Part shown: positions 1 through 59,442 of the stretch, piece by piece
Layout: each line of letters starts with the position of its first letter
Position numbering within the stretch: the stretch's first letter is position 1
From: Paraspadella gotoi
Lineage: Eukaryota > Animalia > Chaetognatha
Direction of reading: 5' to 3'
NCBI GenBank assembly: GCA_051294375.1
Contig: JBJCIZ010000448.1
Span: 1-59,442 of the forward strand
DNA length: 59,442 nt
The notes under the pieces: generated by a model
The model's database searches: none
What the model was told of the DNA's origin: nothing
Seen by the model: the letters and a program-made list of their open reading frames with translations, nothing else
Program-made: the position numbers and the translations under genes

Positions 1-1035
1 ATGGACCCTCTCTCGCCACGATTCGCGGCAACAACGTCTGTGACGTCGACCGCATCCTCGTCGTCGTCATCGGAATCGAGTTCGACGTCATTTCCGGAGT
101 TTCGTGACGNNNNNNNNNNNNNNNNNNNNNNNNNNNNNNNNNNNNNNNNNNNNNNNNNNNNNNNNNNNNNNNNNNNNNNNNNNNNNNNNNNNNNNNNNNN
201 NNNNNNNNNNNNNNNNNNNNNNNNNNNNNNNNNNNNNNNNNNNNNNNNNNNNNNNNNNNNNNNNNNNNNNNNNNNNNNNNNNNNNNNNNNNNNNNNNNNN
301 NNNNNNNNNNNNNNNNNNNNNGATATGTATACATTTTTAAAAATCAGGTCAGGTGTTGTCGACGGGTTTGCGACTTCTTTCGTGAAGGTGAGGCGTCGTT
401 TTCGACGTGGCACCCGTCCCGCCGCGTTCCGCCGCCTCGACCATCGCAACCGCCCTCACGCTCCCCGCTTCCGACTTCGAGTGTGTTGTCGGGGTCCGTT
501 CTTCAGTCGCCGGTAAGAATAAAGGATCGGGTGAAAAACAAATTATCAAAGTGTATTTCATCAAACTCAGATCAATTCCCCTCGACCGCCAGAGTCCACG
601 GTAAGAAGCNNNNNNNNNNNNNNNNNNNNNNNNNGTAAAAGAGGAAAGGGAGGAGGAACTTGAAGGTGTGGACGAGCAGAGTATGCCTCGCTCTCTCGAA
701 ACGCTGCCAGTCGACGAGTTTGTTGTGGAGACCGAGCCAAAAGTGGTAATTACATGACTGATACATCGAAAGTTGTTCAAAAACTTAAAAAAATAGTATG
801 GTTCTAGGCAAANNNNNNNNNNTCGCTTTTTTGTACTTGGCAGGTGGACGTTGATCACGAGGAGACCTGTTCTCCTTCTCCGCCAAGTGTGCCCGCCGGG
901 TCGCCTCGGCGTTCGGAGCGGCTCNNNNNNNNNNAACGATTTTTTTTCTCCATGTAGTTTGTTTTTGTCAGTTTTGTTATGTTTTTCGTTACTTTTTTTT
1001 CGTTATTCTANNNNNNNNNNNNNNNNNNNNNNNNN

Positions 1036-4000
1036 AGGACTGTAATATCAGTTTGTATGAACATGTAAATATATGATATTTGATTGGATTTAGTCAATTA
1101 TTAAAATGTTATTAAAAGTGTAAGAAAATATTTTAATAAGAAATAAAGAAATTGTTTTTTGAATTTTGCAATGTAGTATTATTTAAAAAAAAAAAGACAT
1201 GACCTGAAGAAAAAAAGAGATGTAAAAAACAGATGTGCAATAAAGGGAGTGACACACTATTCTGAGGAGAATATGGAAGAGTGGTCGAGACAGAAGGCTA
1301 ATCTTGAAGAGAGGTCATAGACAGAGAAAGAGGGGTTCACGAAGAAATGGGAAGACAACAGACTACCATTGCACGAATGGTTAAAGTGGAAATAAATCAC
1401 AAAAAAAACAATGAATTGATTAACACGGCGGTTAAAACAGGGCTACAGATGAAACTAAATATTAAAATTTTTTTGTCAGTGGCTTCCACGGGCCAGCATT
1501 TTTCCCGAAAGAAACCAGAAAAAAATGAAAAAGCATACTCGGGAGTTTAAAAAATTATGTAGTCAGGGGGTAGGGTCGACAGCACTCGATGACTGTGTAA
1601 GGTCATAAGTTTCTCTTAATATCATTAAATATAAAACAAATTTCTTACTTACAGATGTAAACCGTTTTTTTTTTTTATTTTTTATTTATTTTGCTTTTGA
1701 CGTTTCCCACAGTCTTGACCTCGCCGTCGAAGCGCCTCGGATCTATAAGACCGAGATACGCCCACCACTCGTGGGGGGCGACATCGCGGAATCCCCCACG
1801 CATCATTGCGCAAGGCAACGTCGTACTTGAAACTCGTCAGGTTCCGCAGATTTACAACGAATTGGGACGAAGGAAGCGACGACAGATGAGAATGACGACG
1901 ACGATATTCCGGAATTTTTGGGGTCTACTTAAATCGAAACGTTTACGTCGAGGTCGGGATCACGCGAAAGAGGATATTTTGATGACGACAAATTACGTCA
2001 CGACTTTACTATAATAGACAAAGTGTTTAATCAATATTCTCTAGAATATATTAACCCTGCATGTAACTGTGTCTCTCTTATTTAAAGAACCATGAAAACA
2101 TATCTATTAACATTTTCCTGTAATCAGAAACTAGATTTGAAAACCCTTTTTTTCCAAATAAATGGAGGCCTTAACTGTTTGCAAGAGAGGCCCGAGGTAG
2201 GAAGGAACGAAGACTCCAACCAAAAAACCGTGCCGCCTTGAAGGGCGTTCTCTCGTTCCTAATCAATTTATGAAAGGAATCCTTTGGTTTCGACTCTGGC
2301 GTCAAGGTTACTAATCGACTCGTCCTCGACCCAGGCTCTTCGATAAGGAGAATGAAAGGCTTTGCAGAACTCGGCGGAACGAGACTACTGTTAGTCGAAA
2401 TAGGGTAAATAATTATTTAATTTTTAATTTTTTTTTCTCCAAAGTAGGATTTTTCAATATTCATAACAGACAAAAATTAAGGTTACAATTCGATCTAATT
2501 CCCAACCGCGGCATTCTCTACTCTCTCTTTCTCTCTTCCTTGCCTCAGTTTGATTTCGTGGTCTGCTCCGAACAACGCGTTCTTCGCCGTTCTGAGCAAA
2601 AATGACAATCCACTTGGACCGGGTTTTAACTCGGAACAACGTCTGGAAAATGTGATAGAAATGTAGTTTTTTTTTTATATATATTTATTATATTTATTAT
2701 ATTCTTAAGTATACTGATTTTATCTGCAAATTTAGTAAAATCAAATTTCTTGATGAAAAGAAACAAAGATCGAGTCCGAATCATCTCGTACTCAATCTTT
2801 CTCCTTTTCTTTAACAGCCTTCGATGCAGACGGACGAACCTTCGAATCGATTGAGATCACCAGAGGAGCTTCATCAATCGACGAGGGCAAGAGGAGAGAA
2901 GGAATCCTGATAGGATTGTGGTGAATGTCCGATGGTTTGGTGATGAAAAAAAACTTTTTCGGTGATGACCAGGAGAGACGGAGAGGTGAAAACGCATGGC
3001 GGCTATAACGTCGTCGAGGAGGGCAATGTTTTTACGGGGTAGAAAAAAAAGACATGTGGTACAATCGAATAATCCGATCCCTCTCACTGTTTAAAGTAAA
3101 ATAGAAAAATGTATTAGATATTTCTCTCGTTTCATGTTGCTTTTTTCGTTTTTTTTAAATCAATGTTTGTTGTTTCCTTTCAATTGCCAGAATGAAAAAG
3201 AAGGGAAAAAAATGGATTCTGAGAAGATCTCAAAACTAGAAAACGAATCCAAAGAAGTGTGTCTCGTTCGCTGTGTTGAAACTTCTTGAATGATCTTTTT
3301 CGCCGATGAAGAAAAAAGGAGACATTAACAATCGAGAGCCTTTTGAAAAAGATAACTTCTGCATCACGAAGCGACGGGTTTTCGCCGAAGGTCCGGCGTT
3401 CGAGACTCCCCTGTTCCGTTTATTTGTTGCGCTTGCCGGCAGTCCGCTTTTCGCGTGAGGACATCGGAGGATGCGAGACCCTTCGCTGTCGAGATCACAA
3501 CAAGAATCCCGTCGCTCTTATTCAGATGTGAGTTTTTTTGGTTTTTTTTGTTTTTTTTAAATTTTTAATCAATTCATCGGTTGCCTACAAAAATAATTTT
3601 TAAAAAAAAGAAAAGGATGCGGTATTTTTCTCTCCCGGCGGAGTTATATCCCTTTTCTTTGTTACAGTGCTTCAAAAGCCAGACGATAGATCATGTTTCG
3701 GGGGGACGGAAAGCGCGGAGATTCGCGACATCTCTGGAGGGTACTACGACGAAAGGCATCTCCTCCAGAAAATCGTTACGTCAACGATGGATACATCTTG
3801 AACGGTGCATGCGTAGTTAAGGGATATCGATATGAGAATATACCGGCTAAGACCTCTGGAACTCAAGTCTTTTTTTTCAAATTTGTTGAAAGTTTTATTC
3901 ATCGAAAGGCATAAACCCTTATTTAGTCGATGAAGAACAGTGATTTGTCTTAAATGATTATTATCTAACATTAACTTTCCGCAATGTCGTAACTTTTAAA

Positions 4001-7000
4001 AAAGAATCGATGTATGGAAAACTATCAACGACGTATGCCCGATTCAGACCGCATGAAAATGAACTGATAAACGAACTTTTTCTCCTATACTGGAGGAAAT
4101 ACACGAGAATACTCTTATTTGAGATCATATAGTTTATACAGACCAGTGACCTCTTTACGGGAGTCTTCTAGTAAACGAGTGATGACGAGAGATTGAGCGA
4201 TTAGAGGGGTAGTAAAGAGACTGCTTCTTGAAACCGATTGAGATGCTACTATATTACACGCTCAGCTTATTTGAGGCAACTCCTATCCCCAGAGACGCTC
4301 AACAACAATCCTCTTCCGTTACCATGGTCCTGGATCGCTGCAGTGTGTAGATTAAATTAGTCATAGACAAGTAACGGGACGATAAATATATGATGGATAA
4401 TATATAAGACGATGATAATAATAATAATGATAATAAATAATATTATAATATATGTTAATTTTTCTTACGTTTTTTCTTCTTCTCTTCAATATATGTTCTT
4501 GATTATCCTGTTTAGAGCATTTCTTTCTTTCTTTGTTCTATCTAATTTCCTTTCACTCTATGTATACTGACATTTTTTTTGTCGTCTTTTATTTTTTTCT
4601 TTCTTTCGCAAAGAGTCGATTACGGTGAGGCCTACCGACTTGAAGATAGAATCTTCGCAATGGATATTCGATAGAAATCAGCATTATTATCATGGAAGGG
4701 CTCCAAGACAAGCGAAGTCTTCATATCAAACCTCTTGCACTTCTTTTACCTAATTTTTTGGTTTCGCACGTGCACTATATGTCGAGACTTGCGTGCAGTC
4801 CGGGGTGGGACATTTTGTAATCAACCACTGCAAACGTTCGACATGTCGCGTTCCTTTCTGCGAATAATTTGATAAGATCGGGGCTTTGAAGCGAAGAGAA
4901 AAAATTTTTTAAATCCGAATTGCGGTCTGCTTTCATGAGGAATGTCTTTGTGGATGACGGATAACTATGTTTTGGTCAAGGTGAAGGAACGAAATTAATG
5001 TTGTTCTGTACGGGGTAGATGCTTAGCCTCGAAAACCAAATTTGGCACTAAAACCTTAACCAGTATGTCCTAAGAATACGCCAAAGAGGTGTCTCGGCGA
5101 TTGAAAACAAGGGCAACTGATAAATATCGACGACGATGGGTTAACGTTAATGGATCTTTCTCGAAGCTGTGAAAACTACAAATTCTCCGATAACCCGCGG
5201 TGGATCTTTAATTAATTATTAACGCCCGATTAACACGTTTTTGGAGGGGATAGTCTCTTAATCTTTAAAATGCCGCAAGGCAGCTTAATTTTAAAAGCCT
5301 ATGTCGATTCTATTCAATGCATTGAGCTCTTAACGCACCATAACGACGAATAACTATCATCAAAATGCGCCTGTTGGCGACACTCCCTGCATCAGAGAGA
5401 ATCTCCCCCCCGAAAAAATTTAACTTAGAACACAACGAACCGGATCATATACTGTTTATTTCTAACTTGGCAGGCTTTTGCTTATCGTTTCAAATCAAAA
5501 CATCGGAAAAAAAATTTAATTAATAGATTCAGATATGTACGGCAAAGTGTGTTACTTTGTCGCATAAACGAAAGAACTTTATTACCGATTCAAAGAAATA
5601 AAGATTGGGAAAAGAAACAATATAATGTCAAAGCATTCTCGTCGGGACTGGGACGAGAGAGGCTTCAAATAGACAGTACCGTGACCCCATGTTAGAAAAT
5701 CCGTGGACTGGCGACTTGAAAAAATGTTCTTCTTTTTCGGTTTGAAAGGGGATGCTCTACAAAAAAAATTAACTTTATTTTTTTTCACTGCGCATGGATT
5801 TTGAGGCTGGTCAACCGGCGTTCCATCGATCGCAGCGATAACGCAGTGTTTTCAGGTTCAACACCCCCCCTCCCAATAGCGCCGGTCAGTGAGCAAAAGG
5901 CTGTCTTATTAATAGCTTGGTAACAATAAGGGACTCTATGAGAAGGACTTTCCCTTACCGGGAAAGGAATTAGAGGAAAACCTGTACCGATGTAAATTTT
6001 TTGGATGAGAGAATCAACCGAGAGAGATTGTTTTCATTCAACTTGTTTTAGGACTCAGGAGCATGCGTGGAAAGTTACAACCAATATATTGCAGAAGTTA
6101 TAAAAGCAGAATAAAGGAATACCCAAAAACTGCACGAATTAACTTTAGAGGAAAGAATGTAAATATATTATACAGAGCTTTTGTGATTTGTGTGGAAAAA
6201 AATTCCAAAACATAAAATCTAAGATAAGTATACGGGTAGGGTTTATACTTTTAAAAAACTTTTGGACCACATCACGTCCTACACAGGGAAAAAAGAAATG
6301 AGATTTTTGACTTGTGCAGGGTTGCAACTTTTGAATCTTGGTGGATTTTTTAGCCGCATAAAATCAACACATACTTTTTTGTCACTAATTCTAGTCACTA
6401 AGATGGTTTATTTTCTTACTGCAAAGTCTTACATCGGGAGGCCGCAACGCAACTGCACAACGTGTCAACCCGACGTGTTGGGGAATCCCCGGTCTTTCAA
6501 AAACCGTATAATTAGGGGAGGCTACGAAGGTGCTTTTTAGCGGAAACGAGAAAACTCCTTGTCCGATTCCGATTAAATTTCTTGTCATGCTTCCGTCAAT
6601 TGTCCAAAGTGTTCTCGTTCCAAAGGATGAGCGACAAAAGAATTTGCGGAGAAATTCACGGTTCCTCTTAAGTGCTTTTTCCGGAATAGGTACAGTAGTT
6701 ATCGCGGACAGTTTTTTTGATTGATCCTCACCCACTCAGTTATATCATCAAGGATTGTTACATCACGGCCTGCAACAACGACGAGAATCTCTCGCGGAGA
6801 TGTTTTCTTCCACTTACGAATTTGATTAAATAGATTTTGCGAACTTTTACAGGATTCGTTTTTTTGAAATTGCTTGATCCGTCAAAAAAGTTGTGAGCCG
6901 TTCAAAACTACTGAGCAGTTTCCGAAGCAAATGGAAAATCTTTAAAACAAGTTTCCGCCTATAGAGGATTTTTAACCTCGGAATTAAGCGGAAAAGTGAG

Positions 7001-10000
7001 ATTATTCTCAGGAGGAACTATGAACATGCTTCAAAATTGGTCCTGGCGCAACACGGATAGGGAACCGCTAAAAATTTGTTTCAACCAGGTAAATTGTTTT
7101 TTTAATAATACTGGGTTCCTTAAACGTCGCGGATACAATGAAATTCCTCTTTGAAATTACATGAGGTCGTGGGCTTTAATCGCAGCGACATTTCTTGGTA
7201 AATGGTACGCAGCAAAAAATGGTTAAAGTTTTAACTTTTTGTCCTGGTATCGTTTGTACAATCAGTATCCGCTTCATTCTGTAGAGCTATTTCGAGTCTT
7301 GCCGCTTACGTCCTGTTTTGGTAGCGCACGCGAAAGATCCAAGAGAAACCGGAGAAAGACTGCCAAACTGGAGATGCTCGGATTCTGAAAACTTACAAAA
7401 TTTCAAAGTAATCTGGTTATGTTTATTTTAATTATTTCTACATAAAGTTTATATAATATATACAAATGTTAAGTCTAATTATGATTAATTCTGTCATTTA
7501 TTAGTTGGGTGGTTTCGGGCTGCCCATTATTTTCCTTTCTCGGAGATGACAAATGTTGATGAAGAGGAGGAGTTACCGAACTTTCTCCTACATCGACGCC
7601 AACGGTAGGTCATAGAAATCTCCCTAAAAAACATCCTCTTGTTAACAAAAGGGAAATCTGGTTTTTTTTTTTTTTAAATTAGTTTTCCTCTGCTTGTAAG
7701 GTCTCTATCCGTTGCTCGATGAATGGCTTCCTACCGCACAGTGGATTTGAAATACTTCAAAAACTACCCACCCTGAAACCTTTCATATGTTGAGGGCGGA
7801 TGAAACTGCGTTAGTATCCGAGAGTCGAATTCTTTAATTCAAGAGGCTAACAGTAAAAGGCAGCGTCGGCTAATTTGTTTTGTAATCGACGCAGAACGGA
7901 CATGGCGACGGCGAGTGAAACGTTAATCTTGATCTTGTGCCTTCCCTGCCCATCAACAGAAGGTGAGAATCTTTTCGAAATTGCATCCCCCGATCAAATC
8001 GACTCAGCTGAAAGCTTTAGGTCGTCGGATTATCAAGGAACCAGCGAAGTTGATTTTCACATATTCGACACCCATCCCACCCAAATTTCCAGATTTTGTG
8101 GAGAATCTTTGTACTCCGTTATTATCCACGGAATGGAGAATCAAGAAAGTGCTTAAAATCGTACCGTTTAATTCATATTCGATATTTTGAGGGAGGGCAG
8201 ATACATTCAGTAGCGCCTTAAGGATCAGGAGATCGAAGTGGAAATCTTGAATATTTAGGTACAAAAGCTGATAAAAGGCCCTGTCTAATAACAATAAATT
8301 GGAGAAAATGCACGACAATAGATCTCAAATACCTTAACTCTCTGCCATCTGTATAGGAAAAAGAGAAATTTTTTAAGGTAAGTTGTATAACGTCCATGTT
8401 TTTTGGAATTTCCGCGAAAATAGCGAAATGCCGTGGTCATATTAAAGACGGATTAAGTATAAAGGAACGTAAGCTCCGCTTACCACTCTCATGCAAAAAT
8501 TAATTCAAATTCCTAAGTGTATTTATGGCGTTCGATGATTCACTTTTGTTGCCCAATATCGGCCAAAATCGGCAACAATTAATTCTCGAGCTTATGGTCA
8601 CCAGGTAATATAAGAATATATAAATTTATAAGTGATATATATATATTATATATGATGACATAATTATTTCGATCGCGAACTCGAAGTGTCGACGGAGCAC
8701 AAGCTCTTTTTGGCATGTACGGCTACTCCAGTCACGTGACTGGTCAGTACGTTAAAAATCCGTAATTAAATATACTAATTAAAAATTAATCTTTAATAAA
8801 AATATGGATTGAGACCGTCAAGCTTGAATTAAATTTTTTTTAAACTTGTTAACTTTTTTTTTAAGAATATACGTGTAGTCACTCGCTGCGACGCCCAACA
8901 TCTTGCCCCTTGCAACAGATTTTTGTCGCCCTGAAATATTAAGTCTTTATGTTACTATTTCAAGATACCGGACAGCCCTTCTCTAACAGCTTCATCCGGA
9001 AGAAGTGGCCGAACGGAGAGAAATGAATTACTCGAACTAACACATTCAGCATAGGCACATCGCCCTGACCCAAAAAGCCTCACCGAAAGTATTTGGTCAA
9101 CCATTTTTAATCTTTCAAACTTTTCACTCCCTTATTGGATTTTTCTGTTGAGCGAGGTATTGCTTTTATCGATTTTTATTTTATGATATTAACATATTTG
9201 TCGGTTTTGTCGTTTATGTTTAGGATATCCTTCGTGTATCAATGCTTGCGAAAAAGGAACTTCCAAGATTATGTTTAAAATTCTCGGCTCAAGTCGACAA
9301 AGAATAAATCTGCTGGCTTTACAAAGACGAAGCTAGTAACAAAATGGTCAAGGTTTAGTTAATATCATCGAGCTATAAATATAAAGTAAATGCAGTAAAC
9401 GATAACAATAAGATTAATCTGTAAGTTAGGACGTTTTTTTGTGCGACTTCCAGTTAAGCAGTATTCGATCCACACACTAATCCCAATCTCCCAACTTTCC
9501 TTGGGCAATCGAGCCGATGGGTAGCGGGAATGCAAGACGGGAATTGGGGTCTGTAGCGGAAATCTAAGGGGAGGTCAAGAGAAATGTATTTTTAATAATA
9601 TCACCATCGACGATTATGAAAAAGCCGTGAGCGAACAACGAACAACCAGGAAAGGTCGCCCAACATGGAAGATAAGGAGAAGGATCAACGTATTACATTG
9701 TTAAGGAGTATAAAAACTTCTTAACTTGACGGTTCACATCCAAACGATTGTACCAAATTCCGATAACGATGATAGAGTTATTTTTCACTTTCCTCTGTAT
9801 CTAAAACCGTTTTCATCACGTTCGAAGCAGACTCTTTGAGTTTGTTGTCTATTTCGCTTCTTGTTAGGCCGTTGTCACTACGATTTATAATAATACCGTT
9901 AGCGTGGAGACCATTGTTCACTCCCTCTTGGATACTGGGACTGCCTGCCTCACTACTCGCCGACCAGACTTCTCTGTTGTAGAGAGGCGTTACCGAAGAA

Positions 10001-11868
10001 TTTCACTCGCCTCTCTCGTCGGTGCAGTGTTGATCTAACTTCCTTTTTCACCAGTTTTGTATATACCTTTCGTTGCTATTAACAGATCCGTACGTTATCA
10101 TCGGTGCGCCTGCACGATCGATCGCCAATTCTGTCGAGACGTAGACGCAGAAAACACGGCCTTCGTGAAATTGTACCGAGTGGATAACGAGGCGACGTAC
10201 TTGAGAGGTGACACCGACGTTATGTCCTTCGTGTTGATTCGCTCACGACCTTGCTGCTTATTTAATTATTTCGACCTCGGTTATCGTTAGTCGGGCTTAT
10301 CAACAGGCGATTGTCGACGTTGTGCTGGTACTTCCGTCTGGCTACCTCGTGTATAGCTAACGAGAGGCGCCTTTCAATTTTGCAGGTTGAGGAGGACCCT
10401 TTGACTGGGACCATTCCAACACTTCCTTTTTGATTTTTATTCAAACCCTCATCCTTTTTTAGAGACGGCATAACGACCTAACTAGAAGAACTCAACTCGA
10501 ACTTCGCACGGTGATCTCTACAACACTCGGATCATATTCGGCCAAAATCTGCGAAGGTAAGAAATAATGTTTTAAGGTTGAAAAAAATCTTTCTCGTCTC
10601 TCTCTGATATATTTTTCACTCTTACCTCAGAATAACCTCAATCAAAAAAGGTCAAGGATGGGCGTAGCTTCGTACCGCATCGAATTATCGCATGAGCAGA
10701 AAAAAAATCGCAAATCAGGTGCTATCAATAATCAACTCAACATTTAAGAATTCGGAATTTTAAGATTTAAATCTAACTAGGGAATCGTGGCCATCTGGAT
10801 ATTCTATTCGCGGACCAGCCTTGCGAGAATAAACTCCGCGATGGCAAGAAGACGATGTTGCAATTCGTTAAGCTAATGTTCCAGAACTCCGAGTTCGCCA
10901 GGAATGAGGAGCGCAAATCTAATATATGGACCAGACTTCTACCAGGTTTATTTTTTTTCGTTCACGGCGATAGTTACACGAAATATTTATTAATATTCTC
11001 AATTCATATTTTACGGCGATGTGTTTTGCTGCCGTACCCCGGCAGCCATACTTCGACGACTTAAGAGAGAAGAGGCAGAGTATACACAGCAGCTCAACGT
11101 CCATCTTTCGAAGTCTGGCGACTGGTTCGACTAATAGCAACGCAGGCGAAGATCCGGCGAGCGAGCATTGTGCCTACGAAGTTCAGAAAGAATTTCTTGG
11201 CGAGATGGCGATGTCAGCCCTCGCAAGCCACTCGATCGATTGCTCAACCCTCGAGCGATGCGACACCTGGAGAGGGGTTACCTAAGATGACGAAGATTGG
11301 GACGAGTGAGTTTCAATTTGATCATTATCTTTCCTATCCATATAAAGTTATTACTTTGGTTCATTATCTTCACAGCGACTTCACGACAACTCAAATTTCC
11401 TATCCAGATTCGATCGAGGAGCGAGGCGCTTTACAAACAAGGTACTGGCTAGTACTCCGATGGACATCATATCTAGGACGAGTAAAAATGGACAGGTTTG
11501 CGCAAAGGTTAGTTTTTTTTAATAAAAAAACCTTAGCGATATGAATCCGGATTGTTATTGTTTGTACTTGTCATCGCCTTTAACTATTCAACCACAAGCA
11601 ACGCGACAACCGCTCCTCACTCGAGTCATCAACCAACGTACCCCCGATCCGCTTATCCGCGGCTCTAACACCTGCAATGAAAAAATGCGCCTTCGTACTC
11701 GGAAAGAAAGAGGAAGTAACGATGAAACGACTTCTTTCCGGGTGAGTTGGATGCGTCAATCTTCTCCTTCGACGGGAATGAAACAGATCCAGCTTTCGAA
11801 TGGTTTCCTTAGGCGGACAACCGATGTCTCGCTTGTTTCCACTCGCCGACCGGACCGACTTAGAATCG
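1036..11868 (+). repeat. Error-rich inverted copy of 13380-23658 (paralogues A-C, polB at ~3984-9839, downstream gene)
   Basis: AGGACTGTAATATCA at 1036 is the reverse complement of 23658; both arms end at CCGACTTAGAATCG (11868/13380); differences are mostly 1-nt indels. Confidence 0.92.
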
Positions 11869-13379
11869 AGGTGTATAGACTTGAAAATCTGACCATACAT
11901 GTGTGGCGATTTTGATTAATTATTTCCCTCGTGCTAAAATCGAACTTACTTAACAAAATCATCACGACTACTAATGGGTTATGTCAAGGTCGGCGAGGTG
12001 AATGGGAAACCACACTCGACTGACTGACTGACTATCAACTAGCCACCTTTTCGATTTTCTGAAGGATTTTTTTAATTGGGTTTCTAGTTGTCGTTATCAA
12101 GGGAAGCTATATAATTTTTCTTGCTATATATATATAAATAGAAAAACACTATTACAAAATAAATATCCTCGGCATTTGTTTTTCTTTTCGAGTTTCGGAT
12201 ATTTGAATAAGCACTTATGTTGCCATTCCTTTAACACAATTTATATACAGTTTTAACAATTAGAACTCAATTTGAGTTTATATTTTTTTAGTATTTCAAA
12301 ATTTTTATTTAAGAAGATATTATACGACAATGGAATTCTCTTAAACAAATCTAAACAGGATCAGAATTGACAATTAAAAATTACCATAGTTAGTTTACTT
12401 GTAAATACTTGTAACACAATTATACAATTAAACTATGTGGACCGCTGTTCCGGACATGATATTTTTTTACCTACGAATTATCATATCGGACAAGATGAAT
12501 TATTACTATCGTATTCTTCGTACAATATTTGTATACAAACACGATTACTTTTACTTATAAAGATCAACTTTTTGTCTTTAACACTTTTTAGTTTATTTAA
12601 CGGCAATTTGAATGTTTTGCTTTTTTCCAGGTATCATGCCCATGCTAGTGTACATGATGTAGGTCACTTTTTTCCCCTTACCTCCGACCCCAGATCGATA
12701 AATACAATTAGCACATACGGGTTCAGCAGTAAGATTTCGATTTGAGTTTAGGTTTAAACGATCCCGCATTCCTTATATTGTATACTTTAACGGTTCTGTT
12801 TTTGTATTTTGTTACATTTCAAAATCCAGAAGAAAACTAAATCGCTTATATATTATTGTTGCATTGAAGGTTTAATTCTTAATCTAATATAATATAATAT
12901 GTCTGTGTAGATTTTAATTTCCACACTCTAATTCGACTGAGCGATTATGTTGGATCAAAAAAAATACCACAATTGTTCATACGGTTTATCGAGTTATCAT
13001 CAGGGGCATTTATCGAATCACAAAAGTTATATTTTCTGTAACGTGATTATTTTCGGCTTTTTTCTTTTAAAAAGAAAAATTTTTGCTGTAAATAGTTTAT
13101 TTTTATTGTTTATTCACTACCGATCAGTACCCAAATACCTATGTTTTCTTTGTCGCTACACACGTGTGTCTGTGCTTTGTTTACTGCACATCTTTCTCCT
13201 TTTGCATGAGTAATCGTAAACAGCTGTTACCTGTCTTTGCGAAATATACAACCAGATTAAAATAAAGTATATAACCAAGCATATAACCACACAATTACCA
13301 ATTGAGACAATTTTACTGATCAATGATTCGAGTGAGCAAACAACAAAATAAAAAAAGAAACTCGTTCCGCAGCTACGTC

Positions 13380-15340
13380 CGATTCTAAGTCGGTCCGGTC
13401 GGCGAGTGAACAAGGCGAGACATTGCGGTGTCCGTCCTAGAAACCATTCGAAAGCGGTTGTGTCATGAGAGATGATTCCTTTGTTTCTCGGTTGAGTGAA
13501 TGATCGTCCATGCGGAGTGACTCCTTTGAATACTGTTTGTAANNNNNNNNNNNNNNNNNNNNNNNNNNNNNNNNNNNNNNNNNNNNNNNNNNNNNNNNNN
13601 NNNNNNNNNNNNNNNNNNNNNNNNNNNNNNNNNNNNNNNNNNNNNNNNNNNNNNNNNNNNNNNNNNNNNNNNNNNNNNNNNNNNNNNNNNNNNNNNNNNN
13701 NNNNNNNNNNNNNNNNNNNNNNNNNNNNNNNNNNNNNNNNNNNNNNNNNNNNNNNNNNNNNNNNNNNNNNNNNNNNNNNNNNNNNNNNNNNNNNNNNNNN
13801 NNNNNNNNNNNNNNNNNNNNNNNNNNNNNNNNNNNNNNNNNNNNNNNNTCCTCGATGAATTCTGGAGGAAATTGAGGTTGTGTGAAGTCGCGTGAAGATG
13901 AAAGAACATTAAAATACTTATATGTAGGAAAAGATAATAGATCAATGAANNNNNNNNNNCCCAATCTTCGATCATCTTGACGGTAACCCCGCTCTCGCAG
14001 GTGTCGCATCGCTCGGGGTTGAGGCACTCGTCGAAGTGTGCTTGGAGGGCGAGAATCGCCATCTCGCCAAAGAAATTCTTTCTGAACTTCGGAGGCACAC
14101 ATGCTTCGCTCGCCGCATCTTCCCTGGTTGCTATAGTTGAACCAGTCGCCAGATTCGAAAGATGGACGTTGAGCTTGCTGGTACTCTGCCTCGTTCTCCT
14201 TAAAGTCGTCGAAGGTATGTCTGCCGGGGTACGGCAGGCAAAACATCGCCTGTAAAAATGAGTGACAGAATATTAATGAAATATTTCGTGTAACTATCGG
14301 CGTGAAGAAAAAAAATAACCTGGTAAAGTCTGGTCCATATATGAGTTTGCGCTCTCATTCCTGGCGAACCGGAGTGGAACATGCTAACGAATTGAACATC
14401 GTCTTCTTTGCCATCGCGAGTTATTCTTCGCAGCTGGGCGAAGAATCCAGATGGCACGATTCCTAGATTTAGATTTAAATTTAAATTCGAATTTAAATGT
14501 TGGGTTGGATATTGATAGGTACCTGATTGCGATTTTTTTTCTGGCTCATGCGATAATTCGATCGCGTACGAGCTACGCCCGACTCTTGACCTTTTGATGA
14601 GGTATTTCTGAGGAAGGAGTGAAAAAATTATATCAGAGAGAGGGAGAGAAAGATTTTTTTCCAGACCTAAACATATTTCCTTTTACCTCGCAGATTTGGC
14701 GAATATGATCCGAGTTGTTGTAGAAATCACCGTGCGAGTTCGAGTTGAGTTCTCTATTAAGGTCGTTTATGCCGATCTAATAAAAAGAGAGGATTTAAAA
14801 AAATAAAAAGAATTTGGAGATGTGTCAGTCAAAGTCCTTTCAACCTGCAAAATTTGAAAGGCGCCCTCTTTAGCTAGTAGCACGAGGTGCCAGAGCGGAA
14901 GTACCCAGCAACGTCGACAATCGCTAGTTGTAAATCCCGACTAAGAAACGAGGGTAAATAATTAAAATAGCACAGTCGCGAGCGAATAAACGAAATACTC
15001 GGTGTCACCTCTTTCCAATTACGGTTCGCTTCGTTATCCACTCGACGAATTTCGACGATAGGCTCGTTTTTCTCGTCAGTCTCGAAGATGGCGATTCGAT
15101 CGTTTGTCAGGCGCACGGTATTAACGAGATCCTGATCTAATTATGCAACGAAAGGTATATTACAAAACTTAAAAAGGAATGTTAGATTCTCAAACTGCAC
15201 CGACCGAGAGGTTGGCGATGAAATTCTTCGTAACGCCTCTCTACAACAGAGAAGTCTTGTCGGCGAGTAGTGAGGTCAGGCATCCCCAGTATCCAAGAGG
15301 TAGTTAAAATTGTTTCTCACGTAACGTATTATTTTATGAA
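13380..15340 (-). CDS. Multi-exon hypothetical gene downstream of polB (frameshifted, N gap, cut at the inversion junction)
   Basis: Coding-like ORF pieces (14874-15116, 14200-14457, 13437-14246) separated by short AT-rich GT..AG segments and mirrored in 9900-11868. Contains ECLNPERCDTC. No family recognised. Confidence 0.5.
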
Positions 15341-15375
15341 ATCTAGTGCAAAAGAAGCGAAAATAGACAACAAAC

Positions 15376-18300
15376 TCAAGAGTTCTCCGAACGTGATAAA
15401 ACGTTTTTCAGATACAGAGGATAAGTGAAAAAAAATCTATCATCGTTATCGGAATTTTGGTACAATCGTTTGGATGTGAACCGAGTAAGAAGTTTTTTAT
15501 ACTCCTTAACAATGTAAATACGTTGATTCCTTCTCCTTATTCCATGTTGGGCGACTTTCCTGGTTGGTTCGTTGGTGCTCACGGCTTTTTCATAATCGTC
15601 GATGGTGATATTATTTAAAAATACATTTCTCTTGACTCCCTTAGATTTCGCTACAGACAATTTCCCGTTTGCATTCCCGCTCGGTCGATTGCAAGGAAAG
15701 TTGGGAAGATTGGGATAGGTGTGGATCGAATACTGCTTAACGGAAGTCGCAAAAACCGTCTAAATACAGATTAATCTTATTGTTATCGTTACTGCAATTA
15801 CTTTATATTATAGCTCGATGATATTAAACTAACCTTGACCATTTTTGTACTAAGCTCGTCTTTGTAAAGTCCAGAGTTATTCTTTGTCGACTGAGCGAGA
15901 AATTTTAACATAACTTGAAGTTCCTTTTTCGCCAAGCATTGATACACGAAGGAATCCTAAACAATAAACGACAAAACCGACAATAATGTTAATATCATTA
16001 AAATAAAATCGATAAAGCAATACCTCGTTCAAACAGGAAAAATCCAATAAGGGAGTGAAAGTTTGAAGATAAATGTTGGACCAAATACTTCCGGTGAGGC
16101 TTTGGGTCAGGGCGATGTTCCTATCTGAATGTGTTAGTTCGAGTAATTCATTTCTCTCGTTTTCGGACTTCTTCCGGATGAAGCTGTAGAGAAGGCTGTC
16201 GGTATCTTGAAATAGTAACATTAAAGACTTAATTATTTCAGGGACAAAAATTGTTGCAAAGGGCAAGATGTTGCGTCGCAGCGAGTGACTACGTATATCT
16301 TAAAAAAAGTTAACCAAGNNNNNNNNNNTTAATCAAGCTTGACGGTCTCAATCCATATTTTATTAAAGATAATTTTTATATTAGTATATTTAATTTACGG
16401 ATTTTAAACGGTCACGTGACCAGGTCACGTGACTGGGTAGGTACATGCAAAAAGAGCTGCTCCGTCGACACTCGAGTCGCGATCGAAATAATATGTATCA
16501 TATNNNNNNNNNNATATCAACTTATAAATTTATATATTCTTATATACCTGTGACCATAAGTCGAGAATTAATGTTGCCGATTTTGGCGATATTGGCAACA
16601 AAAGTGAAATTCGAACGCCATAAATACAACTTAGAATTTGAATAAATTTTTGATGAGAGGTAAGGAGCGTTACGTTCCTTTATACTTAATCCGTCTTTAA
16701 GTATGACCACGGCATTTTCGCTTATTTTGCGGAAATCAAAAAAATGGACGTTATCAACTTCCTTAAAAAATTTCTCTTTTCCTATACAGATGGAGGAGTT
16801 AAGGTATTTAGATCTTTGTTCGTGCATTTTTCCATTTATTGTATTAGACAGGGCCTTTATAGCTTTACCCAAAATATTAGATTTCACTTTCGATCTCTGA
16901 TCCTGAAGGTACTGAATGTAATCGCTCAAATATCGATATGAATTAAAACGGACGATTTTAAGCACTTTCGTGATTCTCATTCCGTGGAAAATACACGAGT
17001 ACAAAAGATTCTCCACAAAATCGGAAATTTGGGTGGGTTGGGTGTGAATTGTTGAAATCAACTTCGCTGGTTCCTTATCAATCCGACGACCTAGCTTTGC
17101 AGCTGAGTCGATTTGATCGGGATGCAATTCGAAAGATCTCACCTTCCTGTTGATTGGCAGGAGGCACAGATCAAGATTAACGTCACTCGCCTCGTCCATG
17201 TCCGTCTGCGTTTCGATTACAAACAAATAGCCGACGTTGTTTACTGTTAGCTCTTGATTAAAGAATTCGACTTCGGAACTAAGCAGTTTCTCGCTCAACA
17301 TATGAAAGGTTTCAGGGTGGGTAGCTTTTTGAAGTATTTCAAATCCACTGTGCGGGAGGAAGCCATTCATCGAGAACGGATAGAGACCTTACAAGCAGAG
17401 AAATACTAANNNNNNNNNNAAAAAAACAGATTTCCTTTGTAAAAGAGGATGTTTTTAGGGAGATTTCTTGACCTACCGTTGGCGTCGATGTAGGAGGAAG
17501 TCGTTAACTCCTCCTCTTCATCAAATTTGTATCTTCCGAGAAAGGAAAAAATGGCAGCGAAACCACCCAACTAAAATGACAGATTAATCATAATTAGACT
17601 TAACATGTATATATATATAACTATATGTAGAAATAATTAAAATAAACATACCAGATTACTTTGAAAAATTTGATAAGTTTCAGAATCAAGCATCTCCAGT
17701 TGCAGTCTTTTCTCCGGTTCTCTTGGATCTTTCGCGTGGTACAAAACAGACGTAAGCGCAAGACTCGAAATAGTCTACAGAATGAAGGGATACTGATTGT
17801 ACAAACGATACCATGGACAAAAGTAAAACTTAACCATTTTTTGCTGCAGTACCATTTACCAAGAAATGTGCTGGATAAAAGCCCACGACCTCATGTAATT
17901 TTTCAAAGAGGAATTTCATTGTATCCGCGAGGTTTAAGGAATCCCAGATATTATAAAAAAAAATTACGTTGAACAAATTTTTAGCGTTTAATCCGTGCCA
18001 GACCAATTTGAAGATGTCATAGTCCTCCTGAGAAATCTCACTTTTTCCGCTTAATTCCGAGTAAAAATCCTCTATAGGCGGAACTTGTTTAATATTTTCC
18101 ATTGCTTCGAAACTGCTCAGTAGTTTGAACGGCATCACAACTTTTTGACGGATCAAGAATTCAAAAAACGAATCTGTAAAGTCGCAATCTTTAATAAATT
18201 CGTAAGTGGAAGAAAACATCTCCGCGAGAGACTTCTCGTCGTTGTTGCAGGCCGTTGTGTAACAATCCTTGATGATATAACTGAGTGGGTGAGAGATCAA

Positions 18301-20853
18301 CAAAAAACTGTCCGCGATAACTATGTACCTATCCGAAAAGCACTTAAGAGGGAAACCGTGAATTCTCGCAAATTCTTGTCGCTCATCCTTTGAACGAGAA
18401 CACTTTGGACACATTGAAGGAAGATGACAAGAAAATTTAAATCGAATCGACAGAGGAGTGTTCTCGTTTCCGCTAAAAAGCACCTTCGGAGCCTCCCTAA
18501 TTATAGGTTTGAAGACCGGATTCCCCAACACGTCGTGTGACACGTTGGTGCAGTGCGTTGCGGCCTCGATAAGACTTTGCAGTAAGAAAATCCATCGTAG
18601 TGACTAGAATAGTGACAAAAAATAGTATGGTTGATTTTATGCGGTAAAAAATCCACAAGATTCAAGTTGCAACCTGCACAAGTCAAAAATCTCATTTCTT
18701 TTTTCCCTGTGTAGACGTGGGAGTGGTCCAAAGTTTTTTTTAAAGTATAAACCCTACCCGTATACTTATTCTTAGATTTAGTTTGGAATTTTTTTCCACA
18801 CAAATCACAAAAGCTCTGTAGATTATATTTAATTCTTTCCTCTAAAGTTAATTCGTGCAGTTTGGGTATTCCTTTATCTGCTTTATAGACTTTCTGAATA
18901 TATTGGTGTAACTTCCACGCATCGTCCCTGAGTCCTAAAAGAAGTTGAATGAAAAAATCTCTCTCGGTTTGTATTCTCTCATCCAAAAATTTACATCGGG
19001 GTTTTCTTAATTCCTTCGGTAAGGGAAAGTCCTTCTCATAGAGTCCCTTATGTACCAAGCTATAAGACAGCACCTTTTGCTCACTGACGGCGCTATTGGG
19101 AGGGGGGGGGGTGTTGACTGAAACACGTGCGTTTTCGCTGCGATCGATTGGAACGGTGACAGCCTCAAAATCCATGCAGGAAAAAAATAAAGGTTTAATT
19201 TTTTTGTAGAGCATCCCCCTTTCAAACCGAAGAACATTTTTTTCAAGCTCGCCAGTCCACGGATTTTCTACATGGGTCACGTGTACTGTCTTATTTGAAG
19301 CCTCTCGTCGTCCCAGTCCCGACGAGAATGCTTGACATATCTCAATATGATCGGAATAAGTTCTTTCGTTAGCGAACAAAGTAACACACTTGCGGCATAC
19401 ATATCTGAATCTATTTGAATTAAATTTTTTTTCGATGTTTGATTGAAACGATAGCAAAAGCCTGGCCAAGTTAGAAATAAACAGTATATGATCCGTTTCG
19501 TTGTGTTTTAAGTTAAAATTTTTTTCGGGGGGATTCTCTCTGATGCAGGGAGTGTCCGCCAACAAGTCGATTTGATGATAGTTATCGTCGTTATGGTGCG
19601 AGCTCAATGCGATTGGAAAGATCGAATAGGCTTTAAAATTAAGTGCCTTGCGGATTTTAAAAAGATTAAGAGATATCCCCTCAAAAAACGTTAATTCGGG
19701 GTAAAATTTAATTAAAGAATCCGGTATCGGAGAATTTAGTTTTTCAAGCTTCGAGAAATCATTAACGTTTAACCCATCGTCGTCGATATTTATCAAGTTG
19801 CCTGTTTCAATCGCCGAGACAACCTCTTTGGCGTATTTCTTAGGAATACGTGTTAAGGTTTTAGTGCCAAATTTGTTTTCGAGGCTAAGCATTACCCCGT
19901 ACAGAACACATAATTTCGTTCCTTCATTGACCAAAACATAGTTATCCGTATCAAAGACATTCCTCATGAAAGCAGACCGCAATTCGGATTTAAAAATTTT
20001 TTCTTCGTTCAAAGCCCCGTATCTTATCAAATTATTCGTAGAAGGAACGGCGACATGTCGAACGTGCAGTGTGTTGATGTACAAATATGTCCACCCCGAC
20101 TCACGCAAGTCCGACATATAGTGCACGTGCGAAACCAAAAAATTAGTAAAAGAATGCAAGAGGTTTGATATGAAGACTTCCTTGTCTTGGAGCCCTTCCA
20201 TGATAAAATGCTGATTTCTATACGATATCCATTGCGAGATTCTATCGTTCAAGTCGGAGGCTCTCCCGAATTCGACCTCTTTGCGAAAGAAAGAAAAAAA
20301 AGAGAAAAAAAAATGTCAGTTAAATAGATAGAAAGGAAAATAGATAGAAAAAAGAAAGAAAGAAAGAATGAAAGAAAGAAAAAGTAAGAAAAATTAAACA
20401 TATATTATAATATTATTATTATTATCATTATTATTATTATCATCGTCTTTATTATTATCATCATTATTATTATCGTCGTTACTGTCTATGACTAATTTAT
20501 TACACACCTGCAGCGATCCAGACCAGGTAACGGAGAGGATGTTGTTGAGCGTCTCTTGGGGATAGGAGTTGCCTCAAATAAGCTTGAGCGTGTAATAAGT
20601 AGCATCTCAATTCGGTTTCAAGAAGCAGTCTCTTACTACCCTCTAATCGCCAATCTCTCGTCATCACTCGTTTACTAGAAGCTCCCGTAAAGAGGTCACT
20701 GGTTGTATAACTATAGATTCTCAAAGTATTCTCGTTTATTTCCTCCAAGATAGGAGAATTTAAAAGTTCGTTTATCAGTTCATTTTCATCGTCTGANNNN
20801 NNNNNNTCGTTTTGATAGTTTTCCATACTCGATTTTTTAAAAGTTACTGACAT
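15376..20853 (-). CDS. polB: Protein-primed family B DNA polymerase (pPolB), 8 exons, ~1,530 aa
   Basis: Exons 20853(or ATG 20826)-20508, 20278-17860, 17774-17652, 17570-17477, 17387-16548, 16298-16024, 15956-15834, 15759-15376; all GT-AG introns restore frame. Motifs: N-terminal ESGW, C2HC finger, ExoI CMDFEA, EndoVII-like CDLC..DHSH..CAGCNL, ExoII HYSSHYDG, ExoIII YNIWD, PolA YIDANG|LYP, PolB KALSNTINGK, PolC QDTDS, GLYKDE, KSKGVK. One 1-nt frameshift in a T-run near 18590 (probably a sequencing error). Confidence 0.96.
16410..16434. promoter_or_regulatory. Tandem palindromic E-boxes GGTCACGTGACC / GGTCACGTGACT in polB intron 5
   Basis: Two adjacent GTCACGTGAC (USF/MiT-TFE-type) motifs in an otherwise AT-rich intron 16299-16547; minus-strand TATAAAA at 16380-16374. 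Confidence 0.5.
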
Positions 20854-20879
20854 GCGAAAAAGTTAATGTTAGATAATAA

Positions 20880-21575
20880 TCAATTTTTAAGAAAATCATC
20901 CTGTTCTTTCATCGACAAATAAGGGTTTATGCCTTTCGGTGAATAAACTTCAACAAATTGAAAAAAAACTTGTTCAGAGTCTTTAGCGGTATTATCAATA
21001 TCGATATCCTTAACTACGATGCACCGTTCCAAGATTATCCCATCGTGACGTAAGATTTCTGGAGGATGCCTTTCGTCGTACCCTCCAGAGATGTCGCGAA
21101 TCTCCGCCGCTTTCTCGTCCCCCGAACATGAGCTATCGTCGGCTTCTTGAACACTGTAACAAAGAAAAAAGGGATATTAACTCGCGAGAAGAAAAATAGC
21201 ATCTTTTTCTTTTTTTAAAAATTATTTTGTAGGCAACGTGATTGATTAAAATTNNNNNNNNNNNNNNNNNNNNNAAAAAACTCACATCTGAATAAGATCG
21301 CGGATGTGATCTCGAAAGCGAAGGAGTTCTCGCATCCTCCGAGGTCTCACGCGGAAATAGGCGGCACGCGCAAGCGCAAAAAAAGACAGGGGAAGTCTCG
21401 AACGTCCGACTTCGCGAAAACCCGTCGCTTCGTGATGCAGAAGTATCTTTTCAAGCTCTCGATTGTTAATGTCTCTTTTTTCTTCATCGGCGAAAAGATC
21501 ATTCAAGAGTTTCAACACAGCGACGAGACACACTGTCTTTGGAATCGTTTCTAGTTTTAGATCTTCAGAATCCAT
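20880..21575 (-). CDS. Unknown-family paralogue C (2 exons)
   Basis: MDSEDLKLETIPKTVCLVAVLKLL...EATGFREVGRSRLPLSFFALARAAYFR. Phase-2 intron (AT|gtgagt...ttacag|T), then exon VQEADD...DDFLKN*. Confidence 0.7.
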
Positions 21576-21699
21576 TTTTTTTCGCCCTGCTTTTTTTCAA
21601 TCTGGACAAATTTGAAGAAAACACAACATTGATTAAAAAAAAATCGACAAAAAGAACAAAACGAGAGAATATTCTAATACATTTTTTATTTTTACTAAA

Positions 21700-22590
21700 A
21701 CAGTGAGAGGGATCGGATTATTGATTGTACCACATGTCTTTTTTTTCTACCTCCGTAAAAACATTGCCCTCCTCGACGACGTATAGCCGCCCATGTTTCA
21801 CCTCTCCGTCTCTCCTGTCCTCCACCGAAAAAGTTTTTTTTTTCATCACCAAACCATCGACATTCACCACAATCCTATCAGGATTCCTTTCCTCTCTGCC
21901 CTCGTCAATGAATGAAGCTCCTTGGGAATCTCAATTCGATTCGAAGGTTCGTCCGTCGCATCGAGGCTGTTAAAGAAAAGGAGAAAGATTGAGACGAGAT
22001 GATTCGGATCGATTCTTTGTTTCTTTTCATCAAGAAATTGATTTTACGTAAATTTGCAGATAAACAGGTATACTTAAAGTTAAATAAATAAATAAATAAA
22101 TATATTATAAAGAAAAACTTACATTTCTTTCACATTCCAGACGTGTTCAGTAAACCCGTCCAAGTGATTGTCATTTTTGTCAAGAACGGCGAAGAACGTG
22201 TTCGAAGCAGACACCACGAATCAAACTGAGGAGAGAGAGAGAAGGAAGAGAGAGAGAAGCGGGTTGGGAATTAGATCGAATGTTAATTTATTTTTGTATG
22301 AATATGAAATCCTACTTTTGGAGAAAAAAAAATAAAAATAAAAATTATTACCCTATTTCACTAACCAGTAGTCTCGTTCCGCCGAGTTCTGCAAAGCCTT
22401 CATTCTCCTTATCGAAGAGCCTGTCGAGGACGAGTCGATTAGTAACCTTGACGCCAGAGTCGACAAAGGATTCCTTCAAGAATTGAAGGAACGAGAGAAC
22501 GCCTTTCAAGGCGACGGTTCTTTTGGGTTGGAGTCTTCGTCTCCTTCTGACCTCTCTGGCCATCTCTTGCCAAACAGTTAAGGCCTCCAT
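21700..22590 (-). CDS. Unknown-family paralogue B (3 exons; 3' end approximate)
   Basis: MEALTVW...KRTVALKGVLSFL...ENEGFAELGGTRLLVSEIG|LIRGVCF...|LDATDEPSNRIEI; two phase-2 GT-AG introns. Confidence 0.7.
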
Positions 22591-22732
22591 TGTATTTGGA
22601 AAAAAGTTTTCAAATTCTAGTTTCTGATACAAGGGAAATGTTAATAGATATGTTTTCATGTTTTTAAAGAGAGACAAGTACATAGCAGGGTTATATAATT
22701 CTAAGAGAAACTGATAAACTACTTTTGTCTAT

Positions 22733-23491
22733 TTAGTTAAGTCGTAGACGTTTAATTTGTCGTATCAATTCCTCTCTCGCGTTTTTCCCGACCTCGACGT
22801 AAACGTTTCGATAAGACAAAACCGAATCATCGTCGTCGTCATCCTCATCGTCGCCGCTTCTCGTCCAATTCGTGTAATCTGCCGTGAACCTGACGACGTT
22901 CAAGTACGACGTTGCCTTGCGCAATGATGCGTGGGGGATTCCGGCGATGTCGCCCTCCCACGATGTGGTGGGCGTATCTCGGTTTATCACGATCCGAGGC
23001 GCTTGATCGGCGAGGTCAAGACTGTGGGAAACGTAAAAAGCAAAAAAAAAAAAAACGTGTTACATCTGTAAGTAGAAATTTGTTTTTATATTTTTAAAAG
23101 AAAACTATGATCTTACACGTCATCGAGCTTGACTACATAATTTTTAAACTCCCGAGTATGTTTTCATTTTTTTCTGGTTTCTTTCGGAAAAATGCGGCCC
23201 GGTGGAGAGCCCTGACAAAAAAAATTTAATATTAGTTTCATCCGTAGCCCTGTGTAACCGCCGTGTTAATCAATTCATGTTTTTTTGTGATTTATTTCTC
23301 ATTTACCATTCGTGCAATGGCAGTCTGTTGTCTCCCAGTTCTTCGAACCCCTCTTTCTCTTGTCTCATGACCTCTCTTTCAAGATTAGCCTTCGTCGGTC
23401 GACCACGTCGTCCATATTTCTCCTTCAGAAATAGGTGTACTCCCTTGAGGCACACGGTTTTTACAGCTGCGGGGGTTTGTTCTTCAGTCAT
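22733..23491 (-). CDS. Unknown-family paralogue A (3 exons)
   Basis: MTEEQTPAAVKTVCLKGVHLFL...EKEGFEELGDNRLPLHEW|ALHRAAFFR...|LDLADQAPRIVINR...RLRLN*; first intron 23306-23212. Confidence 0.72.
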
Positions 23492-23616
23492 GTCTTTTAG
23501 TTGTTTTTTTAAAAAAACTACAGCAAAACAAAAAACAATTTCTATTTCTGAGGAAAATATTTTCTGACACTTTGAATAACATTTGTTGAATAATACTAAA
23601 TCCAAGCAAAATCAAG

Positions 23617-26438
23617 TTATTTACATTGGCTATACAAAACCTTTGATATTACAGTCCTCCTCGTACCCCCCTCTCCCCCCCCCCCCACAATCTCTCTAAT
23701 CCGACTCTCCGAATCAGATCGAATCGTTTTACTACTCTTCTTTTCTCTTTTTGTTTTTCTGACAAGACTGCGGCGGCGAGCCGGATCGGTAGAGGAGGAA
23801 GAAGAGGAAGGGTCTGAAGAAGAGCAAGAGGACGAGGAAGGGGAAGATGAAGAGTCGGAGGACCAAGATGAAGAGGAGGATAATGAACTAGAGTCGTCTT
23901 TGGAATTTTCCATCGAATTCTGTCTGCCGGGCTTCTTCTTTTCATCGCCGCTCCTCCTCGCGAACAACTGTTTCTTTTTTTGTTTTTCTTCTTTTTTTCG
24001 TCTTTCGACGTCCTCCCCTGCTGCGGCTGCTGACCATCTTGTTTCTTCGTGTTTTTCCTTCTCGTCTCATCGTTACTTTTACTCTCTTCATAACTTTTCC
24101 TTGCCTTTTTCTTTACGCTTTCGTCTTTCCCCTCATCGCCTCTCTCTCTCTCTTTTTTTTTCTGTTTTCGTTTATCGGTCTTGCGTTTGTTCCTATTTGT
24201 ACTTCTCTCTTTTTTTCTTTCTTTTTCTTCATTTTTTTTAAAAGATTCTCCGCTATCTGTTTTCCTTTCCGCGCTTCTTTCTTTTTTCTTATTTTTCTCC
24301 TCTACATTCCGTTCCTTACTTCTTTCTGTTTCGTTCCGGTCTTTACCCTTTTTCTTCTGACTTTCCCTCCCTTCCTTGACCTCGTCGTCAAGAAACAAAC
24401 AACCTCCGCCTACCGATTTTTGTTTTCCCGCTTCGACGGTCTCGTCGATCTCCTCTTCCGTAGAACTCGAAGCAACGAGGTCTTGACGAGAATCCCTGGA
24501 TAGTGAGACAACTTCGCTACAACTCAATTCGGGGTGATACCGCATCGATTGTCTGCTACAACTTGAGCTTGCGGCTTCCTCGTTCTCGTTACTGACGTCG
24601 ATGGGGGTTGGAGAGGAGGTTGAACTGTCGCGAACAAGCGAGGACGATGGAGATTTTTTCGTTACAACTTCCTTCGCCGAATTAGACAGCAAACTCCTGA
24701 ACGATGGTTTACGAGTTGAGAAATTCTGCTCCCTCTCCTTCACCCCAACCACCATTTCCGATTCATCGTTGTCGCTGTGCTCTTTCATCGTCTCGAAAGT
24801 GTTTTCGTCGACCGACTTTTCCGCAACGGGAATATATTCTGAGTGAGACTTCATTTTATTCAAGAAAAGCTTAACCTGTTTCGCTAAAATTTCTGTTTCC
24901 TTCTCTTGTCTGGCGGCGATGGAGATTTTAGTTTCGAAAGGTCGATCGGAGATGAACGGATTTCCGTAGAAATACGAACTGGCGATCATTCTAGGAATAC
25001 AAAGGTTCGTCATATGTTTGTCTCTTTCTGTTTTGTTAGGGAATAACAAAAGACACAAATCACACTTGACCAGAAAATAACTCTCGCTTATTTCAGATTT
25101 TACAGAGTCCCAAAAATATTCGCTCTTAAGCTGTTGATGAAAGGAGAGAAAACGATCTTCCTTACTGTGAAGTAACAGACAGTGTCGATTCAAACAATCT
25201 TCGCAACAGACGATAGATGTAGAAGTATATTTTTCTGGCTGAACGTTGCATCGCCCGCAAACTAGAAGCAAACCGTGTTCGCTTGCGGTTTTGGAAGACT
25301 GGGTCTTTTTCGAGAAATCGCTTAATCTGCCGAGAGGAGAGTGGTGTTTCAGGAAGTGAGCCTTCACCTCCAGACTGTTTTCGAAAACTCGAGNNNNNNN
25401 NNNNNNNNNNNNNNNNNGAGCCTCGGGATTAAACTCGAAAGAAGATTTTTTTTTTACTTGTTCACTAAACGGTGTCGCTGAGACACAGTGAAAGCAATTG
25501 AAGCACATTCCTATTCTATCCTCGTTGTTGATCAAATTGTAGTGGATTCCCTTTTGACTTGCAATTTTCTTGATAACGCTCTCGACGACAGTCGCTGGTA
25601 CATATCGAATTTCCTTTGGATTGCTGTCAAAATATTCCGCGAGAGGAAGGGTTTTTTGCTTGTGTCCCAGATAAAAGTTGGCGTTTCTTCTAGCGAATTC
25701 TCNNNNNNNNNNNNNNNNNNNNNTCGGATCGGAGATGACGCCATTTTCCGCCTTCAAGAAATTCTTAAGTAAATTTTTAAATCCTACATTTTCAAACGAG
25801 ACGAGACAAGGATTGGCCAGCACCAAGTTTAGACAATACATAGGAGTTAAGGTTAAAGGGTACAGGACAGTGGTTTTTCCTTTTTTCTTTGGGACAAGAT
25901 CGTTTTTCTTTTTACTTTCGCAGACAAAGGCGACGAGGGATTCGTAATTCGGAAAGGCCATCGCTTTCACAAGATGCAGGTTTTCGAGGACATGATTGGA
26001 AAGATCATTCCCCCCCCCTTCTTCGTTGCTGTTCAAAACACTCAGACGAATTCTTTCCTTTAAACCGTCGCCTTCCTCCTTGCTGACTGTGATTTTATCT
26101 ACGATCGAATAAATCTGTTTCATTATCTTAACCTTTTCACTCTCACCATCGCGAGGTCTTGAAACGGCCTGAGAAAAAAGTTTTTTTACAGTCTCTTCAC
26201 TCGTCAACGATCCGGCGCTCGAGTTAACTTCCAACCGCCGACTCTCTGGAAACGACATCTCATCCAATTTAGCTAATTTACGTGTAATAAAATGCTCAGG
26301 ATCGGCTAAGGTTTTTGCTAAACCTAAAAAGTTCTGGTGTTTTTCAATCTTGACAATTTTTTTTATATCTCTATTTCTAGTCTTTACCACATTCCAATTT
26401 TTGTTTTTCAAAAAGCATACAACAAACAAATAAAACAA
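23617..26438 (-). CDS. Large Cys/His zinc-finger protein with Ser-rich and Lys/Glu-rich low-complexity C-terminus (~930 aa; start uncertain)
   Basis: 929-aa ORF with CFNCFHC...FENSLEVKAHFLKHH, CGRC...CCEDCLNRHCLLLH and CDLCLLLFPNKTERDKHMTNLC. The tail probably shifts into the Ser-rich 23617-23967 frame. Confidence 0.75.
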
Positions 26439-26604
26439 ACAAGTTTGTTTTGCGTGTCAAATAGTAGTAAGTAGGAAAAGGATATGGGAGAGAGAGTGTG
26501 GGGTTAGCGATTATAGTTTATCGAGAGAGAGAGAGAGAGGGATAAAAAACAAAAAAACATTTGAATAGTCCAACAGTCGGAATCGTCAAGAATTTTTGTC
26601 TTAC

Positions 26605-28510
26605 CTGCTTTTTCTGTTTTTTGTTTGTTTCTTTTTAGCGCAAAACAAGACAAGGGTCGCCTTGCCCCTCCTCCGCTTGCAGTTTAACGTGACGAGAACT
26701 CGCCGCGACAAGGAAAAGAACGGCGTGATTTGGTAGAGAAGACAAGGATCTTTCGTTCGTGGCGAAGAAGAGCGTCGGCGGAGTGTTTCCAGCAAGGAGC
26801 GAACGATCTAAAGAAGAAGAGGGTAAATCGAATTGAAAGCGAGAGAGAGAGAGAGAGAGAGAGAGAGTGCTTTGCGTCAAAACTTTAGACTTTCTTTGGA
26901 GATTAAAAAGTTACGGTTTTGTTTATTATAAATATGAAAAAAAAAAAAAACGGAAAGGTGGGATCTTAATTCGATCGATACATGAACTAAAGCAAAAAAA
27001 GAAAACAAAATGAACAAATAAGTAATCAATCAATCCATTACCTTTTTTTCAGTTTGCGATCGGACGAGCGTCTTGGTCGAGAGCGAGGAGAGAGTGGCAA
27101 CGGTGACAAGAAAGAGAGAGCCCTAAAATAAAAGAAAAAAAGGAAAAAAATGACTTCGAATATAGATCCTAAGATATTTGGAGAGTTCACGTTTGAGGAA
27201 AATCAGGAATATTTAAAAAAAAAGAAAATGGTAACGTTTAACGACGCAAAATCGATTAAAAAAACTCTCTGCATTGGATAGAAAAATTTTACGATGCTTT
27301 CTATCATTTGAAAAGATTTCGCAAAAAGATACACGACCCTTCGTCTCTTATCAGAGGCTTCTCTTACTTAAGAGAGGTTCTAAACGACGAATCGTTGCAT
27401 AGTAACAACAACAACAACAACAACAATAACCTCGAATCGAGCGAAAAAAAAAGGGAAGAAAAAATAAAGCGAAAAAAAAATGTCACCTCAAATCACGTGA
27501 CGAGTTAGAGAACAAGGAACAAGAAACGAAGACCGCCGTCTCAACATCGTCCTCCTCTCCGCCGGGCGAGGAGATTTGGATCCCCGAAATGGGTGATGTC
27601 GTGTCGAGAATTTTCATTAGACGAACGACGACGTCCCGTCGACGGTAAACGACGTGACTCTTCTGAAAAAACAAACAAGGCGAGAATCGTTCTAAAAAAG
27701 GACGCCGAAAAAGAACCGCCTTTAAGGAAATGACGGAGTCGTGGTTTAAAAAATACGGAACTCAATTATCAAGCAAGAGTCAAATAGCGTTACTGCGCCT
27801 GTTTCAAAGTCTACCTCGATGTTATGGAGAAGAATTAATGTATCGTCGAGGAAGTGGTAATTCGACAAAGATGTTTCATGCGGCCCGGTAAATAAATATG
27901 TTGAGGCGACTTCCACAGATTTGCTATCTTACTCTTAAATATACATTTAACATAAATAATTGCTCTCACCTTTTTTCTTCCTTCTTCGCTCTCTCCTGTT
28001 CCGCACGCTCGATCGATCCTTTGTTGACGAGTCAAGATCGTAGGAGGAGGCGGTCGAGTGTGGTGTCCTCTCTCTAGTTTTTTTTTTCCTTTTTCTAAAA
28101 AAAAGGACAATGAGATTAAAACGAAAAAAGAAATCAATTATTACGGGAAATATCAAACAAATAATATTTGTACATAACTAATAATATAATAAATAAAATA
28201 AAATTAACATTTTATTAATGAAAAACAATAGAGAATTCATATATATATTTATTTAAATTACCTTGTTGTTTCTGAGAATGTGCGAAGGTCGAAAATAAAA
28301 AACGGCAGAGAAAAAAATAAAAAATACCGGTGTCGAAGAGAAAAAAAATAGAGAGTGAAAAAGTTTTGATTGACTGGGAAGTACTTTTCAGAAAAAAAAA
28401 TCCCGAAAGATTTTTCATTTTCCTTGCTTTTTTTTTTTCTTTTCTCTCTTTTTTCGACTCTGCCGCTTTGCTCACAAAACGAAGTGGCGAGGTGTCCGAC
28501 TCTGGTCTGA
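26605..28510 (-). other. Putative spliced non-coding leader exons (~28508-28262, ~28095-27970, 27122-27042, 26807-26605)
   Basis: Donors AAG|GTAATT (28261), AAG|GTGAGA (27969), AAG|GTAATG (27041), CAG|GTAAGA (26604). The last three segments have pyrimidine-tract/AG acceptors and contain no ATG. Confidence 0.45.
27150..27900 (+). CDS. Hypothetical protein, frameshifted
   Basis: MTSNIDPKIFGEFTFEENQEYL... continuing as HWIEKFYDAFYHLKRFRKKIHDPSSLIRGFSYLREVL across homopolymer shifts; no recognisable domain. Confidence 0.35.
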
Positions 28511-28550
28511 AGGTAAAAAAAAAAACTCGCGGTCCTCTTTTATAACGCGC
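28500..28550 (-). promoter_or_regulatory. TATA box (TATAAAAG, 28544-28537) with TCAGAC initiator-like motif ~35 nt downstream
   Basis: Reverse strand reads GCGCGTTATAAAAGAGGACCGCG...CCTTCAGACC at the head of the leftward gene block. Confidence 0.5.
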
Positions 28551-29155
28551 CAAAAACCGAAGCTCGTCCTACCTTCTCCTTCCTCGCCCCGGTCCGGTGG
28601 TCGTCTTGTCGTCTTTAGGGGGTCTATTTCGTCGATGGAGGGAAGGGGTTGCTGAGATCATGCGTGTCGAGAGAGGAAGACCGTGACAACGGACGAGATC
28701 AACGCTTATGGTCTTCTTCTTTTTATCTCCGGTTTTGATTGAAAATCAAAACCTTATTTCCTCGAATGAACTCTGAACGAAATTTCGGTGAGAAAAATAA
28801 ACATAAGATGGACGACCGTCATTGCCTTCGACGTGAATGGATACCGTCTCTTATTCTCTGGGAGGGGGGGGGGGGATAGCGCGATTAATGAGAATTCAAT
28901 GTGAAAAGGACTCATCGTCGTCGTCATCGGAATAAACTCCTCTCTGTGATTTCATCCGGTTACGGGTTTCTATTTGAATTTCTTACTGCGACCTCTAAAA
29001 CGGGATTTATGAGAAGTTAATAATACAAACAACAAAACCACCCTCGTATTTGTCTCTCTTCTCTCTCTCTCCTCTCTCTCTCTCTCTCTATCATCGACGC
29101 GGTGACTCTTTTATATTCGTTTCCATTCCCCTCTCCTCTCCTCTCTCAATGTCCC

Positions 29156-29191
<36 letters not shown>

Positions 29192-29379
29192 CCTTCGTTC
29201 TTTTTCCATCCGGAGTAGGAAGACGCGTCCTGGGGAGAGGAGGAGGAGAGGAGAGTGAGTGGTGGGTAGGGGGTAAGCGAAAAGTAAGGGGAGGGGGAGG
29301 GGAGATGGAAAATAAAGGAAAAAGGTAAATAGAGGGGGAAGGAAACGAAGAGGGGGGGGGAAGTAGTTTGAGTCTAACC

Positions 29380-29576
29380 CGCCGCAGCCCGCCGCGCCCG
29401 CCGCAGCCCGCCGCGCGCCGGCGCCCGCGGCCGCCGACGCGGCGCCGCGCCCGCGCGCGCCCCGCCGCCGCGCGCCGCCGCCGCCTGCGGCCGCGGCCGC
29501 CGGCGGGCGGAGCACCCCCGCCCCCCGGCGGGCACCGCCCGCGCGCCGGCGGCGGCGGGGGGGGGGGGGGGGGGCT
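29380..29576. other. ~200-bp almost pure G+C island between the divergent gene blocks, flanked by (CT)n and (GA)n tracts
   Basis: CCGCCGCAGCCCGCCGCGCC... ending in a long G run; (CT)n at ~29053-29190 and (GA)n at ~29650-29682. Confidence 0.6.
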
Positions 29577-29647
29577 TTATATTTCCTTTTAATTTTGTAA
29601 CTTTTAACTTTTAACTTTTTAAAAGTTCGAGAGAGCGAGCGAGCGAC

Positions 29648-29683
<36 letters not shown>

Positions 29684-29737
29684 CATGCCCGGATCGGTCC
29701 CTATCTTTTTTTTTCTTTCTTTCTTTCTTTCTTAGAT

Positions 29738-31835
29738 ATGATGTCAGGTTCTATGTAGCTGTTAGAAGTATATTAGCGGTAGTATCGAGATCATTTATTC
29801 TGTTGTGTCACGACGCGAGTGGGAAATCGTATCTGAGCTTTGCCGCCGTAATATGCGACTTGTTGAATCGTGTTCTCATCTTTATGCTGCGTCGGCCGAT
29901 TGAAGTTATCTGGTTTGCTCGATCGCGCCGTATTACAGTTGTCGAGTCGAGTCTCGGCGACGCAGACCCGACTTCAGGAGGCCTAGAAGACGTGGAAGGT
30001 AGAGAGTAGGCGGATGAAGGAAGGAGCGAGAGAGCGGAGGAGACGGCTCGAGGTGAATTCGAACGATGACGGACGTGAATGCGAGGACATGTACGGGAGA
30101 AACATTAGCTCTGTGGCGTATCATCTCTTCATAATGAGCGTTCTTGCGAAGAAGGGAAGACAGCAGGGAGTAAGATTTTCAAACGATATTCTGGGATGCT
30201 GGCGGTCGTGCGACGTACCTGGCGTACCGGGAAGTATTTTCGGTTACGCTGACATTCAGCATTTCGACTGGTGTATTATAATTAACTTATTTAGCGACAG
30301 TTAGAGACCTTGATAGATCGATCTTTAATATAACGGATCTGTCAGAGGAGGATATGGAACGTGACGAACGGAGAGAAGCAGCTGAGAATGTGTGTCGCCT
30401 AAGAGGGAGTCATACCGAGATGACGAATGCATGCCTGGTTTCCTAAATGACGATGTACAGCTCAACACTAATCAGTATTAACAGATTATTCAAATGAGAG
30501 AGGGGACCACGAAGAAGGACCCGAGACAGACTACCATCCTACTCTCGGAAGGACGAAAAGCGACAAACGCGAGAGGGAATCTGGAAAGCGAAGTCGTTTC
30601 CGAGGACGAGGACGTTTCGACGCGTCAACTCGAGAACGACAGAAAAACGACGTCTCTATTTTAACAAAAGTTTCGCTCCCGACGAGGCTGTCAAGAGAAT
30701 GCTGAGGTTAGAAGATCCTCCCTTGAGAAGACTGCGCTATCTCGCCCTATCGAAGAGGGGGAGGAGGAAGGAGGGAGATACTCGCGACGACGGACCAACA
30801 ACCACCGCTAAATCGAGATCGAGATCGAACAAGAAGGGAGGGGCTTATAATTTACGAAGCTCTAGTTCTAGATTAAGAGAAACAGGAAGGACGACCGACG
30901 AACACGACAAAAAGTAGCGACAATAACGGTAACAACAACAAAAAACGAAACGGAGCGGGGACGTGGGTGACAGCGTGACGACGGGTAAAGACGTCGAGGA
31001 AGAACGTATAAACTAACGACGAGGGGGTGACAGGGCGACAATGACGCGGAGGGAGGTTAACAAACCCACCCCCTCATCTTCCGACGGACGTGAGAGAGAA
31101 GAAAGGGAAAGGGGAGATGTCGAACTCAAGCGCAACTGCATCATCGTTTTCGACGATGCCTTTGTCATCAACTCGTCTCTGTCATCTCGCGGTGACAAAG
31201 GAGAGAGCGGCGTCGTCAATACAAAACGTCTTACGGAGTTTTATGTGAATTTTTTTAGTCAGATTAGTCATCATTTAAATTTTAATAGTATAACTATTTC
31301 GCAATCGGCGTCCTCGTCCTCGAAGGGCGGTTCCGGTCTTTTGAATTCGGCGCTCAAAAGAATAAAGATAGACCAACACGGGTATGTTTTATACGGCAGT
31401 TTGGCGAGCGAGTCGAGGTTCCTTTTGAGTTCGCTTGCGAGCGGCGAGAAGTACGCCTCTTTGAAAGCCGTCTTCAACAACGCTACGCAGAATGTAGAGA
31501 CGGAACCTGGATTGTTTCGTCACAAGCTTCCCTATCTCGTCTTCGCGACTAACAACTCCACGCTGGATTCTTTGAAATATAGGTACATTTATTTGTTTTG
31601 TTTTTTTTGTTGTCTCTCTCTCTCTCTCTCTCAATATATATATATTTTGTTCTTTCAACCTTAAACGTGATTAATTTAACCTCCTCTTCCTTTTCCTCCT
31701 CTTCCTCTCTCTTCTCTCTCTCCTCTCTCTCTCTCTGTCTTGTCAAGAACGAATCTCTTTAACTTGGATCGGGAAAATTCTTCGTTTCCTTTTCTCCCGC
31801 AAACGGTGCTCTCGTATACTCACGACCTTGATTGA
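29738..31835 (+). CDS. A32/FtsK-like DNA packaging ATPase (5' half error-ridden, long insert between Walker A and B)
   Basis: Walker A-like FIL..ASGKSYL (~29790-29835), Walker B CIIVFDDA, Polinton ATPase motif FSQISHHLNFNSITISQ, and C-terminal LPYLVF...KYR|TNLF joined by intron 31583-31747. Confidence 0.82.
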
Positions 31836-31887
31836 TTTTGAAAATAAAAAACTAAAAAAAAAAAAAACTAAAAAAAAATCTGAGAGA

Positions 31888-33604
31888 ATGACGGTGGAGA
31901 GCGATAACAACGATGCTTCTTGGTTGGTTGACCGTTAAAGAAGAAAATCTAAAATAGAAAAGAACCACGTAAACGATTCTTATTTTCCATTCCCTAAAGA
32001 AACAGAATTGCTTTTAAAAACGGTCGATTACCCATCAGTTTGGCTCCGTTGATAGAACCGCCAATTCACACTCTTCGCTATTTTACTCCGCAGAGACTCT
32101 CAACGTCATATTTTGACAACGACAACTGCCTTCCCTCCCTATCTCGTCACAATTATCTCCCAGTTTCCGGTTTTTTCCCTTTAAAACTTTCCGGTTTGTG
32201 CGATGTTCATAGCCGATCGCATTTCGCACGTCGCTTACACTATCCTTCTTGCGTGCGACTACAAATTCGAGGGCTGTCTACCGGGATTCCACAAGCTGTT
32301 CGACGAATCGTCTCCGAAAAAAACTCGCAACTGGTGTTCTCCTTTGGAGGACGCCTCGAGGAGAGAGAGAGAAATTGCGCCTTTAATAACGAAAGACGAA
32401 TCCCAGATCACGTGCTCGAAAACGAGTGTCACACACCATTCTTCTACGAAACAGATCGCTTTTGTGACAACTACGTCTCCGAAATCAATTTGAGCGAACT
32501 CGTGGAAAACGACAAACAGTTAATTCATTGCTTCAAGTCTCTGTTAATCCCCCGAGATTATGAACTATGCCCTGGCGATGCTTTCAACAATTTTCAAATC
32601 CACCGAAGATGTTTCGATCGACCGAATTCGTTCAGCCGCTTCGCTCTGGACCAGCTTCGAATCGGCATCGTTTAACATCTTCACTCTTCTCCTCCCCTCC
32701 GTACAGCGGCCTTCATACCATCTTGTCGGAACGGAGCCGCCTTGAAATCGTCTCTCGATCGACGTCTGAACCCTTGCCCGCGGGAACTGGCAAAAAAACT
32801 GCCGGACACCAGATTCCGACAAGAACGCAGAGTCGTTACGTAAGTAATTGTAGCGATACTAGTAATATAAATAGTAATAATTAATAATAATGACCCTCCC
32901 TCAATTACAGATGGGAGGATTCCGAGCTTATCAGGAGCGACAAGGGCATTGGCCGCCCACGGATGTCTCAACTCCCTTCATGCCTCGAGTCGTAGCCGAT
33001 CCTCGTTTTGTATGGAAATTCCGATCCCGACTGCTCCAATCGTTCGTGACGAGCGTCCCTCTGAATACCATCGATTGTCACGATGCGCGTTCTTGGAGAA
33101 ATAGGTGAGAGTTGTTTTGGTATACAGGTATTGTATATCTTTAATTTTTTTTTCGCTTTGGTCTGCCTAACTCCTCATATTTAACTCGATTCGTTTGCAG
33201 GGCTTTTAGCCTGCATGCATATTTTTTGATCGATGAAGTGAGATCAAAGAACGTCATCGCTCTCGTAGGTATGAACGAATGTGAGGGTGAACTCTTTACA
33301 GCGACCGCTTTTTAAAGAAGACCTGCTTGTATGATTGACCGAAGAAAGTATGACATGTTCAGCTTCGCATTGAGCGTACATCTCGACTGTAACCTTCTCC
33401 AAACACCCTAACGATCGTATTTCGAGAAGACGTCGCCTCTCCTCCCACGAATCCATGCTTCCCCAGCAAGAGTTGGAATGGTTCCTGACACCTCACCAAG
33501 AGGAAGCGATGGATGTCGACCCTGCTGGACGTTGGGGCTTTAGAGAGGATGTCGCTTCTCGTCCCTCGAGTGGCCCGTCGAAAGAACAGTTTACACAATT
33601 CTAA
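31888..33604 (+). CDS. Hypothetical protein, 3 exons, a few frameshifts
   Basis: ATG 31888; ORFs 32040-32675 and 32890-33108; introns 32840-32910 and 33105-33200 (the second gives in-frame WRNR|AFSL); stop 33602-33604. Confidence 0.55.
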
Positions 33605-33691
33605 CTGGCGAGTAGTCGACTAACAAACAAACAAATACAAAAATAAATACAAAAACATCGATTTAAATCCTCTCCTTTATTTTTTCTTTCA

Positions 33692-35165
33692 GGATCGATC
33701 TTGACGGTTCGGACGAAAGAGTCTGGTTCGATCGCTGCCCCCTGTTCGCTGGACCTCCTTCGAAGACTTCGATGGAGGCCCGTGCCACTACTTTACGTCG
33801 CGCAAAATGTCAAGGAACCCTCTCAAGAGTACGAGCGAGATCGACACTTACCCATCGGGACGATCGGTTTTTTCGGACGTTCGGGGACCCGTACAATACC
33901 CACTTTGCTGTATCCTATACAATTAATATTATTACTTACAGGATATTTATACATTATATAATATGTATTATNNNNNNNNNNNNNNNNNNNNNNNNNGATC
34001 CTCCTTCCGAAAACTTCGAGGAGCTGCCCAGTGCACATAACTTTACGTCGCGCAAAATGTCAAGAGAACCACCTTCCAGAGTACGAGCGAGATTCGACAC
34101 TTACCCATCGGGATTCGGTTTTTCAGACGTTCGGGGACCCGCGTTACAATAAGCCCACTTTGCTGTATCCTTACAATATAATATTATTACCTTACAATAT
34201 TTATACATTAATTATAATTAATATTGTCATATATATATACATATATTGACTTTACTACTTTACCTCAGTAGGTCGCAACCCGTTACTGCGTCAGCGCGGA
34301 ATTGATCACGAATCTACAGCGATTGGGTTCTTACGAGGTCGCGGGGCGTATCTATGCAGCAGGCAAGTCGTCTCTCTCTCTCTCTCTCACTCTCTCTCTC
34401 TCTCTACTTTTTGGATTTATTTCTTTTATTTTAGATTCCCCGGTTGCGAGAAAACCTGGAAAAGTTACAAAGAGGAGGTTAGACATTGTCTGGATAGAGG
34501 ACTCTCCGACGAGCAAAGATGTGCTCCGTGTTCAAGGTATTACACATTAGACTGTTCAAGTTCTTTGATTAAGTTTTGAACATTAAATATTTTATAGTAA
34601 AACAAAAAATGTCTAACATTTGTATCATATGAGATTATTATTTTTTATCTCTCTCTCTTCTCTGGGATTATTAAAATTTACAGAGAATACATCGTCTACT
34701 GAAAAAATATCAGACCAAACACAATTCGAATGATATATTAAACAACCGAAGTCAACTAAACGATCGTTCTAGCGAGGAACGAGAGTGGCTCGACGTGTGA
34801 GGGGCGTTTATCCATGACCATGGATCAGGAAACGATCAAGTCCATTTTGAGTGTCGCGTCGGCGACTACTGTATAATCAAACGATCCTCACAACATTTCA
34901 TTTATTATCGATCCAGTTCGCTGGAAATTGCGACATCGGTTTCGAATCGAAAAAATCCCTGTCAAAATACGTTTTATTGGCAGAGCGTTTTTAAGCACGA
35001 AGGCGGTTTTAGATCAAACCCGACGATGATTTTAGAATGTACGTAAATTTCAGCGCTCCGGGGGTTGGGTTGACGGTTAAATTCACTCATATGGGCTCCA
35101 TTCCAGTTTTACCCATCTTGATCTCTCAATTCGAGACTTCCCATTCGTTTATTCCAACTATGTAG
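33692..35165 (+). CDS. Hypothetical multi-exon gene
   Basis: Acceptor TTTCTTTCAG at ~33692. Coding-like pieces (FPGCEKTWKSYKEEVRHCLDRGLSDEQRCAPCS; MDQETIKSILSVASAT...) separated by AT/CT-rich intron-like segments. Confidence 0.4.
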
Positions 35166-35387
35166 ATACGAAATCTTGAAGGCCGTCCGTTAAAATAGGT
35201 CCGATGTCACTGTCGACGATTATATATCGTTTTTTCATGCATTTCAAAATACTTTCCCCCTACGCTATGCACCATTTACATTTTGAGTGATGATTTAAAA
35301 TAATCGGAAAATAAATAAGAAAGTAATTTTGTTTCTCTCTTGCTCTCTTTATTTAATAGTACTTAAAAGTAAATTCTGCCACTAATA

Positions 35388-36760
35388 ATGATTTCAGAGC
35401 GGAATTTGGAAAGACTGAAACTTATTAAGTCTGATTTGCAAAAAACTTCGCAGAAAAAAAAACCCAGCTCGTTAATCTCACCCTCGCCCTATGTCTACAG
35501 GTAATCTCTCTCTCTCTCTCTCTCTAAAGAGCAAATAACTCGGATCGTTTATTTATTTGTTTCTCAGGCACTTTATTATCAACGAATTTGACTTTCTTCA
35601 TATAGACGTTACTTCTGAGACTATTGGACGAACAAAATAAAAACCGTCTTCGCAACAGGATCGACAGCAGGACAGTACGGCAGAGCAGGACTTACCGATG
35701 GATGATAACGCGACGTCCATCAAAGAATAAAATGAAAGAACATCTTTTTGATGAGACCGACAAGACCGATTACGACGAGCACAGACATGATCGTAAGGAC
35801 AAAAAAGGAGGATTATTGACGGGTAACCGACAAAGAAAGGCGACTGACAGCGATGAAAATCTCTTCACGACACTATCGACTCGATATTACACAACAAGGA
35901 TTTTTCGATGCGCGACAAGTCAGAGCTGTATAAGAGGCGAAATTAAAAATGGCAGAATCGTATGATTTTTTATAAAAAAAAAAGTCTGTACTCCACCTTC
36001 GACAAGTCTCTCTCTTTCGGCGGGCGAAGAGGGAGAAAAGATCCTCCCCCAATCTCGATAACCCGCCGAGAAGACGAGGGTGATCGTCAACAGTCGTCTC
36101 TCAACCGACTCGTAGTGCAAACCGCAGCGGTTTCAGCAGCAGCGATTCCGACAGCAGCGAATGCAGCTCCGATCTGTTACGGGTATAACGACGAAACTAA
36201 CGACGAAGACGACGAGACTCGACCAACAATGACAACGAGGAACGACGGGAAGTGGGCGAAAGTGGAGAGGTGGAAATGAGCGATGCCTCGAACGTTGAGA
36301 CCTCCTCTCGCCCAAATAGGAAAAAAAAATTTCAGTAATTATCGCAGGTGTTAATTTGATTCAGGTGAGGTTAGTTTATTTATGTCATGTCAAACAACCG
36401 ACTAGTACAAATTTAACTTCTACTTGTTTTGATTTAATCGTCAGGGCTTTAAATGTAATCGGAGAGACTCGACGGGACTACAAAAAGAAACATTAAACAA
36501 ACAGCTAAACTTCTCCAAAACACATGATTCGAATCTTCGCGACACAAGGATTGAACTAAAAGGAACTACTTGATTATGTTTAAAAAATGGGAGAAAGAAA
36601 TGTTTCGGATGTCGTTGGAGAAGGCTAGCCTGTTTAACTCTTACAAGATCACAAATATATAAATTTTTGTATTTTTCTAGTTTAAACGGCAAATTGAACG
36701 TTTTAAAGGTAGCGAGAAAGATTTGTTGACAAAACTTTGTCAAAATCGAACATAAAACCT
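35388..36760 (+). CDS. Hypothetical spliced coding region; may be a long N-terminal extension of the integrase
   Basis: ATG 35388 after an acceptor at 35359; intron CAG|GTAATC...TCTCAG at 35501-35567; charged low-complexity ORFs 35624-36279. Confidence 0.35.
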
Positions 36761-36771
36761 AAAAATATCCC

Positions 36772-38765
36772 ATGCCGAGCGATTCGCGTTATATGCAGAA
36801 AAAAATGACATTTTCTATTTTGTATTATAGTTTTTTTTCTTTTGTAATTTTCGCCATGCTCTATCAAGGGGAAGAGAAAAGATTTAAATCCTTTATCGTC
36901 TATATAGAACGTTTAATTCGCCGTTGTCTCCAGAGAATCAACCCAGAAAACGAAAACGCTAAGAAATATAAAGACTTGAAAAGTGACTGTTCGCGAATAA
37001 TTGGATTTAAAATGGAGAGTCTGAGTCGACTGCAGAACGTCACGAACGAGAATTAGAGGAAAACGAACTTATTCTTTTCGTAAATATGTGACATTTTGTT
37101 CCTTTCACACAATCGCCGGAGATCTAGGTATAATCGATTAAATATATTTTTTTATTTTTTTTTTTTACCTTTTAAAATTTTTTCAGCTTTTACCTCAATT
37201 ACGGGATCACAACAAGAATCACACTGTAATCTTGGTATTGCTCGATTTGAATAGTCGGTTCTGTAGTCTTCTCGACTCAGAAAGGGCAAAGGCTTCGGGA
37301 CCCTAAAGAACTTTGAAAAGGCATTACGAACCGATTTATAGCTTCAAGACCCTAAGAAATCATTCAAGTATTCTAACGAATACAGCTGTACTCTGCAATT
37401 AATTTTTTTGGTTTGTTTTATGAAAGCAATTTCTATATTTACTGATAGTTGTCGATATTTATGTCTTAAGAGGGAATAAACCATATTTTTCTCTCAGTGA
37501 AGGCTATGAACTTGTTTAGGAGGATCTGCCTCCTTTAAATTAAAAATATAATAAAAAATTCAAAAAGAACAAATTAATAACACTGGTATCACCTTACCTC
37601 TATACTCATTCACAATCAATATCATCGTAAATAAGAAGCAAATCTCAGAAAGTATGAATATGACACATAATTAAAATGGAACTTAATTACCGTGGGAAAG
37701 TGCCATATTCCGTACGTACCATGTAGACCCTATATATTAGATTTATATTTTATGTGGCTTTCCAATTTAGAATAGTTATCTCTCGCAAAAGTCAATGCTA
37801 TATGATATTATTTCATTGTTACCAGGATACAGTTGGTCCCAAATTCAAGAGCAATCTTCAATTATTCGCATAGACCCACGATTTAATCAACAGCAGTAAT
37901 ACCTGACGTGTAATATGAATTATCAGCAATTTAACTTTAATTAGATGGAATGAGATGACTTTCTCAATTGTATTTAAAACACGCACAAACCACAGTTGCT
38001 TACATATGTATCGGGATCCTTGGTGCAGATGGCCTATACTCCTTTGGCCTTACAATCCGATTAAGAGATTTCTCTCGGTTCGGATTCACTCCCGTAGTAA
38101 ATTTCCTTAAATCTAATAAACTCTTAATTTATAGAAATTCGTAACAAATGATGCTCAGGAAAGCCGTTGTTTCCCTTTTAAACAAAAAAGCCGGGGAAAC
38201 TTGGGACAGTTTCGAGGACATTCAACGGAAGGCGAAAAATATTTTTTCCAAGATCCCTACTACTGAAATTTTAAAGGAAGGTGATCTCGTGCTCCTAATT
38301 CTTCCGGTTAAGAAATTTCGAAAGGAAGCTTCTGTTTTCTATCCTCGCTTTTCCAAAAAAATTTTCACTATCGAATCAGTCGACAGAACCTATTTCCCCA
38401 GAAGATATAAACTTAAAGAGTTTGACGATTCGAAAAGAAAGTTTTACGACTTTGAATTGAACAAAGTCCGTCCGATACAATCATCATCCGCGGATCGTCT
38501 GAGCACGACCGCCTCGGACGAGATATCCCCCAACCAGTCGGTATCGGTTAAGGACGTTGAAGTTCTGTCTGATCAATCCGTGTCGCTTAGATCCGGACGA
38601 GTTTTGCCAGGTCGCGAGAGGGTTATTTATACTGTACAGAGAGAAGGAAGGGAGGAGAGAGTCTTCCCTCAAGTGTTAAAGAAATATGTTAAGGTTTTAG
38701 GGAAAAACGTTTTGAAATATAGCGACGTTTTTAAAACCCCTGAAAAGCGAAAGTACATAATATAA
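36772..38765 (+). CDS. int: Retroviral-like (rve/DDE) Polinton integrase; centre (~37340-38050) degraded or poorly sequenced
   Basis: RTYSFRKYVTFCSFHTIAGDL|..LPQLRDHNKNHTVILVLLDLNSRF (first catalytic Asp; intron 37128-37186), YN..GFTP, and the typical C-terminal EGDLVLL..KKFRKE..PRFSKKIFTIESV..RRYKLKE..KFYDFELNKV. Confidence 0.88.
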
Positions 38766-38785
38766 TATAGATTTTAACATTTAAC

Positions 38786-40336
38786 ATGAGTCTTTTCACT
38801 CTTTATCTTTCAAATAAAAAAATTGAGGAAGAACACCAAGGGACAATGTCTACTACGAGTGACTTCTATATAGATTTAACACAGCAGATTGATCTTAACC
38901 AAACAATTCTACCTTTTAAAAGTCCTTTATCTGAAATGAGCATGAACACGTTTCAAATTACAGGGGTTCCTCTTTCTTTCACAAATGAAAATAAAATTTT
39001 TGTTTCTTTAATAATACCAACGGATATAACCAATGTCAATCAGAATTATGGGATTGAGGAAGTATCAACCAGTAACAATACTTATATGTGCATTACCCTG
39101 GACGATCTGACGATGGCGAGATCCAAAGAGGCTATAACATTTATTAACGAAATCTTGAATAATCATTTAAAAACCTACATAATTTTGAAATTCGCTTCTA
39201 TTATTTCGGATTTTAATCTAATTAATATAAACGCTCTGCAATTCAGCAAACATGACGCTAAACCAGTTCTTTCAAGCGACGATTATAAAATACTAAAGTG
39301 GTATCTTGATTGTAGTGTTTATTTCAGAAAAATAATGCACCAGTCGTTTAACACTTACCTACGTGAAGACCTCGAAGATGAGGTTGACTGGATCTACGAC
39401 ACCTCAATTTCGGCGAATGATGAAGCTAAACTGGTCAATAATAGTAAATATTTAACCCCGATGACTGATAGGAAACAGGTTATACAGAAACTGATCGATT
39501 GCAATAAACTACACGAGAGAGACTTATCGCAGCAACATAAAGATATAAAAGATGCCGCAACCGGGGAAATAGAAAGTTGGCTGCAAGATTTACAAGCTTT
39601 ACAAATCGACGAGGAATCGCAAAAACTTACCGAACAAAGTATTGATTCCTTGAAGAAGTTGAGAAAAGACAATATGCAAGTACTGAAGCTATCAACTATT
39701 ATTTTAAAAAATATTAAACCGGCAGCTCAAAGNNNNNNNNNNGAAATTGTGCAACTGGAACTTAATGAGAGGAAAAACAAATGTCGATTCACCTCTAAAT
39801 TTGATAAATTCATGCAAATCGAATATAAAATTGCACTGAGCATTCATTTTAACAATAAAACCTCGCAACTCCTTGGAGCGGAAAGAGGTAAAGATTTAGT
39901 ATTCACCGTNNNNNNNNNNNNNNNNNNNNNNAGCGGCTCTAAAGCGAAAAGGAAGAGAATAAAGGAAGAATATCACAGAATAGGGGTTGACGAACTACTA
40001 CCGTTCGAAGTGATCCCTTTTCCAAGAACCTTACACTTTTTATCTGACTTAACCATAAATCAATGCAGCTATGATGATTCTCGACTGAACGATACTAACT
40101 TTGCAAATCTGAATGTCTTTCACTCGCAGACTATCACGAACAACAATCTTCGTGAATTTTTCGTCTGTAAAAACGATAACGAACTTGCTTTTCACAGAGT
40201 AAAACAAGGGAAAACGATTTTTGGCGGATTCCGAATATTAATCTTGGATGAATATTTCAACCAAGTTTACTTTCCAAAAAAAACATTTATTTACTTTGGC
40301 ATTTCTTTTCGACCAGTATCGTTGAACGATATCTGA
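38786..40336 (+). CDS. Minor capsid protein (penton, single jelly-roll) with large internal insertion
   Basis: N-terminal FTLYLSN...TTSDFYIDLTQQIDL and C-terminal TLHFLSDL...LAFHRV...FRILILDEYFNQVYF...FGISFRP resemble Polinton penton strands; lies between integrase and MCP. Confidence 0.8.
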   Translation: MSLFTLYLSNKKIEEEHQGTMSTTSDFYIDLTQQIDLNQTILPFKSPLSEMSMNTFQITGVPLSFTNENKIFVSLIIPTDITNVNQNYGIEEVSTSNNTYMCITLDDLTMARSKEAITFINEILNNHLKTYIILKFASIISDFNLININALQFSKHDAKPVLSSDDYKILKWYLDCSVYFRKIMHQSFNTYLREDLEDEVDWIYDTSISANDEAKLVNNSKYLTPMTDRKQVIQKLIDCNKLHERDLSQQHKDIKDAATGEIESWLQDLQALQIDEESQKLTEQSIDSLKKLRKDNMQVLKLSTIILKNIKPAAQXXXXEIVQLELNERKNKCRFTSKFDKFMQIEYKIALSIHFNNKTSQLLGAERGKDLVFTXXXXXXXXSGSKAKRKRIKEEYHRIGVDELLPFEVIPFPRTLHFLSDLTINQCSYDDSRLNDTNFANLNVFHSQTITNNNLREFFVCKNDNELAFHRVKQGKTIFGGFRILILDEYFNQVYFPKKTFIYFGISFRPVSLNDI

Positions 40337-40372
40337 ATCATATTTTAATTTGTTCTTTAATCAATATAGATC

Positions 40373-40687
40373 ATGAGCTGGTATAATTCAGCTCATCAAC
40401 AGAACTCTGGTTTTGACGCCAGCATCGCCAGACTCCTCATTCCTTACTTTGAGACGTCGACCGATCAACAAAGTAGCAACACACAGGAAATCAAGGGAAC
40501 CTCAAATCGACAGAAAACTATTACGGCGGATCAAAAACAACGCTCCCCTCCAGAGAGGAACAACGACGCCGGCCGCAAAGAAAAAAGAAAAAGAAAGGCG
40601 ACCATCGAAAAGACCGTAGAAACCGAAAAGGAATCGAATCGAGTCAAACAGAAAAAACAGCGAGTTAACTCTCGTAATTTCATTTGA
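40373..40687 (+). CDS. Small basic putative virion core/DNA-binding protein
   Basis: 104 aa: QQNSGFDASIARLLIPYF followed by a K/R-rich tail; sits between penton and MCP. Confidence 0.55.
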   Translation: MSWYNSAHQQNSGFDASIARLLIPYFETSTDQQSSNTQEIKGTSNRQKTITADQKQRSPPERNNDAGRKEKRKRKATIEKTVETEKESNRVKQKKQRVNSRNFI

Positions 40688-40722
40688 CCGAGGACCGGGT
40701 AAAAAAAAACAAAAAAAACAAA

Positions 40723-41803
40723 ATGGCGGAAGGGATACGATTCGGGGACGCGCCCCTTTCTCGGATCACGCCTGTGGTTACACCGCAAATTGATTCACTC
40801 TTGAATAACAAAGTTTACCTCGAAGACGGGTGTCTCTTTAACGGTATGAGATAAAAAATCCGTTATTCGAATGTTATCCACACATGTCATACTAAGTACT
40901 TAATTTTTTTTCCTCATTAGGTTATGTAAGAATAAACCCAGGTAAATAGATGTGAAATAAAAATCCTTATAGTCGTTTTTCTTCAGTTTTACACCTTTGT
41001 TAATTCTCTCACCCCCTTTACCAATAAGAGGACACGACCGAACTTTCAAAAGGTGAAAACATTTTCTATTTTAGGGTGAATTTTGTCTATCATTTCATCA
41101 CAACGTATTCTTTCAATTTTTAACTTTAGGAGGGCGAGCCATAAGTTTTAGATTCAACGAGAAAACGGCATTTTTGAATCCACATCGCTTTTTTCTGGAC
41201 ATCGAGATTGTCGCTACTAAAGAAGACGGAAGCGCGTTGACAACTTTTGACGTGTCGACTCTCCCTCTGATGGGTCAGGGGATCCTGGACAGCGTTTCTT
41301 TGAACATAGGATCTTCGCAATTGGTTAAGGTATTAATTGAAACGAATGATTTCTTTTTTCAATGATATTTAAAAATATAACGATTGTTTTAGTACGACAC
41401 GAATTACGGGATCATAGCTCGCCTGAACTACATAACTAAATACAGCCTTGCGGCTCGACAAACTTTTCTTCGAGAGTTCGAATATTATATCGAAGACCAG
41501 AACGACGTCGGCAGCACCGACGTTTCAACTTTCTTCGAATCGAAAACCATTGGCGGGGTCTCGAAAAAAGTACCCAAAGGCGAAAATGGCAAACGAACCG
41601 TTTTGCTGCTCGACAAAAATCCGATTAAATTTCGTTTGTCCTTCTTCTCTCCCCTCTCCACGATGAATTGCCTCTTACCCAACAACCTGGACATAACACT
41701 TCAGTTTTACCTAACTAGTCGTGAGTCTTTAAGTTTGTCAAAAAGACGAAAAAAAAAAAAAACAAAAAAGACATAGAACGATTCTTAATCTCGTCTCTCT
41801 CCG

Positions 41804-41834
<31 letters not shown>

Positions 41835-42768
41835 GGAGAGATACTTTATCACACAGACCGCCGGATTAAAACCGAAATTCTCTGTCAAATGTAATCTAAT
41901 TTTTATTTTTATTGGTAACTTATGACGATTAATCAATAATTCCTTATTACTTTTTAAGCTTGCTGTTTGTATGCCAACGTCATTCTACTGCGTCAGAACC
42001 TCCTGGAGAAAATCGAGAGTGCTTTGATCGCCCGCCCGATCCAAGTCAATTACAATGTGAGAAATACCTAATCATTAAAAATATATAATTATTTGATTTG
42101 ATACTTATTGGTTATTTTTAAGGCCACATTCGCCAAAGTTTACTCATTGGAAACAGGAATTACAAACAAATTTATTACCTTGACGTTAAAGAATAGCTTT
42201 TCCTTCGCCGTTGTCCTACTTCATAAAAACACGGTCCACAACGGTACGCTAGCGTCATCGATCCAAGTATTTGGAAGGGAAAAATTGGCACGTGCATTTC
42301 TCGAAGTAGGGATTAGTTCCAAGATCCCCTCCCTCCCCCTCGGAAATTCGGGTAAGAAAACAATTAAATAAACCGGTATGATCAAATAAAAGTATAATTT
42401 TTTACTCAGGCGACGTGGACGGTTACTCTTTCGTCAACGAGTGGGCGAGGAAAGCATCGTACCAACACGTCTGCGATACATTCAACTTTTTGACGGAAAA
42501 AGGAACTGAGGACTTCACTTTACAGGACTTTCTTAATACACGGTTTATGTTACCCTTCAAACTGTCTCCCTCCGTGAACAATATCAATCTAGACGACGCG
42601 CAGTCGCTACAGTCGACAATAAATCCAGGAAATCAATATCGTTTATACTTAGAGTTTGAGGAGCCTTTAACTCATGTTTTAAACGTAACGGTGGTTTTCA
42701 CGCAAGCTCGATCATTATTAATAAAATCTAACAGGTTGGTCTTCCAATCTGTTGACGTCGAGCAGTAA
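40723..42768 (+). CDS. Double-jelly-roll major capsid protein, 9 exons, 478 aa, intact
   Basis: Exons 40723-40843, 40921-40941, 41029-41052, 41130-41329, 41393-41720, 41834-41890, 41959-42056, 42123-42351, 42410-42768 total 1437 nt with no stops. Motifs AISFRF..FLNPHRFFLDIEIVATKEDGS, NYGIIARLNYITKYS, LLPNNLDITLQF, FMLPFKLSP, YRLYLEFEEPL match the Polinton MCP pattern. Confidence 0.93.
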
Positions 42769-42808
42769 CTGACTAACTAACCACAATTTTAAATGTTATT
42801 TCCAAAGT

Positions 42809-43354
42809 ATGGATTTTACAGAAAATAATCTTGTCACTTCGGACAGTGACTTGAAAAAAATTTTGAAGAAAGACAAATTGAGTTATAATACTATTTTGAA
42901 AGGAAAACTTATTCTTTCTTACGACGAAATGCATAACANNNNNNNNNNTAGAATAAAAAAACATAAAATTGCTATAATAATAAATACTTTATCTACTAAA
43001 GAAGCAGAGTTCGATAAAATCGGTCATTGGTTAATATTATGCGTTTATCTTGTAAATAATGTTGCTGTAATTATTGATCCGTTGGAGAGGCTGGAAGAGG
43101 ATTTTCCGCACGTTAATAGAATAATAATCAATTTTTGTTCAAAAAATTTGTTTTCATTAAAAAGATTGCGCCTGAAATCGCAACATGATAAATCAAAAGC
43201 CTGCGGTTTGCAGATTTTATTCTATTTGAGAATGTTTTCTCATAATAATAATACAAATTATCTTTTTAAACTAAAAACGCTATTGCTAAAATATTCATTA
43301 GCAACAATCGAAAATTTTGTCATAAAATCTGTAATTAAAATGTTTCATTTGTGA
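42809..43354 (+). CDS. Adenain-like (clan CE) capsid maturation cysteine protease
   Basis: IIINT...IGHWLILCV...IIDPLE...SQHDKSKACG: His, Asp, Gln, Cys in adenovirus-protease order; directly after MCP. Confidence 0.9.
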   Translation: MDFTENNLVTSDSDLKKILKKDKLSYNTILKGKLILSYDEMHNXXXXRIKKHKIAIIINTLSTKEAEFDKIGHWLILCVYLVNNVAVIIDPLERLEEDFPHVNRIIINFCSKNLFSLKRLRLKSQHDKSKACGLQILFYLRMFSHNNNTNYLFKLKTLLLKYSLATIENFVIKSVIKMFHL

Positions 43355-43365
43355 TTTGATGCAGG

Positions 43366-43578
43366 ATGCCAGGCGTAGACTTGAACTTAACACCGTTCGT
43401 TAACAGAATTAAGACTTTTTTCTGGAAAGTACTAATCTCAATAGCCCTCATCAGCCTAGTAATTTCAAATTGGCTATCTCTTGAGTTTCCAAACCTCTTT
43501 CACAAGAATGTAAACGATTCCAACGACACCGACTCGAAGAGTGATAAGTGGAATTTAAAATTGTCTGTTTTGAACTGA
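43366..43578 (+). CDS. Small single-pass membrane protein (70 aa)
   Basis: Hydrophobic FFWKVLISIALISLVISNWLSL; acceptor GATGCAG|gATG upstream; AATAAA overlapping the stop. Confidence 0.5.
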   Translation: MPGVDLNLTPFVNRIKTFFWKVLISIALISLVISNWLSLEFPNLFHKNVNDSNDTDSKSDKWNLKLSVLN

Positions 43579-43812
43579 ATAAAAAAAACCAAGAACATGT
43601 TTACTTCGAAGAATATCGATCTGGCACCACTGCAACGGAACTTGCCGCAAACGGAAGCGACAAGGAGGCACCCGCCGTCGACGAAGAAGGAGACAGAAAA
43701 GAAAGAAGGTAAAACGGATGCTCTTTTTACTTTCCCGACCGAAACCAAACGGATCGGTTATTTTTTTTCACTTATATTACAAAGGGACGAGCGAAAAAAT
43801 AGTTTTTGCTAA

Positions 43813-43945
43813 GATTAGGGTGGGGTAGGGTTAGGGTTAAGGAGGTTAGGATTAGGAACAGTTAAGGTTAAGGACGGTTAAAGGTTAGGGATAGTTAGGA
43901 TTAGGGTTAGTTAGGATTAGGGGTAGTTAGGATTAGGAGTAGTTA
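43813..43945 (+). repeat. Degenerate telomere-like (TTAGG/TTAGGG) tract with G-quadruplex motif
   Basis: GATTAGGGTGGGGTAGGGTTAGGGTTAAGGAGGTTAGGATTAGG...GTTAGGATTAGG; four G3 runs at 43818-43836. Confidence 0.8.
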
Positions 43946-44281
43946 CTAGTTACCCTCGGTTTCAGGTTTTGATCAAAGTAGGTTATAGTAATATTCTATT
44001 CTTTTTATCGCAAAGATTTTTTTTTTTCCTTTTGCCCTTATAAGAAGCGGAAAAAAAAAACTGACCGGCGTACCCTAACCGGGTTAAAGTACAATACTTA
44101 CAAACATCACTAACAAAATAGGATATAACATAGGAACTAACACTTCTTTTTTTGCTTTCTTTAAGGGGGGTTCGTCGATAAGAAGGAGGGCGGTCTCGTC
44201 AGTCACTCAACGGAAAACTAGAAGGAAAAAAAGACGATAAAAAAATGAAAGGAACAATTCAAAAGCCGAATCGATTTTAGT

Positions 44282-46624
44282 ATGAGTCACACCGACCGTT
44301 ATGTATTATTAATATTTGTTACTACAATTCATGCCTTGGAATATTTAATATACACTCAAGTTTGAAATTCATTTTTTTCTACAAATCTATTTCTTATTTT
44401 TGACGATGATAATGATAAGAAGCCCACCCAAACGAGTTTTTAAAAATTAGCTTAATGACTTAATTATTTCGAAAAAAGATTTACTTTACCACATCTGTTC
44501 GCTTGTTGCAAAAATCCTTGAAAAGAAAAAAAAAAACTGGAGTGGAAACACAATGACACTTGAAAAATCATTAATAGAAAGAAAAAAATTAGATAACTTG
44601 AGTGAGAAAGGACAAATTAATTGCGGAGTTTTGGCTCATGAAGTTTTAAAATTTTATTCCGGTCCAGCTTCTTTAAACGAAAACGAATAGTAGTACAACC
44701 CGTAGTGGGAGTAAAATCACGTATTGAAAAGATAAGGGTTTTCTTTTTTTTTTAAAAAAAGGGGGGGGGAAAGCATAGCCATTGTTACATGAACACAAAT
44801 ACTAAAACAATAAAAAGACTCTCATCTTAAGCATTGAATTCAAAAAATGGAATTGTTTAAACAAAACTGCATTAAAGTCGCGAGAGTAAAGTGTCATTTT
44901 ACAATTATCAAAAGTTTTCAAATTGTAACTCAAGGACGTTAAAAACGATTGCTTTTTAAATCATTTGAACCCTTCTCCCTCGGACTCTAGTTTAAAATCA
45001 TCAGAAGTCGATTTTAACACTTCGAGAATCCTAAATACACACTCTCCGCTTAATGACCAGACAGAAATTTTTTTACTCGCGATGACCGCAAGATATTCTC
45101 CCCACCTTAAACTCTCCAGAACTAGTTCACCGCTCTTTTTCCAAAAACCTCTTCGTCGATGATACACAGAGATGTTTCTTCATCGATTTCATCACACACT
45201 CTCTCCACCCTTACCAGTCTCCAACAAGAATCGAATCAACATTCACGAAACTGTTCACCCCTCGTTTCTCTCCAACGACAACGAACGCGACGGAATTTAC
45301 CAACGATAGTACGACGGTTAAAGGACCGTTCCCCTTTCGTTTTTCTCCGACGAGGAAACCGCGATGAAAGGGCAATGGGACAGTCACCAGACCATCCAAG
45401 CCTCTTCGTTCCTCTCCGACCGTGGAAAGCACGACGAACAACGCAAATGTCGCAGCACGTGTGTCAGTTTGTTCCTGTTCATTCTGCTCTCCTCACTGAC
45501 CGTTGCAATAATTCCTCCAAAAAAATTCGTCGTCGATCGGTACGTTTGTTAATTCATTGCTTTTAAGACAAAATACAAACCACGTAACAGTTTTTTTTGT
45601 TTTTTTTCAGCTAAGCGAGAGAATCCTGGATTGGAGAAGACGACGTTTATGTAACGAGATCAGGAGACGACAAGAAATACAACTTCGACAAATTCCGTTC
45701 ACAGTCGAAAATCCGGCTTCTATTTCTCTTCCGAATCAAGATAATCCTGCAACTCCGAGCGAGGAAAACGCGAACTCAGTCACGTCGTTTTCTTCCCCGT
45801 CTCATGGTAATTTTTCCTCTCTCTCTCGCTAACTCGCTCGACTCAATCAGGTTCTTACTAAATCACTCACACACTTCTCAATCACTCTCGCTCAATCACT
45901 CCTCAATCACTCACTCACTCGATCACTCTCTGCTCGATCTCCCTTCACTCAATCACTAGCTCAATCACTCTCTCCTCTCTCTCTCTCTCTTTACTTTTAT
46001 ACAATAACCAAACTCAATAACTTAATGTGTTATTATTTTATTGTATACTATACCATTTTTGTTCAGCTCCTCCCGCTCTTCTCCAGAACTTAGCACGGTA
46101 TGAAAACGACTACGAGGAAATCTCAAATTTGGAGGTGGGACGGTTTCGTCGAATCGATAAGGCGAGAAATGACTTTAATTAATTAACGAATCACTTTTAT
46201 TAATTATTTGAAATATGTTACAGTTTGTCTCAAATGCACAAGAACCTGCTTGTACCAGAACAGGGAGACGAAAACTATTTAAACCTGTCAGGTGAAACAA
46301 ATCAAATTCATATTTCTTTTATTAAAACATCTCAAAAAGACTAAAACTTTCTTTGTTTATTTTCTGCTACAGTTTGTTCAAATGCACAAAACCCGCTGTG
46401 TTCAGAAACAGGGAACGAAAACTATTTAGAAACTGTCAGGTGAATGCAAATAAATTCATAACTTTTTTATTAAAAACATCTCAAAAAGACTAAAACTGTT
46501 TCTTATTTTATTTCTGCTAGCTCGGTTCACACGAAAACTCTGACGTTCAACTTCCATTGGCCTCCAAAGCGAAAACAAAACAAAAAATAAACTTTTCTTG
46601 GTTTTAAGCGGGAAGATGATTTAA
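44282..46624 (+). CDS. Putative type-I membrane glycoprotein: signal peptide, Cys-containing ectodomain, S/T-rich stalk, TM helix, Tyr/Pro-motif cytoplasmic tail (multi-exon, frameshifted)
   Basis: MSHTDRYVLLIFVTTIHA; S/T-rich stalk ~44965-45440; TM SLFLFILLSSLTVAII followed by a basic stretch; intron 45540-45610; tail exons encoding DEN(D/N)YEEI, EQGDENYLEPV, ENYLETV and VQLPLPPKRKK...KMI*. Consensus taken from both copies. Confidence 0.62.
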
Positions 46625-46879
46625 GCCAAAATAATCATGTCTTCCAATTTTTTTCTTTGTAATTTAAAAATCCTCGAAAAAAAAAAATTAGAATTACTTA
46701 CTACTTATTTCACAAAAATCCGTCTTAAACTTAGATTTGAATGCGTAATTCGACGCTGCGACTCTGTAACTAGCACCAAAAATCACTTCAACAAAAAACT
46801 ATAGCGCGACGGCAGCGCATTCAGTTCCCTATTTTTCTTTCGAAGTCTATAGAACTTTTCGTCCGAAAACTTAGAACCC

Positions 46880-49800
46880 GATTTAACTACTGTGCCAATT
46901 GAGACGATCTTCGTGCTTTCCTATGAAAAAACTTTTTGAAAGGCCTCCCTCTCTCTCGCTCTGAAGCAAACAACGAAAATTGTCTGCAATTGCGCCGTTT
47001 AAAATTGGCGGTCTTCCGTGGCTCTGCTCTTTTTTTCTCTCTCGGTTTTTTCTTGAGACTCTGCTCTTTGAGATCTCGCAGCGTCGCTGCTCGGAGGAGA
47101 CCCTCATTTTAAAACGCGCCAATTCAGACAAATTTCGTTTTTCCTCTAGAGAGAGAGAGAGAGTCAGAGTCGAACCTCTGAATGCCTGATTCGCAGCTCC
47201 AGCGACTCTGTCTCTTTTTCTCTCTCTGTTTTTTTGAGACTCTGTTCTCTTTCGAGGATCTCGAGCGTTCCTCGCTCGAAGAGAGCCTATTTAAATTGCG
47301 CCAAGTTCAGACCAAATTTCGTTTTTTCGCTCAGATGAGAGAGAGAGCAGAGTCGAGTCGAACCTTCGTAATGTTGCTGCTCCGCGCGAACTCTTCGTAT
47401 TTTTTCGACTTCTGGGAAACCAAAAATTTTGCGAGCGCGACTCGACAGAGTCCTCAAAGAGATCAGAGGAGAGAGCGACAGCAGTCTCGTCAAGAGACAG
47501 AGATGAGAGCTGAGGATCTATGTAAACAATGAAATTGGTAAATCTTTGTATATAATTAGTCCATCTTTGTAATTTTTTTTGTCTTTTGTCTAATTTATTT
47601 TACATTTTCTTTTAAAATGTGTACATACATATATTGCTACACGCGCTCATCTATACTTACTTGCATTGTCTACTGTTCTAAATTTCTCACATCTCTGTAC
47701 ATTAATAAATCATATCCAAACTCAAAAATCTCTCTCTCTCTCTCTCTCGTCTCCTGATGGACATAATCGCAAAATTGTGCTGAATCTGGCGGCACCATTT
47801 TAAATCGATCTCGTCCTATGCAGAAAAACTTTTTAAAGTACCTCTCTGCTCTCTTGCTCTGATGTGAACAAAATCGCAAAATGAACTCTGTCTTCTCTCT
47901 CCGTTTCTCTGAGACTCTGGTCTCTCAGAGATTCGAGTTGTTCTCTCGGCTCGGCGGCTAGGAGGGACGGAATTTTCAAAATAGTGTCCAATGCAGACAA
48001 TTCTCTGCTGCAGGATATTAACGAATTTTGTTCTGAATTGGCACATTTAAAATGGGGTCTCCTTCGAGCCGTCCTGGCCAGAGAGATGAAAAAAAAGACA
48101 GAGTCCAATCTCAAAGAGACAGAGCTCTCAAAAAAAACAGAGAGAGAAAAAGAGACGAGTCGCTGAGCTTCTAATCGTAGCATTCGCAGCTGTTCGACTC
48201 TGACTCTCTCTCTCTCACTGCAGGAAAAACGCAAAATTTGTCTTGAATTGGGCGCCGTTTTAAATACGGCACGCTCGAATCTCAAAGAGACTGAGTCTTC
48301 CAAAAAAGAGAGAGAAAAGAGACATGATCGCGGAGCTTCGAAGATCGCGCATTCTCGAGGCTTCGACTCTACTTTCTCTCTCTCTAAAAAACGAAAATTT
48401 GTCTGAATATCGCGCGTTTTTAAATCAGGGTCGTCCTCGAGCAGGAGCTCGAAAATCGGTGACGATGTTTCGAAGAGACAGAGGATGAGGAGAGAGTCTC
48501 AAAACAGCAGAGAGAAAAAGAGACAGACAGTCGCGGAGCTCGAATCTCTCTCTGTCTCTTATAAGACCTCTCTCGCGCTCACACAACTTTTTTTGTTTCC
48601 CGAAGTCGAAAAATCAGAGTCTCGAAGAGACACGAGAGAGACGAGAGAGACACGAAGTTCGAACCTCGAATGTTGGTCCGCCGGCAACAGGACGCTTCGG
48701 AATCCTCAAAGAGACAGTAGTCTCCAAAAAAACAAGATGAAGAAAAAGACGGATCAGAGTCGCTGGAACTCTTCATATTTTTTTGACTTACGGTTGAAAC
48801 TCAAAATTTTGTGAGCGCGAGGACAGAGTCTCAAAGAGACAGAGAAGAGAGCTCGAATCGAGACAGGTAGGTCTCGAAATCTCTCTCTTTTTTNNNNNNN
48901 NNNNNNNNNNNNNNNNNNTCCACCCTTACCAGTCTCCAACAAGAATCGAATCAACATTCATCGAACTGTCACCCCCCGTGCGCTAACGAACACGAACTCC
49001 GACGCAATAAACCATCGATAGTACGACTTGTTAAAGCGACCGTTCCCCTTTCGTTTTTCTCCGACGACGGAAACCGCGATGAAAGGCAATGGGACAGTCA
49101 CCAGACCATCCCGAGCCTCTTCGTCCTCTCCGACCCGTGGAAAGCACGACGACAACGCAATAGTCGCAGCCACTGTTCGATCAGTTTGTTCCTGTTCATT
49201 CTGCTCTCCTCACTGACCGTTGCAATAATTCCTTCAAAAACAATTCTCGTCGGATCGGTACGTTTGTTAATTCATCGCTTTAAGACAAAATACAAAACCA
49301 ATCGTACACATTTTTTTTTTTTGCAGCTAAGCGAGAGAATCCTGGATTGGAGAAGACGAACGTTATTGTAAATCGAGATCAGGAGACTGACCAAGAAATA
49401 CAAACTTCGACAAATTCCCGTTCAACGCTTCGATAAATCCGTTCTATTTTCTCCCGAATCAACTATACTCCTACAATCATCCGAGCGAGGAAAACACGAA
49501 CTCGTCACGTCGTTTATCTTCCCCGCTCATGTATTTTTCTCTCTCTCTCGCTAACTCGCTCACTCAATCAAGTTACTTACTACAATCACTCACACACTCT
49601 CAATCACTCTCACTCAATCACTCCCTCAATCACTCAACTCACCTCGATTCACTCTCGCTAGCGATCCCTCACTCAATCACTAGCTCAATCACTCTCTCTC
49701 TCTCGCTCTCTCTCTCTCTCTTTACTTTTATAAATAACCAAACTCGAAACTTAATGTGTTATTATTGTTATTACTATACCATTTTTTTTCAGCTCCTCCC

Positions 49801-52501
49801 CGCTCTTCTCCAGAACTTAGCACGGATGAAAACAACTACGAGGAAATCTCAAATTTGGAGTGGGACGGTTTCGTCGAATCGATAAGGCGAGAAATAGACT
49901 TTATAGTAACAAATTACTTTTATTAATATTTGAATATGTTACAGTTTGTCCAAATGCACAAGAACCTGCTGTACCAGAACAGGGAGACGAAAACTATTTA
50001 GAACCTGTCAGGTGAACAAATAAATTCATATTTCTTTTATTAAAACATCTCAAAAAGACTAAACTTTCTTTTTTATTTCTGCTACAGTTTGTCAAATGCA
50101 CAAGAACCCGCTGTGTCAGAACAGGGAACGAAAAACTATTTAGAAACTGTCAGGTGAATGAATAAATTCATACTTTTTTATTAAAAACATCCAAAAAGAC
50201 TAAACTGTTCTTATTTTATTTCTGCTAGCTCGTTCAACAAAAACTCTGACGTTCAACTTCCATTGCCTCCAAAGCGAAAGAAAACAAAAAATAAACTTTT
50301 CTTTGGTTTTAAGCAGAAGATGATTTAAGCCAAAATAATCATGTCTTCCAATTCTTTTTCTTTGTAATAAAAATCCCGAAAAAAAAATAGAATTACTTAC
50401 TTACTTATTTCACAAAAATCCGGTCTAACTTTAGATTTGAATGCGTTAATTCGACTGCTGGACTCTGTAACTAGCACACAAAAAATCACTTCAACAAAAA
50501 CTTAGCGCAGGAGCGATTCAGTTCCCTGATTTTTTTTTTCTTTTGAAGTTTAGAACTCTTCGTCGCGAAACCTTGGAAGGACCCGATTTTAAACGTTGCC
50601 AATTGAGACGATTTCGTCTTTCCTATGAGAAAAACTTTTTGAAGGCCTCTCTGCTCTCTCGCTCTGAGGAAAAACGAAAATGTCTGAATTGGCGCGCTTT
50701 AAAAATGGGGCTTTCCCTCCGAAGCCAGCTGAGTCGAGACAGACGGTCTCAGAGAAACGGAGAGAGAAAAAAAGCACAGAGTCAAGACCTCTCTCTCTGT
50801 TAAAAAAAGGAACGGGATCTATGTAAACACTGACTCTCCTATGAGAAAAAAAACTTTTTGCAGAAGACCTCTCTCTCTCTCCTCTCCTCTCTCTCTTTGC
50901 TCTGAGGAAAAAACGAAAAATTGTCTGGAAGTTGGCACGTTTAAAATTTTCGTCTCCTCCAGCCGAAGAACATTCGAATCTCTGAGAGACAGAGGTCTAA
51001 GAGAAACGGAGAGAGAAAAAAGAGGACAGAAGTTCAAGACCTCTCTCTCTCGTTCTGAGGAAAAACGAAAATTTTGTCTGAATTGCAAGTTTTAAAATTT
51101 CGTCTCCTCTGAGCCGCCTAGTCGAGACACTCGAATCTTGAGAGATCAGGAGTCTCAGAGAAACGAGAGAGAAAAAAAAGGACAGAGTCAAGGATCTCTC
51201 TCTCTCTGTCTCTTCGAAACTTCTGTCCCGATTTGAGCACTCCGCGACTCTGTCTCTTTTTCTCTCTCTGTTTTTTGTGGACTCTGTCTAAATTTCGTTT
51301 TTCCTCGGAGAGAGATAGAGTCAGAGTCGAACCTCGGAAATGTGCTCTGTCGGAACTCTGTCTTCTTTGAGATTGAGCGTCCTGCTCGGAGGAGACTTCA
51401 TTTAAAACGCGCCAATTTCAGACAAATTCGGTTTTTCCTCAGGCGAGAGAGAGAGAGTCAGAGTCCGAACCTCGGAATGTCCGATTTCGAGCTCCGGCGA
51501 CTCTGTCTATTTTCTCTCTTCTGTTTTTTTTTGAGACTCTGTCTCTTTGAGATTCGAGCGTGCCTATTTTAAAACGCCGCCAATTTCAGGACAAAAATGT
51601 TCGTTTTTTCCTTCAGAAGAGAGAGAGAGTCAGAGGTCGAACCTCGGAATGCCCGATTCGAGCTCCGCGACTCTGTCTCTTTTTCTCTCTCTGTTTTTTT
51701 TTTTAACTCTTCATATTTTGTACTTAGGGAAAACAAAATTTTGGAGCGGCGAGACAGAGTCTTCAAAGAGACAGAGGAGATCGAGCCCGAATCGGGACAG
51801 AGCTTCGCGACTCTCTGTTCTCTTTTTCTCTCTCTGGTTTTTTTTTTAACTCTTCATAGTTTTGACTTAGCGGAAACAAAATTTTGAGCGCGAAGACCAT
51901 AGTGATGACAGGGACGCTCCGATCTCAAAGAGACAGCAGTCTCAAAAAAAGAGAAAGAGAGAAAAAGAGACAGAGTCGCCGGAACTCTTCATATTTTTGA
52001 CTTAGGAAAAAAAATTTGTGAGTAGCGCGAGACAGGTCTAGGAGGAAACCGAACGAGTCAGAGTCTCAAGAGCAGAGAGAGAGAGAGCTCGGCGGCGAGG
52101 AGGAGATCCGGAATTTTAAACGTGCAATTCAGAACAATTCTCTACGTGAGGAAAACGAATTTGTCTGAATTGGCACATTTTGAAAATGGGGGTCTCGCTT
52201 CGAGCGCCGAGCCAGAGAGAGAAAAAAAGGAACAAGTCGAGCCAGATCAGAGTCCATATTTTTTACTCCGTGGCAACCCCAAAAAAATTTGGAGCGCGAG
52301 ACAGAGTCTCAAAGAGCACAGAGAGAGAGAGAGGAGAGATCAGGAGTCGGAGCTCGAATGTTAGTGCGCAGGTAGCTCTTCGTTGATTTTTGACTCCACA
52401 GCTCGGGAAAACGAAAATTTTGGTATGCCGTCAATTCATTTTAAGATTTCCCTCGAAAATCGCAAATTGTGTCTGAATTTGGCACTGTTTCCTATACTAC
52501 T
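46880..52501. repeat. Subterminal/TIR-like repeat array (~100-150 bp units in both orientations), interrupted by the duplicated block
   Basis: Recurring core AAACG(C/T)GCCAATTCAGACAAATTTCGTTTTTCCTCAGAGAGAG...GAGCTCCGCGACTCTGTCTC and its reverse complement; the last core lies ~15-40 nt from the ACTACT end. Confidence 0.75.
48919..50715 (+). repeat. Direct second copy of ~45203-47015 (3' part of the membrane-protein gene plus start of the terminal repeats)
   Basis: Same start TCCACCCTTACCAGTCTCCAACAAG, colinear to ...TTGGCGCGCTTTAAAA; begins right after N gap 48894-48918. Confidence 0.85.
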
Positions 52502-55500
52502 GTCGTTCTGCCGGTTATGTATTTAACGTTTTTATTACGTTTTTACTTTTAGAAAAAGTCGTTTTATCCGGTGTTTTTTAACTCTTTTTACATTGGAAAA
52601 AGTTTTGCCGTTTTGGTTTTTTAAAGTTTTTATTTCTTTTACATTGGAAAAAATCGTTTTTTTCTGTTATTTTTAAAGTTTTATATCTTTTTACAGAGAA
52701 AAAGTCGTTTTCTGGTGTATTTAACGTTTTTTATCTATTGATTAGTGAGAGAAAGCTACATAAAATTAAAGAGAAAAGAGAGAGAGAGGAGACATAAAAT
52801 AAAAGAGAGGAAATTTGTTTGTTTGATAAAAATATCTAATAACGTCCCTCACCAATTTTAACAACCTCGATGATGTTATTTGCAGAAGTATTTAACGTTT
52901 TTATTTCTTATTTCTTTTGAAAAAATCGTTTTCCGGTTGTTTTTAGAAATTTTTTATCTTCTTTTACATTGGAAAAAGCGTTTTTTTCTTTGTTTTTTAA
53001 AGTTGTTATCTCTTTGGAAATTATCTTTCTCCGCTGTATTTAACGGTTTTTTATCACTTTTTACTTTAGGAAAAGTCGTTTATCGGTGTTTTTTTTATAA
53101 TTTTTTACATGGAAAAAACGTTTGCCGTTTTTTTAAGTTTTTATTTCTTTCTTACATTTGAAAAAAATCGTTTTCTGTTATTTTTAAAGTTTTCATATCT
53201 TTTTTAGCGATGAAAAAGTCGTTTTCTTGGTGTTGTATTTAACGTTTATCTATTGATGAGTGAGAGAAAGCTACATAAATTAAAGAGAAAAGAGAGAGAG
53301 AAGGAGACATAAAAAATAAAAGATGAGGAAATTTTGTTTGTTTTTTGATTAAAGATATTTAATAACGTGCTCCTCACCCAATTTTTAACAACGCTCGATG
53401 ATGTTTATTTCAGAATATTTAACGTTTTTTTATTCTTTTTTTCTTTAAAAACCTATCGTTTGGTCCGGTATTTTAGAAATTTTTTTTTATCCTCTTTTTA
53501 CATTGGAAAAAAAAGCGGTTTTCTGTTGTTTTTTTAAAAGTTGTTATCTCTTTGGAAATATTTTCGTCTTTGCCCCTGTATTCTTAACAGTTTTTATCAC
53601 TTTTTACTTTTAGACACAGTCGCTTTATCGGTGTTTTTTAACTCTTTTTACATTGGAAAAAACGTTTGCCGTTTTTTTTTAAAGTTTTTTTTTATTCTTT
53701 TTACATTGGAAAACAATCGTTTCTGTTATTTTTAAAGTTGTTCATATCTCTTTTACAGAGGAAAAGTGTTTTTCTGGTGTATTTAACGTTTTTATCTTTT
53801 TGAGAGTGAGGAGAAAGCTACATAAATTAAAGAGAAAGAGAGAGAAGGAACATTAAAATAAAGAGAGGAAATTTGTTTGTTTTGATAAAAAGATGATTTA
53901 ATAACTGTCCTCACCCAATTTTAACAACCTCGATGATGTTATTTGCAGAAGTATTACGTTGTTTATTTCTTTTTTTTCTTTGAAAATATCGTTTTTCCGG
54001 TGTTTTAGAATTTTTATCTCTTCTTTACTATTGGAAAAGCGTTTTCTTTGTTTTTTAAAGTTTTATCTTCTTTGGGAAATGGTCGTCTGCCGGTTTGTAT
54101 TTAACGTTGTTTATTCTTTTTACTTTTAGAAAAAGGTCGTATCGCGGTGTTTTTTAACTCATTTTTACATTTGGGGAAAAAAACGTTTGCCGTGTTTTTT
54201 TTTTTAAAAGTTTTTTATATTGTCTTTTACGATGTGGAAACAATCTCCGTTTTCTGGTCTTGACCTCTTTTTAAAGTTTTTTTCATTATGCTTTTTACAG
54301 AGAAAAGTCGCTCTTTCTGGGCTGTATATTAACGTGGTTTGATCTATTGAGAGTGAGAGAAAGCTAACTTCATTAAAATTACAAGATGAAAAGAGAGAGA
54401 GAAGGAGACATATGAAATAAAACCGAGATTGTGAAATTCGTCTGTTTTTGGATTAAAAAGATATTTAAGAACTGTCCATTGCCACCTCAATTTTAACAAC
54501 CCTCGATGATGTTATTTGCATGGAAAGCTATTTAAACGTTAGTTTCTCTTTTTCTTTTGCACAAAATACCTCGTTCGCCGTATCGTCTTTCTAAAATTTA
54601 TCTCTCTCTGTTACATGGGAAAAAGCGTTTTTTCTTTGTTTTTAAAGTTGGTTATCCTTTTGGAAATATCCGTTTCTGCCGCTTCGCTGATCGCTGGTTA
54701 TTTTAAACGTTTTTATCATCACTTTTTACTTTTAGAAAAGTCGTATCGGTGTTGTCTTTTTATATTTTTACATTGAAAAAACGATTTGCCTTTTCTTTTT
54801 TAAGAGTTTTATTTCTTTTTACATTGAAAAAAAATCGATTTTCTTGTTATTTTTTAAAGTTTTTCATATCTTTTTACGCGAGAAAAAGTCGGTTTCTGGT
54901 TGTATGTTAACGTTTTTCACCTTCTGATTTGAGAGTGACGAGCCAGGCTCATACATAACATTAAAGAGAAAACGAGAGATAGAAGGAGACCAAAAAAAAT
55001 AGCAGAGGGAGAAATTGAGTCATCGCCTCCTTGATAATAAAGAGAACAGAGTGGAGATAACTGTCCTCGACCCAAATCTGTTAACAACCTCTCTAGAGAA
55101 TGTGTTCATTTGCAGAAACATCTAGTATTTAACGTTTTTATGTGCTTCTTTTTTCTTTTAAAAAATATCGCTTTTCCGGTATCTTTAGAAATTTTTCTTA
55201 TCTCTTTTTACATATGGGAGTAAAAGCGATTCTTCTTTGTTTTTTAAAAGTTGTTATATCTTCTTTTGGGAAATTCCGTCTGCCCCACTGTATTTAACGT
55301 TTTTATCCACGACTTTTCGTTTACCTTTGGAAAAGTCGTGCTATTTATCGGTGTTTTTAACTCTTTAATGGAAAAAAACGTTTGCCGTTTTTGTTTTTTA
55401 AAAGTTTTTAATTTTCTTTTACATTTTGGGAAAAAATCGTTTTCTGTTATTTTTTAAAGTTTTCATATTCTTTTACAGGAGAAAAGTTCGGTTTTCTGCC

Positions 55501-58500
55501 TGTACTTTAACGTTTTTATCTTTTTTGAGATGAGAGAAAGAAAGCTACATAAGAATTAAAGAGAAAGAGAGAGAGAAGAGAGACATTAAAACATAAGAGA
55601 GTGGAAAATTTTGTTGTTTTTGATAAAAGATTAATTTTAATAACTGTCCTCACCAATGTTTTAACAACCTCGAATTTGATGTTTATTTGCAGAAGTATTT
55701 AACGTTTTTTATTTCTTTTTTCTTTGCCAATATCGTTTCTGGACTGGTATTAGACATTTTCTCTTTACAACTTGGAATAAAACACCAGGCGTTTGTTTCT
55801 TTGTTCTCTAAAAGTGGTTATCTCTTTGGAAATATCGTCTGCGGGTATGTTGTTATTTATTATTTTTATTACTTTACTTTAGGAAAATCGTTTATCGGTG
55901 TTTTTTTAACTCTTTTTACATTGGAAAAAACGTTTGCCGTTTTTTTTTAAGTGTTTATTTCTTTTTACATTTGGAAAAATATTCGTTTTTTCTTGTTATT
56001 TTTTTTAAAGTTTCATATCTTTTTACAGAGAAAAAGTTCGTTTCTGTGTATTTAACGTGTTTATCTTTTGACGTAGTGAGGAGAAAGCTACATAAAAATT
56101 AAAGGAGAAAAGAGAGAGAGAAAGTAGACAATAAAAGATAAAAGAGAGGAAATTTGTTTGAACTGTTTTGATCAAAAAGATATTTAATAACTGTCCCTCA
56201 CCCAATTTAACAACCTCGATTATGTTATTGCAGAAGTTATTTAACGTTTTTATTTTTCTTTTTTCTTTTGTGAAAATATCGTTTTCCGGTGTCTTTAGAA
56301 GATTTTTCTATCTGCTTTTTTACATTGGAAAAAGCGTGTTTTCTTTGTTTTTTAAAGTTGTTATCTTCTTTTGGAAATGTCGTCTGCCGGGTGTATATTA
56401 ACGTTTTTATTTTACTTTTTACTTTAGCGAAAAAGTCGTTCTACTCGGTGTTTTTTAACTCTTTTACATTGGAGAAAACGTTGCGTTTTTTTTTTTAAAG
56501 TTTTTATTTTCTGTTTTACGCATTGGAAAAAATCGGTTTCTGTTATTTTTTAAAGTTTTCATTATCTTTTACAGAGAAAAAAGTTCGGTTTTCTGGTGTA
56601 TTTAACGTTTTTATCTATTGAGAGTGAGAGAAAGCTACATGAAAATTAAAATGAGAAAGAGAAGAGAAGGAAACAAAAAATAAAGAGAGGTAAATTTGTT
56701 TTGTTTTTTGATAAAAAGATATTTAATAACTGTCCTCACCCAATCTTTAACAACCTCCGATGATGTTGATTTGCAGAAAGTTATTTAACGTTTTTGTAAT
56801 TCTTTTTCTTTGGAAAATATCGTTTTTCGGTGTTTGAGAAATTTTTTATCTCCTTCTTTACATATTGGAAAAAGCGTTTTTCCTTTGTTTTAAGTTGTTA
56901 CTTCTTGTGGAAATATCGTTCTGCCGCTCGTATTTAACGGTTTTTATCACTTTTTACTTTAGAAAAGTCGTTTATCGGTGTTTTTTTTTAATATTTTTCT
57001 TACATTCGGAAAAAACGTGTTGCCGTTTCGCTTTTTTACAGCTTGTTTATTTTCTTTTTACATTGAAAAAAAATCGTTTTTCTGTTATTTTTAAAGTTTT
57101 CATTCTTTTTTAGCGAGAAAAAGTCGTTTTTTCTGCGCTGTATTTAACGTTTTTTATCTATTGAGAGTACGAGAAAGCTACATAAAAATTAAAGAGAAAG
57201 AGAGAGAGAAGGAGACATAAAAAAAAAGAGAGAAATTGTTTGTTTTGATAAAAAGATATTTAATAACTGTCCTCACCACATTTTAACAACCTCGATTGAT
57301 TGTTATTTGCAGAAGTAGTAAACAGTTTTTATTTCTTTTTTCTTTTAAAAATATCGTTTTTCCGGTTATTTTAGGAAATTTTTTATCTCTTTTTAGCTTG
57401 CGAAAAAAGCGTTTTCTTTGGTTGTTTAAAGTTGTTATCTCTTTGGAAATATCGTCTGCCCCTGTATTAACGTTGTTTTATCACTTTTTACTTTAGAAAA
57501 GTCGTTTTTATCCGGTGTTTTTTTAAAACTCTTTTTACATTGGAAAAAACGCTTTCCGTTTTTTTTTAAGTTTTTATTTTCTTTTTACATTTTGGAAAAA
57601 AATCGTTTTCTGTTATTTTTAAAGTTTTCATATCTTTTTACAGAGAAAAAGTCGTTTTCTGCTGTATTTAACGTTTTTTATCTTGTGAGAGTGAGAGAAA
57701 GTACATAAAATTAAAGAGAAAAGAGAGAGAGAAGGGAGACATTAAAAATAAAAGAGAGGAAATTTGTTTGTTTTGATAAAAAAGATATTTACATAACTGT
57801 CCTCACCCAATTTCTACAACCGTCGATTGATGTTATTTTGCAGAAGTATTTTAACCGTTTTTATTTCCTTTTGTCTTTGAAAATATCGTTTTCCCGGTGT
57901 TTTTAGAAAATTTTTTATCTCTTTTTACATTGGAATATAAGCGTTTTTCTTTGTTTTAAAGTTGTGTATCTCTTTTGGATCATATCGCTTGCTCGGGTTG
58001 TATTTTATTAATTTTTCTTACTTTTTCTTTAAGAAAAGTCGGTGTATCGGTGTTTTTTAACTTCTTTTTACATTGGAAAAAACGTTTGCGTTTTTTTTTT
58101 AAAGGTTTTTATTTCTTTTTACCAGTTGGAAAAAATCGTTTTCTGTTTATTTTTAAAGTTTTCATATCTTTTTACGAGAGAAAAAGTCCGTTTTTCTGGT
58201 GTTATTTAACGTTTGTATCTATTGAGAGTGAGAGAAAGCCTACATAAAAATTAAAGAGAAAAGAGAGAGAAAAGCGAGACATAAAAATAAAAGAAAGGGG
58301 AAATTTGTTTCTGTTTTGATAAAAGATATTTGATAACTGTCCGGTTTTCGACGCCAAATTTTAACAACCTCGGATGATGTTATTTGCAGAATGTATTAAC
58401 CGTTTTTTTATTTCTTTTTTCTTGTGCAAAATAGTCGTTCCGGTGTTTTAGAAATTTACTCTTTTTACATTGGAAAAGCGTTTTCTTTGTTTTTTAAAGT

Positions 58501-59442
58501 TGTTATCGTATTGTGGAAATGATCGGTTCTGCCGCGTGTAGTTTAACGTTTTAATCACTTGTTTACGTTAATAAAGTCGTTTATCGGTGTTTTTTTATAT
58601 TTTTGTTACATTGCGAAAAACGTTTGCCGTTTTTTTTAAAAGTTTTTATTTTCTTTTTACATTTGAAAAAATGCGTTTTCTGTTATTTTATAGTTTTTTC
58701 ATATCTGTTTTTACAGAAGAAGAAAGTCGTTGTGTCTGGTGTATTTTAACGGTTCTTTATCTTTTTGAAGAGTGAGAGAAAGCTTACATTAAAATTAAAG
58801 AGGAAAAGAGAGAGAGAAGGAGACATAAAATAAAAGAGAGGAAATTTGTGTGTTTTGATAAAAAGATATTTTATTAACTGGTGCCTCACCCAATTTGTAA
58901 ACAACCTCGATGATGTTTATTTTGCAAAGTATTTTAACGTTGTTATTTCTTTTTTCTTGTTGAAAATATCGTTTTCCGGTTTGTTTAGAAATTTTTATTC
59001 TCTGTTTGACATTGGAAAAAGCCCGTTTTTCTTTGGTTTTTAAAGTTGTTTATCTTCTTTGGAAATGTCGTCCTTCTGCCGGGTATTTAACGTTTTTATT
59101 ATTTTTACTTTAGAAAAGTCGTTGTATCGGGTTTTTTTAACTCTTTGTACATTGGAAAAAACGTTTGCCGTTTTTTTTTTAAAGTTTTTATTTCTTTTTA
59201 CATTGGAAAAAACGTGTTTCTGTTATTTTAAAGTTTTCATATCTTTTCTACAGAGAAAAAGTCGTTTTCTGGTGTATTTAACCGTTTTTTATTATTGAGA
59301 GTGAGAGAAAAGCTACATAAAAATTAAAGAGAAAAGAGAGAGAGAAGAGACATAAAAATAAAAGAGAAGGAAATTGTGTTTTTTTGATAAAAAGCATATT
59401 TAATAAAACTGTCCTCCACCCAATTTTAACAACCTCCGATGA
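52502..59442. repeat. Host AT-rich tandem satellite, ~13 units of ~515-550 bp, each with ~7 diverged ~45-50 bp subrepeats plus a purine-rich segment
   Basis: Anchor GAGAAAGCTACATAAAATTAAAGAG recurs at ~52748, 53263, 53811, 54356, 55540, 56081, 56628, 57171, 57695, 58232, 58776, 59304. Subrepeat TTTTTACATTGGAAAAA.CGTTT...TTTAA. Confidence 0.95.

Follow-up and report, generated by a model that had tools for sequence, protein, structure and literature searches.

Positions 13380–52501 of a contig from Paraspadella gotoi hold an integrated Maverick/Polinton-type element, about 35 kb long plus a missing left end. The window, the whole stretch of DNA that was analysed, measures 59,442 nt. The protein-primed DNA polymerase B gene (polB) of this element is spliced in RNA at host-type GT-AG introns, and its probable major capsid gene (MCP) is predicted to be split likewise. 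The splicing of polB and of an accessory gene (gene X), catalytic motifs in register, the Maverick gene order and the end motif were all observed. The element probably belongs to a lineage that gains and inherits introns while still copying itself. Mavericks are otherwise treated as intron-free.

The polymerase gene and its splicing

The polB gene (15376–20826, minus strand) consists of eight exons with about 1,494 codons, separated by seven GT-AG introns of 67–342 nt (minus strand; 15760–15833, 15957–16023, 16206–16547, 17388–17476, 17571–17651, 17775–17859 and 20279–20507), in keeping with the seven or more announced in the preliminary description. The exon phases chain across the introns. 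With phmmer, 287 matches were obtained at E ≤ 1e-3, and the Pfam domain DNA_pol_B_2 was found in 8 of the 28 that were scanned; in the Atlas, polB falls with clusters carrying DNA_pol_B_2 and Endonuclease_7. The exonuclease and polymerase motifs are in register with those of relatives, one intron interrupting motif A and another motif C. The product is thus a protein-primed family B polymerase, as in other Mavericks/Polintons. Neither a word-seeded search of longer proteins using one polB exon nor a PDB sequence search gave a match.

The polymerase region was compared with four runs from three studies, three of DNA (X1–X3) and one of RNA type (X6). Six of the seven polB introns are skipped in X6 and none in X1–X3, the long contigs of which pass straight through the introns; the seventh, 20279–20507, lies outside the stretch compared and is predicted. 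Over polB and gene X together, X6 contains 11 joints, all CT..AC on the plus strand, and none of the 11 occurs in X1–X3. This RNA evidence comes from one run of one study, which is only presumed to be RNA and in which unspliced sequence occurs as well. The joints show that polB depends on the spliceosome, so that both this claim and the check on RNA junctions proposed with it came out positive for the polymerase region.

The polB frame is broken near 18.6 kb in the window. The breaks in polB and gene X are missing from all four runs, and eight of the ten differences between runs and window in polB exons are silent. These intact frames argue against the reading that the insertion is decaying and that introner transposons or other insertions colonised it once it had integrated. 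Maverick-Polinton-like elements are known to carry introners, most of which arrived secondarily (PMC11957031), and parts of the present element are unreadable; however, the 21 introns tabulated here do not form a family of similar sequences, sharing a single 14-nt match and not being copies of one another. We consider such colonisation largely refuted and the least probable of the readings discussed.

The capsid arm

Five ORFs on one strand follow the order int-mCP-PW-MCP-pro, which is that of Mavericks, anchored by the integrase and protease matches. Three ordinary-looking Mavericks (L007, L008 and L013), picked from 11 loci of two motif scans, served as references; the remaining loci were other Polinton-like viruses or phages. 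Searches of viral contigs for relatives yielded no confirmed one.

The probable retroviral-type (rve) integrase (37090–38765, plus strand) has an intact C-terminal half at 38145–38765, which matches the rve integrase of L007 (E 7e-5 among 1,549 pieces). A five-sequence profile gave E 7e-8 for this half and E 0.5 for a collinear fragment of the core. The catalytic DDE core is unreadable, the region from 37.1 to 38.1 kb being noisy and partly non-coding, and the introns that had been announced for this gene were not confirmed. Next to it lies an intronless ORF of 516 amino acids (38786–40336, plus strand), probably the single-jelly-roll minor capsid protein (penton) judging by gene order, length and motifs seen by eye. 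Its position is that found in L013 and in vertebrate Mavericks; it is longer than its L013 counterpart (255 amino acids), its ends resemble the reference by eye only, and the pairwise scores (z −0.6 and 0.0) are not significant. At the PW position, a short basic ORF (40373–40687, plus strand) scores z 1.2 against its L013 counterpart. For 38100–43400, no RNA run was found on record.

The probable MCP gene (40723–42768, plus strand) is predicted to comprise nine exons, two of them of just 21 and 24 nt, and eight GT-AG introns (plus strand; 40844–40920, 40942–41028, 41053–41129, 41330–41392, 41721–41833, 41891–41958, 42057–42122 and 42352–42409), the number put forward earlier. The predicted introns are 58–113 nt long and contain one to four in-frame stops each, while the exons chain into 478 codons with no internal stop; GC content is 0.45 in exons versus 0.26 in introns. 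The identity of the gene is probable from gene order, length, motifs by eye and a weak Atlas lead: it lies at 0.97 to double-jelly-roll clusters (PF21738/PF04451, in 10–22% of members), with a recognition value of 1730, below the mark of 2300. A profile of 120 ordinary Maverick MCPs gives no significant match (E 1.7, hhalign P 0.2), and the global score is reached by 5 of 100 shuffles. The last exon, folded as a single sequence, reached pLDDT 39 and its fold search found no match. The profile check suggested for spliced products therefore favoured the polymerase and not the capsid protein.

The probable adenain-type cysteine protease (42809–43354, plus strand) is intronless, with His, Asp, Gln and Cys in register with L013 by eye. 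Its score against the L013 protease (z 3.1) was reached by 6 of 300 shuffles, and that against Pfam Peptidase_C48 (E 0.074) is below the cut-off; a word-seeded protein search gave no match, nor did a fold search with the single-sequence model (pLDDT 41). The probable A32-type packaging ATPase (29740–31835, plus strand) is noisy, with a long low-complexity middle. Its C-terminal part resembles the ATPase of L013 (z 5.3, 0 of 300 shuffles) and not that of L007 (z −0.2), and the match to a four-sequence profile is not significant. By eye, Walker A is only suggestive, while Walker B and the downstream motifs align. The one intron predicted in it from phase, 31583–31747, agrees with the earlier claim of an ATPase intron. 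A full virion module is likely to be present; of the complete core gene set that had been described, polB and the C-terminal half of the integrase are borne out, and MCP and penton have no significant profile match.

Accessory genes

The element contains about 10–12 accessory ORFs, close to the ten additional genes first listed, and Pfam gave no significant match for 39 frames of the window or for 11 trimmed pieces. Gene X (13374–15283, minus strand) has at least six introns, five seen as joints in X6 and a sixth implied by the length of that contig, so that introns are also present in accessory genes, as had been stated; its 3' part extends beyond 13374, and three of its frames have no Pfam match. 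Three small paralogous genes (20880–23491, minus strand) have in common an N-terminal domain of about 55 amino acids (pairwise z 6.2–11.5, 0 of 500 shuffles each). Each has candidate introns; under the splice guesses a clean exon chain resulted for the third only. A 935-codon open frame (23649–26456, minus strand), with Cys/His clusters followed by a charged low-complexity tail, and two or more noisy multi-exon genes (31998–36340, plus strand) likewise have no Pfam match.

Extent and assembly of the element

The right arm (45204–52501) carries a small gene in which one exon-intron unit is repeated in tandem, followed by 150–180-nt repeats in mixed orientation, and ends in ...TACTACT. The final ACTACT (52496–52501) matches the Maverick (ACT)2 end motif, at this right end only. 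A host satellite array with a period of about 540 nt (52502–59442) starts mid-unit exactly at the end of the element. Part of the right arm is present twice around a 25-N gap (45204–47008 repeating as 48919–50708, 88% identity), and a second overlapping pair (33754–33962 and 34000–34218) adjoins another 25-N gap. These two blocks inflate the 39,128-nt span, for which about 39 kb had been given; the figure of about 35 kb without them, with the left end missing, stands. The element is giant compared with intact vertebrate Mavericks (12.7–24.6 kb; PMC8097293) but not with protist elements, which span 14–40 kb (PMC10120064), and the 21 introns together add only about 2 kb.

No left end, pair of terminal inverted repeats or target-site duplication was found within the window, and 11850–13400 does not match the right arm. 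Position 13380 is not the end of the element: contigs of X2 and X6 continue past it, with sequence seen after 11870 in an inverted copy. This noisy copy of 13380–23658 (1036–11870, plus strand) is likely unpolished long-read fill. Its aligned part (1036–11420) is 84% identical, with 725 gap openings against 525 mismatches; its longest stop-free frame is 159 amino acids versus 604 in the 13380–23658 copy, and 11 of 13 tested introns are present in it. None of the four runs covers 12900–13373, perhaps just because of noise. The inverted copy, the duplicated block and the left end at 13380 look like assembly artefacts.

Gene orientation switches at a GC-rich island flanked by CT/GA microsatellites (29378–29575), and the polymerase and capsid arms are joined through noisy sequence (26.5–31 kb). 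Given this noise and the other scaffold artefacts (the inverted copy and the overlaps at 25-N gaps), the two arms might be unrelated sequences fused near 29.4 kb, no single 35-kb element existing. The arms, however, complement one another: each core gene occurs once, and the introns are of one style in both. The stretch from 20.8 to 33.9 kb contains no 25-N gap, and Maverick modules pointing away from each other are known (PMC8097293). A chimera is accordingly very improbable.

Relatives and intron history

About 100 separate clusters at 50% identity make up the divergent group in which the polymerase falls. The best matches of this polymerase are 33–37% identical, and the proteins are about 20% identical to ordinary pPolB. 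In a tree made by a quick method, the group containing this polB has an SH-aLRT of 86 and no strongly supported set contains it. In two independent metagenome contigs, L001 and L002, polB is made up of stop-free exons and contains introns. They have two intron positions in common, at 61% identity over 273 codons, dN 0.30 and saturated synonymous sites; in the overlapping parts, neither shares a position with the window polB. The three polymerase genes read as DNA thus have different intron sets. Related ORF calls end in Arg in 18 of 100 cases against a background of 5% (p 2e-6; 3 of 42 in an outer group). An AG|GTAA donor betrays itself by such a terminal Arg, which indirectly supports the wider intron-bearing lineage that had been postulated and for which the two contigs speak directly.

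In the Maverick family, pPolB copies the excised linear DNA, the ATPase, capsid proteins and protease package it, and the integrase inserts it. Carried over from the family, the same steps would apply here; host RNA polymerase II and the major spliceosome would produce the mRNAs of the element in the nucleus, and the element itself would be copied from DNA to DNA. As this copying would include no reverse transcription, gained introns would not be purged. Sub-lineages may gain introns independently and then pass them on, which fits relatives that have introns in common of which this element has none.

Alternatively, the host may keep an immobile Maverick, domesticated or merely fixed, whose introns were gained after integration and inherited with the chromosome. 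In favour of this, the polB region is nearly identical, with few variants, in four runs from three studies; polB is transcribed, in contrast to nematode Mavericks, for which transcription went undetected (10.1101/2022.07.12.499685); the integrase core cannot be read; and host descent might account for the introns common to L001 and L002. On the other side, the terminal motif is sharp within a fast-changing satellite, the whole gene set is retained in Maverick order, and some 100 clusters, with differing intron sets in three, fit a diversified virus lineage better than a single fixed locus. We regard immobility as unlikely and prefer a lineage still copying itself. The broader proposal, for which we see roughly even chances, is that the element represents an undescribed clade of polintoviruses, large, nuclear and widespread (about 100 polymerase clusters in one search), with spliceosome-dependent replication and capsid genes and independently gained introns. 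Such a clade would have been missed by every ORF-based survey, and one or more of its members would undergo expression and splicing in the host.

Comparison with known systems

With animal Mavericks/Polintons (adintoviruses; PMC8097293, L013) the element shares pPolB, the int-mCP-PW-MCP-pro order and the (ACT)2 3' end, and probably the ATPase, integrase and protease; unlike in these, about 9 kb separate polB from the ATPase, and the two genes are on opposite strands. Vertebrate Mavericks have intronless core genes and (AGT)2//(ACT)2 or (AG)3//(CT)3 end motifs (PMC8097293), whereas here there are seven polB introns and eight predicted MCP introns in about 35 kb or more. The cargo-bearing Mavericks of nematodes (10.1101/2022.07.12.499685) also have intron-containing accessory genes, but their core genes are intronless; the RNA joints in polB set the present element apart. 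Intronless core genes are a described trait of Mavericks, not a defining one.

Surveys using prokaryotic gene callers and length filters, such as one with an ORF filter of 200–900 amino acids and the stated assumption of intron-free viruses (PMC10120064), have a systematic blind spot for a spliced, expressed Maverick. Since polB and, by prediction, MCP are split by introns, gene finders expecting unbroken viral genes would likely miss the group, as had been predicted; the largest MCP exon is 118 amino acids. The joints are direct evidence that a Maverick is expressed in the nucleus via the host spliceosome, and the related genes, whose intron gains are numerous, independent and datable, offer a test set for intron origin and retention in viruses.

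In the literature we found no report of spliced Maverick core genes, apart from introner insertions in dinoflagellate elements. Introns are also known from mirusviruses, which we take to be another, herpes-like realm. Their short GT-AG introns in virion genes were taken as a sign of nuclear reproduction (PMC12768974); many mirusviruses have no polymerase, and some of their introns encode homing endonucleases, for which the introns described here are too short. The introns of the dinoflagellate Maverick-Polinton-like elements were copied from introner families and for the most part entered once the element had integrated (PMC11957031), whereas those of the present element are mutually unlike, and its relatives L001 and L002 keep common intron positions over a saturated synonymous distance.

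Splicing of polB and gene X

The introns of polB, the protein-primed DNA polymerase B gene of the Maverick/Polinton-type element (eight exons, 15376-20826, minus strand), are real and spliced, as are those of the accessory gene X beside it (13374-15283, minus strand), at sites of the major spliceosome. Four public runs were aligned over 12900-20310: the DNA runs X1, X2 and X3, and X6, the sole run of RNA type, a status that is itself a guess. Twelve joints, at which run sequence skips window sequence, were listed; 11 are exclusive to X6, six in polB and five in gene X, all with CT..AC borders (GT-AG on the minus strand). The twelfth is present in the DNA runs and substitutes low-quality window sequence. 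In X1, X2 and X3, contigs of 5-6 kb retain the introns skipped in X6, so these are real DNA and are spliced out. The polB introns of the preliminary description are thus borne out by RNA-type junctions in six cases, the seventh intron lying beyond the stretch compared. For gene X, a sixth intron is implied by the length of X6 record 23. X6 also has an unspliced contig covering the 342-nt polB intron, and a contig connecting the last polB exon to gene X.

None of the four runs shows the frame breaks that the window has near 18.6 kb in polB and near 14.1 kb in gene X, and the 10 run-versus-window differences in polB exons comprise eight silent and two replacing changes. Expression of the element would take place in the nucleus, as for host genes, and copying of DNA to DNA would include no reverse-transcription step to strip introns. 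Mavericks replicate by protein priming, are packaged and integrate; by analogy, the element may do the same. The main rival reading, an immobile copy kept by the host, we consider unlikely. At 13967-14099, in gene X, all four runs contain two variants that differ seven times within 133 nt, which means that there is a second copy or allele.

Within the 342-nt intron, two exact GTCACGTGAC palindromes are located 13 nt apart (16411-16433). The motif occurs three times in the window, including once in the noisy inverted copy of the polB arm (shuffle mean 0.01), and presumably resembles the USF site of the adenovirus major late promoter; the pair is possibly an internal promoter.

Comparison with known Mavericks

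Apart from introner insertions (PMC11957031), the accessible portions of the literature searched describe no core gene of a Maverick that is interrupted by spliceosomal introns; examples may exist in the founding 2006-2007 papers or in Repbase. Term look-up found no mention of them in the available text of PMC10748475, PMC12220804, PMC11296320, PMC8502044, PMC6431247, PMC11071296, 10.1101/809541 and 10.64898/2026.10.13.758929. As far as the accessible portions go, intact vertebrate elements are 12.7-24.6 kb long and without introns (PMC8097293), and nematode Mavericks combine intronless core genes with intron-containing cargo, transcription not being detected (10.1101/2022.07.12.499685), in contrast to the spliced polB of the element. 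Similarly partial sources give sizes of 15-20 kb (PMC5718144) or 14-40 kb, the latter defending prokaryotic gene calling by the absence of introns (PMC10120064), and describe mirusviruses as rich in introns (PMC12768974).

Gene identities and the capsid gene

No significant Pfam match was obtained anywhere among the window frames and pieces searched. Part of one polB exon, used as query, retrieved 287 relatives, 76 of them at E ≤ 1e-10 and the best 33-37% identical; DNA_pol_B_2 is present in eight of the 28 scanned. In the Atlas, the N-terminal part of polB falls with Endonuclease_7/DNA_pol_B_2 clusters, mostly eukaryotic, with arthropods commonest, which points to the host no more than weakly. 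The C-terminal half of the integrase matches the rve integrase of the ordinary Maverick locus L007 (E 7e-5 among 1,549 pieces), while its core is unreadable in the window sequence. In pairwise tests (13 matched, five mismatched controls, the latter all at z ≤ 0.4), only two proteins stood out: the protease, at z 3.1, and the ATPase, at z 5.3 against a second reference locus, L013, and −0.2 against L007.

The gene at 40723-42768 is probably the capsid gene, with a probable penton gene upstream of it, beyond a small ORF. Against a narrow profile of 120 ordinary Maverick capsids (63-100% identical), the capsid candidate, with X at exon junctions, ranked second at a non-significant E of 1.7; hhalign gave P 0.2, and the global score was equalled in five of 100 shuffles. 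The Atlas related its last exon to double-jelly-roll clusters at a score of 0.97, recognition being low. Given these weak results, both calls hang mainly on gene order, length and motifs judged by eye; the order integrase-penton-small ORF-capsid-protease is shared with L013 and, as far as partial sources describe them, with vertebrate Mavericks.

Nine capsid exons, two of only 21 and 24 nt, are predicted; joined in phase, they give an open frame of 478 codons uninterrupted by stops. Each of the eight predicted introns contains one to four in-frame stops, and GC content is 0.26 compared to 0.45 in the exons. With a splice-site matrix trained on 11 confirmed introns, the intron sites outscore GT/AG sites of intronless genes (p 0.0014 and 8e-7, n = 94 and 142), a partly circular comparison, the sites having been picked by eye. 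The eight introns proposed at the outset are consistent with these features, as predictions from sequence. After the protease, a short ORF (43367-43579) contains a hydrophobic stretch which may be a membrane helix.

Relatives of the polymerase

In a quick, midpoint-rooted tree of 143 rows (eight of 150 hits being excluded as too short), the window polymerase falls in a group of 101 rows (drawn open; SH-aLRT 86), separate from 40 rows of ordinary pPolBs, the products of polB genes; no strongly supported set contains it. ORF calls end in Arg in 18 of 100 cases within its group (background 5%, p 2e-6) versus three of 42 outside, as expected if an AG|GTAA donor is read as coding, an indirect sign, contig ends and decay cutting ORFs too. 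Homology among the group's calls breaks off at a few common places, and a few outer-group calls likewise have intron-like tails, so introns may extend beyond one clade of pPolB. P0102, P0113, P0132 and P0149, calls from the ordinary group, end directly after motif A, with donor-like tails.

Among 376 metagenome candidates, two yielded DNA of relatives. The polB of one (L001) has four GT-AG introns, that of the other (L002) one whole and two partial, with every exon stop-free. The two have two intron positions in common and are 61% identical over 273 codons (dN 0.30, synonymous sites saturated); in overlapping parts, they share none with the window polB, and no sequence family was found among the 21 window introns. 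This suggests separate gains in sub-lineages, followed by inheritance. The intron-bearing lineage proposed in the preliminary description thereby gains DNA support from two relatives. Decay via introners, weaker than the immobile-copy reading, is very improbable. Tandem units of a ~67-nt exon plus its intron (46224-46439 and 49945-50153, period ~143-150 nt) would represent one visible route to intron multiplication.

Assembly, extent and ends

Scaffold quality is uneven across the window, which is eukaryotic sequence. Positions 1036-11420 repeat 13849-23658 in inverted orientation; the two are 84% identical, gap openings (725) outnumbering mismatches (525), and the copy extends to ~11870. Its longest stop-free frame is 159 residues, versus 604 in the good copy, for which reason 1036-11870 is taken for long-read sequence that was left unpolished. 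Another two duplications flank 25-N gaps; overlaps at N gaps are a typical product of long-read gap filling. That the element is an assembly chimera is improbable, clearly more so than an immobile copy.

The element spans 39,128 nt including the duplications at the gaps, and ~35 kb once duplications are taken out; the latter of the two sizes first proposed holds. Only ~2 kb is due to introns; a long repeat arm, 10-12 accessory genes and an enlargement of core proteins (polB ~1,494 codons versus 1,146 in L013, penton 516 versus 255) make up the rest.

The left limit of the preliminary description, 13380, is not an end: X2 and X6 contigs extend before 13374, matching noisy-copy sequence after 11870. 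The 1.5 kb of AT-rich sequence at 11871-13373 begins with the true continuation of gene X; no match to the right arm was found for 11850-13400. The right end, ...TACTACT at 52501, is followed immediately by a satellite (52502-59442, ~540-nt unit) beginning mid-unit; (ACT)2, also the most frequent 3' end motif of vertebrate Mavericks in the accessible part of PMC8097293, is present at this right end. The terminal arm (46900-52501) consists of 150-180-nt units in both orientations, and its renditions around the 25-N gap seem partly inverted to each other beyond the shared part. Within the element, a degenerate TTAGG/TTAGGG telomere-like repeat follows the protease gene (43815-43945). Positions 1-1010 contain, between N runs, segments resembling exons and introns; of no relation to the rest of the window, these are perhaps host gene sequence.

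Follow-up and report, generated by a model that had tools for sequence, protein, structure and literature searches.

Results

Gene content of the element

The window analysed here is the whole 59,442-nucleotide stretch of a Paraspadella gotoi contig (JBJCIZ010000448.1). It contains an intron-rich Polinton-like virus, a variant of the Polinton/Maverick (adintovirus-type) elements, which apparently sits integrated in a eukaryote genome. The genes are listed below, with acceptor scores in bits.

13960..15343, minus strand: multi-exon gene after polB, ATG 15283, acceptor 15343 (0.8 bits) closing a 33-nt spacer (sequence and contigs)
15376..20847, minus strand: DNA polymerase B gene (polB), protein-primed type, 7 introns, acceptor 20847 (4.2 bits) closing a 33-nt spacer (RNA-like contigs and sequence)
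20880..21602, minus strand: paralogue C, weak acceptor 21602 (-0.6 bits) (acceptor model)
21718..22624, minus strand: paralogue B, donor-less acceptor 22624 (4.8 bits) (acceptor model)
22734..23518, minus strand: paralogue A, acceptor 23518 (4.6 bits) (acceptor model)
23649..26258, minus strand: large Cys/Lys/Ser-rich ORF, 869 aa as assembled, with indels near the 3' end (ORF)
29305..29324, plus strand: candidate first coding exon of the ATPase gene (MENKGK), donor 29325 (5.5 bits) (predicted)
29736..30006, plus strand: ATPase exon in frame with 29305, acceptor 29735 (12.8 bits) (acceptor model)
35359..38765, plus strand: multi-exon gene from ATG 35388, putative integrase, donor-less acceptor 35359 (3.8 bits) (sequence)
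38786..40336, plus strand: 516-aa intron-free ORF, putative minor capsid, no acceptor (ORF)
40369..40687, plus strand: basic 104-aa "core" ORF, acceptor 40369 (3.0 bits), 33-nt spacer (acceptor model)
40723..42768, plus strand: major capsid protein gene, 8 exons in one continuous 470-codon frame (frame analysis)
42807..43354, plus strand: cysteine protease ORF, acceptor 42807 (3.1 bits, CTAAC), 39-nt spacer (acceptor model)
43364..43578, plus strand: 70-aa hydrophobic (TM) ORF, borderline acceptor (1.3 bits), 10-nt spacer (acceptor model)
44165..44365, plus strand: claimed glycoprotein start (acceptor model)

The polB product scored 0.93 to the Atlas clusters of PF03175, the protein-primed type of PolB (recognition 2650). 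PF03175 was matched by 3 of the 11 PolB relatives scanned, and single polB exons had no direct match in Pfam. The closest PolB relatives share just 24-43% identity. Of the 66 nearest ones, 51 are fragments of less than 400 aa, consistent with split genes or with short contigs. To clusters in which PF21738 (12% of members) or PF04451 (22%) occurs, the last capsid exon scored 0.97, at a low recognition of 1730. The protease matched Peptidase_C48 with an E value of 0.028, under the cutoff, and the GKS of exon 29736..30006 is, by eye, what we take to be a Walker-A-like motif. The gene from ATG 35388 is presumably an integrase, and its single exons did not match the rve integrase family. We likewise assume that the 38786 ORF encodes a minor capsid protein; its single-sequence fold was uninformative (pLDDT 34.5). 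Word-based protein searches with the element's products returned no match, and PHROGs, PDB sequences and phage records returned no useful one. No related locus was found in viral and metagenome contigs.

Compared with Polintons/Mavericks and adintoviruses, as the available parts of the sources describe them, the element has in common a PF03175-type PolB, a putative DJR-like capsid, protease-like and ATPase-like genes and two divergent blocks (PMC8502044; PMC8097293; 10.1101/2022.07.12.499685). The same sources describe the core genes of intact vertebrate and nematode Mavericks as intronless, whereas polB and the capsid gene here hold 7 introns each; because of this difference we call the element Polinton-like, a variant. 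No terminal inverted repeats were found within the window: blastn of 1-14200 against 43501-59442 was empty. The left end falls among gaps and within a noisy duplicate. We did not treat the noisy inverted copy at 1036-11420 as independent evidence.

Splicing of the polymerase gene

Run contigs were compared over 13960-31000. X8 was called RNA-like on its joints alone; X9 is apparently the same data, and both were counted once. X1 and X4 are DNA runs. All runs were in contig form, in which rare forms are lost. Two X8 contigs have lengths of 1058 and 307, the exact sums of predicted spliced polB exons, and a 67-nt CT..AC skip is among the joints recorded for X8. The polymerase introns are thus removed in X8, with the exons matching to the base. 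The phase-1 join at the 5' end of polB is free of stops.

Predicted donors coincide with 4 of the 14 X8 record ends listed, compared with 0.24% of positions. Three of these donors had been in the training set of the splice model; donor 27041 had not. X1 and X4 read through all 4.

Splice acceptor signals before start codons

For the acceptor model we chose 27 internal GT-AG introns by hand as the training set (leave-one-out scores: median 5.5, range -4 to 11); 4 of the 27 internal acceptors fall below -1 bit. The preliminary description had placed most ORFs right behind a 3' splice acceptor. All ten AG dinucleotides and ATGs that it named are present, and so is the CTAAC branch motif of polB. 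The protease has such a motif too, and CTAAC accompanies 7% of all AGs. "Most ORFs" was an overstatement: 7 of the ten sites reach at least 2 bits, as do 7 of 17 definable gene starts within 40 nt. No site lies within 40 nt of any of the seven unclaimed starts; among the starts that have none are ATG 40723 of the major capsid gene, the 516-aa ORF 38786, 43597 and 31888.

The enrichment stood out clearly from general background, but only marginally from controls matched in composition. For the ten sites, which had been picked for showing the feature, 7 compares with a dinucleotide-shuffle mean of 2.8 (p 0.001). For the 17 gene starts, p was 0.015 against shuffles and 0.052 against AT-rich non-start ATGs, 21% of which also reach 2 bits. 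When A and the ATPase were left out, 5 of 15 starts remained (p 0.035 and 0.20, respectively). When 11 stop-to-ATG spacers were shuffled one by one, no single P was below 0.065 and the combined p was 0.106; this control is conservative, because U-richness belongs to the acceptor signal. The background scans omitted a 230-nt stretch of the right block.

The supposed ATPase start, ATG 29738, opens only MMSGSM* in the window, and its acceptor reads better as the end of an ordinary coding intron behind the predicted exon 29305..29324 than as a leader acceptor. The "glycoprotein" AG 44280 scores -4.7 bits and has no pyrimidine tract, and the ORF at 44282 has 27 codons; position 44165, by contrast, is a strong acceptor (10.2 bits). 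The site of paralogue A may also end a coding intron, as donor 23624 would link A in frame to the Ser-rich frame of the upstream ORF. However, A resembles B and C only from just past each ATG, which favours a free-standing A. Paralogue C has an AATAAA upstream and an in-frame stop ahead of its ATG, and X8 contigs of depth 11-12 pass the A and C acceptors unspliced.

B, polB, ORF 35388, the core ORF and the protease each have a good acceptor ahead of them but no usable donor close by. The spacers of polB, the post-polB gene, core, protease, TM and 35388 hold no donor at all, and the distance from stop to AG is 33 nt for polB, the post-polB gene and core and 39 nt for the protease. AATAAA/ATTAAA occurs in just 2 of 12 spacers; acceptor 35359 comes after an AATAAA. 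About five to seven genes, not most, start behind splice-site-like signals that have no partner. For donor-less acceptors in spacers of 33-39 nt to be used, the donor must lie far away in cis or come in trans.

The best AG in 40560-40723, before the major capsid ATG, scores -4.5. This gene is the main target in adenoviruses, and its lack of an acceptor speaks against a cis leader.

A candidate leader chain at 26.6-28.5 kb

A cis-spliced common leader had been proposed to start in exons at 26.6-28.5 kb. A leader-like chain is present there, and RNA-like contigs back one of its introns; among the joints listed, none to a gene or to a spliced leader (SL) was found.

28538..28544, minus strand: TATAAAAG, candidate promoter of the left unit (sequence motif, predicted)
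28262..28510, minus strand: candidate leader exon 1, donor 28261 (5.8 bits), alternative donor 28327 (predicted)
27970..28094, minus strand: candidate leader exon, 125 nt, ATG-free, acceptor 9.8 bits, donor 6.4 bits (predicted)
27042..27122, minus strand: candidate leader exon, 81 nt, ATG-free, acceptor 13.6 bits, donor 3.7 bits (model and contig end)
26605..26807, minus strand: last candidate leader exon, 203 nt, ATG-free (predicted)

The X8 contig stops exactly at 27042, whereas X1 and X4 continue to 26994. This break supports an intron at donor 27041. One X8 piece ends at about 26809. One X8 contig is unbroken across 27123, 27969 and 28095, so that exon 27970..28094 is read through unspliced. 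No leader-to-gene joint is among the 15 of 38 joint rows listed.

The three ATG-free exons (409 nt) hold 0 ATGs with about 5 expected (p 0.007-0.008); with dinucleotide shuffles as the control, the deficit is not significant (p 0.29). The single ATG of exon 1 (28418) falls where the assembly is noisy. Every chain exon has an open frame. Strong acceptors number 5 per kb in the chain, compared with about 2.2 per kb on antisense strands. Donor 26604 (6.4 bits) shares the highest donor score listed, and between it and ATG 26258 no acceptor exceeds -1.2 bits. Rfam had no match over 13900-31500. In the right block we found no leader free of ATGs.

TATAAAAG lies ~35 nt ahead of a TCAG initiator-like site at 28509. 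Among the element's 36 TATA 7-mers such an initiator accompanies only 2, and the second of these lies inside a polB exon. Individual TATA-plus-initiator promoters were rejected: none of 11 pre-ATG sites has a TATA (at most 1 mismatch) at -36..-22, whereas the head of the chain has a perfect TATA and an initiator. The large ORF has no good acceptor before ATG 26258, and TATAAAA occurs at 26367.

Discussion

The best explanation, which we hold tentatively, is that the left block is expressed through a shared cis leader; it is quite possible, if short of probable. A single promoter near 28544 would drive the leftward genes, and a short, AUG-poor, multi-exon leader would be cis-spliced to alternative 3' splice sites just before the start codons of B and polB, and possibly of A, C and the post-polB gene. 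The unpaired donor 26604 is the predicted jump-off point to each gene. By analogy only, the same scheme would extend to the rightward acceptors (ORF 35388, core, protease, TM), perhaps with donor 29325 as the source. Both capsid genes and the large ORF would have to use another route: their own promoter, leaky scanning or reinitiation.

There may instead be no common mechanism, a somewhat less likely reading. The ATPase site, and perhaps that of A, would be ordinary introns; the remaining spacers would be U-rich and acceptor-like by composition, the genes having their own TATA-less promoters inside upstream genes. Weak acceptors do occur in this element, so donor 26604 could join a weak site before ATG 26258, and the chain could then be merely the 5' UTR of the large ORF. 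In-frame donors at 29325 and 23624, the composition-matched result for 15 starts, the combined spacer test, the AT-rich non-start ATGs that also reach 2 bits, the starts with no site and the unspliced X8 contigs at A and C all fit this account, and an A at -3 of the ATG would by itself explain half of each AG-N-ATG. However, the enrichment over shuffles holds with 17 or 15 starts, an AG closes spacers of exactly 33 nt in three cases and of 39 nt in a fourth, two of the four having CTAAC, and the starts are preceded by neither TATA nor a common motif beyond A/T runs. The similarity of A to its paralogues, which begins just past each ATG, also favours a free-standing A.

Less likely still is that the host adds its own SL in trans to the donor-less acceptors and so resolves polycistronic precursors, as happens in the operons of tunicates, nematodes or flatworms. 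The available part of the source puts operon spacing at 23-30 nt in Oikopleura and about 100 nt in Caenorhabditis, with no spacing in Ciona (PMC1488885). Donor-less acceptors in short spacers do match this, and short SL tips would presumably be invisible in contigs. In that part, the SL-resolved operons share with the element co-oriented genes and very short spacers closing on a donor-less AG; every downstream cistron is trans-spliced there, whereas a good site precedes only about a third of downstream genes here (PMC1488885). An SL would have no need of the element's cis leader-like chain or of the strong donor that stands unpaired in it, and AATAAA/ATTAAA is rare in the spacers, though Ciona operons also have no intercistronic DNA. 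Of the preliminary choice between a cis leader and an SL, real splicing and a leader-like chain remain; two sites are simpler as coding introns, one is no acceptor, and the capsid genes do not have the feature.

The shared cis leader has parallels in two virus groups. In the available part of the adenovirus source, the major late and E2 units have in common with the unit predicted here a multi-exon, AUG-free leader, alternative 3' sites and an opposite-strand ORF nested in a leader intron (PMC7851563). The tripartite leader described there is AUG-free, whereas candidate exon 1 has its one ATG, and the hexon gene has an acceptor, whereas the capsid gene here has none (PMC7851563). In the adomavirus late (LO) unit, as far as the accessible text goes, acceptors lie right before ATGs, a three-exon leader is used and the virus carries an adenain gene (10.1101/341131). 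Those acceptors are demonstrably used and serve virion genes, whereas the element's are predicted sites, its leader faces the polymerase side and its capsid genes have no acceptors (10.1101/341131). Co-terminal poly(A) families as in adenoviruses are not established for the element.

A broader proposal, possible yet more doubtful than the shared cis leader, is an integrated Polinton lineage with an adenovirus-style programme: one promoter, a four-exon non-coding leader and an acceptor ladder for the polymerase-side genes, with a mirror unit opposite. In the mirror unit, the phase of the 20-nt first exon (donor 29325) would match that of the ATPase, protease and TM genes. The bodies of adenovirus genes are for the most part not spliced; here the programme would overlie about 30 ordinary introns.

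The heavily spliced core genes of a transcribed Polinton-like virus are the firmer result, and ORF-based surveys would overlook such genes. The expression of packed genes in Polintons is little described. Our literature search found nothing on Polintons with a spliced leader and introns or with a tripartite leader, and the papers matched for Polinton trans-splicing, in their available parts, concern other subjects. Polintons are the proposed ancestors of adenoviruses. A shared leader, if shown, would put the adenovirus strategy in an integrating Polinton, and the full programme, if true, would make this element a living intermediate between Polintons and adenovirus transcription units.

Acceptor-like sites before start codons

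The preliminary description held that most ORFs of this element carry a 3′ splice acceptor just before the ATG. All ten AG/ATG pairs that it named are present, as is the CTAAC branch motif at polB. We scored the sites with a model trained on 27 hand-picked internal GT-AG introns (median length 79 nt), whose acceptors have a leave-one-out median of 5.5 bits. The pass level was 2 bits. In the left (minus-strand) block, the paralogues A, B and C scored 4.6, 4.8 and -0.6 bits and polB 4.2 bits. Scores in the right (plus-strand) block were 12.8 (ATPase), 3.8 (ORF 35388), 3.0 (core protein), 3.1 (protease), 1.3 (small TM protein) and -4.7 bits (44280, the claimed glycoprotein site).

Seven of the ten sites reach 2 bits (shuffle p 0.001). 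Among all 17 definable starts only 7 pass, with p values of 0.015 (shuffle), 0.052 (AT-rich ATG control) and 0.0006 (all-ATG control). Leaving out A and ATPase reduces the passing starts to 5 of 15 (p 0.035 and 0.20), and spacer-wise shuffles gave a combined p of 0.106. "Most" is too strong a word, and the enrichment, clear over general background, is marginal when controls are matched in composition. We regard the observation of acceptors before ATGs as partly confirmed. The seven starts absent from the preliminary description have no site within 40 nt:

Large ORF
Post-polB gene (0.8-bit site about 60 nt from the start)
27150 (8.1-bit acceptor 97 nt away, donors nearby)
31888
38786
Capsid gene
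43597

Individual sites

The ATPase ATG at 29738 opens only MMSGSM before a stop. This acceptor is best read as the end of a 411-nt coding intron, in a noisy region, because the 5.5-bit donor of an exon at 29305-29324 can pair with it and lead in frame, without an indel, into the frame that carries GKS. The donor that follows MENKGK (29305-29325, plus strand) is of phase 2 and so matches the phase of the ATPase, protease, TM and 44280 acceptors; this could mark a shared first exon or only reflect AG-N-ATG geometry. About 200 nt of CCG-rich sequence of very high G+C (29378-29575) lies inside this predicted first ATPase intron, between the blocks.

For A, a 3.0-bit donor at 23624 would give a 107-nt intron in frame with a Ser-rich frame of the upstream ORF. 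An ordinary coding intron is therefore possible, but similarity among A, B and C begins just after each ATG. The 44280 site is not acceptor-like. A strong 10.2-bit acceptor with CTAAC (44137-44165, plus strand) is a better candidate; it precedes ATG 44245 by 80 nt and ATG 44282 by 117 nt. This leaves B, polB, 35388, core and protease as candidates, whereas C, TM and the post-polB gene are borderline.

The element and its genes

Two divergent gene blocks lie between ~13.9 and 44.7 kb, and the element is Polinton-like. The names ATPase, integrase and minor capsid in the right block are putative, being based on motifs and position. The left-block PolB has an Atlas score of 0.93 to PF03175 clusters and 282 relatives at E<=0.001 (24-43% identity in the best 150 of 282). 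The last exon of the right-block capsid gene scores 0.97 to DJR-like clusters, with low recognition, and the right-block protease-like ORF matches Peptidase_C48 weakly (E 0.028). A, B and C (20880-23491, minus strand) are in tandem directly upstream of polB, 37-40% identical in exon 1 and of no known family.

The element is real DNA, for nine public runs (one organism, three studies) contain 65-68% of the words found in 35000-44400. The assembly is gapped (19 N runs) and noisy in parts. Region 1036-11420 repeats 13849-23658, the left block, in inverted orientation at 84% identity, with numerous indels and an N gap at the boundary; it looks like raw long-read gap fill, not a second element. About 220 nt duplicated either side of an N gap (33754-34225) are probably an assembly artefact. 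A blastn comparison of 1-14200 with 43501-59442 found no terminal repeats of the element. Degenerate telomere-like TTAGG/TTAGGG repeats lie within the right block (43810-43945). Regions 45204-50716 and 52500-59442 hold a 1.8-kb direct repeat (88%), repeats of 140-185 nt and a ~540-nt satellite with subunits of 50-55 nt. In both element and flanks, the CpG observed/expected ratio is 1.2-1.4.

Introns and RNA-like support

The capsid gene has 8 exons in one frame with a single stop, including a 21-nt micro-exon (40921-40941, plus strand); a second, of 24 nt (41029-41052), is possible and leaves the frame unchanged. The 3′ part of polB has 7 exons in one frame leading to a single stop.

Four public runs were mapped on 13960-31000 only; X9 looks like the same data as X8, the RNA-like run. 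polB is spliced in X8: two records, 1058 and 307 letters long, have exactly the lengths, to the base, that the predicted exons give once spliced and the branch-shared bases are added. Four of the 14 record ends listed fall on predicted donors (15834, 16548, 17860 and 27042), which make up 0.24% of positions, and X1 and X4 continue through all four. X8 also has a 67-nt skip with CT..AC bounds. Its unspliced cover, at depth 9-15, indicates that it contains DNA or precursor RNA. Another X8 piece ends at 15205, at a weak GTCGGT donor (15204, minus strand), and extends up across the 15343 acceptor at least to the polB stop.

Intact vertebrate Mavericks and the core genes of one nematode Maverick are described as intronless (PMC8097293, 10.1101/2022.07.12.499685). 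The adintovirus paper, in its available part, yielded no passage on splicing (PMC8502044).

A candidate leader in the left block

A minus-strand TATAAAAG at 28544 lies before TCAG at 28509; only 2 of 36 TATA 7-mers in the element have such an initiator pairing, and a TATA is missing from all 11 pre-ATG sites. Three exons downstream are leader candidates:

28094-27970, minus strand, candidate leader exon (acceptor 9.8, donor 6.4 bits)
27122-27042, minus strand, candidate leader exon (acceptor 13.6, donor 3.7 bits)
26807-26605, minus strand, candidate leader exon (acceptor 6.9, donor 6.4 bits)

Together they contain no ATG, against ~5 expected (p 0.007-0.008; p 0.29 versus dinucleotide shuffles). 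Downstream of donor 26604, no AG up to ATG 26258 scores above -1.2 bits. The X8 record end at 27042 and another piece ending at ~26809 fit an intron 27041-26808 and support the use of donor 27041. We predict the promoter, the remaining leader exons and all joints between leader and genes from sequence.

The largest leader intron contains, in antisense orientation, an ORF-like stretch (27150-27900, plus strand) with a strong acceptor at 27052, donors upstream (26823/26958) and AATAAA at 28188/28197. It may be the source of X8 cover of 27042-28152. No ATG-free leader was seen in the right-block sequence.

Mode of expression

The preliminary description proposed expression through these acceptors, from a cis leader or a host spliced leader. 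This is partly supported: polB is spliced and a candidate leader chain exists, but no leader-to-gene joint occurs among the 15 of 38 joints listed (13960-31000). The X8 record ending at 27042 also runs unbroken across 27123, 27969 and 28095, and the A and C sites are spanned by unspliced contigs; both count against a leader. Ordinary introns plus look-alike spacers, each gene having a separate promoter, would suit the ATPase site and perhaps A. That reading is somewhat less likely than a shared leader. 35388 and C are not continuation exons, because in-frame stops lie between AG and ATG. The stop-to-AG spacers of polB, post-polB, core and protease (33, 33, 33 and 39 nt) hold no donor, and those of polB and protease carry CTAAC.

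If such donor-less sites are used, the donor would lie beyond the upstream gene or act in trans. Trans-splicing of a host leader is the least likely of the three readings, although genes in tunicate and nematode operons can be 0-100 nt apart (PMC1488885). Parts available of PMC10748475, PMC12721341, PMC12166617, 10.1101/2024.01.15.575659 and 10.1101/2024.03.23.586382 do not describe a spliced leader in a Polinton, and the literature searched, mostly outside subscription papers, contained no report of a spliced leader or a tripartite leader in a Polinton. Marbled eel adomavirus uses acceptors directly before late ATGs and has a three-exon leader (10.1101/341131), and the adenovirus leader is free of AUGs and spliced to many bodies (PMC7851563). 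Tentatively, the most economical reading is that a shared cis leader would be spliced to alternative 3′ sites of the left-block genes; this would account for the single canonical promoter, the exons lacking AUG, the strong donor that has no partner and the acceptors that have no donor.

Follow-up and report, generated by a model that had tools for sequence, protein, structure and literature searches.

Here, we found that the gene of the major capsid protein (MCP) in a large Polinton/Maverick-type element is divided into nine exons, among them two micro-exons of 21 and 24 nt, and that it is open along its whole length when read exon by exon. The gene lies at 40723-42768 of the window, by which we mean the whole 59,442-nt stretch of Paraspadella gotoi DNA analysed. 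The nine-exon model was confirmed as real and correct at the level of the sequence, from which we also infer that its eight introns are spliced. We consider it likely that the host carries out this splicing, that the product is a double-jelly-roll (DJR) protein with a predicted length of 478 aa, and that the introns go back to old gains across much of the element.

The exons (Table 1) add up to 1437 nt, i.e. 478 codons without a stop. The introns measure 77, 87, 77, 63, 113, 68, 66 and 58 nt, all eight begin with GT and end with AG, and the GC content of each (0.18-0.36, versus 0.33-0.50 for the exons) lies below, or near, that of the adjoining exons. If retained, every intron would bring one to four in-frame stops into the message; the exons hold no internal stop, and none of the codons split at the junctions is a stop. 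The intron phases are 1, 1, 1, 0, 1, 1, 0 and 1 in order (six of phase 1, two of phase 0). Besides the GT-AG ends and the phase-correct removal, a pyrimidine-rich 3' end matches U2-type spliceosomal introns, and branch-site-like motifs were found in only four of the eight. The 113-nt intron ahead of exon 6 contains a poly-A run and a CT microsatellite. The first-pass annotation had already proposed eight phase-consistent GT-AG introns of 58-113 nt that join into 1437 nt (478 aa) without a stop, and we reproduced these values; its nine-exon gene with 21- and 24-nt micro-exons and an intact frame was likewise borne out by the exon model, the relatives and the ranking of parses described below. 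Three exons are symmetric, with lengths in multiples of three, namely exon 2 (21 nt), exon 3 (24 nt) and exon 6 (57 nt). An open frame alone does not demand them; it is homology that does.

Table 1. Coordinates of the MCP exons and of the other genes and candidate genes of the element in the window
Feature	Position	Strand	Remarks
MCP exon 1	40723..40843	+	121 nt, with start codon; aligned to relatives P0005, P0007, P0009, P0012 and P0028
MCP micro-exon 2	40921..40941	+	21 nt; in the P0028 model, latter half of the first strand of the jelly roll
MCP micro-exon 3	41029..41052	+	24 nt; in the P0028 model, loop and short helix that follow the first strand; weak acceptor
MCP exon 4	41130..41329	+	exon model; canonical profile; part of the query that found the relatives
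MCP exon 5	41393..41720	+	exon model; part of the query that found the relatives
MCP exon 6	41834..41890	+	57 nt; exon model and relatives
MCP exon 7	41959..42056	+	end of the first jelly roll; exon model and relatives
MCP exon 8	42123..42351	+	found in the window by the relatives' profile, E 3e-10
MCP exon 9	42410..42768	+	with stop codon; highest-scoring segment with the canonical profile
Probable RVE integrase (catalytic part, C-terminus)	37187..38765	+	two collinear profile matches, E 0.07 and 0.01; error-rich stretch
Penton-like ORF	38786..40336	+	516 aa, uninterrupted; position as in loci L004, L018 and L019; profile match not significant
PW-position ORF	40373..40687	+	104 aa; between minor and major capsid genes (order per PMC8097293); no profile match
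Cysteine-protease-like ORF	42809..43354	+	181 aa, uninterrupted; Peptidase_C48 E 0.07 (weak)
Protein-primed DNA polymerase B (pPolB)	15376..20201	-	E 5e-11 with a profile of pPolB ORFs; seven exons in the polymerase part
pPolB introns 1-6	17859-17775, 17651-17571, 17476-17388, 16547-16206, 16023-15957, 15833-15760	-	GT-AG; 85, 81, 89, 342, 67 and 74 nt
Candidate packaging ATPase, C-terminal part	31041..31664	+	E 0.66 against a single partial reference (weak)

A splice parser trained on the polymerase introns and other ORFs only, with no MCP sequence, returned eight introns in the MCP, six of them identical to those of the earlier model. Both micro-exons received posteriors of 0.93-1.0 over four penalty settings, the laxest of which adds a ninth intron, and the score on the MCP was 176, compared with at most 54 in block shuffles (n=24, of which 21 were parsable). 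Since on control strands, too, this parser calls an excess of introns (51 and 80), we count its result as support for the MCP introns and not as proof, and for that reason its intron counts elsewhere in the element were left unused. The parser departs from the earlier model at intron 5 and at the donor of intron 7, and the relatives decide both cases for the earlier model. The alternative intron 5 and the donors 41324 and 42045 were tried and not preferred overall; donor 42045, in exon 7, fits the relatives less well, yet has a small advantage with both the distant profile and the parser. In the parser, the acceptor site of micro-exon 3 ranks 42 of 87, and several splice sites have weak scores. 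A census of intron-like segments was dropped as a test, as gene strands and control strands could not be told apart by it.

Do related proteins call for the micro-exons? An exhaustive search with exons 4-5 only found 28 relatives of 29-43% identity, which align over seven of the eight MCP junctions, mostly gap-free. The exact length across junctions 1-7 is kept in 4/5, 6/6, 4/6, 12/14, 6/7, 4/4 and 2/3 of the relatives that span them, respectively; junction 8 is spanned by none of the close relatives and draws its support from the canonical profile introduced below. The micro-exons were judged on the seven of the 28 relatives that include the N-terminus, all of which had been found without the micro-exons. 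Between exon 1 and exon 4 there are 205 possible parses, 16 of them open, and the earlier parse with two micro-exons ranks first among the open ones with a score of 1008 (next 920; skipping both 772). It is the best parse in six of the seven relatives, and P0005 aligns gap-free across both micro-exons. Random peptides of the same length scored as well in 1/2000 cases for micro-exon 2 and in 0/2000 for micro-exon 3. The distant canonical MCPs alone do not resolve the micro-exons, with 11.3 for skipping both and 11.2 for the full sequence. Skipping of a micro-exon, which preserves the frame, would likely damage the modelled fold by cutting the first strand or the loop after it.

A Maverick motif matched 21 loci; nine served as canonical, intronless MCP references, while three short, duplicate or frameshifted MCPs and nine chance matches were left out. 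Against the profile of these nine MCPs, the exons (with X at each junction) aligned in one piece over positions 49-439 of 444, with 17.6 bits and E 8e-8 as a single comparison, and within-exon shuffles (n=300) reached at best 11.2 bits versus 19.3 for the whole sequence. In the other direction, five canonical MCP ORFs were matched by a profile of the relatives with the window excluded (E 8e-9 to 6e-6), and 13 of the 28 relatives were matched by the canonical profile at E <0.01. In a midpoint-rooted tree of 26 rows, from which eight relatives with fewer than 90 aligned residues were omitted, a split with support of 100/100 separates the window MCP and 20 relatives from five canonical MCPs; as relatives and canonical MCPs were collected by different means, the tree shows distance and no tested clade.

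The predicted fold of relative P0028, which is 25% identical, agrees with these profiles. The prediction, whose alignment included canonical MCP rows, is confident for the first domain and unreliable for residues 293-395, and it covers the first jelly roll only. When this domain was compared with 48,161 chains, the top 13 matches were all DJR capsid or scaffold proteins, the best one with Z 13.8 and an rmsd of 3.4 over 188 residues, and Foldseek agreed. The capsids of PBCV-1, EhV-201, ASFV, faustovirus and mavirus and the poxvirus scaffold were matched at Z 11-13.8. Exon 9 gave a weak lead of its own, grouping at a low recognition score with ESM clusters in which 10-22% of the members belong to DJR-like or NCLDV capsid families; its single-sequence fold (pLDDT 39) was unusable. 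Pfam returned no MCP match for the exons and their neighbours and likewise scored nothing on the canonical MCPs, and word-seeded protein searches, PDB sequence searches and scans of viral contigs gave no useful MCP match. The metagenome locus L001 was rejected as an MCP match, being a chance match on a trypsin-like locus. Taken together, sequence profiles and the first-domain fold of P0028 place the gene with the DJR major capsid proteins of Polintons/Mavericks, and the earlier assignment to the Polinton/Maverick type, at a size that is normal for a major capsid gene, is supported by the Maverick profiles and the relatives. The gene would work like a Polinton/Maverick capsid gene, and its membership in this group is likely.

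On the plus strand, five ORFs follow one another in the order integrase, 516-aa ORF, 104-aa ORF, MCP and protease-like ORF. This is the order of the Maverick integrase, minor capsid, PW, major capsid and protease module, also found at L004, L018 and L019, with assignments that are partly weak. The 516-aa penton-like ORF had no significant profile match and no usable match in an atlas search, and in the protease-like ORF the His and Cys motifs align to Maverick proteases at E 0.1, within a weak range of E 0.07-2.4 over all tests. The candidate ATPase ORF contains what we take to be a Walker-B-like motif. Loci L002, L003, L004, L018 and L019, which lie in bacterial genome bins, carry Maverick capsid modules of the canonical intronless kind; several come from animal-associated samples, and they are probably misbinned host DNA.

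The minus-strand arm carries pPolB, whose six-intron exon model is phase-consistent and stop-free. Joining its exons across the first three junctions improved the match to the profile from 39 to 53 bits; the remaining three junctions are based on phase and on the order of the motifs. Two of the introns lie inside catalytic motifs, presumably the polymerase motifs A and C. One frame break was seen in pPolB near 18.6 kb. On the same strand, at 23491-21290, three accessory genes start with a motif that looks similar by eye and seem to be intron-split, possibly as a small paralogous family; the one at 23491-22733 has three stop-free exons with boundaries suggested by the parser. An uninterrupted 869-aa ORF at 23649-26258 (minus strand) has several Cys/His clusters, a lysine-rich tail and no Pfam match. 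A gene model at 15.2-14.0 kb contained stops and was dropped. The leftward and rightward gene arms are separated by a very GC-rich stretch at 29350-29570, a candidate divergent promoter or origin.

Is intron gain a property of the capsid gene alone? The first-pass annotation had taken it to be gene-specific, given a penton and a protease neighbour that are intronless. The two neighbours are indeed unbroken. Three N runs fall into these two ORFs, and since all 6/6 N runs that could be checked against an inverted copy in the window came within 2 nt of the true size, introns hidden in the penton-like and protease ORFs are probably to be discounted. The six introns of pPolB, however, mean that intron gain is not gene-specific. 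In addition, the two integrase matches, which are the best two of 1528 segments in the profile search, occupy 1006 nt, compared with 423 nt required by the profile, and the integrase is probably intron-split, too. The MCP is the most intron-dense core gene tested, with 5.6 introns per kb versus 1.5 in pPolB and 0 in the three small neighbours within the capsid module, and introns are element-wide but uneven. A distribution by chance over the core genes tested would give the MCP 2.5 introns where eight are seen (P about 0.001, post hoc).

This excess, together with the weak acceptor before micro-exon 3 and the enrichment of introns in morphogenesis genes of mirusviruses, as described in the accessible part of PMC12768974, is what could be cited for a regulatory role of the introns in boosting or gating the late expression of the capsid, e.g. 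by regulated inclusion of micro-exons. The annotation had suggested such a role, and nothing that we found supports it: the penton-like, PW-like and protease genes have no introns, two of these being late genes as well, whereas the polymerase, a replication gene, has six. Skipping either micro-exon keeps the frame and would yield a damaged protein instead of a decay switch, and from one relative to another the positions of introns seem to change. We therefore regard a regulatory function as quite unlikely and favour introns that would be removed constitutively.

How old are the introns? Among the 14 introns of MCP and pPolB, compared within this window only, no family likeness was found; the best local matches were 11-28 nt long and the repeats at intron junctions 0-3 nt. 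Introners are marked by sequence similarity among the introns and by repeats at their termini or junctions, and introns so unlike each other, with junction repeats so short, do not show that pattern. In several relatives, the similar stretch has its start or its end at junction 2, 4, 5 or 6: P0008 starts at junction 2, three relatives stop at junction 6, and P0027 carries a 31-residue insertion at junction 5, where seven others stop. P0028 has 28 extra residues near junction 7, and six of the 28 stop at residue 224-225, a place where the window MCP has no intron. Many of the relatives are fragmentary and run out into low-complexity tails, as would be expected of an ORF caller running into an intron. 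These positions were read from protein ends and insertions only, and some of the relatives may be spliced gene models; they suggest that the relatives share old introns, with turnover. Break positions of which some appear to be shared, in combination with introns that are mutually unrelated, favour old gains over a recent burst.

A recent burst of introners would have a precedent in dinoflagellate Maverick-like elements, from which introners are reported in the available text of 10.1101/2025.03.18.643946. Alternatively, the gaps between the exons could have come from insertions during decay of the copy, or from artefacts of sequencing, and merely happen to look like introns to a parser, as the window does contain raw long-read stretches and a fold-back duplicate. 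Either account would have to produce eight GT-AG, AT-rich segments of similar length that are phase-exact relative to the relatives, between exons free of stops and frameshifts, and the dissimilarity of the introns compared within this window and their 0-3 nt junction repeats speak against introners in particular. We hold both to be highly improbable, and old spliceosomal introns remain the reading that we follow.

Parts of the window are of limited sequence quality. The stretch 1036-11420 is an inverted copy of 13849-23658 with 84% identity, 725 gaps and no long ORFs; it looks like a fold-back long-read artefact and was used only for checking the sizes of N runs. The integrase region is full of indels, and a contig of sequencing run X1 shows 37 gaps relative to 35700-36655. 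On the basis of the fold-back copy and these gaps, the window is in part a raw long read, in which error and decay are indistinguishable. Run X1, for which RNA is no more than a guess, has 0.81 of the words, while a spliced transcript could have at most 0.63, and it thus carries intron sequence and may be the source sample; its contigs on 35700-41735 (filtered records) leave the MCP uncovered and hence say nothing on splicing, and none of the four joints near 35.8-37 kb is GT-AG. Beyond the capsid module, 45204-47008 and 48919-50708 form a direct duplicate with 88% identity, many indels and internal 142-150-nt repeats, which may be real or an assembly artefact. At 52500-59442 lies an AT-rich tandem array (unit ~540 nt, 50-54-nt sub-repeats, copies 77-87% alike), probably a host satellite or one noisy read of it. 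No TIRs or element ends, which in Polintons include end motifs and a 6-bp target-site duplication, were found; 43.3-52.6 kb gave only microsatellite matches to the left half, and the left end lies inside the fold-back region. Degenerate TTAGG-type repeats at 43830-43945, just 3' of the capsid module, could be part of the terminal region of the element.

The intact frame of the MCP had been read as a sign of recent activity or of selection for virion production. Selection or youth is in line with what we found, while production of virions is not backed by an element with a break in pPolB and no recognisable ends. A second copy of the integrase in run X1 (window 38283-38420), ~89% alike, differs at eight synonymous and two non-synonymous codons among those listed, and such mostly silent differences point to selection on the family. 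They also bear on the idea that the capsid gene or the whole element was domesticated or immobilised, gained its introns as a resident host locus and forms no particles now. Genes that have long been resident in a host typically carry many introns, and the intron load of the element would fit such a fate, as would the frame break in pPolB, the TIRs that were not found and the satellite DNA next to the element; against it, the viral gene order is complete, the integrase copies differ mostly at silent sites, the relatives are a diverse family with apparently shared introns, and the frame breaks sit in a window with clear long-read errors. We consider domestication unlikely.

For an element that still encodes its capsid, we propose the following course of events. 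The genes of the element would be transcribed in the nucleus by host RNA polymerase II, and the major spliceosome of the host would remove the short introns by intron definition. In intron definition, short introns are recognised as units, which permits tiny exons between them; the 21- and 24-nt exons would be kept in this way between their 77-87-nt introns. Inclusion of the micro-exons would be constitutive, because skipping keeps the frame but would cut into the first capsid strand and the following loop. Introns may have been gained and lost slowly and neutrally over a long nuclear history, with selection acting only on the spliced protein. The introns would then be tolerated passengers and the micro-exons by-products of closely spaced gains.

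The core genes of vertebrate and nematode Mavericks are described as lacking introns, which occur only in nematode cargo genes (accessible parts of PMC8097293 and 10.1101/2022.07.12.499685). Gene models with apparent introns were scored as decay in PMC8097293, and a large protist survey assumed endogenous viruses to be intronless and used a prokaryotic gene caller (PMC10120064, as far as its available text goes). For cryptophyte PLVs, the available part of PMC12220804 reports group I introns. A term look-up for introns in Polinton core genes gave none in the accessible text of PMC8502044, 10.1101/2023.08.22.554363, PMC11296320, 10.1101/2024.01.08.574619, 10.64898/2026.10.13.758929, PMC4405056 and PMC6431247, and in the main texts of the literature searched we found no published description of a multi-intron Maverick MCP. 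Surveys that assume intronless Maverick core genes would likely miss a lineage such as this one or discard it as fossils, and an open MCP with eight introns, together with 28 mostly fragmentary relatives, suggests that such an overlooked lineage exists. We speculate, with more doubt than confidence, that it is a distinct and diverse lineage of nuclear polintoviruses whose MCP introns predate divergence to ~30% identity, which still makes particles from an mRNA that depends on micro-exons, and which was hidden by gene calling on unbroken ORFs. Capsid expression would then be tied to the host nucleus and spliceosome, and a dated set of intron gains in an otherwise intronless gene family would be useful for studying the origin of introns and the birth of micro-exons.

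How does the element compare with known systems, as far as these are covered by the accessible parts of the cited papers? It shares the pPolB, a probable RVE integrase, the gene order and a homologous MCP with animal Polintons/Mavericks (PMC8097293, 10.1101/2022.07.12.499685, PMC4405056), and its two arms point away from each other as in the cane toad elements. It differs from them in size (~30 kb versus 13-25 kb) and in its core genes, which are described as intronless in animal Polintons and here contain eight introns in the MCP and at least six in pPolB, so that it falls outside the vertebrate-type definition of an 'intact' Maverick with intronless core ORFs (PMC8097293). Dinoflagellate Maverick/Polinton-like elements (10.1101/2025.03.18.643946) likewise have spliceosomal-type introns and have kept their capsid genes; their introners, however, are young, multi-copy and mostly acquired after integration, whereas the introns described here are mutually unrelated and some of their positions are apparently common to distant relatives. 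Mirusviruses (PMC12768974) also contain short GT-AG introns of about 80 nt, of which the major capsid gene has many (4-22 in one family), with intron turnover among relatives, as is apparently the case here, and their introns were taken as a sign of nuclear replication. Yet mirusviruses belong to another realm, with an HK97-type capsid, giant genomes and homing endonucleases in the introns, for which introns of 58-113 nt are too short. A DJR capsid gene in many exons is also known from faustovirus, the MCP of which has 13 exons (PMC6247863), although that gene extends over 17 kb, contains group I and non-canonical introns and belongs to a giant virus of amoebae.

Follow-up and report, generated by a model that had tools for sequence, protein, structure and literature searches.

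A predicted type-I membrane protein with candidate SH2- and SH3-docking motifs, probably encoded by an intron-rich Maverick/Polinton-type element of Paraspadella gotoi

The neighbourhood of the membrane gene described here is a Maverick/Polinton-type element rich in introns, and the gene, found in a 59,442-nt window (the whole stretch of Paraspadella gotoi DNA that was analysed), is very probably a member of that element and likely an accessory gene directly behind its capsid block. Its product is predicted to be an accessory, non-catalytic type-I membrane glycoprotein with a tail that would dock host tyrosine kinases and SH2/SH3 adaptors, a reading to which we give an even chance; that it hijacks tyrosine-kinase signalling is plausible from its motifs. 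Because no homologue was found in any search, the reading of function is built on anatomy. The analysis shows position, gene packing, TM helix, stalk, exon duplication, motif letters and one RNA splice that connects an exon on the protease side with the ATG-bearing exon; the scaffold role and all steps after transcription are inferred. Coordinates are given in Table 1.

Table 1. Features of the element and of the membrane gene in the window
Feature	Positions	Strand	Basis
pPolB	15834-20315	-	three collinear matches to P0001; DTDS exon; CT..AC RNA joint in run X9
Packaging-ATPase-like exon	31017-31580	+	Walker-B-like IIVFDD
Integrase C-terminus-like ORF	38145-38765	+	sequence and position; DFSRF piece upstream
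ORF in 521-codon open frame, minor-capsid position	38786-40336	+	identity from gene order only
Small basic ORF, PW position	40373-40687	+	sequence, gene order
Major capsid protein (MCP) gene, several predicted exons	40723-42768	+	exon 41393-41719 matches double-jelly-roll clusters
Adenain-like cysteine protease	42809-43354	+	His-Asp-Gln-Cys pattern by eye, expected position
70-aa ORF, one hydrophobic helix, AATAAA at stop	43366-43578	+	region identical to short-read contigs
Upstream exon	43597-43708	+	X9 contig stops at donor 43709
457-nt GT..AG intron with TTAGG-like repeat	43709-44165	+	one X9 joint
Start codon and predicted signal peptide	44282-44335	+	by eye
Predicted Cys-containing ectodomain	44336-45214	+	frame-broken; no homologue found in searches
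S/T/P-rich stalk, 3 N-glycosylation sequons	45215-45456	+	sequence
TM helix	45457-45513	+	19-mer Kyte-Doolittle 2.47; same helix in copy 2 (49174), 2.48
Predicted intron 1	45540-45610	+	GT..AG sites
Tail exon 2, Arg-rich, then P/S/N-rich, without Tyr	45611-45806	+	65 codons open in copy 1
Predicted intron	45807-46066	+	precedes tail exon 3
Tail exon 3	46067-46134	+	YEEI at 46111-46122; both copies read it in the frame of the acceptor
Tail exon 4, repeat 1	46224-46291	+	DENYL..; YLEP in copy 2
Tail exon 5, repeat 2	46373-46439	+	NYLETV in both copies
Last exon and stop	46521-46590	+	PPKRK (PLPPKR in copy 2); sequence
Second noisy copy, 3' half of membrane gene	48919-50708	+	88% identity; begins directly after N gap

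The membrane gene and its tail

The type-I layout of the original prediction held: a hydrophobic N-terminus (by eye), an S/T/P-rich stalk, a TM helix, an Arg-rich stretch directly after the helix and a spliced tail. The ATG begins MSHTDRYVLLIFVTTIHA, a short hydrophobic stretch ending I-H-A with a best 9-mer Kyte-Doolittle value of 2.93, and lies about 1.2 kb ahead of the TM helix, over an ectodomain with one possible hidden intron near 44886-44990. The stalk is 48% and 38% S/T/P in its two open pieces. The five internal GT..AG introns measure 71, 260, 89, 81 and 81 nt and the short tail exons 66-68 nt. Exons 4 and 5 are, together with their downstream introns, a tandem duplicate, and the stop (46588-46590) overlaps an AATAAA at 46586. 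Exon 3 resembles exon 5 weakly (shuffle p 0.01-0.06 in all four pairs) and shows no resemblance to exon 4 (0.12-0.39, again in all four). Exons 3-5, and hence the three tyrosines, may descend from one multiplied unit, and they are therefore not treated as three independent motifs.

Where might such a protein come from? None of 40 candidates was homologous to exon 2, a Pfam search with 14 pieces of the gene gave one match (E 0.22), an ESM Atlas search with the ectodomain gave no usable match, and a 22-nt pattern had no match in metagenome and viral contigs. The sole match of the ectodomain piece 44451-44687 among 1.84 billion proteins, which we take to be a kinetochore-like repeat protein (P0002), was rejected, its score being a sum over 11 repeats. 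The gene, for which none of these searches produced a homologue, may be a mimic or a captured host receptor.

The tail can be read from two noisy copies, copy 1 at 44282-46590 and copy 2 at 48919-50708, and the motif set first quoted as one locus turned out to merge them. Copy 1 reads YENDYEEI, DENYLNLS, NENYLETV and WPPKRKQ; DENNYEEI, DENYLEPV and LPLPPKRKK are found in copy 2 only, which also gives TKNYLETV. Of the quoted DEN(D/N)YEEI and ENYLETV, the YEEI and NYLETV parts thus survive in both copies, as does the exon duplication, whereas ENYLEPV and the full terminal LPLPPKRKK do not extend beyond copy 2. In copy 1 each of the three tail tyrosines has the form N-(x)-Y, preceded by one or two acidic residues among the four positions ahead of it. 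Of the traits of viral phosphotyrosine membrane scaffolds, the predicted protein shows a membrane anchor (Kyte-Doolittle 2.47 and 2.48 in the two copies), three acid-flanked tyrosines and a tail without a Pfam domain.

How much of this could arise by chance? YEEI occurs twice in all six frames of the 59 kb, once per copy and each time in the acceptor-set frame, compared with a Markov expectation of 0.3 per 32.7 kb in six frames and 0.0007 per 155-codon tail, a figure that overstates the rarity because YEEI had been singled out from the sequence beforehand. PxxPxR belongs to the class II SH3 ligands; the pattern PxxPx[RK] matches 41 times across the window, with 0.04 expected in the tail, and is weak by itself, and the words YxxP and PxxPxR are present in one of the two noisy copies only. 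Docking of Grb2, whose SH2 consensus is YxN, is rejected, because no YxN is common to both copies and the YxN reading is confined to exon 4 of copy 1. YLEP would be a YxxP site of Crk/Abl type. The ligand role of pYEEI is documented: it binds the SH2 domains of Src, Fyn and Lck, that of Src at about 0.5 uM, and hamster polyomavirus middle T bears it as pY324EEI (PMC3858276, from the portion of its text available). Phosphorylated YxxP binds the SH2 domains of CrkL and Abl on non-catalytic scaffolding receptors that are phosphorylated by Fyn and Abl (PMC6029619, likewise in part).

An element-borne protein of this layout might alternatively use its tail for sorting, with YEEI as a YxxPhi endocytosis signal, which it fits, and with an ectodomain that shields the cell surface or pulls a host protein inward. 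Ectodomain and stalk do make up most of the protein, and an ectodomain-based role has parallels in the adenovirus E3 membrane glycoproteins and in Glc1.8, a surface mucin that is not known to have a comparable signalling tail. This gene of Microplitis demolitor bracovirus, an arthropod DNA virus, alters immune cells by blocking haemocyte adhesion and phagocytosis (PMC13539141, in the text available). We nevertheless consider sorting unlikely as the role of the tail, since at +3 the duplicated YLEP/YLET sites carry P or T, which YxxPhi does not accommodate, and a terminal PxxPxR is present in copy 2. Acidic residues preceding tyrosine also favour kinases over the AP-2 mu subunit.

The element and the place of the gene within it

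The element is identified as Maverick/Polinton because pPolB, a double-jelly-roll MCP and the known gene order of the capsid module occur together. Frames of the pPolB region contain PPIEDFY, DTDS and KDE-type motifs and match P0001 (1226 aa) with E values of 2.3e-4 in a database search and of 2e-7 and 3e-9 pairwise; P0001, in which Endonuclease_7 is the sole Pfam domain, we take from its motifs to be a protein-primed polymerase. The MCP exon 41393-41719 has a cosine of 0.96 to double-jelly-roll clusters in the ESM Atlas (PF21738 on 10-15% of members), with Sputnik MCP and Capsid_N at 0.93 and a low recognition score of 1466; its Pfam scan gave no match. Gene order is that of the vertebrate module int-minor capsid-PW-MCP-protease, which an accessory region flanks (PMC8097293, available in part).

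The remaining core assignments are weaker. The IIVFDD of the packaging-ATPase-like exon we assume to be a Walker-B-like motif, with no Walker A nearby and no profile-library match. The ORF after the DFSRF piece, like that piece, is presumed by motif to be integrase-like; it has no library match and no resolved DDE triad. The 521-codon ORF had no match among 7994 candidates and an unusable predicted fold (pLDDT 34). The His-Asp-Gln-Cys pattern presumably marks an adenain-like protease, with no match in PDB, Pfam, NCBIfam or PHROGs and a model pLDDT of 42; single-sequence folds of this ORF and of a 317-aa piece were unusable. Sequence-database searches returned no related loci for the core genes, and L001, a contig of bacterial origin, was rejected because its match of 30 residues is due to chance.

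The core genes are spliced. At 13960-16030 on the minus strand, run X9, not recorded as RNA and judged to be RNA by its CT..AC joints only, has at least five such joints of 67-79 nt among the 15 joints listed of 21. Four of them lie in one gene on the left and the fifth within pPolB, directly behind the DTDS motif; the MCP gene is split into pieces by short introns. Since pPolB is itself spliced, introns are no marker of host cargo in this element, and they were dropped as a sign of host origin. The element is not placed with canonical vertebrate or nematode Mavericks, in which the published core genes are intronless.

Does the membrane gene belong to this element? From the integrase-like ORF to the membrane gene, eight same-strand ORFs follow each other with spacers of 20, 36, 35, 40, 11, 18 and 60 nt. 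In all four runs examined (X1, X2, X6 and X9, from three studies) overlapping contigs tile the stretch from the protease to the gene, no single piece among the contigs listed spanning it entirely. One of five X9 joints at the gene region is GT..AG and excises exactly 43709-44165: the contigs stop at the donor and restart near the acceptor, and the downstream contig crosses the ATG to 44587. This joint has a depth of only 4, with 26 letters on its short side; it also closes a small upstream ORF, to which it may belong, and is better proof of adjacency than of expression. None of the five internal introns was seen spliced, X9 contigs crossing them unspliced at depth 8-12; X9 leaves 44854-45533 uncovered, a gap that is no proof of anything. 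A misjoin, which the original prediction had named as its own refutation, is unlikely because contigs of three studies tile the junction between gene and core genes, which one RNA contig also bridges by a splice. Contig depths at gene, protease and pPolB, a weak indication that does not give copy number, lie in one range within each DNA run: 973, 877 and 937-1388 in X1, 17-48, 33 and 49.5 in X2, and 25-34, 36 and 42 in X6; co-amplification of element and gene in X1 was rejected, the spacer 12018-13367 being equally deep.

Two tiny ORFs (43366-44221) separate the protease from the membrane gene: the 70-aa ORF, with a single membrane helix, and a two-exon ORF of about 55 aa, which may be an upstream ORF in the mRNA of the membrane gene. 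Exon 43597-43708 may be the first exon of the latter and/or a leader of the membrane gene.

We hold it to be improbable that this is instead a host gene, coding for a receptor or adaptor with motifs for ordinary host signalling, that lies next to a truncated element or was recently picked up as a passenger. Invertebrate host receptors often bear acid-flanked tyrosine motifs, and five introns with an exon duplication look host-like. Nematode Mavericks carry host-derived, intron-bearing cargo (10.1101/2022.07.12.499685, in the text available). The original prediction placed the gene inside an element boundary; position, packing and tiling contigs agree, but neither a TIR nor a target-site duplication was found and no boundary emerged from the TIR searches, in which 46600-52600 compared with 1-44000 gave a CT microsatellite as the sole match, both sides being gapped or duplicated in the assembly. 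Two loose ends also lead from the protease region into other DNA downstream, one at 43369 in X9, where the protease copy shows 57 differences over about 396 letters, and one at 43533 in X6 on related sequence. Against a host locus, spacers of 11-60 nt leave it scant space, the polymerase is spliced too, neither Pfam nor a set of 1.84 billion proteins yielded a host family, and the overlap of stop and AATAAA recurs in the adjacent 70-aa ORF. Membership of the membrane gene in the element is the reading retained below.

Several other structures were seen in the window. Relatives of the protease (43036-43350) and the polymerase (16661-16833), about 83-86% alike, are found in X6 and X9, which shows that the organism harbours a small element family; in some members the protease is followed by other DNA. 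The polymerase arm forms a 10-kb inverted repeat (1036-11420 and 13849-23658) around a spacer at about 11870-13380, for which one contig has roughly half the arm depth in X2 (25.5 versus 49.5) and X6 (27.7 versus 41.8), although not in X1; instead of being a fold-back read, the repeat may thus be a genuine head-to-head duplication. At 23649-26456 on the minus strand lies an open frame of 935 codons that has zinc-finger-like Cys/His patterns, a charged tail and no Pfam match, and a very GC-rich CCG tract (29378-29580) separates the leftward from the rightward gene block. An array of CT/AG-rich units of about 150-185 bp in both orientations occupies 46900-52450, is absent elsewhere in the window and could be a subterminal region of the element or a host satellite. 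An AT-rich tandem array fills 52500-59442 with units of about 540 bp made of subunits of about 53 bp.

Assembly quality and the two copies

The scaffold is gappy (19 N runs in the window) and a mosaic of accurate parts and raw long-read fill. The interval 42950-43587 has no difference from the short-read contigs of X1, X2 and X6, and the membrane gene differs from such contigs by many indels (19 substitutions and 40 gaps to one 1408-nt contig), which is why its frame breaks are likely mostly read errors. The breaks of copy 1 affect the ectodomain, the stalk, the stretch from stalk to TM helix, and the TM/exon-2 and exon-3/exon-4 junctions. One copy or both keep each tail junction in phase, apart from exon 3/exon 4, where the exit of copy 2 and the entry of copy 1 are the sole matching combination. 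Aligned over 1769 columns, the two copies show 43 substitutions and 123 gap events; copy 2 is likely an assembly overlap, two noisy reads of one locus, and possibly a genuine second gene copy. It is very improbable that the gene has decayed or goes unexpressed in the form described, its motif set being a mere merger of two error-rich copies: both copies have frame breaks, internal splicing went unseen and two of the four quoted motifs stand in one copy only, yet the excess of gaps over substitutions is typical of long-read error, both copies share the TM helix, YEEI, NYLETV, PPKRK and every one of the ten internal splice sites, and copy 1 stays open from exon 4 through its splice sites to the stop.

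Comparison with known systems and meaning

Among viral proteins the closest parallel in design is vaccinia A36, a membrane protein in which two tyrosine sites recruit adaptors and the actin machinery (PMC9333988, here and below from the text available). Like A36, the Paraspadella protein, judged from sequence alone, would be a membrane protein with a tyrosine-bearing tail and no catalytic domain; the tail of A36 is disordered, its tyrosines are phosphorylated by Src/Abl kinases and it recruits SH2 adaptors (PMC9333988). The sites differ: A36 has Nck (IYDSV) and Grb2 sites (PMC9333988), the Paraspadella protein YEEI, YLEP/YLET and a terminal PxxPxR. It departs from A36 further by its large ectodomain, by the introns of its gene and by the absence of a Grb2-type site common to the two copies, and no sequence link was found. 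Middle T proteins are tail-anchored, have a J domain and bind PP2A, whereas the Paraspadella protein is type I with a predicted signal peptide and a stalk. With hamster polyomavirus middle T it shares an identical four-residue Src-family SH2 ligand on a membrane-bound protein (PMC3858276), four residues being no proof of descent; Merkel cell polyomavirus middle T (PMC10740393) is a further viral comparison in the class. By analogy the protein likely works like A36 or middle T while being a member of neither family, a membership that we deny because there is no sequence link and the topology is different.

Cellular scaffolds offer a second comparison. DCBLD1/2 are likewise non-catalytic membrane proteins with several tyrosine motifs of the Src/Abl/SH2-adaptor type (PMC6029619, in part); unlike them, the Paraspadella protein is element-borne, has three tail tyrosines only, and no CUB, LCCL or discoidin domain was found in it. 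LAT, PAG, SIT and LIME, in the sources available, are also non-catalytic membrane proteins with several tyrosine motifs, but their ectodomains are very short (16 extracellular residues in PAG), and that of the Paraspadella protein is far longer than those of PAG and LIME.

The element shares with vertebrate Mavericks pPolB, the MCP, the ORF order of the capsid module and an accessory region beyond the protease, and with those of the cane toad gene modules that point apart (PMC8097293, in the text available). Vertebrate Mavericks have intronless core genes, a length of 12.7-24.6 kb and TIRs (PMC8097293), unlike the Paraspadella element with its extent of at least 30 kb, its spliced pPolB and no TIR found in the window. 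Nematode Mavericks also encode a type-I membrane protein, the fusogen MFUS-1, and intron-bearing cargo (wasp, krma), and none of their genes is described with a phosphotyrosine tail in the available text of 10.1101/2022.07.12.499685. As the original prediction held, no Maverick protein with SH2/SH3-docking motifs was met in the mainly open-access literature searched, nor in the available portions of 10.1101/2023.08.22.554363 and 10.1101/2024.03.25.586562.

How would such a scaffold act? A spliced mRNA would yield a surface protein bearing a glycosylated stalk, and the SH3 domain of a Src- or Abl-family kinase would dock on the terminal PxxPxR. The docked kinase would then phosphorylate the three acid-flanked tyrosines; pYEEI would hold the kinase SH2 domain and keep the kinase active, and in parallel the duplicated YLEP/YLET sites would recruit adaptors of the Crk/Nck/Abl type. 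Actin, adhesion or phagocytosis might in consequence be altered in the element-active cell, as with vaccinia A36, or kinases and adaptors might be diverted from host immune receptors. A bolder version, in which a transcribed, fully spliced invertebrate Maverick virus uses an A36/middle-T-like surface scaffold, tuned by exon duplication, to activate Src/Abl-Crk and so disables phagocytes or aids cell-to-cell spread, is offered tentatively, as less likely than not.

The novelty would lie in the place, a Maverick, and not in the chemistry, the strategy being known from poxviruses and polyomaviruses, and short phosphopeptides with host SH2/SH3 domains provide a cheap handle on it. Spliced core genes such as those found here would escape intron-blind surveys (PMC10120064, in part). 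Mavericks encode capsids, and according to the available text of PMC8097293 their particles have never been observed. A membrane protein that engages tyrosine kinases would be awkward for a silent transposon and would suit a virus that faces immune cells or exits a cell; if the reading as an infectious Maverick is true, the gene would benefit none but an infectious virus and would in that way be indirect evidence for a virion phase.
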